Source: Octopus sinensis
Lineage: Eukaryota
Length of the DNA: 64,000 nt
Direction of reading: 5' to 3'
Assembly: GCF_006345805.1 (NCBI RefSeq)
Contig: NC_043007.1
Coordinates: 76,818,001-76,882,000, forward strand
How positions within the stretch are numbered: the first letter of the stretch is position 1; each line of letters begins with the position of its first letter. The translations under genes were made by a program, and so were the position numbers. The notes beneath the pieces were generated by a model. It did not search any database. It was not told the DNA's origin and saw only the letters and a program-made list of their open reading frames with translations. Below are positions 1 through 64,000 of the stretch, piece by piece.

Positions 1-345
1 GCAACTGTTGAAACAACACACATTCTGTCATGGGAAGAGAGGCAGTACCCTTGCTCTTTGAACCCTACTCCTCAAATTGATGTGGCTAATGTCCAATTTA
101 AACAACAGCGGAGAATAAAATATCAATAGAGAAAGAATGTGCAAGGGAAATCCAGTCTGAATATTTGCTGAGTGAATACCACTGGGTACTGAAGGATCAG
201 TTAGCCATGTTAAACCAACCTTACTCATCTCACAAATTTCTGATCTCTTATTTTGATGCACGCTAATAAAATTTTCAGATTTCATCAGTTTTTTTTATTT
301 TGACATTACTTATTACTTCATTTTATTCTCTTTCCATTCTTTCAG

Positions 346-392
346 CATCCTACTTACGTAATCTCCAGCAAAGCCGCCTTTCTCGTGATAAG
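346..392 (+). CDS. RIPOR: RIPOR/FAM65-like gene, internal exon (xSYLRNLQQSRLSRDK)
   Basis: Pyrimidine tract + TTCAG acceptor at 341-345 and AAG|GTTTGT donor. It ends in phase 0, matching the next exon. Upstream exons lie outside the window. Confidence 0.6.
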
Positions 393-516
393 GTTTGTAT
401 TCCAGACTTGTATGTTAGATGTTTTTCTTCTTATTTTTCATTTACTTATATTTTTTTTTCCCCTTGAAGTTTATTAGCAGTATTTGAAAATCTGTTCATT
501 TCATCTGTCTTTATGA

Positions 517-662
517 TCTGAGATCAAATGCCTCTGGGGTTGACTTTACTGTTCATCCTTTCAGGGGTTGATAAAATAAGTACCAGTTGAATACTGGGGT
601 TGATATAATCAACTTATTCCCACCTGCAAATTGCTGGCTCTGTACCAAAATTTGAAACCAAT
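517..662 (+). mobile_element. Degenerate tRNA-derived SINE (body and 3' part)
   Basis: Contains the TTCATCCTTTCaGGGGTTGATAAAATAAGTACCAG core shared with the intact copies at 33409-33640 and 44798-45025. Confidence 0.75.
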
Positions 663-1651
663 TATACTTCCACGTTTGCATCTCTGTGAATAATTACATT
701 TTGTGAATATTTGACTTATATCAATGGATCACAATTTTGTTGGTTTATGGCAGTGCAATGTTAATAGTAGGGGCAGAGGACTAGGGTAATGAAAGAGGTA
801 CTGGCTTAACACAAACTTTTAACACTATGTTGTGAACTTAAAGATAATACTGGTTGACGGTGAAATGGTTGGAGATTACATTGCTGTGTCTCTAGTTATT
901 CCAAGTGCTCCAGTAACAATTAGACTATACTTTGTTGAGGAGATTCAGTACTACAAAAATAGGCTTGGCATTGCCACTCTACTGTTAAAAATCAAACTCA
1001 CATTCCACTGCATTCCATAAGAAATTTTTCTCTGTCCTTTTTTCACCAGAATCACTCATTTACAAAACAGTTGTTTTTATTATTGCGTAATTTTACTTAC
1101 AGCAAGTATGCTATCATTCTTTTCCCTGTCATTCTTTTAATTTATGATGCCATTCTGTGATCATTCATTAAATTCCATATACTTCTCTAATTATCTAAGT
1201 TTTTTCAGTTCAAAGGTTAGGCTAGGCTCTTTTAAGGAGGCCCAATAAGACTGAAACATGCCCAAAATTGTTACAACACTGCTAAAGATCAAACTCACAT
1301 ACTACTCCATTCCATATTTAACTCATTGTAATTGAAATCTGTCTTCATCTGCCCTTTTTTGACCAAAATTAATCAATTAGAAAATTATTGTTCTCTAACA
1401 TTGTTAATGCAAGTATTTCCCAACAAGATACTTATGCGAACATCTAATCAGTGGTATTGTTGGTGGAGCAGCTAGGTGTGCCTATGTATATACTCTATAT
1501 ATGGATGTTTGTTGCCTATTTTTTGGCGAGTTCGGTGTTTATTTTAAAATAAGAACTCTTCACTATTGACATGTCATCCATTATCTAACCATTGAGCCAT
1601 CATGCTTTTGATAATCTGAATCATTAAGTTCATATTCCTTTATCATTCCAG

Positions 1652-1735
1652 TCACTGGTGGTATATGTTGAAGCTTTAGAAGACCAAACTGCTGAAGTTC
1701 GGGCAGGAGCAGCTGTTGCATTATCTCTCTTACGG
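1652..1735 (+). CDS. RIPOR: RIPOR/FAM65-like exon, HEAT/ARM-like C-terminal region (SLVVYVEALEDQTAEVRAGAAVALSLLR)
   Basis: TTCCAG acceptor, CGG|GTAAAT donor, 84 nt, phase 0-0. The peptide resembles the RIPOR/FAM65 C-terminal segment (ALLYYCEAL...AACLAL), recalled from memory rather than aligned. Confidence 0.8.
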
Positions 1736-1898
1736 GTAAATAGACTTTAACTTCACTGTCATTTTTGTTAATATCTCATGCACACAGATATCACACTTTT
1801 TCTTTCATTGTTGTTGTTACTGTTGTTGCTACATAAGTAATGATTATAAATTTCATGTAAATATATTAAAGAATCTTTTTATAATATCTCTGTTATAC

Positions 1899-3640
1899 TC
1901 CATCCATCTATCCATTTTCTTTGCCCACTATTTTTGAGAAGGGTCATAAGGGTAGTTTTTTCAAGCACTTGCTCTGTAGGATCCTTTCAGAAGCAACTGT
2001 CATTGTCCTTTTTGGTCGGATCCCCAAGTATTACCAACTGAGACTATGGATATTATCCAACCACCTGGTTACCTGACAGCTCAGTTTGAAGATGGCCTTG
2101 TGATTCTTTCCTGCAACATTTTAATCAGATGTCCATAGTACTAACAGAGCTGTGATCTATCAATGTGGAGAGGTAGTGGCTCAACCTAGAGAGACTCCCT
2201 GATCTCTAAGCTGTGCACCTTGTCATGTAACATTATTTCAGAGATCCTTCGGAGGAATCCCATTCGGCCACTTGCTGTCACAGTTGCACTCTTTTGATCA
2301 CATCCCAGCATTTATGACCATAGATGAGGATGAGCCTTTACTGTGCCAGCACCTGCAATTCTAGCATCCAGTGTAGCCTCTTGCTTCCCATCAGTTGTGA
2401 CTATGCCCCTGAAGTACTTAAACTTCTCCACTTGCTTCAAAGATGTTCTACTATCATGCAGAGTGCACTTGGGAAAACTTTCTTCAGATGGCTAATGTGT
2501 CAGTCTTTGCAACACTAATTTGCTTCCCTGCCTTGCAGAACTTGGCAGCAAACCCATTCAGTGCATGCAGAAGATCACTGTCTGGTGAACCAAGTAGCAC
2601 CACATCATCTACAAATATCAGCTGACTGATCCTACACCCACTGATTATAATGCCACTTCTACATTGGCTGCATGTTGATCCAGTTCATGGAAATTATAAA
2701 AAAGTAGAGGTGATAATATGCACCCCTGCCAAAGTCGAACACCTACATTGAAAAATTTCGACTGAACACCATGTAGAAAGAGGAACCCTAGCCAAGTATG
2801 GAAGAGGACTTCTTGTTAGGAAGTTGATGGATGCTCTGCCAGAATATTTTATTGGTCAATCTAAAGTCAGAGCCCAACTTACCTGCAAAATCCTCCCAAA
2901 ATTTAGCTTTGGGTGCTTTTACTGTTTCCATTGCAACTTTTCATGCCTCAGTGTATTATATATGCAGAAAGGGAAACTTATTTCTAAGCTGAGCTTTTTA
3001 AGCCACCTTATTTCCTCAAATGGCATCTATAACTTCCTGGTTAGACTAAGATGTTCTTTTACCACCTGGCACCACACTGAGCCACTTTTGTTCATAGTAT
3101 TGCATAGCCAAAGAAGAAACTGTCAAACAGAACAATTTCCATTCCATTTTGACATCTTCAGTTTGTTCTGGAAGGTTTCTAAATTTGGATGCAATAGTAT
3201 CTACATATTTGTTTCTTATTCCATCATCCCTTGGGGCTTCCCACTTTATCCTGTTAGTCACCCTGAACAGTTTTGCAGTTTTGTGAGTTCCCCTTGTAGA
3301 TATTTTCAGGTTGCTGATAACTGGGTAGTGATCAGTTGATAGCTTAGCCTCTCTCTTTACATGAACAACCAGCTCAGAATCAAAGACATCTGAGCAATAA
3401 CAAAATTTGTCAGTGACCTCTTATCCCTATATCAGTTATACTTATGGATATCACTGTGTTGGAAAGAGACGTTTATGATAGAGAGCTCGTTTCCAGCATA
3501 GAAGTCTAGTAAGACCCCTCCATTCCATTGAGTTCAGTAGTGCTGTTTTTCCCAATCACTCCTTTCCAAGTTCAATGATCAGTGCCAACATGTGCATTGA
3601 AATCTTCTTGTGAGACAAATGACTCCATTATACTGGTATT
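1899..3640 (-). mobile_element. Decayed RTE-like LINE (endonuclease and RT remnants)
   Basis: Minus-strand peptides EDFNAHVG (APE endonuclease, ~3585-3606), LIFVDDVVL (RT catalytic motif, ~2595-2622) and KFKY. Many stops and frameshifts. Confidence 0.75.
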
Positions 3641-3698
3641 TGAAAATAAGCTTTTTTTCATACAGTTCTATATTTAAGAGATGAGGAAATATGTACAT

Positions 3699-4112
3699 TA
3701 TTTACATTTGATGGCTATTTGTCCTCATCTTGTTTATCGTTTAACATGTTTCGGCTGATATACCCTCCAGCCTTCATCAGGTGTCTTGGGGAAATTTCGA
3801 ACCTGGGTTCTCATTCCTAAGGTATTTTACTATGTTGTTATTATTATTATTATTCAGGTCATTGCCTGGAATTGAACTCGGAATCTTGGGGTTAGTAACC
3901 CGTGCTACTAATCCCAAGATTCTGAGTTTGATTCCAGGCAGTGACCTGAATAATAATAATAATGATAACAATAACATCGAAAAATACCTTAGGAATGAGA
4001 ACCCAGGTTTGAAATTTCCCCAAGATACCTGATGAAGGCTGGTGGGTATATCAGCCGAAACGTTGTGTTAACAACAAACAAGATGAGGGCAAATATCTGT
4101 CTAATGAAAATA
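3699..4112. mobile_element. Head-to-head inverted pair of a non-autonomous retroelement (tRNA-like head + Penelope pLTR-like tail), ~200-bp arms
   Basis: Arms 3699-3897 and 3906-4112 are reverse complements around the 8-nt loop ACCCGTGC. The same tail follows the Penelope RT at 35041-35222. Confidence 0.85.
4024..4069 (+). ncRNA. Minimal type-I hammerhead ribozyme motif (Penelope-type)
   Basis: Stem I GATAC/GTGTT, core CTGATGA (4029-4035), stem II GGCTG/CAGCC, GAAAC, palindromic AACGTT helix III, and a GUU cleavage triplet. Confidence 0.6.
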
Positions 4113-4344
4113 GGTTTTTCATAAAATTTAAAAAAATAACTTATATTATGTCTGTATTTGTTCATTATTACCACATCACAATATTTGTCTCTTGAACTTT
4201 TAAAAAATTTTATTTCGCTTAAGTATAAAAAAGTGTACAGTGTCAATATTCATGTTCAATAAGTTCTATGTAAATTATCTGCAACTTCTTACTCATTGAT
4301 TGGCATGTTTATTTGTCTTACTTTTATTGATATTTCATCAACAG

Positions 4345-4438
4345 GCAACTGAAAGTATTCAACAGCTTGTGTTCCTGTGTCAGACAGACTCCTCTTCATT
4401 AGTTAAAGTATATCTCAAAGATGCTCTCTTCTCTCTAG
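4345..4438 (+). CDS. RIPOR: RIPOR/FAM65-like exon (ATESIQQLVFLCQTDSSSLVKVYLKDALFSLG)
   Basis: AACAG acceptor, CTAG|GTATGA donor, phase 0-1. Closely resembles vertebrate RIPOR ATESIKMLVTLCQSD...ETLLSLG. Confidence 0.85.
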
Positions 4439-4757
4439 GTATGATTTGTGTTTTTCTTTTCATATAAAAATATCTAATTATCCCATATGTATATACATTA
4501 TGTACCTGTGTGTGTATCATTGTAATTTAATGTCTGCTATCCATATAATAGGGTTATCTCAGAAGTAATGCAAATGTGGGTATAATTCTTTTATTAACTG
4601 GCATAGATCATTCAAATTCAGTTTGCCAGTAGATTAACTTATACCTGTACATGAAACATTTCTCATTGTAATCTCCATCATACATGGTGTATCTGCACCA
4701 TTGTTGAACCCAGCACTTCAATTCACATTAAAAAAATTGAGGTTAATACTCTGATTT

Positions 4758-5102
4758 CATCATCATCATCGTTTAACGTCGGCTTTCCATGCTAGCATGG
4801 GTTGGACGATTTTGACTGAGGGCTGGCGAACTAGATGGCTGCACCAGGCTCCAATCTTGATCTGGCAGAGTTTCTACAGCTGGATGCCCTTCCTAACACC
4901 AACCACTCCAAGAGTGTAGTGGGTGCTTTTTATGTGCCACTGGCACGGAGACCGGTCAAGCGGTACTGGCAATGACCTCGCTCAAATCTTTTTACACATG
5001 CCACTGGCACAGGTGCCAGTAAGGCGATGCTGGTAACGATCACGTTTGAATGGTGCCCTTTTATGTGCCAGCGGCACCCTACTAGCACGGGCACAAGTGC
5101 CA
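4758..5102 (-). mobile_element. 3' end/UTR fragment of RTE LINE family with (GAT)n tail
   Basis: CATCATCATCGTTTAACGTC...CTGGATGCCCTTCCTAAC motif, as at the 3' ends of the RT-bearing RTE copies at 54091 and 59810. Further copies lie at ~38030-38290, 40545-40785, 46545-46815, 53600-53765, 57780-57930 and 61245-61390. Confidence 0.8.
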
Positions 5103-5479
5103 GAGTTTTCTTTTAGTCATCTTATATCATTCAGTCTTATGATTGGCATCTGTATCTTTAACATTTACATGCATGCACTCAAACTCATATGACCACATAA
5201 GAGGTTAAGTGAAATAAAGATGTTCTTTCTGTGTGCATATATGCATCTATTATTAGTAAGAAATTTAATTAATGTATTGCTAAAATATTTCATAAACATT
5301 AATACTATACTTGAAAATAGTTTTCATTGTAATGTGTGAAAAGCAATGAAATTATGTATTAATTAATGTTAATGCATTTGATATACTATACCTATTATAT
5401 CAAGTAACATTTTTGTATGAGTAATTGTTTTAATTGCTTATTTTAATTTGATTAATTTATATTTATTTATTTATTGCAG

Positions 5480-5556
5480 GGAAAGAAGGAATAAAAGCGT
5501 TTGAAGAAACCCAGCTGGGTTGTCACGGATTCCAAGGTGTTCATGTACAAAAGTAA
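5480..5556 (+). CDS. RIPOR: RIPOR/FAM65-like terminal coding exon (GKEGIKAFEETQLGCHGFQGVHVQK*)
   Basis: TTGCAG acceptor; phase 1 completes the Gly codon. GKEGIKAFEE parallels RIPOR GEDGRLAYEQ. TAA at 5554-5556. Confidence 0.8.
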
Positions 5557-8500
5557 GACTCATAGTACAACCAGTGTGGGAGTATATGATCTGGATATGT
5601 TACTGATAAACCATTCATAAATTGAAGCCTATTGGATAGAAACTCACAGATGAAGGAATCCAAGCAAATGGGCTACTCTTTACTTCTTCACCTAGTTATT
5701 AGGTGGTTCTCTCTGTTCAGCCATGACAGCAAATCTTTCAGCCAACTTTGGTCAAAATGATATTTTGACAGTCAGCAAAATATCTATCTACTTACCTTAA
5801 ACCTACCTACCTACCTACTTACCTACCTACCTATCAGCCTGCTCACCAAATCATTTACCCACCCACATGTCTATTAAATTATCCCAGTAGCAGCTTGCAA
5901 ACCATTTCCAACTACCCTGCCAGTAGCCTGGAGTTGGATGTGCAACCTTTGTACTATGTTTCTTATTGATACACCAACCGCCAGCATCCGTATGTCACCC
6001 ACTGTTGGGTTTTTTTTTTCACTCAACAGCTTGCACTTGCCATTGCAGAACTACCAACAACAATACTCCTATCCTAATTTACCAGCGGCACCTCCTCCTT
6101 TACCCTCCAGTCAGAACAGGTTTCCTCAAAAATGTTATTTATTTTGTTCTATTCTATGAGGTACATCACTGCATTCATAATCAGACCTCATAATGTAGTA
6201 CATTGTAACATTTTGTGATTTTAGTCAAACCTCTTCCTTCTGTGACAGCTGGACCTAAGTTCTGACGAGTTTTCTGTCATGTCAAAGCACACTTTATATA
6301 CCATCCTGCACCTGACATAAGGTTTGAGGAAAATGAAACTTCATTGAAATTATCAGTTTAATTTTATTTAAAAAAGAAAAAAAACAATAAATCCATTACA
6401 ACCAAGCAAACACCCAACCAAATAATCAAATATACAGACCAACTTACCTACCAACCAAATACGCAAGCAACCAAACTAATAATCACAACTTAACAAATCA
6501 CAACCAATCAACCAGCAATGACAACCAATCACAGTAAATCAACTATATCTGTTACTGTTCCTGATTGTTCATAAATTATTAATGTTTGTACTCTGCTTCA
6601 GCATCGTTGTACTGTGTGATGTTATAAACCAGTACTTTGTAATGTTATGAATACTCTGTGTGGTGTTTTACATTTATTTAATGTGCTATGTTTCAATCTG
6701 TTACTGTGTTGACTTAATTTTTAGGTAAATAGAGTTCTTTATCTATTGATACTCTCTCAGTGTTCAGCTTCTATGTGATTCTTGCTCTGGTTAAATTTCC
6801 ATCTTATGTAGATAGCAGACTTGTAAATTTTAAAAGGGTTGGGGTCCCCGTGATTCTATGCTCTTATCTCCCTTGTATTAATGTCCGCTAAGGGAGATCA
6901 CCTGTACCCACAGATTATTGAGAAAATACCATTATATTTAGTATCAATAACTGCTGATTCCTTAACTTAATGGGTTCTATTCATACATACACACACACAT
7001 ACACAGTTCCAGCTACTTTGAATTGATTATAACCAAATAACATTGATATATTAAAAATACTGATTACTTTGCCACCGTCTGTTAATATTTTACAGCAATA
7101 TATGATGATACTATTTGATATTTCTAATAAATAGCATTATATAAAAAATTGTTTCTCTCAGTTAAAACTAGTTCTTTATATCTCTCAATGGGGGAGGAAG
7201 ACTAGTTACTATCAGCTGAAACTAGTTTCTTACATCTCCACCAAGTGATAAGTTGATGACCGCTACTGTTACTACAATTGAATTTGCATTCCGTCTTTGT
7301 ATGTGATATAAAATTAACTGGAATTTTAATAGCAAATTATCTAAATCAATTCCATTTCAATGCAGCCTAACATGTGATGATTCAATTGATGTCTTGATTT
7401 CTTAAAACAAGACCTTATTATTTTAATAGGGGCTTCATGAAAATACTCAGTTGTGGAGAGAGAGAGAAAGAGAGCGAGAGAGAGAGTGAGAGAGAGAGGA
7501 ATGTTATAGGTTCCTGTTGTTCTGTGCTCTTTCAAGACAGAAGGATCAAATCCTAGCACAGTTAGGCTAGTAACAAAGGTCTTTGTATTGCGGAGACCTT
7601 CTCACTGGTATGAGATATCTGTGTAGGTGAAGAAAATTGTCTGAAAACAGGGAGATATTTTAGTGCAGGCAAAGAAAACAGCTGAAGAAATGAAGAAGGA
7701 CATGATGGTTTTGCTTTTTGTTTGTTTTGTTTTATTTCATATGCATGTTTTTTTTTTTGTTTTTTTTTTAACGTATTGAAACTGACAGTTGTGTTAAATT
7801 ATGATTTCAGTTTTGTTTTAACTGCAGCAAAAAAAGATTATTTAAGATTATAGCTGCAAACTTTCCAAGGAATAATCTGTCTGCCAGGTCATTTCCAAAT
7901 TATTTTTCTTTCTTTTCATTCTTTGTTAATTCATTCAAACTTAATGAAAGTTGTTCACATATGGTATAATTTAATGTAAAAGAATTAAATTAAAATCAGT
8001 GGACATTATTTTAAATAAACTTGAAGTTCTCACATACATTTCAAAATATTGCCCATAATAATTTGGCCAGTGCAACTTAGGTATTAATACCTAATTAACT
8101 ACATTGGGATTACTATGAAGTGAGTAAAATTCATGTCTTGTCTGAGCCCATCATCTCTTCAGATTGAAATCTGTGTCATTATGAATGATGGAATCAATCC
8201 TGAATTAATGATAGAATTGTTAAATTTTTCAGATTTCTTTCTTTGCATTTTGTGTGTGTGTGTGTGTTGAATTTCCCTGCAGGAGTGCTCAAATCATTTG
8301 AAGTGAATATCTTATCTTTGATGATGATTCTAAGATTTCTACTTTAATGACCATTTTGCTTTCCATATTCACCAAAGTGACTGTTTATAAGGAAGCTCAT
8401 GCTTATTGAAATTTTAACTGGTTCCTGATGTTGACTAAGGAAAGTTAATGAACTAGTTAAAACCCCCCCCCTAGCTAAACTGCATATTAAAGGGGAATTT

Positions 8501-11055
8501 AGATGCATATGTGAGTATGTCTAAAGCTATTTTAAACTCTGGTAAACAGTTCAGTCATGCAGAAAAGCTATCTTGTAGTCAATCTTTGATAGAAGTATGG
8601 AAATGATTAGTTTCTGCAAATAAATAGTCATGGGTGTATAAGAGAATATTTTGGGGAATAGTTATGCTTTGTATTAATTATGTAAAGTCAAATCAAGTCA
8701 ATCTAGTTTATTCCTTGTTAAACAACCCCCACCCCCCACCCTCCAAAAAACAATGCTTGTCCCAATTGTCTCTCCATATCATTCCAATCTTCAAATTTTC
8801 ATTTCCTGCTACATGGATTGCAACATGTATTAATGTGAAGAGCCACTCTTCCTCCTTATTTGTTTCTGCTGAAGCAGAATTTAATGAGTTTCTCCACTTG
8901 AATATTTCAACATGGAATTGATATTTCAGTATAAGACTTCAAAACCTAAACATAAAATGTTTTCTTTTCATTTTGTTTTTCCATGTCAGATATCTCAACA
9001 ATTATAACCTCATTAACAACTCATCTCAGACATTTAAGCATAAAAATTATGGTAAATTGAACAATATACAGAATTGGTTTTAATATCAAAATTTAATGGG
9101 AATTAAATAATTCAATATTGAAATGATATGGACATTCAACTGTTCATGTTTCTGGGTATCAAATGATTTACTGGGATAAATGATGAAATCAATAAATATA
9201 GACCAACTAATACTCATTTTAAAATGGGATTACAAATAATTGAAAATTTGAACTTTTTTCAACTGGGTTTTTTTAGCTTTACCTATTATGGGTGGGAACT
9301 TATTAAAAACTGAGAAAAAATCTAGAAGCATTTATTTATTGTTATATTAGGCTTCTTTATGGGATAAATAAATAGCTATTTATAAATTTCTGTATTCCCT
9401 TTCACATTCAAAGATATTTTCTTGGCTAAGTTAGAAATTTTAATTTAATTTTTTGGTGCAAAAGCTATCCATTTTCCATGGTATTATATTGTTTACTTTT
9501 CTATAGATTCTCCATATGTACAACTTACCTTTGGTTAATTTGAATATTTCATTTTGAAGTACTTTCAACATATTCCACAGTGAATAGATGTTTAATAAAT
9601 ATAGGTAAAAGAACTACATAGCAAAAATAAACCCTCTCTTCCTCCAATGATTTGATGCCACTTCAATATTTTGTTTTATTTTTACAAATACAAGTGTGTC
9701 AAATGAACTCAGGGTTGTCTTTTCGTGTTTGCAAATCTATGTGTGTGTGTTTGTGTGTGTGTGTGTAACATCTCTTTCTCATTTTTAAATAAATAAATGT
9801 GTCTAAAATGTTTTCACACCTGGAGAACAAAGCTGCAGCAACTTGGTTACTAATTATACTAACAGGACCTCCAACAATAAAAAAAAAAACACTTAATGAA
9901 AAAACAATTGTAATGAAATAAATAGAAAAAAAATGGAAGACAAACCAAATCATCATTAATTAACCTATTGTTGTACCAAAGAATCTTGATGTTGCTTTTA
10001 TAGACTATTTGATGAAAACCCTGTTTTTTTTTTGTTTGTTTTTGTCAGCACCTGCCTACTGTAAATTGTGAATGTCATTGAATTAAAAAAGAAATAAATA
10101 TATTTCTCTAATAATGTCATAATAATACAATTTTTGTTACTCTTCTCATATAACCCACCTCATTCTGCTGTCGAAAAGCAGAAGCTACATATTGTATAAT
10201 AAATATTAAAAATTATGAGCATTATTGAAATGTCTATGTATATTACAATATAAAGTTATATATTGAATTATATATTATATATTATAATATATAATTCTGA
10301 GTTACATAAAAACGTGTCTGTATATTCTTTTTGCTTTTCTGGCACTCAAGGAGTCAAATGAATATAATCTATTTATTTCCATGTTCATGAGTGATTAAAC
10401 TGGAAATGGTGACAGCAGGACTCATTAATTAACAGTTTATTCATTTATTCAGCTAATTTCTGTGCAAATAAATCTTGAGGTATTTATGATTTCTCATTTC
10501 TCATCACACAAACTCACTAATTAAAACAATGAAACAATAAAGTTGCCAATATAAATAAATGGTGAAACAAGACTACCAAAATTCATGGGTTTTTATTCTT
10601 CTCAGTTCTATTTTTCTCTTGTATTTTTCTTTTTTTTCTTTTCATTTATTCCTGTTATTGTTGTTTCCAGCTATTTTCACTCTTGCCTTTCTGTAACCCA
10701 CCCCCAACCCACACAATTCACTTGATCTACTTAGAATTGTCTCTGGTATGTTACCAATCAAACCATCCTAATTTGTTTTCAGCAGTTGAATAAATGTTCA
10801 CTGATAAAGAATTCTTTCTCTAATCACATACACACACAAGCTTGCGAACAAATGAAAGAAAGAAAGAGAGTAGCAGTCAACATGTTTTTTAGGAGTTACA
10901 TATATTTTTAAAAACAGTTTGACTCAATTCCACAATACTTAAAGCCCATCTCTTCAATCTTATCAAATAATGAAATGGATATGTCCTATACGCTCACAAA
11001 GCTTAGTCATGTGGAGCTGAGTTAAACTGTTATTATTATTATTATTATTATCATT

Positions 11056-11097
<42 letters not shown>

Positions 11098-12180
11098 GAT
11101 AGATATAGCCAGCCTGTCATTCTTCTGTACGTGCATGGTATGAATAATCTGTAAAATAGCCTTGTTTCAGTTTGATCAAAATATAAACAAGAATTAAGTT
11201 TATCTTGAAGAACAAATCTAAAGGTATCCAAAGATAACAGAATCAAAAGAAAACATGCATAGAAGTATTCATGACAAACAAAGTTAGCAAAAATCTTCAA
11301 GATTAAAATTACCTCACCGCGTTCACAAATCTTAATAGTTATTTTCTAGAATATTCATATCTATGAGTGTTCTTATAAATAATTTAATCAAAGCCCTTTA
11401 GAAATTGTTCTGTTATTCCTGTGTGCCAATTACAAATGGAATTATTGGCATGTTCTTTAACTACAATAATGTCATTAGTTTGGCAGTTAAATAGATGTTT
11501 TAATTGGCTTCTACACATAATAATTATTTGGTATTGTTATATTAATCATTAATAAGCTATTGTCAGTTTGTAAGGGTAAATAATGTCAGCTTATATGCTA
11601 ATTGTATACTAGAGTTTTCATAGTGTTTTTACATAGGTGATTTTCAAGAGAAGAGGAAATTCATACAAGTACCAGAAAGCTTTACCTTGAAAGAGATGAA
11701 ATTTGCTGGCCAGCTATATGTAGAGCAGCATCACTATACCCTTGTATTTCCAAATGTATTTTGTTGGTGACAGTATACAGCATTTTGATATGCAGTGTAT
11801 TGCCTCAAGAAATGATGCATGTGATTACCTGTATTGTAAGAGTTGTAGATATTCCTTTCAGTATTCTAGTGATGGTGGACTGTTTTTGTATCATGAACAC
11901 TTGCTTCTTTTGCCTCATTCATGCTGGATTTCTGCATCTAGACCAGAGATTGTCTTTTATTTATACATAGGGCATCCAGTTTACAGAAATACTGGCCATG
12001 TAAAAGCATATCTTTCTGGTTATTCACCATGGTAGACCTATGTCTTCACAGTCTATATTTCAATTTGATTGTTGTTGTTCATTGTAATTATTTTCATTCC
12101 ATTTCAACTCCAACATCTTATCTTCACTCTAACATCATTCAAATAAAATTGGTATATGCTTATATATATATGTGTGTATA

Positions 12181-12218
<38 letters not shown>

Positions 12219-13487
12219 TCCAGACTTGGCTGTGTGGTTAAGAAGCTCACTTTGCAACCATATGGTTTTGTATTCAGGTCCCACTGTGCAGCATTCTGAG
12301 CAAGTGTCTTCTACTATAATCCCAGGCCAACCACTGCCATGTAAGTGAATTTGGTAAACAGAAACTGTGTGGAAATTCACTGTGTGTGTGTGTGTGTGTA
12401 TTGTTGTTGTTGGCATCCTTTTGTCTTGGGAGACAATGAAGTTGTGCATAAAATAATCCAGTCTGGTTTTTACATTTCATATACAGCAGCACTGAAGTGC
12501 CCTCTCTAGATTCCTCTCCAGTTTTGCATAGGCCTGGGCTAGATGTAAGAAAATCCTAGGTAGCCCAATCATCAGGATTCCTCTCTCAACCTTGCTGACG
12601 TAGTCCAAAGGAGTGCAGAGCATTATGTTTCGCACCAGCTTGGTTGCAGGAACTACCGGAAGAGTGTCAAGTCAAACACTAAACTGCCTACGGGGCTCCA
12701 CTCCGGATTTCTTTGAAGGTTGTCTCCTTTCTGTAACCCTGGGTAGGGGTCCATACCGGGTACAGTCAGCTAGAGGCCAGTTGAGCCCGGGACTCGTGTC
12801 AGGTATATATACACACATAGACCTAAATGTATTTGCCCACTACTGCTTGATGTGTATTGGTGTGTTTATATCCCCTATAACTTAACAGTTCAGCGAGAGT
12901 CCAACAGAATAAGTACCAGAGGAAGTACTGGGGTCGGTTTGTTCAACTAAACTTTTCAAGGCATTACTCCAGCATGGCTGCAATCCATGATATGCATAAG
13001 CTCAAAGAAATAGGTTTTGTGTTACAAAACACTGTACTGATAGCAAAATGTAATTTAAAGAGATGTAGTATTTAACTGACCCTACATTCACTCTACATGT
13101 GATGCCATCAATTGATTAATACCTTCAAGAAATATAGCTTTTATTGCCTCTGTATCTCTAATGAATAGTTTTAAATTGTTATCTATAGGCTTGTAAAAGT
13201 GTGGCTTTCAATTCTGACTCAGAATGGCTTGAATTGGATGTCCTTTATTGTGTGCATTTATTTTAAAGATGTAAAACCATCCCTGTTTCATTAATAGTGG
13301 CAAGAGATCCTTGATCTAATATTTCCATCATTATTTACCAGAAAACTTTGGTTTTATTTTTATGTTACTGTAACTTTTGAAAAAGGCTTGGGAAGGATTT
13401 ACTGCTGCAAAGTTATAAAACTTTTGATCTGATATTATTAACAATAGCATAAGTAAGTTGTAACAATTACAAACTAAGACTAGCATC

Positions 13488-13716
13488 TTAACCCTTTCGT
13501 TACCAACCCGGCTGAAACCGACTCTGGCTCTGTAGTACAAATGTTTTGTTTTCATAAGTTTTGAATTAAAATTTTCCACTAAACATTAGTCACAAGTTAT
13601 GTTCCTAACACTAGCTTAATGATAACTAAGTTATTTTACTAAATTCTTTGTGATATTTAAAATAATTGAAAGAAACTCAGAGCATCTCAAAATAAATATG
13701 GTAATGAAAGGGTTAA
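13488..13716. mobile_element. piggyBac-like MITE with TTAA target duplication
   Basis: TTAA|CCCTTTCGTTACC ... GGTAATGAAAGGG|TTAA. The internal sequence is homologous to 62060-62270. Confidence 0.85.
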
Positions 13717-15989
13717 GAGATTTATCATTGTTTAACATCAAGAATCTACAACTAAGCACTAATCTTTAAAAGCTCTTCAGGTGTTTAAATTTTTCTTTAC
13801 TCCTGTGATTGCTGCAACATAAAATAGCTGTTATTTCAGTTTGTTTTGGTGACCAATGCAATAAACCTTATTCTTCCTTGTGTATAATATGGAAATACGC
13901 AAATTAGTCTTCTATTAGTCAAAAACTCCCTTTACACCTAAGATTCAAAAGTTCAGTTGCTTCTATCAGCACTTACTATCCTCATCATATTGTCTGCCAG
14001 TTATAGACAGACATGGGCAACCGTTTTTGAGAAGCAAGCCGTATGAAATGTTCATTAACATTACTTTGGAAAATTCAAGATAATTTTTTATTGGCATGCC
14101 ATTCCAAAATTCCTGTGGGCTGCAGCTTGTTCATGACTGGTCTGGCTCATCTCTTAATCATAATGTCCAACAGCTATTGAGAGTTTGAGGTTCTATATTC
14201 CCTCTTATTTTAGATATTTCTTTTGCTCTCCATTGGCAGTTAAACTGAGGAACTTTGGTAGACAAATCTTGGAAAATGATTAATTACTTGGCATGCTAGA
14301 TTAGCTATGGCATTGAATTGTTTATCTTCAGATACTGGGCACTAGTTTCATCTTTTCCTGTTGTTTGTGTTGAAGACAGCAGTCACTCTGCTTTGTAGCT
14401 TGGTTTTTATTTTGCTACTGGAAGAAAAATGTATTTTCCCTATCTGAATACTCTCTCAGGATTTTTTATTACAGAAGAGCTGACAGAACACTTAAATGAT
14501 ACAGACATAGTTTGGTGTTAAAAGTTATTCCTTCCTAAATTACCAGACCTTTTATTGGTAACAAGAACTGTTATCTTTGAAAAAACATTTTTCTTTTTTT
14601 TCCTTTTTTGTTTATTTTTTTTTTGTATATATGTATTGCAATGACAGGTTTTAAATTGGCAATGTTTTGTGTCATTGTTTTAGATGATGTTTTAAATGTT
14701 TTCTGCAGAGATTTTGAAAAACAAATTATTCTTATTTTATTTATTATTTTGTTTATAGATTCTGTAGAATATATTTATTGTAAGATATGTTGTCTTCACA
14801 TTCTTCATTTACAACAGATTAAGAACTGGAAAAAAAAAAATAAATAAAGACTACTTTTAACATCTTATTTAACCAAAGCGTTATTTGTATGTGTGTATGT
14901 ATATATATATATATATGTGTGTGTGTATATATTTTTTATGTTAATATGTTATATTTGTGTTAATTTTTTCTGTGCTGTTTACTGCTTTTGAACAAATCTG
15001 GTAATTGAGGCTATGTATGAGACAAGTGACTGAAAATTAATGTAACAATTTATTCATGCTAAATAAAAAGATTATAAATGAATGGATAAATAAATAAATG
15101 AAATATTGTTTCCATATCCAGTGGAGAGTAATTCTGCACTAAGACAAAGCATGTAAAATATTAAACAGAAATGACTGTGGAATTTGAATAAAACAGAAAA
15201 TTGCTTCTCCTACTGCTATAATGACTTTTATTATTATTATTATTTTATGTTTAGAAGGAGTGGCTACTTGTTCATGGCTCATAACTTTTCTTTAAAATTT
15301 GTTATTTTATTTGTTGGCATTCCATATTTTGTTGGACTAAATAACCCAGCTTGCTGCAGAAAGGGCAAGCTGCTCTGGTGAGAATTTTCCTTTTAAGTGT
15401 AAATTTTGAAATGTGAATTTGTTAATATAATATTTTAAAGCAAAAATATCAGTATGACTTCTCAAATCAAGGGAAGTGATGGCTGTTGAAATAGCCACTA
15501 TTACATTGTTTTCCAACCAAAAGACTGCAGCAATCGCAACAAGCAAGATATATTTGAAAATGACGCAACCTCCACCTCCATCACCACAGACATTAATAAA
15601 ATGACTACAGTGGCCTTTCTTTCTCTAAGAAAAGGGAAGAAGTTGAGTTGACACAAAAGTGTTGAGCAATGTTAAGCTGCACTTAACAACGAATATGACA
15701 GTCTGCCTTAACACACTAGAGGAAGTACAAGAAGGCACTAAGAGAAAAACCATTATACATAAATGTATATCAGTAAAGATGAGACTGGAGTGAGTGACAC
15801 AGGTCCAGAATGAAAAATGCTTGAGACTAGTCTGGGGCTTTAAAACTTATGTTGCCTGTGGAAGATTCTTTGGCACAGTTGAGCTAAATATTCTTTTCTA
15901 CTCTAGGCACAAGGACCGAAATTTTTGGGAGGTGGGGGCCAGTTGATTAGATTGACTCCAGCATGCAACTGGTATTTAATTTATTGCCT

Positions 15990-17050
15990 GATTTGGATGA
16001 TCTGCCCTTTGAGCTCTATTTTTATATGCCAGTCTTGTTTGTTGGCCTCTTAGCAGATGTCTACCACAACCAGCAGTAGAACTGGAGAGTCAAGTAATTG
16101 TGGTACTGCTGAGAAAGGACCTCAACAAAATGAGTCAGAAAATTTTAGGCCCATAATGCTGCTGAACACGTATTTCAAAATGTGTGCCAATGAGTTGTGT
16201 TAGCAAAGAGGTTGGTGCATGTTGTTGAAGAACTGATTGGTGATGCCCAAAAATGCACCATCCCAAGCAGATCCAGCCACAACAACCTGCATCATTGACA
16301 GGGTGTGTAAAGAAGTTGGCTTGGGTAGGGCCCTGATCACTTTGGATCAATCTAAAACCTTTGATAGGGTCGACACCAATACTTTTAATACTCTCACAGT
16401 GGCACTTTTGATCCTGTTTTCCATGGCTAGATCACTCTGATGTATAGCAAAATCTTCTTGGTAGTTTGGGTGAATGGTTACCTATTGAAACCATTTAGCA
16501 ACAATTGGTCAGTCAAGGGTTCTGCTCTTATCTTTATGTATGTGCTGGTTCTAGAACCAGTACAGATGAAATTGGAGGCATCCCTTGTCAACTAAGACAT
16601 AAGAGAACCATTACACAGACAAAGTCAGTGTCATAGTGTCAAGTACCAGGCACATAGAATGCAAGGTGGTGATAGAAGCAAAAATTAACTGAGAAAAGTT
16701 AGTGCGCCTGCAGCTTAGCACCTGGAGAGGCAGGCCCATGCTGGCCAATAACACGAAACACTTGATGGAAGGACCAGTTAAATTGCTTGGGGTCTGGTTT
16801 GGTCTGGATCTCAAGGTGGAGAAAAACTGGGACAAGGTGATGAGCAGGGAAGCTAATCTCACCCAAAAATGGACTGAAAGAACGCTATTTCTGAAAGGTC
16901 GAGCAGAGGTGGCAAATACTTATATCACCTTCATTATATATTACTGCCTGACATGTTTATGTCTGACCAAGCTGGAGTTCATACTCTTTCACTTTCTGTG
17001 GAAAGGACATATTCCACTGGCCAGGTGCTCCATTTGCTGTCAACACCATT
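15990..17050 (+). mobile_element. Decayed L1/Tx1-like LINE RT fragment
   Basis: Peptides LITLDQSKTFDRV, VKLLGVWFG, LKGRAEVANTYI and LFHFLWKG in broken frames. Confidence 0.75.
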
Positions 17051-18539
17051 ATATTTTACTGCCTGGCTGTCATGTTTTCCCACAACTACTTCTAAGGTAG
17101 CAAAAATGACACTAGCTACAGCAATACTAATATAATTTGCAACAACGGAGCTGCATCCTTTACAAATACAGACCAAACATAGATGGAAGTGGAACATTCA
17201 TTTGATGACAGTAATTTGGTCGCTTACTTCATTTATTTGGGTTGCAAATCAATCTTCTACAGGAAATAGCATACTGATTGATTCTGGGCAAAACATGGTA
17301 GCTGGCTTCAATGGGGAATGAAGCTGCATACCATCGTTTGACAAGTGTCTCATTAACCAAATCCTGAAAATTGTCTTTCTTCAACCAGTAAAATATGTCC
17401 AGTCTCTCTTCTTGGGATAGTATGAGCTCATCTACTAGGATTGTTTTTGCCTTCCTAGATAGAAGCAGTAGATCTGGTAAGAACAATGATACTAGAAACC
17501 CTTCTAGAAAGATGAGTCTACTCTTCATATTTACCTGAATCTCCCAACTGCTGCTTTTGCCTTAGATGCATCATCAGCTTCCCTTAGGAATCTGATACCT
17601 TCAAGTGGTTATGCCTGCTACTTGCTGGTTTTAACTCTGTTGGTCTGTCTGATAATTTCTGTAAGGATTCTACCACCCCAGGGAATCTAGTCAAAATTTG
17701 CTCAAGGTGTAAAGAGTTGCTTTGCACTCCTAAGCAGATGGGTTTTCCTCTTTGCCATAGATTTTAAAGTTATTTGGGATATGCAAGAGGTCAACAACAG
17801 CACACATAAGGAAAGACAAATTTTTCTCTGTTTCAGAGTTCTCCAGAAGAAAGTGGTTACTCCTAGTGCCTGATCCCACTGCATCCATTGTCTCTGGCAA
17901 ATCTTACTGTTTTTACATGATGATCTTTCTCTATTAAATCATAAATCCTCTTCACCATGATCCCTTTCTCTCTTACCCCTGAAATTGATATTTTTCCACC
18001 CCATGATGCTGTAGTTGCAAAGTCCTAGCCATCTTTGACAGACTACTCCAACAATCTCCTGGTGCCTCTAGTACGTTTCATCTCCCTTCATAGCTTCCTG
18101 CGGTTTCCACTTATTTTCCTATCAGCTGTTATAGTTTTGGCATCTCCAATTTTCATCCTCAAATAATCGCAATATACTGACTGCTCTTACTTTAGTGACT
18201 CTGAAATTTTCTACTTCTTATGGAATTGTTGAGAGAAGATCAGAAGTTGACGCGTGGAAAACTGCTGGAATGTCCCACTACCTTCACACTAATATATAGC
18301 CCAATCTTTCCATTACCTCCACCTTAGTCGTGGTGAAATCATAAAGCTTTTGGGTATGATGCAATATGGGGAACACCACACCTTAAACTTCCGAGTTGGT
18401 GGATTTTGTCCACAGCCCATTCAATTTTAAATTAATCCTCCAATTAAACTGAAAATGATCTCCTTTTCCCATCGTCGATTTACTGCGATTCTAATTAAAA
18501 CTCACAAAAATAAAAACTTAGAAATATGGAATTAAAAGT

Positions 18540-18712
18540 TAGAATACAAGGGACATAACTCAGCCGTTAATAAGTAGTCTCCCTTGTCTGCCAGCGTTCC
18601 AGTTTGAAAGAACAGTAAATTCAACAGAGGCAAAAAATATTGCAGCTGTTGAAAATATTGAACAACAACATTTACCAGAGAATTTCTCCTCCTTGATGGA
18701 TAACTATAAGAG
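18540..18712 (+). promoter_or_regulatory. Candidate promoter / non-coding first exon of the BTB-BACK gene
   Basis: Non-repetitive sequence with local CpG enrichment (~18470-19020), an inverted CAAGGGA motif pair and an AG|GTAAAT donor at 18712/18713. The ATG exon at 21359 has an acceptor only 5 nt upstream of the ATG, so a 5' UTR exon is needed. Inference only. Confidence 0.3.
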
Positions 18713-21037
18713 GTAAATATACAAAAAACTGATGGTTTCTTTTAGGAATAATAAACTCGAATGAATACTTCCACTGAATTAATGAATTAACTCTGCTAGG
18801 ATTATCCTAAGACTATTAGCTGTTGTTGATTAACCCTGAAAGTCATTTCACCGTTATTGTCTAACACTAAGCTTTGACCCTCCCCCAGGGATCTTGGCTG
18901 TTATTTCTAGTAAATCAAGTGACCACATAGAAGTTCCTTCATTAGCGCGTGACGCCAGTAATGGATCGCTGTGGTGGTGGTTGTGATGGTGATGGTGAGG
19001 CGGATAAAGCTGGCGTTGTATGAGGTTTACCTCTAACAATTCACCCGAAAATTATGGTATCTATATATATTATTAAAGTATATATATTAACATTTTCTTT
19101 CATATTGTTTCAGGCTTTATAAAATCGTCTTTTTTCCCCCTTAAGTTATCCAAGTATCGAATTACTCAAAGAATTTTTGTAACATAAGCAAAAGGCTTAA
19201 ATTCAGGGGAAAGGGATCAGTTGATTTATTTATCCTCAGTATTTAAATTGTTCTTTATCGAATACCGAAGAACAAAAGGCGAAGTTAACCTCAGTAGAAT
19301 TTGAACTCAGAACGTAAAGCTCAGTAGCTAAATATTGTCAAGTGTAGTGTCCAACGCTCCAACGACACTAACGACTTTTCTGATGTATATGGAAATATAT
19401 TTCAGAATATTTTGATAATAAAAGTTGTCCGAAGAATGTATATGAAAGGTCGTATTTGATGTCATTGTTGACGCATTTGTTCCTCCACTCCAAAAAAAAA
19501 AGTCTTTAAAAAGATCACTCCGGGTCCTATAAGCGATGTTGGGCCTACCATAAACTTTAATGCACTAAAAATCTTTGCTTGAATATGCGCTGCTGAAATT
19601 GAAGTGCATCTAATATGCCAGTGCATCTTTTATGCCATCAAGTACAACATAAGTCATCATGTAAAAAACCTCAATACCATTTCAATCAGTTGGAATGCTG
19701 TAGCCCTCAGTACATTTTCACCCCAACAAAAGTCAGGAAAACGTAAATTGAATATACACTGTTCTACTGGGTACAGATCTAAACTGCCTCAGCCATTCAT
19801 GCATTATACATTGTACTGCGGGACTGGAACACATTATAGTTATATGTTTTGATAATGGATAGTTACTGCTGAAATCTGAAGCAGTGGCACAGCTGCAGTT
19901 TGCTCTCTGATTCACATTGCATGCTCTCAACATATTGACAGGATCCAACTAGTCAAAGGACCACATTGTGTTTCAATATCTTTGGCAGAGTTTTACAGCT
20001 GGATATCTTTTCTAACACCAACAACTTTGCAGAATGCACAGGATACCTGTTTTTTTTTGTTTTGTTTTTGTTTTTGTTTTTTGTATATATGGCACCAACA
20101 CAATTGAGGTTGCCTTACAACTTTCAAAACTTTGGGCCTAAAAGGGCATCTACAATTGAAGAAGATTAGAAGAAGACACAATAATTCTGAGGTGAAGAGA
20201 GAGAAAGAGATAATAAAATATGTTGAAAGGAACAGATTTATAGTAGTTCAATTAAAAAAAAATGCAGTTTTCACTATCCAATCACCACTGCCGCCGCCAC
20301 CACCATCTCTCCCCCTATCTCCCTCCTCTCTCTCTCTCTGCCTTTCTTTAACCTTACCATCAGAACCTCACCCCTCTGTTAAAATTATATTTTTAATTCT
20401 CTTCCTCTATATCATCACTACCTTCAACTAACTTTTTTAACCACATAATATTATGTTCCCTCTACTTCATGTCACGGATGCTTCTATCTCTTTCTTTTTT
20501 CTCTCCGTTTTTCTTACTCCCTCTTCTTGTCTAACTCTGTTTTATCCTCTTTTTCTCTCTCCTTTTTCTTTCTCCTTTCTTTCCCTTCAACTAATTATAT
20601 GAAAGCGTTACAATTATATTCCCTCTACCTCGCATCACAGACGCTTCTCCCTCCCTCTTTTTCTCTCTCACTCTTTTTCTTTCTCCCTCTTTTTCTCTAA
20701 TCATGTGAAAGTATTACCAATGGGCTAAGTAATGGAATGATAAGCAGAATTATTATAAGATGCTCCAGAAGAGAATCATCAAATTAATTCTTCAAGCTGA
20801 ACCATCCAGCAAGAAACCTAGGGAAAGACTATGAGCAAGATGGCTGAATAATATCCATAGTCTCATTTGGTCATACTTGGAACCCAGCAGGAAAGTGTAA
20901 TGATGGTTGCTTTTGATAGGTCTCCATAGAGGAGATAATTGAGGATTCTGTTCCCACAACCCTCTCAAGAATAATGGTCAGAAAAATGGCAATCAATTTG
21001 TCAAACTGCATCATTTACAGAATAGTAAGATCTTTCA

Positions 21038-21245
21038 TTAACCCTTTAGCATTCAGATTATTTATTCACATTGTTTAAAATTAATCATGCATTATCTTGT
21101 AGTATTAAAATTTCAATGGTGTGACTGTTTATTTTTAGAATGACATTGTAGAGTAGATGTGAAATGACAAGATCTGGCTGGTTTGAACATAGAACAGGTA
21201 GAATATTTGGGCTGGATATGGCCAGTTTAAATGCTGTGGGTTTAA
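21038..21245. mobile_element. Degenerate TTAA-MITE (TTAACCCTTTAGCATT ... AATGCTgtGGGTTTAA)
   Basis: Imperfect terminal inverted repeats of the piggyBac-like CCCTTT type. Confidence 0.55.
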
Positions 21246-21363
21246 GCATCAAACTATCTTGAATCTAAAATTTATTCTTAGTTTGATTCAATGTTCAACT
21301 CCTTTTTCTTTGTCCTTGTTTTATATTTTGTTAATCTTCTTTTCAAAGTTTTCCTTAGGAATT

Positions 21364-21709
21364 ATGGGTACACGATTCAGTCAAGGTCGGCGGAAACCAG
21401 TCCCAAATGAAAAACCTCCATATGTCTCTGAGGAAGAACAAACTACATATGTCTCTAAGAAAGAAATCAACTATTTAACTCAGATGTTTCAATTTGTCAA
21501 CAATGACAGGAAGAAGGGTGAATTCTGTGACACAATAGTTGCATCGAGAAATCAGTACTTCATGGTACATAGTATAATGCTCGCATGCAATAGTTACATT
21601 TTCCGCAACATAACTGAGAGATATATCAATCACCACAAGCGTTTAACTATATATGTGGATTCCATTAAACCACACATATTTGAACTGTTGCTTGAGTACA
21701 TATATACAG
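21364..21709 (+). CDS. BTB-BACK protein, coding exon 1: N-terminus and BTB/POZ domain (FCDTIV...FMVHSIMLACNSYIFR...IKPHIFELLLEYIYTG)
   Basis: Acceptor TTCCTTAG at 21358, ATG at 21364, canonical KLHL/BTBD-type BTB motifs, ACAG|GTAAGA donor (phase 1). Confidence 0.9.
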
Positions 21710-23760
21710 GTAAGACATCTCTGATGTATAGTTATATTCAGATAGTTGTAGATTTGATGGCTTATGCTTTTTGTTTGCAGCATTTTTGTATTCTGATTTT
21801 TTTTTAAATGTATATATTTATTCTTCTGAGCAGTTAGAGGAAGGCTTAGTGGAAATAATTGACATTATTGCTAGGAATATGATACAAATAAATTCAAAGT
21901 TGGTCTTAATTAGCACATCAATAATAATGCTATTTCCAGTCACAATATATTTAAATGAAGTTGTAATTGATTGGGACTTATAGGGATTATTTCATGTCTT
22001 ATAATCAGCACTATTTGTTGAGGCATTTAAGATTCATAAAGTAACATTATTATTGTTGTTGTTAGCCCTCAGTCAACCCTGATCAAGCACACCTATGCTA
22101 TGATCAAAAGCATTTCAGCCATGATAATCCCATTATATATTTTAGTGTATGTCTTGGACTACATTATTCAATGTGTCCTTTCTTTTCTTTTTTTAAGACT
22201 GAGTGAGGTTTGGCTGCTATTTCTGGCAAGTTGAGCAATCACATAAAGGCTTTCTTTTAAATGGTGTAGCTGTAAGAGGGAACCCTAGGTTGGTTCAACC
22301 TCATCATATTACCAGGTTGAGGAAAAAGTTTGTGCACTGTGTTAAAATGATTTTTTATGTAAGAATTTATTCAAAAACAACAACTATTCTTCAAAATAAA
22401 GACCATCATTTACCATGACCTTCTGCCAATGATCTGCAAGCTTTCAGATTTGGTCAAAGTACCAATCCTTCGACTTTGAATCGAAAAATTCTTGATATGC
22501 TTCATTGAATGACTCAAAATGTATTGTATTGATAAAGTATTGTATTGATCAGAAGAGACCGTAGTCAGGTTGAGCAATGTCTGGGCTATAGACTGGAAGC
22601 AGCAGAACTTCCACACTGTCCTGATTTCCAATCTGGTTGCTGGTCTTTCTGGTGGTTTGCGGCTTTGCATTGTCTTGTTGAAATAAAACATATGCATTCT
22701 TATATTGAATTTACTCTGATGCTTATACATAATTTTTCTGCTACTCTTGTGGATTCCCATGACTGTTGCAATCCAATTCCATTGTTATGAATTTGAATTG
22801 AGTGCTTGAGTCATAGTGAATCTTTCATTTGCTGATTATATAATCATGGATACCACTCCTATTGATGTATTGCTGTTACTCACTTCATAGAGCTTGGTGA
22901 TAATGACTGTTGATCTTCTAGGATACCTCCACTCAGCATCAATGTAAGAGGTACTGTTGGTTCATTTGAGCTTTTCTGATTCAACTGTGCAAACCACCAT
23001 GTTACAGTCCCTTGATTTTACCTTATCCCTTGCAGGGTAGCTGAACAGGTGCTATACCTTGCCAAAAGACAGCTTGTAGCTATGCAGGGCACAGTCATCA
23101 TTCCATGAGGCATTTTCAAAGTACCTGCATATCCTACTATCAAATGGTAGATGAGAAAAAAAGTAAAGAGAGAGAGTGATAAAATACCTGACGGTTTTTA
23201 TTTGCACCTGTTTATATCTTTATTTCAAATCTGAATTTACTCTCTTGGTGAGTCAGGTGTGGGTCAATAAAATATCATCACCAACCCTTGGAGTCCTAAG
23301 ACTCACAGGGCCAGTTATCTGGTTTCCATGGGATATAAGTGATCAATATCACAACATTCCCCTGAATAGGATGCCAGTCCATTGCAGAGTTATTTATTTA
23401 CTGCTGAGTGAATTGGAGCAACATGAAAGAAATATGCCTCTTGGTCCGGGATTGGAATCTTGTGATCATAAGTGCAACACAGTCATCTCTAGGTCACAAC
23501 CCTACATCATTGTCATCATTTATGATGTAGGCTGGTGGTTCAGTGGTTAGTGTGTTGCACTCATGATCACAAGATCGTGATTTCAAATCTCAAATAAAAT
23601 ATTGATTAAATATTTAAGTTGCTTAAAATTGATTGTGCTTTTCTCCTAAGATTTGTGACCTTGTGCCAAAGTTTGAGATTAATATTTTAATACACCTTTT
23701 CCCCCTCAACTACCACATCAACAAGATTTTATAATTGATTTTCTTAAATTTTGGTTTCAG

Positions 23761-24247
23761 GTAAACTGGGTTTGAAAAGAACGAATGTTGCCGAAGTTTC
23801 CATGGCCGCAATGGATTTGAAAATCCCAACTATCTGTGAACTTTGTACTAATTTCATTCAAGATATGGATTTAGAACAAGCTCTAATAATTATTTTAACC
23901 AAAAACATACCGCTTTCAAATCAAGTTTTTCGTATGGCTTTCCAGTTCGTTGAGAATAACTTCAGTAAAGTTTGTGAACATGAACTTTACATGAAAATAG
24001 AGATCAATGTTTTGTCAAGACTTTTATCAAGTGACAACTTAAATATACGATGGGAATTGGAGGTGCTTGACAACTTACTAAAATGGACCTACCATAGCTT
24101 CAAGAATCGAAAGAATTATTTTTCAAGTCTTATTAAACACGTTCGCTTCACCCAAATGACCATGCAGGAATTGCGTTATGCTTGCACCATGGCCAAACTG
24201 TTCCGAGAATCAAGTGTCTGTGAAATTGTTGTTGCAGAATCTGTTCG
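23761..24247 (+). CDS. BTB-BACK protein, exon 2: end of BTB and BACK domain (NVAEVSMAAMDLKI...LLSSDNLNIRWELEVLDNLLKW...HVRF)
   Basis: TTTCAG acceptor in phase 1, classic BACK motifs, CG|GTAACT donor in phase 2. Confidence 0.9.
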
Positions 24248-24303
24248 GTAACTTTCTCTTGGGTTTTCTTTTAAGACATGACATCAAATGTTCATTTTGC
24301 CGC

Positions 24304-24343
<40 letters not shown>

Positions 24344-24838
24344 CATCTGTGCATGTGTGAGGGAAATTATAGATCATATGAATTAATTAACTCTACAAAA
24401 GAAAATAATTCTTAATCAAAAACAGTCTTAGGGTCATAAATTCTAAAGAAAAGGTTGCAGATCCTTCCATTTAGCATTGCAAAATATACACTACTATATT
24501 ATTTAGTACAGATTCTCAACTGTTATAAAACAATGTGTGTGTGTATGATATATATAGAGAGAGTGTGTGTGTGTGTGTGTGTGTAGGATGCTAATACCAA
24601 AGTTTAAAAAATTTATGACTATTTGCTTAACTCAATACAGTTAAGTGACATAAGGCATATGATAAAAATAGAACTGAATGTCCTGTTTAAACTGAACAAC
24701 AAAACCTTATGCAGCATAAGTTTTAAGATTTTTAAAAAGAATTGGTGAATGTGGAAACCAGTTGACCATGTCATTCCTCTTGATGAATTAGTGGTGCCTT
24801 TTGTATTAATGTTGTTGTTCATCTTATTTTTGTATCAG

Positions 24839-24929
24839 ACAAAGATATCTCTTACTCAAGGGAGACTTAAACCACACAAGTGAAAACCCCAGAAATTGTT
24901 TTAAAACAGCTGAAGAGAATTCTACCACA
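24839..24929 (+). CDS. BTB-BACK protein, exon 3 (RQRYLLLKGDLNHTSENPRNCFKTAEENSTT)
   Basis: TATCAG acceptor, ACA|GTAAGG donor. The 91-nt phase 2-0 exon exactly bridges the phase mismatch between exon 2 and the large exon. It resembles the post-BACK xRYxL...PR linker. Not in the ORF track. Confidence 0.8.
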
Positions 24930-25274
24930 GTAAGGATTCATTAAAAATAATTATTTTCTTTGTTAATTAATGGTTCTAATTTTGTTGCTAGACTGAAAAT
25001 ATTTAGGAGAGAGAGTTTTCATTCATCTCAATTCCAGTATCGGTAAAGACCCCTTCAGTCATGACTGGCCATGGGATTGCACCTAGAAAGTTCTCCAAGG
25101 CACAAGTCCAGGCAAGGTTGTTTGTGGAAGACCAGCAATCGCCCATGCATACCAGTCTCCCTTTTCCATGCCACTGATGTCATCCAAGGGAAAGACAAAG
25201 GCTGATACAGCTTAGCAGCAGTGATGTCACAACATATTTCTACAGCTGAGTGAACCGGAGCCACATGAAATAAA

Positions 25275-25947
25275 TTATGATACTGGAATGGGCATATTTA
25301 TAAAATATGTCATGTATCTTAAAACAATCTTTCAGGCTCTGTTTATGTGTTATATATATTTTAAAAAACAAGGATGTTGGACAGTAAGATAATAAGAAAA
25401 AGAAACGTGCTAAAAATGTGAAGAAGGTTGGTGCAAAAATGGAAAGAGAAAAAAGAAGCAGAATCAAGAAAACTAAGATCCTTGTCCTCCCTGATTGCAG
25501 AAAGCTCATTAAATACAACTGGTTTAGAACAAAATAAATGATCTTTCCCCATCTCTCAAAATTGCTGACTTTGATACCAGAAATTTTTAGCAAGTGTAAA
25601 CACCTGGACAGGTTTCTTTTATCAAATTGTAGGGTACCACCCACTCCGGACTGAGTTGCTGCCTTGCAGACTTTGACATATTTCCTGTTATTTTAATCTA
25701 AACCAGTTGTATCTAATGAACTTTCTGCAATCAGGGAAGACGAGGATCTTTGTTTTCTTGATTCCGTTTCTTTTTTCTCTTCCATTTTTGCACCAACCTT
25801 CTTCAAGGTTTTTACACGTTTTTGGTCGTATTTTCTTACTGTCCAGTGTCCTTGTTTTTAAAATATATATAACACATAAACAGAGCCTGAAAGATTGCTT
25901 TAAGATACATGATGTATTTTATAAATATGCCCGTTCAAGTATCATTA
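25275..25947. mobile_element. Fold-back/MITE element with ~250-bp terminal inverted repeats
   Basis: ~25278-25530 is the reverse complement of ~25697-25945. ORFs 25240..25644(-) and 25707..25955(+) give near-identical peptides. Confidence 0.8.
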
Positions 25948-26084
25948 TAACATGAAACTGTTAGTCTTTTGGTTGTGTATTTAAATTGATATTTATCTCT
26001 CACTGGATGGAGTACTTTTTTGTTGACTATCGCTATTAGATCATTAAACTGTGTGTGTGTGCGTGTGTTTTGCAACATGAAGTA

Positions 26085-27040
26085 TTTCGAATTGCAAGAC
26101 TGTGAGAAAAAATTGGAATGTCATAGGAGAGAAATGTATCTGCATGACTGATGGTTCACTTGCATTTAATGACTCTGCAAAGAAAGAGGCTTGAAATGCT
26201 ATTAGGAAAGGCTGCTAAATGTAGATAATGCATGGAAGAAGGAGAGTCTGCCAAATGTAGACCCAACTGAGGGACCAGCTATCTGAATTGAGAGTAGCTT
26301 GGTAGATAAAGCAATTAAGGATATAGAGGCAGGGAAAGCTTCTGTCCCATCAGGAATCACTGCTTAGATGCTTAAAATATCTGGTGGAGTAGGATATGGC
26401 TTTGTCACCTGTATAATTAATCAGGTTGCTCACAAGGAAGTCATACCCAATGATTTGCGTAGCAGTATTATTGTCAGCTGCTACAAAGGCAAAAGTGATG
26501 CCTTAGACAGAAATAATTACAGAAGTATCAAATTGCTGAACCAGGTGATGAAAGTCACAGAAAGGGTCATAGCTCAATTAGGAAGAGTGTTAGCATAGAT
26601 GAGATGCAGTTTGGATTTGTGTCAGGTAGGAGCATAATTGATGCTATATTCCTGATTAGGCAACTGCAGGAGAAGTACTTAACCAAAAATAAACCTCTGA
26701 ACTTGGGTTTTTCGATATGAAGAAAGCTCTTGACATGTTCCTGTGCTCCTTTATCTGGTGTTCAATTTGGTAGCTAGATATAGATGAATGTTTAGTGAAA
26801 ACAGTACAAGCCATGTACAGGGATGCTGCCAGTAAGGTGAAAGGTAGCAACAAGTATAGCAATGAATTCAGTGCAGAGGTAGGAGTTCACAAAGGTTCAG
26901 TTCTCAGCCTTCTCTTATTTATCTTAGTTCTTCAGGCCTTAACTGACAAATTCAAGACCAGCTTCCCCTGGGAGCACTTTTATGCTGATGACCTTGTTCT
27001 TAGAGCTGAATCACTAGCTGACCTAGAGAAGGAATTAATT
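26085..27040 (+). mobile_element. Decayed RTE LINE RT fragment
   Basis: NNYRSIKLL, QFGF, VGVHKGSVLS and FYADDLVL motifs, interrupted by stops. Confidence 0.85.
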
Positions 27041-27813
27041 AAATACAAGTAATTTAATCAAACATTGTGACTGTTTGTGCCACTCACCATCAAAGAAATG
27101 TGGCTTTGCTAATCAATGATGGTGTGATTAAAAAAAATTAATTAATCAACCTAGATATTGGCATATGACGGAAAGAAAGAAAATCTAAACATTTCTTTGA
27201 AATCACAACCAAATGCTAGGAAATGAGTGACAACTGTTTTTAATGCTTTCTATAGATTTGTAATGAAATTTGAATTCTTTGGATACAAATTGAAGTACTA
27301 TTGAGAGCCTTTCTCTCAATTTTTAATCCAGTTGCTAATTATATAGGTAATGTGTTGAGAAACTTGCTTTGTTTGTAACATTTCAATGTCACTCAGCTTT
27401 GTTCTTCAGAACATTAATTCTTTGAAAGTCTTTCCCATCTATATTTTGCCTTCAGACATTTCAAACTGAACATTAATGTCATCAGTCTCAGAGAGCTTGT
27501 GATTGTCATAGACACATCCCCTTCTTTTGGCTAAATCATTACTTAAAAATCAGCTGTTAAGTATTTTAGTTACATATAAAAGGTTTATGTTTTATCTGTA
27601 AATGAGGTGCATAGTTTTGCTTCTGAAAGGAAGCCTCATAAGAAGACACGTATTAAGCTGACTAACAACTATATAATCACCTCCTCATTTTACTTTTCTA
27701 TAACATAGAAGCAAATTATCTCTTTACACTAAAATTGGAATATATTTAACTAATCTAATTTGTACATCCAGTTTAAAACATTGTTTTAATTCTAGAATTT
27801 TTTTATTTTTCAG

Positions 27814-29796
27814 GGTGCCAATAATTGTCTGACATCCAGCATTTTGGAAGGCAATATTCAATCCAAACCAAATATAATGCAAATAAGTGGTGGGAAATCA
27901 TGTGTGACCAATGCCAAATCAGATCTTGTCCCAAAGTTAAACTCTGAAGAAATTTGTAATCATAATCGAAACCGTCAGTTTTCACCAAATGTCTTTAATA
28001 ATATTCAGTCTTTTATGGGCAATTCTATGAATGCCAGATCTTGTGAGAATATTTCTTCAGTTCAGCTTAACAAGAGAGATGGGAAGTTGCAAACACAAAG
28101 TAAAATAGGAAGCAGTTTAAACAAATCATCATTCAATCAATTTAAAGAGATTTTGGATGGATCTAATCAATTAGTGAAAGCTACAACAGAATTTAAGTCT
28201 GACCTAACAAAACAGAAAGCAGTAACTCATGACAACTCTGCTCAAATAAATGTAGTGCCAGTTTTGATTGAAAAATCAGCATCTGTTTTACTTAGCAAAA
28301 GAAGCAATGCAATAGATTTGTCAAGTGATATCTACAATCTATTTGATTATACTACAGAGATAAATCCACTTTATGCTGACAAGGAATCAAAATTGTTTCC
28401 ATTAGATAATTCTAGTAAAATTAAAACAATCTGTGGACAGACAAAGAACTTGAGAATTAAACGACAATCTAAAATGCGTTTGTTCATTAAGTCTAACAGA
28501 TTAAAAGTAAACAATAGAATATCTAAAATCCTTCATAAGAGAACTTCAGGTATTTCTTGTATGTTTGTTAGACGAAAGAAACCAACAATTATCAAAGATT
28601 CTTATCTAACACTAAAATCTAAAACAGTTTTAGGAGGTGTTGAAAATGGTTTGATAAACAACAAGAAACATTTTCCCTCAGCTTCACCTATTTTCAGTAA
28701 AAGCAAAATGTTTACTTGTCATAATAATGATACAACTACTATAAGAAGGTATGGTAGGGTAAAATATATTGAAGGTGGATTTTGTAACTGTGTACTTTCA
28801 AACAGTGAAGCTGGTTCAGGAACAGAGTTAGAAAACGATGAGAATTCTAATAATGAAAATAGTACTCCCCTTGGCAACACTGGGATCAAATTAGATCATA
28901 TTTCTCAGCCAGAAGAACAAGCACATGACAGAAGGACATTTCTGGATGATATTGAAGATGAAAATCATGAAGTCACACCAGTTATCCATGGACCAGTAAT
29001 CCGCTTAACAAAAACACATTTAACATCAGACGAAAAAAAAACTCTTCCAGATTTCCATAGAAGAGTTACTTATGGAACTAATATATCGATAAAGACTGGT
29101 GAACCTTTGTCTCCAGGAACAAATGTTACTTCTGCCTATATTTGGGAAAACAGCTCTATATCAAGGCCAGTCATTATGATGAAAAATACTGACTTTAATT
29201 ATAACTTACCCAATGTCTGTTCAGTTCTTTCAACACCAGACAGTATAAGTAAACCTCTACCTGATCTCACTACATTCCTTACTCAGAGACGCAATTCTGT
29301 TGATGTATGCACTGACTTATTAAGATTTGCACGTAAGAGATCAATGCCAAAAAAATGTTTTTCTGATGAAGTATTAAGTGTTTGGGAGACAGAACTGAAA
29401 AAGGGTATTTCTGAAGCTGCTGAAAATTATAAACATAGTGTTCTATTTAATAAGAAAAATCAAAAAGTTAGAATGGTGTCTCGGATTGTTGAGGTAGATA
29501 GCAACTCCTCTGAAACACCAGTTACAGCGAATGATGACAAAAATCATTCACAGCATACCAAAAGTATGGAACTAAATTCCTCAAACAAAACAAATATGAT
29601 TCTCCGTTTTAGCACAGAAGCTTGTTTAGACACTGTGCCGGAAGTTGATTACAATATAGAAAATAAGATAGGAACTAATGAAAAAGATAAACACACAAAT
29701 GAAAATAATTATGACTCTGCAAAGGAAGAAACATCATTAGATCTTCTAAGCATCCAAGCTGTTGCTGCATGCTCTTGCACATCTATGCCAACGATG
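27814..29796 (+). CDS. BTB-BACK protein, exon 4: 661-codon S/N/K-rich, probably disordered region
   Basis: TTTTTCAG acceptor, 1983 nt open frame, ATG|GTAAGA donor, phase 0-0. No domain recognised. Confidence 0.8.
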
Positions 29797-30202
29797 GTAA
29801 GACCCCATTATCATTATTGCCCTAAATTTCTTACTATCGCAATCATCCAGGACAAAATGCACTGAGCAACCATCATTGCTTCTAGGGAATAAATGAGAAA
29901 TTTTTTAACTCTGACAACACTCCCTAAAATATGCATCTTGCATGAAGACTCAGGCGTGACTGTGTGGTTGAGAAATGTGCTTTATGTTCATGGGTTCACT
30001 CTCACTGTGTGGAACCTTGGGCAAGTGTCTTCTACTATAGCCCCGGGCCGACCAAAGTCTTGTGAGTAGATTTAGTAGATGCAAATTAAAAGAAACCCTT
30101 GTCTAGACATCATATGAAGATTGTAAATGAGCATCATTGTCATACAAGCAAGGTTGCTCATTACCAGGCTTCCATGAAAAACGTCTGGCCATTAGAAAAT
30201 AT

Positions 30203-30618
30203 TACTTTACTCTTTTTTTTTTTACTTGTTTCAGTCATTTGACTGTGGCCATGCTGGAGCACCGCCTTTAGTCGAGCAAATCGACCCCAGGACTTATTCT
30301 TTGTAAACCTAGTACTTATTCTATCGGTCTCTTTTTGCCGAACCGCTAAGTTACGAGGACGTAGACACACCAGCATCGGTTGTCAAGCGATGTTGCGGGG
30401 GACAAACACAGACACACACACACACATACATATATATAGATATATACATATATACGACGGGCTTCTTTCAGTTTCTGTCTACCAAATCCACTCACAAGGA
30501 TTTGGTCGGCCCGAGGCTATAGTAGAAGATACTTGCCCAAGGTGCCACGCAGTGGGACTGAACCCAGGACCATGTGGTTCGTAAGCAAGCTACTGACCAC
30601 ACAGCCACTCCTACGCCT
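30203..30618 (-). mobile_element. Near full-length tRNA-derived SINE (second family, internal (TG)/(TA) tract)
   Basis: The minus strand begins GGCGTAGGAGTGGCTGTGTGGT...GGTTCAGTCCCACTGCGTGGCACCTTGGGCAAG. Partial copies at ~12225, ~29950, ~33327 and ~40215. Confidence 0.85.
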
Positions 30619-31264
30619 TTGCTCAGAAATAGAGAAAAAGGTGAGAATAGTTGACAGAAAGGGTATCCAGCCATAGAAAACCTTCCTCAACATATTCCAT
30701 CTGACCCATTCATGCATGGAAACGTGAGCATTAAATGATGAAGCTTTCTTGCTCAACCTTCTATATATTTCTAACCCTGCTATACATGTATTATTTTTTG
30801 CCAGCCATGCAATATACTGCCAACTCTATTAAACCTTGCTGTCTATACATTACGGTCACTACATGTGTTGTCATTGATTTCTTGCTATTCCTTTCCCATC
30901 ATCTCTGCTGGTCTCAAGTATCACCTCAGCCACTTTGATATTAACCCTTTTCTGATAATCTCTAATCTCATATATATGGGAGTATATGAGATTAGATAAA
31001 ACAATAATACAACCCAGTCTTTCTGTACAGGTTTTCAATATGATTTAGTTTCACATATGTAAACCAGATGTCCTTGTGCTTCTCTTTCTTTTATCAAAAG
31101 ATTTTTCACTGTGTACTTTGATGATCATCTCGCTGTCTGAAGAGCTTAATGACATCAAAATGACTGAAACATGTTTCTCAGAGATAACTTGTTTTGTGAA
31201 CAAGACCAAATCCCAACAACTGCTACCTTGCTTTATCTGTCTGTCTACCTCTCTTTCTCTCTCG

Positions 31265-31304
<40 letters not shown>

Positions 31305-32250
31305 GTCCATTTGTCTGCTTCTATTTGTGTTGTCTCTCCATTCTGATCTGGGTCTAATTAACCAGTCGAGCATCTATGTACACAAATACCTATATAAACT
31401 GACACCTATGTACAATAATATACTTTTTAACTTTCTTTTGCCTTCTCATCTACCTGTATAAAGTCACCTCTCCTGGGTTTGTAGTCTTACAAATTGCATG
31501 ATAGCCACACAAGTGCTTGGTGTCTTGTAAAAAGTATACACACTTTAAAGTGGTTGGTGTTACAAAGAGCATCCTGCTATAGAAACCATGTCAAAGCAGA
31601 GACTAGATCTTGATGCAGTTCTTCGGTCCATTGGATCATGCCAAACCCATGCCAGCATGAAACAGATGCTAAATGATGATGACGATTCATACTTATGTAC
31701 ACAAGCATGTTTCGGATCTCAGTGCAGTTGATAGATCTGCAAGAAAAACCATTAAATTTTCCACAAACCACTCTCTATTATCTTAAGGAAGAAAGGACAC
31801 ATTTCTGTAATCTTGGCACAGAGATGTTATGTCTTAAAGAATAAGACATAATGATAACTTGAATTTCTACAGCTTCTGAACCACATTATCTTCTCCATAT
31901 TTGGTCCTTCTTTTTTGCTACTACAATGGCCTATGTTCCTATCAACTAGATTGTTACAAAACAACTACATTCCGAAGAACCCAACATACCTATTTCTCTT
32001 TTCCTTGTACCCTTTATTGTATCATAATGCTTGGATCCTCTACTAACCACTATGCTCAATAAACATTTCTTCTCTTGAAAATCAACTCTTTGGAATCCTG
32101 TTCTAGCCCATGTTTTGCATGCATATGTCAACTTACAGATGTTCAAGCTGAACATAAACTGCATTGATTATGCGAGTCTGTAAGAGTTTAAGAACATTGA
32201 TGGAGCTTCATCTTCAAACTGACTGTGCCATGAAACACACATGCACACTT

Positions 32251-33119
32251 GGTGGTATCAAAAGGTTCCTGCTTATGTTTAATAAAAAATAACTAATTTA
32301 CCTAAGTTTTAACATCATCTCCTTTGAAATAATCACCTTGTGCAGTAATCCACCCATCCCTGCATTCCAGTCACTTTTGGAATCCAGTCTGGAACTTGTT
32401 TTCTGTAAGTGAGTTGAGGACCTTCTGTGATTCACTCTTGATCTTGACAATGGTGTTAAAATGGTGACCTTTGAGCTGCATTTTCATCTTGGGGAAGAGA
32501 TGAAAGTCTACAGGTGCTAAATCTGGTGAACAGGCCGGATGTGGAAGCAATACCATGTTGTTTTTGGTGAAAAACTCATGAGTGAGGAGAGCTTGGTGAA
32601 CAATCCAATTCTTTGCACTGCATGGATCTGGTTGCTTTCACTAAATGTCCTCCCCCAAATGCTACAAAATACCACAGCAGAACTCTCGATTGATGGCCTG
32701 GCCCTGTGGGTCAGTCAAATTCTCGATGCACAATACCACAATTCCAGGGATGACACTTATGGCAGTTCTTCCAGCTTGCTCATCATCAATGCCACTCAAA
32801 GCATTGTGTATAATCCATTGTCTCTTCACCGTAAGCTTGCCAAAACATGCTCAATGTCTTTGTAACAGACTTCCAAAGTTTAACGTAAGATTTCACATTG
32901 GCTCTTTGTTTCTGTCCATGACAAAATCGCAGACCATAGCATACACATCATCACAAAAACACAGATTTCACAACTTTTGAAGCAAACACAGTGATGTCAC
33001 TTGGCACACTGCCTCATGAAGGCTACTGCTAGCTCCCACTGTGCATGTAATCATGTGCTACATTCTGCTGGCACCACTACAGGTGTTATCAAAAAGTCTA
33101 GGAACTTTTTGATACCACC
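32251..33119 (-). mobile_element. Internally deleted Tc1/mariner transposon with TIRs
   Basis: TIRs GGTGGTATCAAAAGGTTCCT (32251-32270) and AGGAACTTTTTGATACCACC (33100-33119); transposase motif LPHPACSPDLAPVDFHLFPKMK. Confidence 0.85.
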
Positions 33120-33408
33120 TCATATACATGTATATGCCTACCATGTAGTTACACATTCTGGAATACATAAGCACACACTCACTTATGGATATACTTATTA
33201 CAAACCATACACATATATATACACAGTACATACAGACAAATACTTGTACATGCACACAAGTACTTGTGCACACAGATACACACATATGCAGACATGTGCA
33301 TGCATATGAGTATGTGTGTTCATGATACCTTGGGCAAGTGTCTTCTACTATATCCCTGTGCTAACCAAAACCTTGCGATTGGATTTGGTTGACAGAAATT
33401 GAAAGAAA

Positions 33409-33640
33409 TAAGGCGGCGAGCTGGCAGAAACGTTAGCACGCCGGGCGAAATGCTTAGCGTTATTTCGTCTGCAGCTACGTTCTGAGTTCAAATTCTGCTG
33501 AGGTCAACTTTGCCTTTCATCCTTTCAGGGTCGATTAAATAAGTTCTAGTTGCGCACTGGGGTCGATATAATTGACTTAATCCGTTTGTCTGTCCTTGTT
33601 TGTCCCCTGTGTTTAGCCCCTTGTGGGCAATAAAGAAATA
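33409..33640 (+). mobile_element. Intact young SINE with 15-bp TSD, nested in another SINE
   Basis: AGAAATTGAAAGAAA at 33394-33408 and at 33641-33655; tRNA-like head GGCGAGCTGGCAGAAACGTTAGC...GAGTTCAAATTC. Confidence 0.85.
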
Positions 33641-33912
33641 AGAAATTGAAAGAAACCAATTGTGTGTGTGTGTTTCCTTGTGTCTGTATCCCCCACCAGC
33701 ACTTGTCAATCAGTCTTTGTGTTCCAGTAACATAGTGGTTTGGCAAAAGAGACAGACTAAAAAGAATATCAGGCTTTAAAAAAGTACTGGGGTTGATCCC
33801 TTCAACTAAAATTCTTCAAGGTTGTGTCCCAGCATGGCTGCAGTTTAATGAATGAGACGAGTAAAAATATATACATATCTATATATGTGTGTGTGTATGT
33901 ATTTCATTTTAG

Positions 33913-34032
33913 GATTGGAATGACCACCCAGAGGAAACACCTTTTGGCTTCATACATGAGGAACCTATTTCAACATCTGCATTTAACATAGAGCCTAGAA
34001 AACCTCAAGAGATCTTTACAAAAGGGGAAAAA
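33913..34032 (+). CDS. Repeat-array exon R1, most diverged (DWNDHPEETPFGFIHEEPISTSAFNIEPRKPQEIFTKGEK)
   Basis: CATTTTAG|GAT acceptor as in R2 and R5, TCAACATCTGC core, GAAAAA|GTAGGC donor; 120 nt, phase 0-0, no stop. Confidence 0.6.
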
Positions 34033-34366
34033 GTAGGCTTATAATTTGATATATTGTTTCTGTAAAGACTGTTATTAAGTTATTAGAATATATATTATTT
34101 ATGTGGTTGTTACAGTTGTTGCTACTGCTATTGTTCTTGTTTAGAGACTGGTCAGCTGTGATTAAAAAGACCAGTGACCAAATACATTCCAACTGCCTTT
34201 TTATTTTGTTTTTCAGAGAAAATGTTATCTGGGATCACGTTACCATGGAGTAGGGAAGGGTTCTTTTATAATAGTAGAGTGTGTTTAGAGGGAGGGTTGT
34301 CTGCTATTTCTTGCAGGTAGCAGCTTCGTTGTTGGCTTGTACATTGCTTCTGTTGTTGATGAAGAA

Positions 34367-35222
34367 TCGTACGTGAAGTATTCCACCCACTTCACAGAAT
34401 TGATCAAGGATACTCCCATTGAACCCAACCAGATGGTGAGTCTAGATGTGATAAGCCTGTTCACTGAAGTTTCAACTGGTGAAGCACTAGAAAAACTAGT
34501 GACAGTCACCCATCTAAAAGAATGCACTAGTATACCAATAAGAAACTTGATGGAAATGTTGACCTTCTGTGTAGAAACTACCTACTTCAGTATGGAGGAG
34601 GGTTTAGCTATGGGTTCACCATTATCACCGGTAATAGCCAATACATACATGGAATACTTTGAGAATTTGGCTTTAGGATCAACACCACTAAAACCAACAC
34701 TATGACTACGATATGTTGACGACACCTTTGTACTCTGGCCCCACCAGTAAGATGCCCAAGTGCAGTTAGATCAGGTGAACTCAATAAAGCCATCCATACA
34801 GTTCACAGTGGAAAAGGAAAAAGACAATCAGCTGGCATTCCTGGATGTATTAACATGCACCAAGTATGGATTCAGGGCATCTGTATACTGCAGGCTGACC
34901 TTTACTGGACGATACCTCAACTTCAATTCCCACCAGCCATACATTGTAAAGAGAGGGATTGCTCAGTGCCTAAAACATCGTGCAAAGAATATAAGTAGCG
35001 ATCGTGATACACACCACGAAGAAATGATCAAGCTCAATAACGATCGAAAATAATAACATCGAAAAATGATAATAATAACATCGAAAAATACCTTAGGAAT
35101 GAGAACCCAGGTTTAAAATTTCCTCAAGACACCTGAAGAAGGCTGGAGGGTATATCAGCCGAAACGTGTTAACAACAAACAAGATGAGGACAAATATCCG
35201 TTGAATGTAAATAATGTAAATA
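34367..35222 (+). mobile_element. Penelope-like element RT fragment followed by pLTR-like tail with degenerate hammerhead motif
   Basis: MVSLDVISLFT, GLAMGSPLSPVIAN, RYVDDTF, IQFTVEKE..LAFLDV and YLNFNSH are PLE RT motifs. CTGAAGA-AGGCTG..CAGCC-GAAAC lies at 35133-35165. Confidence 0.85.
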
Positions 35223-35801
35223 GTCTTTGAAGACCTTCTGTACCTATATATAAATAACTTGGGAGAAATATAAATATTTTATTTGAAATTTTATCCTTAG
35301 CTGCAATATTTTAAGTAAAAGTTTTTTTGTTCTGTACTTTACCAGCTGTAATAACTTATCCTGAACTTTTCCAAGTGTAATAACTTGTTCTGTACTTTTC
35401 CTGGTTTATAATCTTAAGAATATTATTTCTCTTGCTAGCATTTTTCCATGTAATCCATGTTTTATCCAGGCTATGCTATTAGGCTAATTGATAATGTGTC
35501 AATAATTTAAGATTTTACCTTACTGAAAATTGAATAATAAATTTAAAGTGTGTGTTGTTGTTGTGTTGTTGTTGTTGTTGTGTGTGTGTGTGTGTGTGAG
35601 GGAGAGAGAAAGAGAGAGTGACAGTATACATTTTATTTATTTTTCCTCATCTTTTTTGAGTGTGTGTGTGTGTGATTGATTGAGAGAGAGAGAGTGATTG
35701 TATAAATTTTATTTGTTTACTTTTTCTTGCATCTTTTTTTAGTGTTTGACTGAGAGAGAGGTATGTTGTCAGAGAGAGAGAGAGAGAGATGTGTCTTGCT
35801 C

Positions 35802-35834
<33 letters not shown>

Positions 35835-36044
35835 AAGGTAGTGTGATAGTGTAAATTTTTTTATCTATTTAGTTTTTCTCATCTTTTTTAGTGGGTGTGT
35901 GTATGAGTTATTGACTGAGAGAGAGAGAGGGGTATTGTCATGTATGTGTAAAACGGCTAGGGTCAGTCACACACACATATACACACACAAACACATGTAC
36001 AGCCATTATCTGTCGTATATACGTACATCCATAATTACATGTAA

Positions 36045-36385
36045 TAATAAATAATAATAATAATTGTGTACAGTGCTCAGGTGCACTACAACTCATCTAA
36101 AGTGTATATATAATCAGGTGTAGTTTCGACGGATTTCGGGAAGCATGAGGGCCTTAAAGGATGCAGTGTCATGGCAGTCAACAACTGATGCAGGCAGTTT
36201 ATTCCATGCTTCAGCAACCCTGAGCGTGAAAAAATGTTTCCGAAAGTCATGGGAGCTGTGCTGTTTTCTGACTTTGTAGGCATGTCCACGTGTGTTAGAC
36301 ACATGGAGATCAAAAAGGTGTTCAGTGTTGTTGTTGGTGAGGTGGTTGATAACCTTGTGGGTGTTTACCAAGTCCGTCGCTAGAC
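36045..36385 (-). mobile_element. 3' end of CR1/L2-group LINE
   Basis: TRGHAYKVRK..FRKHFFTLRVAEAWNKLP..V...FK C-terminal signature and a (TAA)n tail. Confidence 0.8.
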
Positions 36386-37468
36386 ATACATGTTTTTTAT
36401 ATGTGTGCATGTGAGGGAGAGAGAAAAAGCCAGTCACTGAGTGAAGGTGTGTGTCCTCATGACAATTGTTTTTTTTGCATGTATGTATAAGTAGCTAAGT
36501 AAAATTTATGCTATCACTCTCTCTCTCTCTCTCCCTCTATCACACACACTCTGTCTCATGCCCCTCATCAACACAGACACACGTCCATGTCCATTTCCTC
36601 TCTCTTTCACTTTATGTCGACTTCAAACAAAATGTACATTTCCACTCACAAAAATAAATAAATAAAATTATTTTACAGAATTTACCGAACACTGTAAGGT
36701 AACAGCTGAGATGCAAGCGCATACCTTCGAGCTAAAATGAAAGATTGGCAAAATGGCTAGGCTATTGCCAAAATTTTTAAATAATATTTTAATTATTTTC
36801 ATTTTTATAATATAATTGCATTAATTAATACAGATGATGTAATTAAACTAATTGCAAATTAGTGGTATCATTGATAATTTTTTCCTTACTTCAATGATGT
36901 TGGTGACATATATTAAAAGTCCCTTATAAAACTATATTCATAAAAATGTATAGGACTATATCACCTTCAAATTTGAGAAACAAACACTTATAACTTTTTA
37001 CTTTTAAAACTTCATTGCATGAGATTGATACCATGAAATTTCTCGAACTGAGCTCTATCATTTAAACTTAATTAAAATATAGTTTGTTTTTAAAATAAAA
37101 AAAAGTTAATTATACTTAAATCCAATTTTTTGCCTTCCTATATATTTTTTCATGATATTTTACCTCACAACTATGAAATTTTTGTTGCATGGAATCAAAA
37201 CTACGAAAATTTGTTTTTAAAATAAAAAAACTTATTTAGATCTAAACTTACTATAATGTTTCTACAAATTTTGATGTAAACTTTTTTCTACTGGACCAAA
37301 TCTCAATTTTTTTTATGCCAAAATGTAGCTAGGGACCAGCCCTCTTCAAAAATGTTAACAGTTTTCAATTTGGCTTAGAACTGAATTAGTAACAAAGCTT
37401 TGAAGATACTGCATGTGAGTAAATTGCGGCCTTAAGAATATTGTTCAACTACAACTGTAGCTCAATGA

Positions 37469-37880
37469 TACAGGGTGTGGTGAATAAATTGTCGTCTAAA
37501 TTACACAAAAATGAAAATAACAGTGACATCTCATTTTAACAGATATATTCACCAAAATTGCATTAAAATATCTTGAAATGCTAAAGAGTAAATTTATTCA
37601 ATAAAACTGCCATTGGCCTCAACCACAGCTTCCTGACGACTTTTGAATCTCCTGCAACTCTTCTGGATGGTCTCCTTGTTTAAGTTTGTGAATGCTACCA
37701 TAATCCTTGCCTTCAGTTCATCTTTGGTGTTACAAGGAATTTTGTTGGTCTCCTGCTCAACTGCACCTCACACATAATAACCAAGGGGGTTGCAGTCTGG
37801 GGGAGTTAGGTGGTCAGATGTTAGGGGTGATGTGGTCGCAGAAATTGTCTGACAGCTATGACTGGGTCCTCCAGTCAGTG
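37469..37880 (-). mobile_element. Tc1/mariner-superfamily transposase remnant
   Basis: Starts TACAGGGTG (a TA-flanked terminus). The minus strand encodes a degenerate WPPNSPDCNPL motif at ~37780-37822. Confidence 0.65.
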
Positions 37881-37996
37881 GGTGCTTTATTGATATCTGC
37901 CAGAATTTTTTAATCCCTTTTTTTCCTTCTAACTATATTATATATATATATACATATATATGTATATGTACATATATATATATATATATACACACA

Positions 37997-38027
<31 letters not shown>

Positions 38028-38793
38028 CGCCTGGCCCCCGTGCCGGTGACACGTAAAAGCATATCCGTTCGTGGCCGTTTGCCAGCTCTGTCTGGCACCT
38101 GTGCGGGTGGCACGTAAAAAGCACCCACTACACTCACGGAGTGGTTGGCGTTAGGAAGGGCATCCAGCCGTAGAAACACTGCCAGATCTGACTGGGCCTG
38201 ATGAAGCCTTCCAGCTTCACAGACCCCAGTTGAACCGTCCAACCCATGCTAGCATGGAAAACGGACGCTAAATGATGATGATGATGATGATATTTTATAT
38301 ATATATATATATATATGTATATAATTGAACTATCCGCTGGTAAAAATGAGTAGTACCTGTATTTCAAAGGGCCAGCCATGTCACATTTTGTGTCACACTG
38401 AATCTCTCTGAAAACTATGTTAAGGATTCGTGTGACTATAGAATGCTCCCCCACTTGCACATTAATTTTATGAGCAGGCTGTTCCATTGATCGGATCAAC
38501 TAGAACCCTTCTCATTTTAATGGATGGAGTGCTGATTAATTGAACCATCTTGTATAGCATTCTGTGTACTGTCATACAATTTTTCTTTTATGTGAGTTAA
38601 GCAAAAACAATTGCACACTATATAAACTTGCCCGATTATTGTACCATTGGAGCATGAAATTTATAGTAGCGCTAAATCCTGTGTTTGTTAAATAATATTT
38701 ATCTTTCATTGGATGGAGTACTTTTTTTGTTGATCCTACCATTAATGGAACAGTGCACTTTATGTATATATATATATATGCTCTTCATTTTAG

Positions 38794-38937
38794 GATACTA
38801 TTAAATGTGTAGTCTTAGCTAGTGACATCAAAACATGCAATGAATGCAAAGATATTGAACCTACTTCAGCATCTGCTCCACCTAGAAAAACTACTGAGAC
38901 CCAGGATTTCAATATGGATCTGGCTGAACAAGAAAAA
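38794..38937 (+). CDS. Repeat-array exon R2 (DTIKCVVLASDIKTCNECKDIEPTSASAPPRKTTETQDFNMDLAEQEK)
   Basis: TTTTAG|GAT, AAA|GTAAGT, 144 nt, phase 0-0, CxxC retained. Confidence 0.8.
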
Positions 38938-39034
38938 GTAAGTTTATATTCTGATATAATTTATGTCCTTAATGCATTTATTATGTTATTGAGACTTTTA
39001 TTCTTTTATTTGTTTCACCTAAATTTGTTTCAGC

Positions 39035-39620
39035 CTAAATCAGTAAGGGACCTGGGTATCGGCATGAGTGATGATACCTCTTTCCAAGTGCACATTACCA
39101 GGATGGCCACAAAGTGCAGACAACTGGCTGGATGGATCCTGGGAACGTTCAGGGCCAGAGAGAAAGAAACCATGATGGTCCTCAGCCACCTGGATTACTG
39201 CTCCCAGCTATGGTCACCTAACAGTGTAAAATTAACAGTGGCCTTGAAGCAATCCAGCAAAGCTTCACAAAGGAGATCGTCTCGTTGCAATAGCTCAGCT
39301 ACTGGGATAGGCTGAAACAGCTAAGATCTGGAAGATCCTGGAAGGAATTGAGCCAAATTTTGCATTAAAAGCTACACCAATGCCAGAATGGCTCGACACT
39401 GCACAGTGCTAAAGATCCCAGCAATGCCATCATGCTTCAGGATGGGTTTCAGGGGCCCATAGCTTTTTAATATTCTTCCAAAGAGCTTGAGGAACCTACA
39501 CAAAGTGAATGTTTTCAAATCAAAACTGGACCTCTTCCTGCCGAGGGTCCCAGATGAACCTACCTTGCAGCAAAAGGAGTAAATGAGAGTAGCGACATCA
39601 AGCACTTTTATTCACCAAAT
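39035..39620 (+). mobile_element. Decayed CR1/L2/Jockey-group LINE RT 3' fragment
   Basis: VRDLGI, SHLDYCSQLWSP and FKSKLDLFL motifs. Confidence 0.7.
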
Positions 39621-41052
39621 GCCACATATTAGAGGAGGCTCTCAATAATAACAGTGTAGCAAAACGCATATGTATACTAAACTAGAGATTGGCAGACATG
39701 CCTTGTACACACACAGTTGATACCGTTCAGCTATGGCCGTCATCGATCCATGGGAGGCTACTCTTCTTTCTCTTGGAATATGTTATAACTTTTCACTACA
39801 TTTCATTTTGTAACCGACACTAACCCAACCACCAGGACTATCTTTTACTCGTTTCAATCATTTGACTATGGCCATGCTGGGGCTCCATCTTGCAGGGTTT
39901 GGGTTGAATGAATCAACTCCAGGACGTACATATAGTGTTATTGTATAGAGTGGAAGTTCAATACGAAATTTTGAACTCATCTTGTGGTTGATAATCCATT
40001 ACCTTAAATTTGAAGCCATTAAGTCCTTAAACACTATTTTACTGGGTTTAGTCTTTCGACTGTCACCATGATGGGGTTTCACCTTCAAAAATTTAATTGA
40101 TCATACTGACCTCAGTACATATTTCAATCTGGCATGAACTGCTAACTTTGAGACATAGTGGGACACAATACTCGATTTAACAACAAATGTAAACACACAC
40201 ACACGTACATATTAGGTGCAAGAATGAATGTGTGGTTGAGAAGTTTGCTTCCTAACCACATAGTTCCACGTTCAGTCCCTCTGCATGACACCTTGGGCAA
40301 GTGTTTTCTGTTATAACCCTAGGCCAACCACTGACTTGTGACTGAATTTGGTAGATGGAGACTGCAACGTTGTTCATCAGTAAAATGACCAAAAATCATG
40401 TTTATAAAGAAGAGTTGTTTGCTTCATACTCCTTTTGTGCTGATTCTGCCCATAAGAAAGGAACAAATAATGCAATGTAGCTGTAGGTCATAACACATGG
40501 GCAATGTCGGGGTGCATTGCTAGTGTATATATATATATATATCATCATCATATATCATCGTTTAGCGTCTGCTTTCCATGCTAGCATGGGTTGGACGGTT
40601 CAACTGGGGTCTGGGAAGCCAGAAGGCTGCACCAGGCCCAGTCTGATCTGGCAATGTTTCTACGGCTGGATGCCCTTCCTAACGCCAACCACTCCGTGAG
40701 TGTAGTGGGTGCTTTTTACATGCCACTGGCGTGGCCAGATGAGGCTGGCAAACGGCCATGATCGGATGGTGCTTTTTACGTGCCACATATATATAATTTT
40801 ATTTGTTAGGGAATAAAAATTCCGGCATCACAGGGGTTCAAATTATTCTCAATGAGGAAATATATATTTTCATTTAGAGATAGTAGGCGCCTTCATCTCG
40901 CCATAAAAAATAAATTTAGTTTAAATACTTACTACTTTATAACTTGGCTACATGTGTTTCATGAGGTACATTTCCCGGTTCCTTAACCACCGCCGTTTTG
41001 CTGGAACCATTCATAAAATATAATCCCAATCATCATATATTTATCTATATAT

Positions 41053-41103
<51 letters not shown>

Positions 41104-41377
41104 TAATCCAGACATGAAAACACAACAACACGAGGGCGTGGAACAAGTATAGTGTTATTGGACGCTCAGGAAAAGAAAGAAAGAAGGAAGATTTAACGTT
41201 TCGAGCGGTGCTCTTTGGCAGAAACATAGGAAAAGGAAAGATCCAAGGAAGGGAAGACAGAGGAAAAAAAATCGATACACATGCTGTCACACACACACAT
41301 ATATATATGTATACACACCTCCAGCATAAACTCAGTTGTATCTCAAGTGTAATTTATATAAATGCATTTCTTTTTAG

Positions 41378-41539
41378 GATTCTGTTAACTACTTAATGGG
41401 TGGTGGCAAAGTGGAAGAATATGATATATATAAAAATAGGAAAGATGCTTCAACATCTGCTTCACCCAAAGAGATCAATCAAGCCCAAAAGACCAGAGAA
41501 TCTGAAGAGATCAACATAGACCTTGCTAAACAAGAACAG
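41378..41539 (+). CDS. Repeat-array exon R3 (DSVNYLMGGGKVEEYDIYKNRKDASTSASPKEINQAQKTRESEEINIDLAKQEQ)
   Basis: TTTTTAG|GAT, CAG|GTATGT, 162 nt, phase 0-0. CxxC is replaced by YxxY. Confidence 0.85.
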
Positions 41540-42074
41540 GTATGTTTATATTACATATTTTATCAAACTCTGTCCACACAGTTATCAAGTAATATATTTA
41601 TATATATAATATCAAATCCATTTCCAAATATTATTTTGGTACTAACTTTGGTGACTACTGTGCAATTCATGTGTGGAATTTGCAGTGTAAATTCTTGTTT
41701 TGGAGGTATATAGAGCCCTGTTTCACTGTGGGTAGGACCAAGAAAGAAATATTCCGTCAAGCAAGAGAAGTATCTCTTATTATAAAAGGCAGATTTTATC
41801 TGCCTCCCTTTGGGAGTTATACAAATCTACAATATAGGATTTCTTCAATTACAATTTACCTAGCATTTTTAAGAGTACAATGCATCGCGTCATGCCAGGT
41901 CCAGTTTTTAAAATTTAAACTCCAATTAAGCAAAATTTACAGAAAACTCACATTCTGGTGTGTGTGTCAAATGCTTTTCTTAGTCTGGTTTACACCACAC
42001 GCAAACGCACACACACAGTGGGAAATGAATAAACTGAAACTAATTCACTGTGTGTTGACAGGTAGAAAATAGAA

Positions 42075-42117
42075 TGCGATGGCGATGGCTATGGCGATGG
42101 CTATGGCGATGGCGATG
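42075..42117. repeat. (GCGATG/GCTATG)7 hexamer microsatellite
   Basis: Read directly. One of many microsatellites; (TA)n, (CA)n, (GA)n and (CAT)n occur throughout the window. Confidence 0.9.
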
Positions 42118-42515
42118 TAATATTTGTTTCTCTCTATGACGCTCATAAAAGCATTGATGTACATGTGTGCGTGCGTGAGTGTGTGTGTGTCATTCCTCAC
42201 ACACACGCATACACATACATATATGAGAGTGGCAAACACAAACGTTTCAAACAACTACATACAAACACGTGTGTGTTTGTTATTAGTAAAAAAAGGCGCC
42301 AAAACACAACTCACTTATCATTCCAACACATTTGCAAAGACACACGGACGGTCGAATAACAATACAGAAAAGGTAAATTGGTTTTTATTTTACTCTGTAT
42401 ATATTTTATTATATAATATATATAGATATATGTATATATAATTGCAGTATGAAACAGTGTTTATGTATAAACAGACGACACTTATATATAGTTATTAATA
42501 AATGTATGCATCCGT

Positions 42516-43346
42516 TTAACCCTTTCGTTACCAAACCGCCCGAAAAAAATTTTGGTTAATGTGACCAAGCCACCCGAATTTACCTATTCATATTTAAATG
42601 AGAATATCAGAGTAAATCTCTTTAGAACATTCGTGAAAACACGTATTATACTTCGTAAACAGTTCAACTACAGTTTTGTACAAAAATCGAAGTGTAATTT
42701 TAATTCCGTGAATTATGGGAGATTTTTTTCCGAAATTTGTTCCTATTGTGTTTTCAAAATTTGTAATTCTGACAAAAAATGGATACGAATTTCATTATAT
42801 CAAGCAGCGAGTCAGAATTCGAAGGATTTTCTACTGAAGACCTTCATAAATCTAACTCTATGACTGAAAAAAAAAAGCATGTGGTATTTGATCTCAACCT
42901 AAACAAAGCGAAAGAAACGATAGTTTGTTATTTCCCACAACCTTAAATGAAATTAAGGCCTATTTTGCCATAAATATTATTATGGGTATTAGAAAGTTAC
43001 CCAGAATAACAAATTCTATCGTAAAATTTTGTTGTATACCCAATTGAATATTAGCTAATAACCCATTTTCTATAGCGATGTTTGAACAAAATTTTAATAA
43101 TTTTATATATTGTTGAATTTACCTGTATCTACCTGCAATTAGAGTCACTTTGTGACAAAAATTATAGTATAGAATTGGTTGAGAACATTTCACTAAATTA
43201 TCTTCCAAAAATCAGATTAATATATTCATAAATAAAAAAGTTATAGTTGTTTAATGAAACCAGACTAAATTTATGATTACGTTAGAAATTAATTGAAACA
43301 CATAAGGGGTGTATTTTGGTCAGAAATATAGTAACGAAAGGGTTAA
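42516..43346. mobile_element. Non-autonomous piggyBac-like element (~820 bp)
   Basis: TTAA|CCCTTTCGTTAC ... GTAACGAAAGGG|TTAA, a perfect 12-bp TIR with TTAA TSD. Confidence 0.85.
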
Positions 43347-43454
43347 GAAAAACCAAAAAATATTTTATTCTTTGTAAATGTTGTGTTCAAAATAACATTT
43401 TCTTTTAAGAATGTGTATATAACAAAGTATGTGTATATAACTACGTGGCTTATA

Positions 43455-43852
43455 TCTTTATATATAAGAGTGAAGTTGTGTGTCTGTCTCCTACGATTTA
43501 GATTCGTAACTACTCCCACATTTTGCGGTGTAGTTTAACCAAAAGCGGGTATCTTATAGTCGTGATTCATATCGAGCCCTTCTGGGTATTAGCGCGCATC
43601 TACGATGAGTCTACGATTTAAAAAAAATTTACCATCATATTTTTCCATTTTAATGCATATTTTTCGTTATTATATAAGGGAAGTAACTCTCTAAAAATAT
43701 CTACGATGTGTCAACGATTTAAAAAAAAAATTACCTTAATTTTTTTTCAATTTTTAATGCATTTTTTTGCTATTTTTTGGCTATAACTCTCTAAAAATGC
43801 TTATATAGTTATTTCCCTTACAAACCCGAGCAACGCCGGGCGATACTGCTAG
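43455..43852 (+). mobile_element. Non-autonomous Helitron
   Basis: A|TC 5' end, subterminal hairpin CCCGAGCAACGCCGGG, CTAG|T 3' end, no TSD. Confidence 0.75.
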
Positions 43853-44457
43853 TCATTTAATAAAGTAAACACATGATTTACATGTGTTCTACTGTAAGTT
43901 TCATGTTTGGATACTAGAATAATCAGATGGGTTAGCATGACCTGTACCAGTAATTCTTTTGTATTTTTATTTTCTTTTTTTGTGAGCCTGAAAATTCTCG
44001 GAAATAGTGATAGTACATTGCATACTATAGAAGCTTGTCTTATTACTGTACTGAGCATGAAAATTATAGTAGCTCACATGCAAATCCTGTGTCTATTGAA
44101 TTTAATGATATATATATGTGTATGTGTGTTAGCAATGATACTCAGCCTTGTACATGGCGGCAATGAGGCAACATATGTATAACTATATAGATCTATATTG
44201 AGGAGACCCATATACACACATTCATTCAAATATATATCCATTCATCCATATAAAAGTTAGTAATAAGGGATTATAAATTTGAGCAAAATACTTTGTCGAC
44301 TCTCTGTTAATATAAATACACCAGGCTAACAAAAGGTTTGCAGATTTGTATAGAATTCCAAATCCTAAGAAAAGATCTGATGTTGAAATTCATCACCAGT
44401 TGACTTTGTAAATCTATGGTTGCATTCCCAAGTTAATATCATATTTTTCACAGAGTG

Positions 44458-44668
44458 ATATACAAAAAGAAAGGCATAAATAATAGGCTTTACATATTTC
44501 TTTGTTTGTGCAACATAGACTTAAAGCTGTTTCTGATATGCATCATAGGTGTGTTCATAGTTCTGTTTACTCAGTTGGTTAATTGCATATCAGAAACAGC
44601 TGTAAGTCTAAGATACACAAATAAAGAACTATGTAAAGCCTATTATTTATGCCTTTTCTCATGTATAT
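44458..44668. repeat. Inverted repeat (~85-bp arms, ~40-nt spacer), MITE-like
   Basis: AAAGGCATAAATAATAGGCTTTACATA...CTGTTTCTGATATGCA pairs with TGCATATCAGAAACAG...TATGTAAAGCCTATTATTTATGCCTTT. Confidence 0.8.
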
Positions 44669-44704
44669 ATATATGTGTGTGTCTATATATACATACATAT
44701 GTGC

Positions 44705-44797
<93 letters not shown>

Positions 44798-45025
44798 AAG
44801 GCGAGCTGGCAGAAACGTTAGCACACCGGGCAAAATGCTTAGCAGTATTGTGTCTGCCGTTGTGTTCTGAGTTCAAATTCCGCCGAGGTCGACTTTGCCT
44901 TACATCCTTTCGGGGTCGATAAATTAAGTACCAGTTACGCACTGGGGTCAATGTAATCGACTTAATCCGTTTGTCTGTCCTTGTTTGTCCCCTCTATGTT
45001 TAGCCCCTTGTGGGCAATAAAGAAA
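44798..45025 (+). mobile_element. Intact SINE inserted in a (TA)n tract
   Basis: Near-identical to 33409-33640. Confidence 0.85.
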
Positions 45026-45026
45026 C

Positions 45027-45058
<32 letters not shown>

Positions 45059-45605
45059 AATTAATAAATAAAAAAAATGCATATACACATACATATATGT
45101 ACGTACCTACCTCTACATGTATATATACATGCATATATGGGTACAGGACACCAAAAAAATGTCGAACACAATGAGAAACGAAAACATAAACACAAAACCA
45201 AGGAACAGGACATTTTTCTTAAACAACGAAAAAATATAGTACAGGACAAATAACAAGGAAAATTCCCCTTCTTCAGTCGTCATGGTTTCATTTACTCTGC
45301 GTTTCAAAGGTGAAGGCGATACACATCTTCGATAGAAACTTTCCTTCCCGCGAAAAGCAAATTAAATAAAATTTGAGATCTTTTTGTGGAGGGGTAAAAA
45401 TGCTAGCAAAAACAGGACAGTAACGACAGTACAAAATATAAACAGTAAAAGACAGGACAAGGAGAATAACAAGACAAGAAGGGCTGTTAAGCCGAACGAG
45501 AAAAAAGTATTACGAACGCTATTTTTGAGAACTGCGAAGGAGCAACAGAAAATGCCGTCTACACTTCATGGACGCCAGGCCAGAAAGGCAGTAGCAGAGC
45601 TCTCG

Positions 45606-45646
<41 letters not shown>

Positions 45647-45837
45647 GGGGGTGGGGTCCAAAATTAAGGCAACTGAAGTGCGTGTGTGTGTGTGTGGTTG
45701 TTTGACTAAAATTCTTCAAGGTGGTACCTCAGCATTCCCATAGTCTAATGACTGAAATTTGTAAAAGATAAAACATATCTCCAGCATAAATTTATTTGCA
45801 TCTAAAATATAATTTGTATAAATGAATTTCTTTTTAG

Positions 45838-45987
45838 GATACTGTAAAATATGTAGTGGTTGGTGGTAACATTGAAAGATGTAAGATATGTAAAAATATT
45901 AAACCTACTTCACCCAACGAGATCAATGAACCCCAAGAGACTGGACAACCTGAAGAAATTGACATAAACCTTGCTAAGCAAAATCAG
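45838..45987 (+). CDS. Repeat-array exon R4 (DTVKYVVVGGNIERCKICKNIKPTSPNEINEPQETGQPEEIDINLAKQNQ)
   Basis: TTTTTAG|GAT, CAG|GTAGGT, 150 nt, phase 0-0. Confidence 0.85.
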
Positions 45988-46118
45988 GTAGGTGTTCATA
46001 TTATGATATATTTTATCAAACTGTGTTCACAGTACTGTAGTTATCAAGATTTCATACTTTGAATATATGTATCTGTTGTGCATATAAATCTGTGTAGTTA
46101 GAGAATTCAGCATAAATT

Positions 46119-46188
<70 letters not shown>

Positions 46189-46189
46189 A

Positions 46190-46221
<32 letters not shown>

Positions 46222-46479
46222 AAAACTGAGAATGTGTGTCTGTCTGTATGTGTGCATCACTAAAACTCAAGAACTACCCAACCGATTTTCATTCAAATTT
46301 TACACATGCCTTACTTAGAGTTCATACAGTGTCATGGGCCCCAAAAAGTTTCAACTTCTTGCCTAATGCAACCCCGGAGCAATCTCTTATCTCTTACACT
46401 ATTTCAGTATTACGTGTCAAAAGTGAAACAATCTCTGCTAGTATATATGTGTATGTGTGTGTATTTGTATATATATATT

Positions 46480-46527
<48 letters not shown>

Positions 46528-47497
46528 ACATTTATGTATATATTGGCCTCGTGCTGGTGGCACGTAAAAAGCACCATCCGATCGTAGCCGTTGCCAGCCT
46601 CACCTGGCCCCCGTGCCGGTGGCATGCAAAAAGCACCATCTGATCGTGGCCGTTTGTCAGCCTCGTCTGGCACCTGTGCCGGTGGCACATAAAAAGCACC
46701 CACTACACTCATGGAGTGGTTGGCGTTAGGAAGGGCATCCAGCCGCAGACCCCAGTTAAACCATCCAACCCATGCTAGCATGGAAAGCGGATGCTAAACG
46801 ATGATGATGATGATGATATGATGGACTTTCTCATTGTTAGATGATGTATGAGGGTTTGGCAAGTTCTGACCAAACAACTACACATGATTTGTTTGTTGTG
46901 TACACATAGACTCGCTCCAATCATCAAATTGACATTACCTGTACAGGGGCAATGGTTGTCATATGTAAGATGACTTCATGATCACAGAGTAACATGAAAT
47001 GAAGTGCTTTGCTCAAGAAAACAACACAATACCCAGTCTGAAAATTGAACCTATGATCTTGACAGGAGAGGTAGAAAGAAAGGGAGATAATAAAGTATTG
47101 GTGATCCCAAAAACGAAGGTTCACGTGCGTGTGTGTATGTGAGAATGTGTAGGTGTGTGTGTGTGTGTGGATATGAGCTAGTGACTTTGACGTGTGGATG
47201 AGTGTGTGTGTATGTGTGTGCATTTGTAATGTGGGTGTGTGGGTATGCGGCTGATGGTGTGCGGGTGTGTAGATGATAGTGTTTGGATACTGGAAAGTGG
47301 TCAGTGCTAGTGTGTGTGGAGTGGGGTGGGGTGTGTGGGAGTGGGCGTGGGTGGAGGGGTTTCAATGAAGAGAGAGGTAGGTAGGAGTGAGGAGAGGATG
47401 TAGGTGTCATGAAGAGAAGAGAGGAAGGGAGTCTGATGAAGAAAGGAGGGGAGTTGAGCTCATGTGGCGCAAGGGAGCAAAGGGAGAAGGTGTGTGC

Positions 47498-47534
<37 letters not shown>

Positions 47535-47674
47535 TAATATAAACCCACAGGATCCACTCCGTGGGAAGTAATTTTCTTTTCACTCCTGGAAAATTTTATA
47601 TCTTTTCACGACATTTCTTTCCTGTTCTTTATTTGTATCTCAAGTATAATTTTTATGAATGCATTTCATTTTAG

Positions 47675-47824
47675 GATACTGTTGAATATGTTGTGTTCGG
47701 TAGTGATGTGGAAAGATGTAAGGTATGCAAAAATCTTAAAACTGCATCAACATCTCCTAAAAAGATTAATCAAGCCCAACAAACCAGACAACCTGAAAAG
47801 GTCAACTTTGCTAAACAGGAACAG
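47675..47824 (+). CDS. Repeat-array exon R5 (DTVEYVVFGSDVERCKVCKNLKTASTSPKKINQAQQTRQPEKVNFAKQEQ)
   Basis: TTTTAG|GAT, CAG|GTGGGT, 150 nt, phase 0-0. The ORF track translates it in the wrong frame. Confidence 0.85.
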
Positions 47825-49562
47825 GTGGGTGTTTATATTGTGATATATTTTATCTAATTGCGTCTATTACGATGTAGTTATCAAGTTGATATATCATGAA
47901 TTAATGTTCACTTTATCATGTTTGCATGGATAAGATAGAATTTGTCGATGGTTGAATGCTTTCCTGTTATCAACCCGCAACTCTCCTCTGTTTAAAAGCA
48001 AGATAGTGTTTCATCATAGAAAACAGAAAATAAACAGCGTTGCTTGTATGATGGTGACATTCAGTTACAATTATCACATGATGCCAAGACAAGAGTATAA
48101 ACATACATGCATGTGCATGCACACACAGCCACACACACACACACATGCATGCATGCATTATGCACTCACACATACACACATGAACACATGCATGCACACA
48201 CACACACACACACACACACATAATAAGGTCCTTTCAGGGGGCTATAGTGTCCAAAATGCTCTGCAGCAGGACTGAACTCAAGACCAAAAGGTTGCAAAGT
48301 AGGTTTCCCAGCCAAACATCAACAATGTTGGGTGCTCTCAAGCTCCTGGCTCTAAGGGTATTGCGAAAGGCCTTGTTGTAGGCCCAACCTTCCAAGTTCT
48401 TTTACAGGGCTTATAAAAATTGAAGGACTGCTGCAATAAGTATGTGAATCCAACAGGGAAATATGTTGAATAAAATCATAATTAACTGGTCTTCCTGTAT
48501 TTTCTTTTACCTAAATCCAGGAACTTTTCTACACCCCAGTGTATATATATAAATATATATATATAGTTGACAAACAGGGTTCTGCAATGGATGATATTCA
48601 TATACAGAAACTCCTCTGTATATATTTATATTGACAATAATCCTGACACTTAGTGCTTATAGATAATTTGTAAATAAATTTACATGTAGCAACATAATTT
48701 GCCTTACTTTAGATTGTTGTAACTAGAGATCTCTGTTTGTAAGATGATCTGTAGAAGAACTCTACTAAGTTTCACCTGATTGTTACCAGCTTATCAGCTG
48801 TGTTATACTTAATTTCTACTATAAATTTTCACTTGTCTCATTTTTCACAAGTAGCTGTAAACTACTGTTCATCTGTGATGAATATATCACTTAAACATAC
48901 ACACAAACTGGTTATAACTGTGTTGTTCAATTTTGTAGAGTTCTGTTTGTTTAACTATATTTTTCTAATATCTACATGTAAATTTATATGCAACTCAAGT
49001 ATCTATATTAAGAAAAACAAAATTCTGTCTGTCTGGGACCCCTGTATCTTGGTCTACATTTGCTCTACATAGACTTATTGTACCTTCTTGGAATTAGGGT
49101 GATCTGGGGATTGAAAATCTGCCCTTCATTTGGTTCTTGAACATCTAGCATTGTGATCTGATTTAAAAGCATTTGAGTTGCTATTTCTAGCAGGTAAAGC
49201 TTGGCTGATTCACACCATCTTGGTTGGCATTTGTCAGATGATGTAAGAAATCAAGGGGGAGATAAATGACATTTGTGTCATTAATTTTACATTGAGAACT
49301 ATGGGATAAATTGGCCAACTATTGGGATTCAACTTGAGACTGGAACAATAGAATGATTGCATTACAGAATTCTCATCCATCCATAACTTCTGATTAAACA
49401 CCACCAGGTCATATAGGTCATTATAGACATATTATAGTCATGCTATTTAGTTCTCTTCTGTTTTGGGTCACAGGCCTATTTAGCCCTCCGCAGGAGCTAG
49501 CATAAATGTCTGCACAGAGTGCAGCTTTCAAGCTAGTAATTTATATAACCGTTTCTTTTTAG

Positions 49563-49706
49563 GATACTGCTGATTATCTAATGGCTGGTAGAAAGATGGT
49601 AAGATGTAAGATATGTAAAAATTTTAAAGTTGTTTCAACATCTGTTCCACCTTATGAGATCAGAGAACCTAGAGAAATTGACATAGACCTTGCTAAACAA
49701 GAACAG
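49563..49706 (+). CDS. Repeat-array exon R6 (DTADYLMAGRKMVRCKICKNFKVVSTSVPPYEIREPREIDIDLAKQEQ)
   Basis: TTTTTAG|GAT, CAG|GTAGGT, 144 nt, phase 0-0. Confidence 0.85.
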
Positions 49707-49782
49707 GTAGGTTAATATTATATTTTATCTCTATCCAGATAAACATAGTTATCATGATCTCTCTCTCATGTTTGTATATATA

Positions 49783-51443
49783 TCATCAGCTGGATGCACA
49801 GGGTCCAGAGGAGGCTGGCAACGTCCATGATCAGTTAGTGGTTTTTATGTGCCACTGGCATGGACACCAGTCAAGGCGGCACTGGCATCGGCCATGTTCA
49901 GATGGTGATTTTTACGTGCCACCAGCACGGGTATCACAACTACAATTTCCATTTGATTTTTATTTTGATGTTGATGTACTTGACTCAATAGGTCTCCTCA
50001 AGCACAGCAGGTCGCCCTACGATCGAAGGTAAGCACAGCAGGCTGTCCTTGGAGTCATGAACTCACTTCATTTGTCGGGTCTTCACAGTCACAGCATATC
50101 TCCAGAGGTCTTGGTCTTTTGTCATTGCCTCTGTGAGGCCCAACATTCGAAGGTCATGCTTGACCACCTCATCCCATATCTTCCTTGGTCTACCTCTTCC
50201 CCGGATTCCTTCAGTTGTTTGGGAGTGGCAGTTCTTCACATATCTCTCCTCATCCATCCATAGTACATGACCAGACCAATGCAAACTTCTCTCCTGCATG
50301 CCACATCCAATGCTTCTTATGTCCAACATTTCTCTCAGGGCGCTTACACTCTGTTGTACGTGCACACTGACATTACACATCCAGCAGATCATGCTAGCTT
50401 TATTTCTTTCAAGCCTACGCATGTTCTCCGCAGTCATGGCCCATGTTTCACTGCTGTGAAGCATGCTCGTTCGCACACATGCATCATACAATCTACCTTT
50501 CACTCTGAGTGAGAGACCCTTTATCACCAGTGGGGGAAGAAGCTTTCTAAACTTTGCCCAGGCTATTCTTATTCTAGTGGTAACACTCTCTGAGCATCCA
50601 CCCCCACTACTAACTTGGTCACCTAGGTAGCAGAAGCTATCAACTACTTCTAGTTTCTCCCACTGGAGTGTGATGGAATCTATGGTGTCTATTGCCCCTG
50701 TGCATCTGCCGCACACGAAAGCTATCTTCTTGAATAATTTTCCTTTGATGTTGCTGCACCTCTTATGTGTCCATAGCTTACATTGGGTACAACTTATGGA
50801 ATTTCTACCTACACCTTTTATACAGATCGAGCAGGGCCACCTACATGAAGTAAACCTTCTTACTTACTAGTACTTTTGTCTTTGCTACATTGACCCTAAG
50901 GCCTTTTGATTCTAAACCTAGCTTCCATACCAGAAATTTCTTTTCTAGTTCCGGTAGTGATTTTGCGATGAGGGCCAGGTCATCAGCATACAGGAGCTCC
51001 CATGGGCATCCCATCTTAAATTTCTCTGTCGTTGCCTGGAGGACTATGATGAATAAAAGGGACCCCCTCCTTCTACCTGGAATTCTACTCATTGCCAATC
51101 CTAACCTTACTAACGGCCTCTCTGTGTAGCCCTTATTAACTATTCGTCAGTCTCCAGTTTCCACATCACCCACCAGATAAGGGAACGAGGGACCCTATCA
51201 AAGGCTTTCTCCAAGTCCACAAAAGCTAAGTATAGGGGAATATCTTTAGCTAGGTATTTCTCCTGCAGTTGTTGAACCAGGTATATGGCATCAGTGGTGC
51301 TTGTACCTGGCACAAAACCAAACTGAATCTCATCTAAGCAGACTCTCTCCCTAATGAGATGGACTATGACCCTCTCTGTGACCTTCATCACCTGATCCAG
51401 CAGTTTGATACCCTTGTAGTTATTTCTATCTAGAGCATCACCA
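49783..51443 (-). mobile_element. 5'-truncated RTE LINE (RT through 3' UTR)
   Basis: QFGFVPG..TTDAI, AFVDLEKAFDRV, LLYADDLAL, FCYLGD and GRGRPRKIWDE in ORFs 50063-51391(-). Confidence 0.9.
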
Positions 51444-51518
51444 TTATATTTTTCTAATATCTACATGTAAATTTATTTGCATCTTAAAGATAATTTATAT
51501 AAGTATGTTTGTTTTTAG

Positions 51519-51680
51519 GATACTGTTGATTATGTAATGGCTGGTAGAAAGATGGAAAGATGTAAGATATGTAAAAATTTTAAAGTTACTTCAACATCTG
51601 CTTCACCCAAAATGATCAGCGAACCCCAAGAGACTAGGCAACCTAGAAAAATTGACATCGATCTTACTAAACAAGAACAG
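51519..51680 (+). CDS. Repeat-array exon R7 (DTVDYVMAGRKMERCKICKNFKVTSTSASPKMISEPQETRQPRKIDIDLTKQEQ)
   Basis: TTTTTAG|GAT, CAG|GTAGGT, 162 nt, phase 0-0. Confidence 0.85.
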
Positions 51681-51744
51681 GTAGGTTAATATATTTTATC
51701 TCTATCCAGATAAACATAGTTATCAAAATCTCTCTCTCATCAAT

Positions 51745-53507
51745 ATCTATAAAGCTGAAATGCAAAAAGTTTGTTTGTCTCATTTTGCGATTTGAATAGG
51801 TTAAGGGGCATTAGATGGGGTCAGATTGGATCCAAAATTTACAGGGACATATAAAAAGAGGCGAGGAAGTGAGTGGACTAGGTTAGAAATCCCTATCTCA
51901 AAAGCTGTGGTTACTAGGGCAACAAAGCCCACACTTTGACAAGTGTTTGTCATTTCTCCCTTTCACATATCACCCTCTCTTCCTCCATCTCTCTCTTTCC
52001 TTCATTCCCTCCACTTTCTATAATGACGTTTGACAGCTTCGCCGTCTCTCTATCACTCTTTCTCCCACCACCTCTCTCATTGTACATCTGTCTGTATCTA
52101 TAGATAGAAAGCGTTGACAGCTGCAAAAGATTAAATATTCCTGCCACAGGTCTTTTAGAATGGTGAATTATTACGTTGATACAAATTGGATTTTTATGTG
52201 AAAAGGGGTCTAAATGGGGCTGGAAGGGGATTAAAATTTACAGGAGGGGGTGTTTAGGAATTCTCTGTTACATCAAGCTAAAAAATTTGTGCCAGCCTTT
52301 AAATCGTCAATGTGTTGCTGCCCGTCATGAAGAAGTTTTGAATGCCTGCCATGGTGAGTCTACTGTTGTGAGAAAGAATCACTTCAAAACTTGGTGTTTG
52401 GGAATTTTCTTTTACATCAAGTTCAAAATTTTGCGCCAGCCGTTAAACTGCCAGTACGTTGCTGTCCGTCATTTAGAAGTTTTGAATCCCAGCCATAGTG
52501 AGTCTACTATCCTCAGATTCTATCCCTTCAAATTTTGGTTTTCAATATTTTTTTATTTTTATTCAGCTCGCAAGTTTGTCTGCCCCTTTTAAATGTTAGT
52601 GTTTTGCTGTCCACCTTGAAACAGACTTTTTCGTTGTTACTGCCTGATATTTATGATTGATCTTTCAAAATATTTTCTTTCTCAACTTACTCAAGATCTT
52701 TTGTTCTTTTTAAATGGGAGATAGATAGATAGAGAAAGATAGAGAGTAAGAGAAAGCAAGGGAGAGTCCGAGAGAAAGGAAGAGTAAGAGAGTGGGAATG
52801 TGAGAGAGAAAGGAGAGAGAAACAAAGGGGGAGAATGTGGCGATAAGAAACAGAAAGGAAGCAACAGAAAGTAATAACCACACCCTCACCCATACGTAGA
52901 GTGGCTCACCTTAAGCTAGTATATCTATACATATAAATTTGACATGGATGATTCTTTCTTGTCTTCGGATTCACAGTCAAACGGCTGGGTGGAATTGTGC
53001 GAAAAATTATACAGATGGGTAGAATGATCCAGTGGTGATGGTGGGCTTTGTATTTTTGTCATAGCTTCCATGGTTACCGAGGTAATCTACTATTATAATA
53101 CTCTTGTGTTTATGAATGAGAAAGGAAGGGGTGATGTCATACTTGGTAGTGGGATGATGAAAACTGTATGCTGAAAAAATAAATCAAACAGCGCTTCAAC
53201 TCTGTGTGAATATATGTGTGTGTATGTAAAAGGGGCTATGTGAATGTGTGTGTGTGTGTATGCATGTCCACGTGGAATGGAAGTGGGATGGTTCATCTTT
53301 GTCTGCTTAGTATTTGGGTTTATTTTTTGATTTGGTTGAATCTTGGTTGTTTTTTTTGTTGGTCAGTTATTTTTAGCATTTTGACAGAAGTCATTCTAAA
53401 ATTATTCTTTAATATAAGCGTGCCCAAACAAGTTGAATGCTTACACAGAGCAGGTTTTACAGCCACATCATCAAAACCAGCCGGATGAAATTAGGCTTAG
53501 CTGATAG
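51745..53507 (+). mobile_element. Probable Helitron-type non-autonomous insertions (two adjacent)
   Basis: TCTATA-type starts at ~51746 and ~52924 and a GCTAG|T end at ~52919. The block is absent from the paralogous introns after R8 and R9, and there is an internal ~140-bp tandem duplication at 52250-52510. Confidence 0.45.
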
Positions 53508-53527
53508 TGTATATATATATATAGATA

Positions 53528-53581
<54 letters not shown>

Positions 53582-53762
53582 TATGTGTGTATATATCATC
53601 ATCATCATCAACATCATCATCATCATCATTTAACATCCATTATCCATGCTGGCATGGATTGGATAGCTTGATGTTAGCTGGAAAGCTGAGGAGCTGCACC
53701 AAATCAAACTGGAGTCTGGTTTGGTATGGTTTCTACAGCTCGATGCCCTTCCTAACGCCAGC

Positions 53763-53800
<38 letters not shown>

Positions 53801-54090
53801 CCTTGTGTAGCCCTAGTTGAATTTGATTGAGGAGATTTACGGTTAAAAACATCCTGGCATGGCCATCCTTTCTATTTTCCTTTTCAGACCACATTATTCA
53901 GTATCCTCATTCTTTTTTAAGACACTGTTTCTAGTCAGGTTATGTGACCATCTAAAGCAATGGTTCTCAAATGGGAGCCTATATAAGATTTTTGGGGATT
54001 CATGAAAAGATTTTGGCTGAGATGTATTTATTACATGAAACAGCTTGATTTCTTTCTCTAATGTTTTACTTGGTTGAACCAACACAAGTT

Positions 54091-56727
54091 CATCATCATC
54101 ATCATCATCGTTTAACATCTGTTTTCCATGCTGGCATGAGTTGGACGGTTTGGCAGGGGACTGGCAAGCCAGGAGGCTGCACCAGGCTCCAATCTGATTT
54201 GGCAGTGTTTCTACAGCTGGATGCCCTTCCTAACACCAACCACCCCGAGAGTGTAGCAAGTGCCTTTTACATGCGACCGGCACAGGAGCCAGTCAGGCAG
54301 CACTGGCATTAGCCGCAACTTCAATTCTCATTTGATTGTGATTTGATTTGAATTCAATTTTGATTTTGATTTTACTTGACTCAATAGGTCTCCTCAAGTG
54401 CGGAATGTCATCTGACGATTCAAAGGTACTTTTTAAATGGGCTGGTTGTGCAAAACTAGTGTAGGCTATGGCTGTCATCTCACTTTACTTGCTGGGTCTG
54501 CTTAATCACAGCCTATCTCCAGAGGTCTCGGTCTCTCATCATTGCCTCTGTGAGACCCACTGTTCGAAGGTCATCCTTCATCCCATGTCTTCCTGTGTCT
54601 CCCTGTACCCCGGGTTCCTTCCACTGTTAGGGAGTGACACTTCTTCATACAGTTCTCCTCATCCATACACAGTACATGACCATACTAGCACAGTCATCTC
54701 TCTTGCACACCACATCTGATGCTTCTTATGTCCAACATTTCTCTCAGGGTGCTTACACTCTATAGTGTGTGTACACTGACTTTACACATCTAGCAGATCA
54801 CACTAGCTTCATTTCTTTCAAGCCTACGCATGTCTTCAGCAGTCACAGTCCATGTTTCACTGCCGCACACCTGCATCATACAATCTCTAAGTGAGAGGCC
54901 CTTTGTCACCAGTAGTGGTAGGAGCTTTCTGAACTTTTGCTAATCTTATACTAGTGGCAACACTCTCTGAGCATCCACCCCCACTACTAACTTGGTCACC
55001 TAGGTAGCAGAAGTTATCAACTACTTCTAGTTTCTCCTCCTGGCATGTGATGGAATCAGTTTTCTGAGCATCTGCAGTGTTTATTGCCCCTGTGCATCTG
55101 CCCTACACAAAAGCTATCTTCCTGGTTAACTGTTGCTGCACCTCTTATGCTTATAATGGATACATCTTATGGAGTTTCTAGCTACACCTTTTCTGCAGAT
55201 CGAGTAGGGCCATCAGCCTGAAGGGGTTTGTAATGTGTTTGCCTTCCTACTTATTAGGACTTTGGCTTTTGCAACACTGACTCTTAGGCCCTTCAATTCT
55301 AAACTTTGCTTCCACACCTGAAATTTCTTCTCTAGTTCTGGTAGTGATTCTGCTATGAGAGCAAGGTCATCAGTGTAGAGGAGCACCCAGGGGCAACCTG
55401 TCTTGAATTCCTCTGTTATTGCCTGGAAGACTATGATGAATAAGAGGGAGCTGAGGGCTGATCCTTGGTTAACCCCTACTTCTACCCAGAATTCTTCATT
55501 ATACTCATTGCCGACCCTTACCTTACTAACGGCATCCCTGTACAGGACCTGTACAGCTCTTATTAACCACTTGTCAATCCCCAGTTTCCACATTGCCCCC
55601 CAGACAAGGGATCGGAGGACTCTGTCAAAGGCTTTCTCCAAGTCAACAAAAGCCAAGTAAAGGGGTTTATCTTTGGCTAGGTATTTCTCCTGCAGTTGCT
55701 GAACCAGGAATATAGCATCAGTGGTGCTTCTACCTGGCACAAAACCAAACTGTGTCTCATCTAAGCAGACTCTCTCCCTAATTAGTTGGGCTATGACCCT
55801 CTCCATGACCTTCACCACCTGATCCAGTAGTTTGACACCACTGTAGTTATTTCTGTCTAAGGCATCACCTTTACCTTTGTAGCAGTTGATTATGGTGCTG
55901 CTACTCCAGTCATTGGGTATGACTCCTTTGTGAACTACCTGGTTTACAATGTGGGCGACTAAGCCATAACACCACTTGATATTTTAAGCATCTCAGCAGT
56001 GATTCCTGATAGACTGGAGGCTTTTCCTGACTTCATATCCTTAATTGCTTTATTTACCAGGGTACTCTCTATTCGGGGAGCTGGACTCTCTACCGGGACA
56101 ACATTTGGCAGGCTCTCCTCCTCCCATTCATTCTCCACATTAGCAACCTTTCATAATGGCTTCTCCTAGCCTCTTTCTTTGCAGAATCATTAAAAACAAG
56201 TGCACCATCATCCATGCAGACACATTTCTCTCCTGTGACATCACAATTTTCGCTCACGCACTGTCTTGCAATCCGAAATACTTCAGTTCCTTGGTCCTCA
56301 CATCGTTGAACTTTGGCAAACTTCTTCTTTTCTGCTTTTCCCTTGTTATGTATACCTGTTTCTCAGCCTCTCTTCTGGCTATCTGGTAGAGTTACCTGCT
56401 ACTCCAACTCTTCCAGGCTTTCCAGGCCTGTTTCTTTGCTCTAAAGGCCTTGTCTACTGTATTATTCCACCACCACATTACTCTAGGTCTGGAAGGGACT
56501 TTGCACCAGCCACAGATTTGGTCTGGGTCGCTCAGTAAGCTATCCTGTAGTAATTTTCAGTTACCCTGTATGTCCAAAGTCTGTAGTTCCTCTTCCTTCT
56601 CATCAAATTTCTCAATGAAGATGTCCCTAAATATTTGAACACATGAAGGGTTCTTTAGCTTCCAAACCCTTCTTTTTTACATTAGTCTGCTTCTTGGCAT
56701 CCTTCTGGCCATGAGTATAAAGTCACT
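54091..56727 (-). mobile_element. 5'-truncated RTE LINE (~2.6 kb)
   Basis: ORF 55213..55818(-) is an RT core and there is a (CAT)n tail at 54091. The flanks CAAGTT|AATG are contiguous in the paralogous intron at ~60103-60112. Confidence 0.9.
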
Positions 56728-57553
56728 AATGTGTGAAAATCAAACTATGAATTTTGAAAGAAGTACCTATAAAATTAGCTTTTAAACATCAAAAGGCTAT
56801 GGGGTGGGGACCAGCAAGCAGAGGTGGAGGTCCACCAGAATAAAGTAATAATCAAAGGGGACCATAGGTGAGAAGTGGTTGAGAATTACTGATGTAGAGG
56901 TTCCCTCATTATATCTTTATGCAACTGCTGTTGTTATTGTTGTTGTTTAGCTCTAGGCCAGTTCTGGTCATGCAGACTTTGATTAAAAGGCATTCCGGTT
57001 GTGGCTATCACACCTTTCTATGTGTTTCAGGCATAATGTCTCAAAGATGATATTACTAGTGTATCCTTTTTTTTTAAAAAAGAAAATGTGTAATTTGAGG
57101 GAGTTGGCTTCTACTTCTGGCAAGTAATGCCTCCAGGTAGGAGCTGTAAATGTCATGGAGATACTGCTTACTTCCTCACTATATCATGAACTACACAGTC
57201 ACAATCCTTATGTGCACACACACGTGTGTGTGTCTGTATTTGTTAGCAATAATCCTGAGACAGAGTGCCTGCAGATAAGTCGTAAATATATTTACAAGCA
57301 TAACCATATATTTAACCTTACTGTAGAATATTTAAACCACCAAGATCTCTTTTCTTAGAATGATTTCAAAAGGAACTCAGCTAAATTTCACCTGGTTGTT
57401 ACCAGCTCATCAACTGTATTAACTTTATCTCTTCTATAAATTTTCACTTGTTTCATTTTTCACAAGTAGCTGTAAACTACTGTTCATCTGTGTTGAATAT
57501 ATCACTTAAACATACACACAAACTGGTTATGACTGTGTTGTTCAATTTTGTAG

Positions 57554-57682
57554 AGCTCTGTTTGTAAGATATGTAAAAATTTTCAAGTTGCTTCAACATC
57601 TGCTCCACCCAAAATGATCAGCGAACTTCAAGAGACCATAGAACCTAGAGAAATTGACATAGACCTTGCTAAACAAGAACAG
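57554..57682 (+). CDS. Repeat-array exon R8, 5'-deleted, using a cryptic acceptor (SSVCKICKNFQVASTSAPPKMISELQETIEPREIDIDLAKQEQ)
   Basis: The normal acceptor is deleted. TTTTGTAG at 57546-57553 gives a 129-nt phase 0-0 open exon ending CAG|GTAGAT. It could alternatively be a pseudo-exon. Confidence 0.55.
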
Positions 57683-57929
57683 GTAGATTAATATTATATT
57701 TTATCTCTATCCAGATAAACGTAGTTATCAAAATTTCTCTGTCATATATCTATATCTATATATATATATATATACATTATCATCATCATCATCATCATTT
57801 AACATCTGTTTTCCATGCTGGCATGGATTGGATAGCTTGATGTGAGCTGACAAGTGGAGGAACTGCACCAAATCAAACTGGAGTCTGATTTGGTATGGTT
57901 TCTATAGCTGGGTGTCCTTCCTAATGCCA

Positions 57930-59812
57930 GAGAGAGGTTTGGAGAGGCCACTATGAAAGGTTGCTCAATAAAGAAAATGAATGTGAGAAAGAGAGTCTGC
58001 CAAATGTCGACCCCACAGAGGGACCAGCTATCTGAGTTGACAGTACCTTGGTAGATAAATCAATTAAGAGTATGAAGACAGGGAAAGCCCCTGGCCCATT
58101 AGGAATCTCTGCAGAGATGCTCAAAATATGTGGTAGTGTCGGTTATAGCCTAGTCACCCGTATAGTTAACCAGGTGATACACGAAGGAGTCATACCCAAT
58201 GACTGGTGTAGCAGCACCATAGACATATGCTACAAAGGTAAAGGTGATGCTTTAGATACAATTAATTACAGAGCTCCTCTCTGCTGACGACCTTGCTCTA
58301 ATTGCAGAGTCAGAACTAGAGGTGAAGTTTCAGGTTTGGAAGCAAGAATTAGAATCGAAGGGCCTTAGAGTCAACCTAGCTAAAACCAAAGTCCTAATAA
58401 GTAGGAAGGCAGACAAACCACAAATCCCTTCTTGTAGATGGCCCTGCTCGATCTGTAGAAAAGGCTTAGGTATAGACTCTATAAGATATACCCAGTGTAA
58501 GCTATGGACACATAAGAGGTGCAACAATATCAAAGGAAGGCTAATTGGGAAGAAAATTTTTGTATGTGGCAGATGCTCAGGAGCAATAAACACTGAAAAT
58601 GTGCAGAGAACAACTTCCACCACATTCCAGGGAGAAAAACTAGAAGTAGTTGATAGCTTCTGTTACCTAGGTGACCAAGTCAGTAGCAGGGAAGGGTGCA
58701 CTGAAAGTGTAGCTGCTAGAATAAGAATAGCCTGGGCAAAATTCAGAGAGCTCTTACCACTGCTGGTGACAAAAGGCCTCTCACTCAGAGTAAAAGGTAG
58801 ACTGTATGACACATGTATACGAACAGCCATGCTACATGGCAGCAAAACATGGGCTGTAACTGCTGAGGTTATGCATAAGCTTGCAAGAAATGAAGCCAGT
58901 ATACTCCGATGGATGTGTAACGTCAGTGTGCATACTCGATAGAGTGTAAGTACCTTGAGAGAAAAGTTGGACCTAAGAAGCATCAGATGTGGTGTGCAAG
59001 AGAGATTACTGTGCTGGTATGGTCATGTGGTGAGAATGGATGAGGAAAGCTGTGAGAAAAAGTGCCACACCCTAGCAGTTGAGGGAACCTGTGGAAAAGG
59101 TAGACCCAGGAAGACCTGGGATGAGGTGGTGAAGCACGACCTTCGAACATTAGGCCTCATCGAGGCAATGGCTAATGACTGAGACCTTTTGAAAAATCCT
59201 GTGCTTGAGAAGACCCGGCAAGCCAAGTGAGACCATAACCTGTGGCCTATGCCAGGGATATAACCAGCCCACTTATGCATACCTTTCCTTCATTGGACAC
59301 TAAGCTATGCTTGTGAAGACCTGTTGAGGCAAGTGAAATCGAAGTCAAATTTGATGACTGGCATCTGTGCTAGTAGAACGTTAAGAGCAGCATCCAAGTG
59401 TGATCGTTACCAGAGCAGCTGATTGGTTTCCATGCTGGTGACATGTAGAAAACACAATTTGAGTGTGAACATTACTAACGTTGCCTTTATAGCACTTGTG
59501 CCGGTGGCACATGAAAAAACATTCGAGCGAGGTCATTGCCAGTGCCGCTGGACTGGCTCCTGTGCAGGTGGCACATAAAAAACACCATTTGAATGTGGCT
59601 GTTGCCAGTACCACCTGACTGGGTCTCGTGCCGGTGGCACGTAAAAGCACCTACTACACTCTCAGAGTGGTTGGCGTTAGGAAGGGCATCCACCTGTAGA
59701 AACTCTGCCAGATCAGATTGGAGCTTGGTGCAGCCATCTGGTTCACCAGTCCTCAGTCAAATCGTCCAACCCATGCTAGCATGGAAAGCAGACGTTAAAT
59801 GATGATGATGAG
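57930..59812 (+). mobile_element. RTE LINE with internal RT deletion, through 3' UTR and (GAT)n tail
   Basis: KTGKAPGP, NYR fused to LLxADDLAL at ~58270, FCYLGD and GRPRKTWDEVVK. Same family as, and opposite orientation to, the copies at 49783 and 54091. Confidence 0.9.
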
Positions 59813-60997
59813 GAGGAGGAGGATGATGTAGCCCCAGTTGAATTTGATTGAGGAGCTTTATGGTCAAAAACATCCTGGCATGGCCATCCTTTCTGTTTTA
59901 CTTTTCAGATCACATTCAGTATCCTCATTCTTTTTTAAGACACTGTTTCTAGTCAGGTTATGTGACCATCTAGAGCAATGGTTCTCAAATGGGAGCCTAT
60001 ATAAGATTTTGGAGGATTCATGTAAAAATTTTGGCTGAGATGTATTTATTAAATGAAATAGCTTGATTTCTTTCTCTAATGTTTTACTTAGTTGAACCAA
60101 CACAAGTTAATGAGTGAAAATCAAAATAGGAATTTTAAAAGAAGTACCTATAAAATTAGATTTTAAACATCAAAAGGCTAAAGGTTGGGGACCGGCGGGC
60201 AGGGGTGGAGGTCCACCAGAATAAAGTGGTTGTCAAAGGGGACCATAGGTAAAAAGTCGTTGAGAATTACTGATGTAGAGGTTCCCTCATTATATCTTTA
60301 TGCTGCTGCCGTTGTCTTGTTGTTTAGCCCTAGGCCAGACTTTTGATTAAAAGGCATTCCAGTTGTGGCCATCATAACTTTTTATGTGTTTCAAGCATAA
60401 TGTCTCAAAGATGATATTACTAGTGTATCCTTCTTTTTTTTTAAAAAAAAAAGGGGAATTTGAGGGAGTTGGCTTCTACTTCTGGCAAGTAATGCCTCCA
60501 GGTAGGAGCTGTAAATGTCATGGACATTCCTCTTACTTCTTAATTATACCATGAACAACACAGTCACAATCGAAATGCATACACATGTGTGTGTGTATTT
60601 ATTAGCTATAGTCAGAGTGCCTACAGATAAGTTGTAAATATATTTAAATGTATAGCTATATGTTTAATCTCCCTGTGGAATATTTAAACCACTAAGATCT
60701 CTTTTTATAGAATGATTTCAAAGGGAACTAAATTAAATTTCATCTGGTTGTTATCAGCTCATCAGCTGCATTTACTTTATCTCTTCTATCAATTGTTACT
60801 TGTCACATTTTTCACAAGTAGCTGTAAATTACTGTTCGCTTGTGTTAAATGTATTGCTTAAATAGTACAAACAAGCTTGTTATGAGAAAGTTGTTCAATT
60901 TTGTAGAGTTCTGTTTGTTAAAATATATTTTTCTAATATCTACATGTAAATTTATATGCATCCCAAGTATAATTTATTTAACTGTTCTTCTTTTTAG

Positions 60998-61159
60998 GAT
61001 ACTGTTGAATATGTAATGGTTGGTAACAAGATGCAAAGATGTAAGATATGTAAACAATTTAAGGTTGCTTCAACATCTGCTTCACCCCAAATGATCAGTG
61101 AACCCCAAGAGACCATAGAACCTAGAGAAATTGATATAGACCTTGCTAAACAGGAACAG
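60998..61159 (+). CDS. Repeat-array exon R9 (DTVEYVMVGNKMQRCKICKQFKVASTSASPQMISEPQETIEPREIDIDLAKQEQ)
   Basis: TTTTTAG|GAT, CAG|GTAGGT, 162 nt, phase 0-0. Confidence 0.85.
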
Positions 61160-62059
61160 GTAGGTTTATATTATATTTTATCTCTTTCTGCAGATATACA
61201 TAGTTATCAAGATCCCTCTCTTTTGTGCTTAGATATATATATATCATCATCATCATCAATTTGCATCTGTTGTCCATGCCAGCCTGTGTTGGACTGTTTG
61301 ATTGGAGGTGGCAAGCTGGGGAGCTGCATCAGACTCCAGTCTGATTTGGCATTGTTTCTACAGTTGGATGCCCTTCCTAGCACCAACCACTATATATATA
61401 AATATATAAATATATATATATATATATATACACGCATATATGTATATATGTTGTTGTGTGGCCTCTGGTTAATTTGATTGAGCAGGTTCATGATGAAAAA
61501 CATCCTAGCGTGACCAAGATACTGTCTCCAGCAGTTCATGCGACCATCTAGAGCAGTTGTTCTCAAACTGGGGTCTGCGGTCCTCTAGGGGACCCAAAGG
61601 GATGCTGAAGTGTTGTGAAAGCAGGTGGCTTGTGACAGTTAAGTTAAAAAATTTCAAGACTTCCAATTTTTCACATGCTATCATACTTTTTTGTAGGAGC
61701 TGTAAATGTCATGGATACTCCTCTTATTTCCCAACTATATCATGAAATGCACACACATACACACACACACACACACGCATGCATGTGTGTATTTATTAGT
61801 AATAGTCTTGGGACAGAGTGCCTTCAGATAAGTTGTAAATATATTTACATGTATAGCCATATATTTAACCGTGTTGTGGAATGTTTAAACCACCAAGATC
61901 TCTTTTTGTTGAATGATTTAAAGAACTCAAGTAAATTTCACCTGGTTGCTACCAGCTCATCAACTGTATTAACTTTATCTTTTCTAGCAATTGTTACTTG
62001 TCTCACTTTTCACAAGTAACTGTAAACTATTGTTTCGTTGTATTGAATGTAGTGCTTCT

Positions 62060-62270
62060 CCCTTTTGATACTAATCTGCATGAAATTGCTTCTGGCTCTG
62101 TAGTACAAATGTCTCGTTTTCAAAAGTTCTGAATTAAAATCTTCCACCAAACCTTTGTCATAATTTATGTTACTAACACTAAGTTACTTTACTAAATTCT
62201 TTGTTATATTTAGAATTAATTGAAAGAAATACAGAGCATCTCAACAGAAATATGATAACAAAAGAATTAA
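62060..62270. mobile_element. Degenerate copy of the piggyBac-like MITE
   Basis: Homologous to 13492-13712. It sits where paralogous introns have an empty CTTAAACATACAC site. Confidence 0.75.
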
Positions 62271-62405
62271 GCATACACACAAACTGGTTATGAGAAAGTT
62301 GTTAAATTTTGTAGAGTTCTGTTCGTTTAACTATATTTTTCTAATATCTACATGTAAATTTATATGCATCCCAAGTATAATTCATTTAACTGTTCTTCTT
62401 TTTAG

Positions 62406-62567
62406 GATACTGTTGAATATTTAGTGACTGGTAACAAGATGCAAAGATGTAAGATATGTAAACAATTTAAGGTTGCTTCAACATCTGCTTCACCCAAAAT
62501 GATCAGTGGACCCCAAGAGACCAGACAACTTGGAGAAATTGATATAGACCTTTCTAAACAAGAACAG
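62406..62567 (+). CDS. Repeat-array exon R10 (DTVEYLVTGNKMQRCKICKQFKVASTSASPKMISGPQETRQLGEIDIDLSKQEQ)
   Basis: TTTTTAG|GAT, CAG|GTAGGT, 162 nt, phase 0-0. Confidence 0.85.
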
Positions 62568-62739
62568 GTAGGTTTATATCATATTTTATCTCTATCCAGA
62601 TTAACGTTGTCATCAAGATCTCTTTCTTGTGTATGCATGTATATATATGCACCAAAAACCAAGGAACCATTTTTTAGGTATTCTGGGCCTAAAACAGGGG
62701 ACTCGATGGCATCAACCAAATGTGAGATCCCAAAGATTA

Positions 62740-63780
62740 GAAATATCTTGCATAAAACCCTGTCAAGCTAACAAACCAAATTTCTCTCATAAGGACTGAA
62801 GTTCACCCCAACACCACAAAAGTTGAATTTAAATGAGATGCAGAACAATGTCCAGGAATTCTATAGAAAACTTTGAGTCACTGAAGAAGTATTTGATAAA
62901 GAAATTAATGATCATTCAATACTTCATAATAAAACCAACTATAATCTGACAAAAGGGAGAAACCAAACTCTGGATAAACTTCATGATTTGGTATCCAATT
63001 TCCCCTATAATTTACTCCCTCATTGGAAATTGAAAACAAATACAAGCTGAGAAGAATGGGAAATCATTAATGATCTCAAGGATGATTATAATATGGTTAT
63101 CAAACAAGCTGATAAAGGGAGTTCTGTAGTCATCATGGACAAGGACAATACATAAACACTACCCTAACCCTCCTTCAAGACAATACCTACTACAAAAAAA
63201 TCAACAGTCAATCTAAAATAATGACAAAGTTTACTACCCTCATCTATCAGTTCCAACAATATTTAATGGAAAAGAAAAATTTGACTGCAAACCCAGCAAC
63301 TTTTATGGACTTCCAAAAATCCACAAGAATGAAGCCATAAATGAAGCATGTAGCAGATATACTTCTTTAGTCATTAATATTCCACATCCAAGAGATCTCA
63401 AAGTGAAGCCAGTTGTGGCTGGTCTGTCCTGTGAGATACACAAACTGAGTAACTTCATTGACATCCTCCTAAAACCTATTCTTCAACATATGCTGAGCCT
63501 CACAAGAGATGACCTGAACTTTTTAAACCATATCCTGAACAAAACCAGCATAAACTCTCCTTTGGTCTCATTCAACATAATAAATCTCTACACCTCAATT
63601 CCTCATCAATACAGAATAGAAGCTATATAATTTTGGATGGAAAAATTCCCAAAGGATCCTGACCTAATTGGAAAAGGATTTATCATTGTGAAACTGAAAT
63701 TCATCCTAACTTCTTTAATTTCAATGAAAACACCCAAAGACAAAAATCTGTAACTGCAATCCAAATCTGATTTAAAAAAA
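62740..63780 (+). mobile_element. Decayed Penelope-like RT fragment
   Basis: GLKFTPTP, IKQADKGSSVVIMDK, FYGLPKIHK and LVSFNIINLYTSIP motifs in broken frames. Confidence 0.8.
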
Positions 63781-64000
63781 TATAAACTGCAACTAAAATC
63801 CTATAATAACACACCAAAAAGAGAAAACCCAGTTTATTCACGGAAAACAGCCAGAGACAACAGATATAAGTTGAAGAGTTTAAGTAACAGGCTTTGTCAG
63901 GGATTCAAAACTCCAAACTACTGTACAATAACACCTTACACCTCATATATATGTGTATGTGTGTACTTTTTAGCAATAGTCTTGAGACAGAGTGCCTACA

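Follow-up and report, generated by a model that had tools for sequence, protein, structure and literature searches.

The window, by which we mean the whole stretch of 64,000 nucleotides of Octopus sinensis DNA that was analysed, contains the 5' half of LOC118765495 and ten exons of the repeat array that forms its 3' half (Table 1). Orthologues of this annotated, uncharacterised gene occur in both O. vulgaris and O. bimaculoides; the array, which an earlier note on this DNA had called hidden, is thus part of a gene annotated in three Octopus species. Its assignment to a BTB-BACK gene is borne out, as exon 4 is spliced to the array in public models of all three species. The single gene encodes a repeat protein of ~1,600-1,770 aa, about half of which arose by copying of the repeat exon. 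There is hardly any doubt about its architecture: a BTB-BACK head without Kelch repeats, a 661-aa linker, up to 14 phase-0 repeats of ~54 aa, each encoded by one exon and 11 of them carrying a single CxxC, and a tail rich in cysteine.

The product of coding exon 1 is letter-for-letter identical to the public proteins, and an AG acceptor 5 nt ahead of its ATG implies an upstream UTR exon. The N-terminus, MGTRFS, fits MGxxxS, which we take to be the consensus of a putative N-myristoylation site. The linker exon was confirmed as a 1983-nt, phase 0-0 exon; its product is Ser/Asn/Lys-rich, with a net charge of +16, and matched no Pfam family above cut-off. Among 24 sequencing runs listed for this exon, 19 contained it partly and 6 contained at least half of it; no RNA run was listed as containing it, and the list is silent on expression. 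Full-text searches turned up no paper that mentions either gene identifier, topic searches gave nothing on LOC118765495 or its orthologues among the matches listed, and the accessible part of the PMC11202624 supplement holds no LOC1187-type identifiers.

Table 1. Features of LOC118765495. Plain coordinates are window positions; L001 is the adjoining locus, whose first base is window position 64001.
Feature	Position	Strand	Description	Evidence
Coding exon 1	21364..21709	+	ATG, MGTRFS N-terminus, first part of BTB	donor GT, Pfam BTB E=8e-14
Coding exon 2	23761..24247	+	rest of BTB, BACK	AG/GT ends, Pfam BACK E=9e-18
Coding exon 3	24839..24929	+	91 nt, brings phase back to 0	public models, splice ends
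Exon 4	27814..29796	+	1983 nt, phase 0-0, 661-aa linker	splice-end check
R1	33913..34032	+	120 nt, divergent first repeat, without CxxC; missing from O. vulgaris model
R2	38794..38937	+	144 nt, CNEC	sequence, public models
R3	41378..41539	+	162 nt, both cysteines substituted (YDIY)
R4	45838..45987	+	150 nt, CKIC
R5	47675..47824	+	150 nt, CKVC
R6	49563..49706	+	144 nt	splice sites intact
R7	51519..51680	+	162 nt	sequence, public models
R8	57554..57682	+	129 nt, damaged duplicate	alignment with R9 unit
R9	60998..61159	+	162 nt, CKIC
R10	62406..62567	+	162 nt, CKIC; 92% identity to R9
Intron after R10	62568..64000	+	gene runs on beyond window end
R11	L001:2623-2766	+		DNA profile match, public models
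R12	L001:3907-4044	+	native AG lost	in-frame AG would give 132-nt exon
R13	L001:5000-5134	+		DNA profile match, public models
R14	L001:7039-7167	+	without CxxC	DNA profile match, public models
Terminal exon	L001:9105-9410	+	101-aa acidic Cys-rich tail, TGA	AATAAA directly downstream

The repeat exons

The ten exons first reported, R1 to R10, were all confirmed at the stated positions on the + strand; each is preceded by AG and followed by GT, and its length is a multiple of 3. Nine have the acceptor TTTTAG/GAT, R8 having TTGTAG/AGC, and the donor is CAG/GT in eight and AAA/GT in two (R1 and R2). A DNA profile built from these ten and searched against the window and the following 120 kb gave 14 matches at E<=6.6e-12 in 184 kb, all consecutive and on the + strand, the next match being at E=0.16; the test is circular for the original ten, and the four new exons, which were outside the profile, are used by public gene models. 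The count of at least ten exons accordingly becomes 14, the four additional ones and the terminal exon lying just beyond the window. All 14 lengths are divisible by 3, every length change among intact exons is in frame, 12 of the 14 units retain intact native splice sites, and the array introns measure 955-5873 nt. A module has two cysteines (three in R2), and the description of the set as CxxC exons holds for 8 of the first ten (11 of 14 overall) and fails for R1, R3 and R14.

R8 has an in-frame AG but not a native acceptor: alignment with the R9 unit revealed a 124-bp deletion that took about 14 codons along with the native acceptor. At 57552-57553 lies an old intronic AG, whose motif also stands upstream of R9, R10 and R11 and which none of the 14 O. 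sinensis models uses; R8 is probably a pseudoexon or a damaged allele. In R12 the first codons are out of frame relative to O. bimaculoides. R6, six codons shorter than its orthologues, is skipped in all 14 O. sinensis models and included in those of O. vulgaris and O. bimaculoides.

Novelty of the module

None of the ten exons had a Pfam match above cut-off and the best match in a PDB sequence search with the module was at E=0.46, in agreement with the earlier view that it lies outside known domains. In a profile search of 1.84 billion proteins, the Octopus protein alone scored well. The sole non-octopus match, a bacterial pilin-related protein (E=3e-5), was judged spurious, its best stretch covering positions 23-47, outside the CxxC. 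A TE origin of the module was rejected: in genome copy searches, which give lower bounds, 9/9 protein, 9/9 DNA and 2/2 R13 matches lay inside the array locus, and no dispersed copies were seen. The ESM Atlas gave no usable match for the repeats or the tail, no shorter, transcript-derived protein with the repeat half was present among 8,000 candidates scored, and no family matched the C-terminal 1,350 aa. The module matched no profile of a known zinc finger or knuckle and does not hold four ligands. What is new is the content, a ~54-aa CxxC repeat free of family matches, known from Octopus records only and attached to a KLHL-type head devoid of both Kelch and the glutamate of the Cul3 motif.

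AlphaFold2 predicted a single repeat as a hairpin with the CxxC at the turn, at a pLDDT of 53 (no confident fold), and Foldseek returned nothing at E<=0.001 for this model. The model of the 800-aa array, with stacked long strands and a mean pLDDT of 33, was set aside as unreliable. A predicted complex of two R9 copies with zinc (score 0.04, mark 0.32) weighs neither way.

Growth, decay and selection

Upstream of R6, R8, R9 and R10 the introns share homologous sequence (75-91% across about 110-850 nt); the array evidently grew by tandem duplication of the exon together with flanking intron, and units are still gained and lost. Because the exons are symmetric, the frame is kept at any such event. 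R8 and R12 are decaying, and the O. vulgaris model lacks both. Between O. sinensis and O. bimaculoides, 10 of the 14 units fall in well-supported 1:1 clades, the central R7-R10 being the exception. Conservation across the protein is lowest in the repeats (81% identity between species vs 97% for the head). The cysteines of the repeats, however, are identical in 23/23 cases, against 546 of all 677 residues (naive p about 0.007), and among aligned repeats, rows that are not independent, both are present in 31, neither in 8 and only one in 0. Paralogue dN/dS was 0.54 (0.32-0.90) for the mid-age set and 0.69 (interval 0.31-1.75) for the youngest repeats, the latter indistinguishable from neutral.

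Public transcript models

Our statements on isoforms rest on 18 public gene models, 14 of them from O. sinensis. These hold 7-14 repeats (7-12 in O. sinensis, 12-14 in O. bimaculoides, whose X1 has 14/14), and none has a single repeat. Besides the common loss of R6, the O. sinensis models show seven distinct skip patterns. As 13 of these 14 models carry a hybrid repeat, composed of the 5' part of R7 and the 3' part of either R8 or R10, they overstate skipping. The hybrids join within a direct repeat, and 12 of them have no GT-AG, GC-AG or AT-AC placement in a two-piece join, as deduced from the proteins only. Furthermore, 6 of 9 skip joins lie in 11-23 nt of identical sequence, as expected from mis-mapping or template switching, and near-identical exons have probably given rise to part of the 14 annotated isoforms as artefacts. 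Artefact accounts poorly, however, for the skip of R3, the jump to R13 and the O. vulgaris R1 skip, since only 3 nt are common at those joins. In O. bimaculoides, the 13-repeat form is a UniRef entry of its own, and the two shorter forms are absent from the NCBI sources listing. For O. sinensis or a relative, the long-read annotation in data file S1 of PMC9699675 may well include isoforms of LOC118765495 or its orthologues. From these models, some exon skipping in the array is plausible, and it is fairly likely that most repeats are chained constitutively, with occasional skipping.

A crude search for docking and selector complements, by exact match over 300-400 nt flanks, disclosed no pattern shared across the repeats. 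In 112 comparisons the longest complements were 7-14 nt, plus one self-overlapping of 22, against control means of about 9 and maxima of 12-26; two isolated 14-nt complements exceeded their control maximum of 12.

The BTB-BACK head

The head comprises a BTB domain (PF00651, E=7.7e-20, residues 46-150) and BACK (PF07707, E=3.4e-16, residues 170-254), with the BACK/3-box region present, and is closest to the structures of KEAP1, KLHL3, KLHL11 and KBTBD2 (E 5e-18 to 7e-16). No Kelch repeat family was found at E<=0.5 in any of 3 full-length proteins. The name 'actin-binding IPP' given to the O. vulgaris record does not fit, since IPP is a Kelch protein. The phi-x-E motif, defined in the BTB alpha3/beta4 loop, is M83-S84-E85 in KLHL3, where E85A severely disrupts Cul3 binding (PMC3616122). 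Its glutamate is missing from the octopus head in either register, the motif place being I88-N89-H90 against KEAP1, KLHL3 and KBTBD2 and Y87-I88-N89 against KLHL11; residues 88-90 are S-N-H in O. bimaculoides, and the nearest paralogue has D-K-L. A conserved I83-T84-E85, five residues upstream of the expected place, could substitute for the motif. Overall, the label of Cul3 adaptor, which formed part of one of two options in the earlier note, is doubtful for this protein.

Discussion

The earlier proposal of a lineage-restricted, repeat-expanded protein remains the best reading of the locus. Obscurin, nebulin, NBPF20 and Drosophila dpy are named as tandem-exon-duplication repeat proteins in PMC9013439. 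As in such proteins, the symmetric exons of the octopus gene hold a single repeat each and were duplicated along with flanking intron. The gene shares with these four genes, as we understand their structures, the building of a long repeat protein from many paralogous exons, and differs in its module of about 54 aa with one CxxC, fixed to BTB-BACK. In the insect BTB genes lola, mod(mdg4) and fruitless, complete zinc fingers are supplied by alternative terminal exons; there too a constant BTB head is joined to duplicated Cys-containing exons, whereas the octopus exons are internal and donor-bearing, with one CxxC each, and BACK is present.

How the array is used was weighed against several explanations. 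Mutually exclusive clusters of the Dscam type (as defined in PMC9013439), with one repeat exon per transcript, resemble it in their tandem paralogous exons of equal phase and similar length. This choice, raised as one option in the earlier note, now has next to no probability: all 18 models chain 7-14 repeats, introns of 955-5873 nt permit splicing between neighbours, the simple exact-match test found no docking or selector complement common to the repeats, and double inclusion keeps the frame. A regulated cassette array, in which tissue- or stage-specific skipping yields an isoform ladder varying in the number and kind of CxxC repeats, is unlikely, though any exon subset keeps the frame, unit numbers vary within and between species, three joins have only 3 nt in common, the outer repeats retain separate identities between species and the 13-repeat O. 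bimaculoides form has a UniRef entry; the R7 hybrids, 12 of them without canonical splice placement, the six joins in identical sequence and the two O. bimaculoides forms not found under NCBI sources tell against it.

As for function, a Cul3 substrate adaptor with the repeat array as a multivalent substrate-binding arm in place of the Kelch propeller appears improbable. Like the BTB-BACK-Kelch proteins it matches best, the octopus protein has BTB followed by BACK with the 3-box, its head is 97% identical between species and I83-T84-E85 is conserved; unlike them, it has no propeller, an unmatched C-terminal 1,350 aa and, at the motif places, neither in itself nor in O. bimaculoides or the nearest paralogue, the glutamate needed in KLHL3. 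It is likewise improbable that growth was mostly neutral, repeated unequal crossing-over in a TE-rich stretch of intron having inflated a tolerant disordered tail with repeats lacking specific function. The high dN/dS (0.54-0.69), the decay of R8 and R12, the disuse of R6 in O. sinensis models and the low conservation of the repeats would fit such growth, but the cysteines are retained and lost as a pair only, intact exons change length in frame, 12 of 14 units keep native splice sites and ten are retained 1:1 between species.

On balance, we consider it rather likely that LOC118765495 encodes a repeat scaffold protein whose repeats are mostly chained and in which skipping alters repeat number, not exon choice. 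The best reading of its function, a thiol/zinc scaffold that is dimeric, multivalent and largely disordered, is put forward tentatively. The default transcript would join most repeats consecutively, and occasional skipping would change their number without selecting one exon. The BTB domain would form a dimer, probably without recruiting Cul3, and the MGxxxS start may tether the protein to the membrane. The repeats would act as mostly unfolded spacers, each with one CxxC half-site, and half-sites of adjacent repeats or of a partner chain may pair via Zn2+ or oxidise to disulfides, so that the protein would form a multivalent scaffold, cross-linking through thiols, in a specialised type of cell. 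The Rad50 zinc hook, a single CxxC half-site whose zinc site is completed by a second chain, offers an analogy of mechanism only, no sequence similarity being found in the PDB sequence search, and the octopus chain has many half-sites where Rad50 has one. The fullest version, an octopus-evolved 'zinc zipper' in which a membrane-anchored BTB-BACK dimer aligns its two chains so that up to 11 CxxC half-sites per chain pair via Zn2+ or disulfides, and regulated skipping tunes length and valency by tissue or stage, is distinctly improbable.

Duplicating a symmetric exon in tandem is a textbook route and the gene was already modelled, which means that the system as such is not new; it is a clean case of a repeat array born and pruned by single exons, with the stages seen across three species. 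If skipping is regulated and the repeats bind zinc in trans, the octopus protein would be a splicing-tuned multivalent cross-linker.

Gene structure and extent of the array

The ten repeat exons reported in the earlier note (R1 to R10) were all confirmed on the + strand at the coordinates claimed; each is flanked by AG and GT, and their lengths, 120-162 nt, are all multiples of 3. A DNA profile built from them, run on the window and the 120 kb of contig beyond it, gave a total of 14 matches at E<=6.6e-12 (next best, E=0.16). The additional four, R11 to R14, all lie within L001, the locus starting at window position 64001, where the terminal exon follows R14. "At least ten" thus becomes 14, and the CxxC label applies to 11 of the 14 units, each with one motif, R1, R3 and R14 having none.

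Coding exons 1 to 4 together comprise 969 codons ending in phase 0, and Pfam recognized BTB and BACK in the gene and no other family above cut-off. As 14 O. sinensis isoforms align letter for letter with these exons and the array, the claimed link to a BTB-BACK gene holds at the gene-model level, and does so in three species. A search with the BACK exon retained 3 proteins out of 581 candidates, all from Octopus: O. sinensis LOC118765495, O. vulgaris CAI9729897.1 and O. bimaculoides LOC106876992. The array is real and had been annotated before, so that "hidden" does not describe it, though it is uncharacterised: a full-text literature search by both gene ids returned no paper.

Upstream of the start codon (window 1-21300), none of 78 frames of at least 55 aa, searched with low-complexity frames filtered out beforehand, had a Pfam match at E<=0.001, and no 5' UTR exon was located; isoform X3 begins at Met41. 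A MITE-like 264-bp inverted repeat (89% identity), a possible candidate substrate for double-stranded RNA editing, lies in the intron that separates exon 3 from exon 4. Array introns measure 955-5873 nt and hold retroelement fragments; several decayed intronic copies, in both orientations, belong to one RT-bearing family, with RVT_1 in one frame and a PHD-like finger in another. The terminal exon encodes an acidic tail of 101 aa (10% Cys; CHYC, CCCC, CCAH) that is 87% conserved, occurs once in the genome and matches no family; this tail may be a small metal-binding domain in its own right. The gene is closely followed by LTR retrotransposon fragments, whose frames look by eye like gag-protease-RT and integrase. 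Other downstream neighbours, of use as synteny anchors, are two trypsin-family protease exons similar to each other and a membrane protein with Ig domains that by eye resembles LRIG.

Location of features in the window, its downstream flank (L001 to L010) and contig C5 (L013)
Feature	Location	Strand
Coding exon 1	window 21364-21709	+
Coding exon 2	window 23761-24247	+
Coding exon 3	window 24839-24929	+
Coding exon 4	window 27814-29796	+
Inverted repeat	window 25274-25948	
Retroelement copies	window 26078-27036, 49951-51446, 54346-56285, 57929-59354	
Pfam RVT_1	window 55213-55983	
Repeat R6	window 49563-49706	+
Hybrid repeat	window 51519-57682	
Terminal exon	L001:9105-9410	
LTR fragments	L002:3100-9100 (approximately)	-
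Protease exon (Pfam Trypsin)	L004:5514-5888	+
Protease exon	L006, near 8970	+
LRIG-like gene (by eye)	L008-L010	-
Paralogue frame	L013:3476-5977	-
Overlapping frame	L013:2877-3524	

Identity and evolution of the module

The module is without a family, in line with the earlier note, which recognised no known domain in it: no Pfam family scored above cut-off in any of the ten exons, and the best PDB sequence match had E=0.46. A 14-repeat profile searched against 1.84 billion representatives gave two matches, the Octopus protein and a pilin-related bacterial one (E=3e-5), the latter rejected since its best stretch spans only the non-Cys half; a second search, over 8,000 candidates, retained only the three Octopus proteins named above. 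The module is thus provisionally Octopus-only, as far as the searched libraries represent squid, cuttlefish and Nautilus. Among the own-genome matches listed (lower bounds), all fell at this locus, and the module does not resemble dispersed elements. AlphaFold2 proposed a low-confidence hairpin with the CxxC at its turn for a single repeat (pLDDT 53) and nothing reliable for the array (pLDDT 33).

R6 to R10 are 84-92% identical in DNA, and upstream intron sequence is common to R6, R8, R9 and R10; the exon was therefore duplicated together with its intron. A tree of 39 repeats (every row kept; only 54 columns, which is few) gave starred one-to-one O. sinensis/O. bimaculoides clades for 10 of 14 units, while R7 to R10 did not pair off; unequal crossing-over is expected to give stable array ends and a turning-over centre. 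In R8, a 124-bp deletion removed the acceptor and about 14 codons; the acceptor chosen in the earlier note is an ancestral intronic AG, also found upstream of R9, R10 and R11 and used in 0 of 14 models. R12 has lost its native AG, and compared with O. bimaculoides its first codons are out of frame; use of an AG close by would yield an in-frame 132-nt exon, and the public models begin at a non-AG place. Counterparts of R1, R8 and R12 are missing from the O. vulgaris model.

Between O. sinensis and O. bimaculoides, identity is 270/278 residues for BTB-BACK, 598/686 for exons 3-4, 88/101 for the tail and 546/677 for the repeats, whose cysteines agree at 23/23 positions (naive p about 0.007). Across the 39 rows, which are not independent, 31 carry both cysteines, 8 neither and none a single one. 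Paralogue dN/dS was 0.54 (0.32-0.90) for R3/4/5/7/9/11, 0.66 (0.43-0.99) for all repeats and 0.69 (0.31-1.75) for R6-R10, from non-independent pairs and after removal of R12's first codon and of the initial codons that R8 took from its intron. Together, these ratios and the cysteine identity indicate a constraint that is weak overall and focused on the cysteine pair.

Exon use in the public models

All 18 public models, compared here as protein sequences, chain many repeats: 7-12 in the 14 from O. sinensis, 12-14 in the three from O. bimaculoides (X1 includes 14/14) and 11 in the one from O. vulgaris. In O. sinensis, one model or a pair of models skips each of R3, R4, R10, R12, R9-10, R9-12 and R4-10; R6 is left out of all 14. 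R6 has textbook splice sites and is six codons shorter than its orthologues, which are used in the O. vulgaris and O. bimaculoides models.

The O. sinensis models are suspect because 13 of the 14 contain a hybrid repeat, joined at homologous positions inside direct repeats, in which the 5' part of R7 is followed by the 3' part of R8 (12 models) or of R10 (1 model). The two-piece R7/R8 join permits no GT-AG, GC-AG or AT-AC placement; for R7/R10 one GT-AG placement is possible. We infer that such hybrids fit mis-mapping, reverse-transcriptase template switching or another allele in the RNA donor. Both kinds of hybrid would be accounted for if that donor had an R8 allele that is intact, or an allele with a genomic fusion. 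Six of nine skip joins fall within 11-23 nt of identical sequence. The other three, which have just 3 nt in common, are stronger candidates for genuine skipping: the skips of R3 and, in O. vulgaris, of R1, and the jump to R13.

Discussion

The reading that we favour, as probable, is a repeat protein for which the default mRNA joins most of the exons in a row and which may act as a multivalent CxxC zinc or disulfide scaffold; the rival readings overlap with it in part. Its architecture is demonstrated, the chaining is read from the public models, and the metal or cross-linking role is our inference. A regulated cassette ladder would account for the skips in the models, including the three joins with 3 nt in common, and is rather unlikely given the doubt that the hybrid repeats and the other six joins cast on those models. 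Dscam-type choice, raised in the earlier note, is highly improbable and finds no support in the public models: none of the 18 picks a single repeat, introns are long, and the frame survives double inclusion. In a crude exact-complement test for docking/selector pairing, 111 of 112 comparisons gave 7-14 nt and the remaining one was self-overlapping (control means about 9 nt, maxima 12-26); two isolated 14-nt matches were longer than the maximum of 12 in their controls, and the repeats showed no shared pattern.

The head is closest to KEAP1, KLHL3, KLHL11 and KBTBD2, and Pfam found no Kelch in the gene's protein. In KLHL3 the phi-x-E motif is M83-S84-E85, and E85A severely disrupts Cul3 binding (PMC3616122). 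The motif aligns here to I88-N89-H90 (against KEAP1, KLHL3 and KBTBD2) or Y87-I88-N89 (against KLHL11), without the glutamate in either register, and O. bimaculoides has S-N-H at 88-90; a Cul3 adaptor is accordingly improbable, even with a conserved I83-T84-E85 five residues upstream of the aligned place. Neutral inflation of the array, to be set beside the weak constraint and the kept cysteine pair, appears slightly less probable again. LOC118765495 is neither a KLHL/IPP member nor a mutually exclusive cluster.

For the repeat protein that we favour, exon symmetry would chiefly allow evolutionary gain and loss of repeats and secondarily leaky skipping. BTB dimers are established for BTB-BACK proteins, and such a dimer would display two long, largely disordered chains, each with up to eleven CxxC half-sites, which could join across repeats or chains to make up zinc sites or disulfides. 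As a gene, LOC118765495 probably works like the tandem-exon repeat proteins obscurin, nebulin and NBPF20 (PMC9013439).

Within the genome, the closest paralogue (33% over 251 aa) lies on contig C5, a BTB-BACK frame of 833 aa that has no introns and is without Kelch or phi-x-E; its C-terminus consists of its own Glu/Gly/Arg-rich tandem repeats, unrelated to the CxxC module, and an overlapping frame that carries on these repeats suggests a frameshift or assembly indel. It starts MGSVES, and the MGxxxS start that it has in common with LOC118765495 fits the N-myristoylation consensus and is a putative site. The two genes may represent a small Kelch-less BTB-BACK subfamily in octopus, each member having an independent repeat tail.
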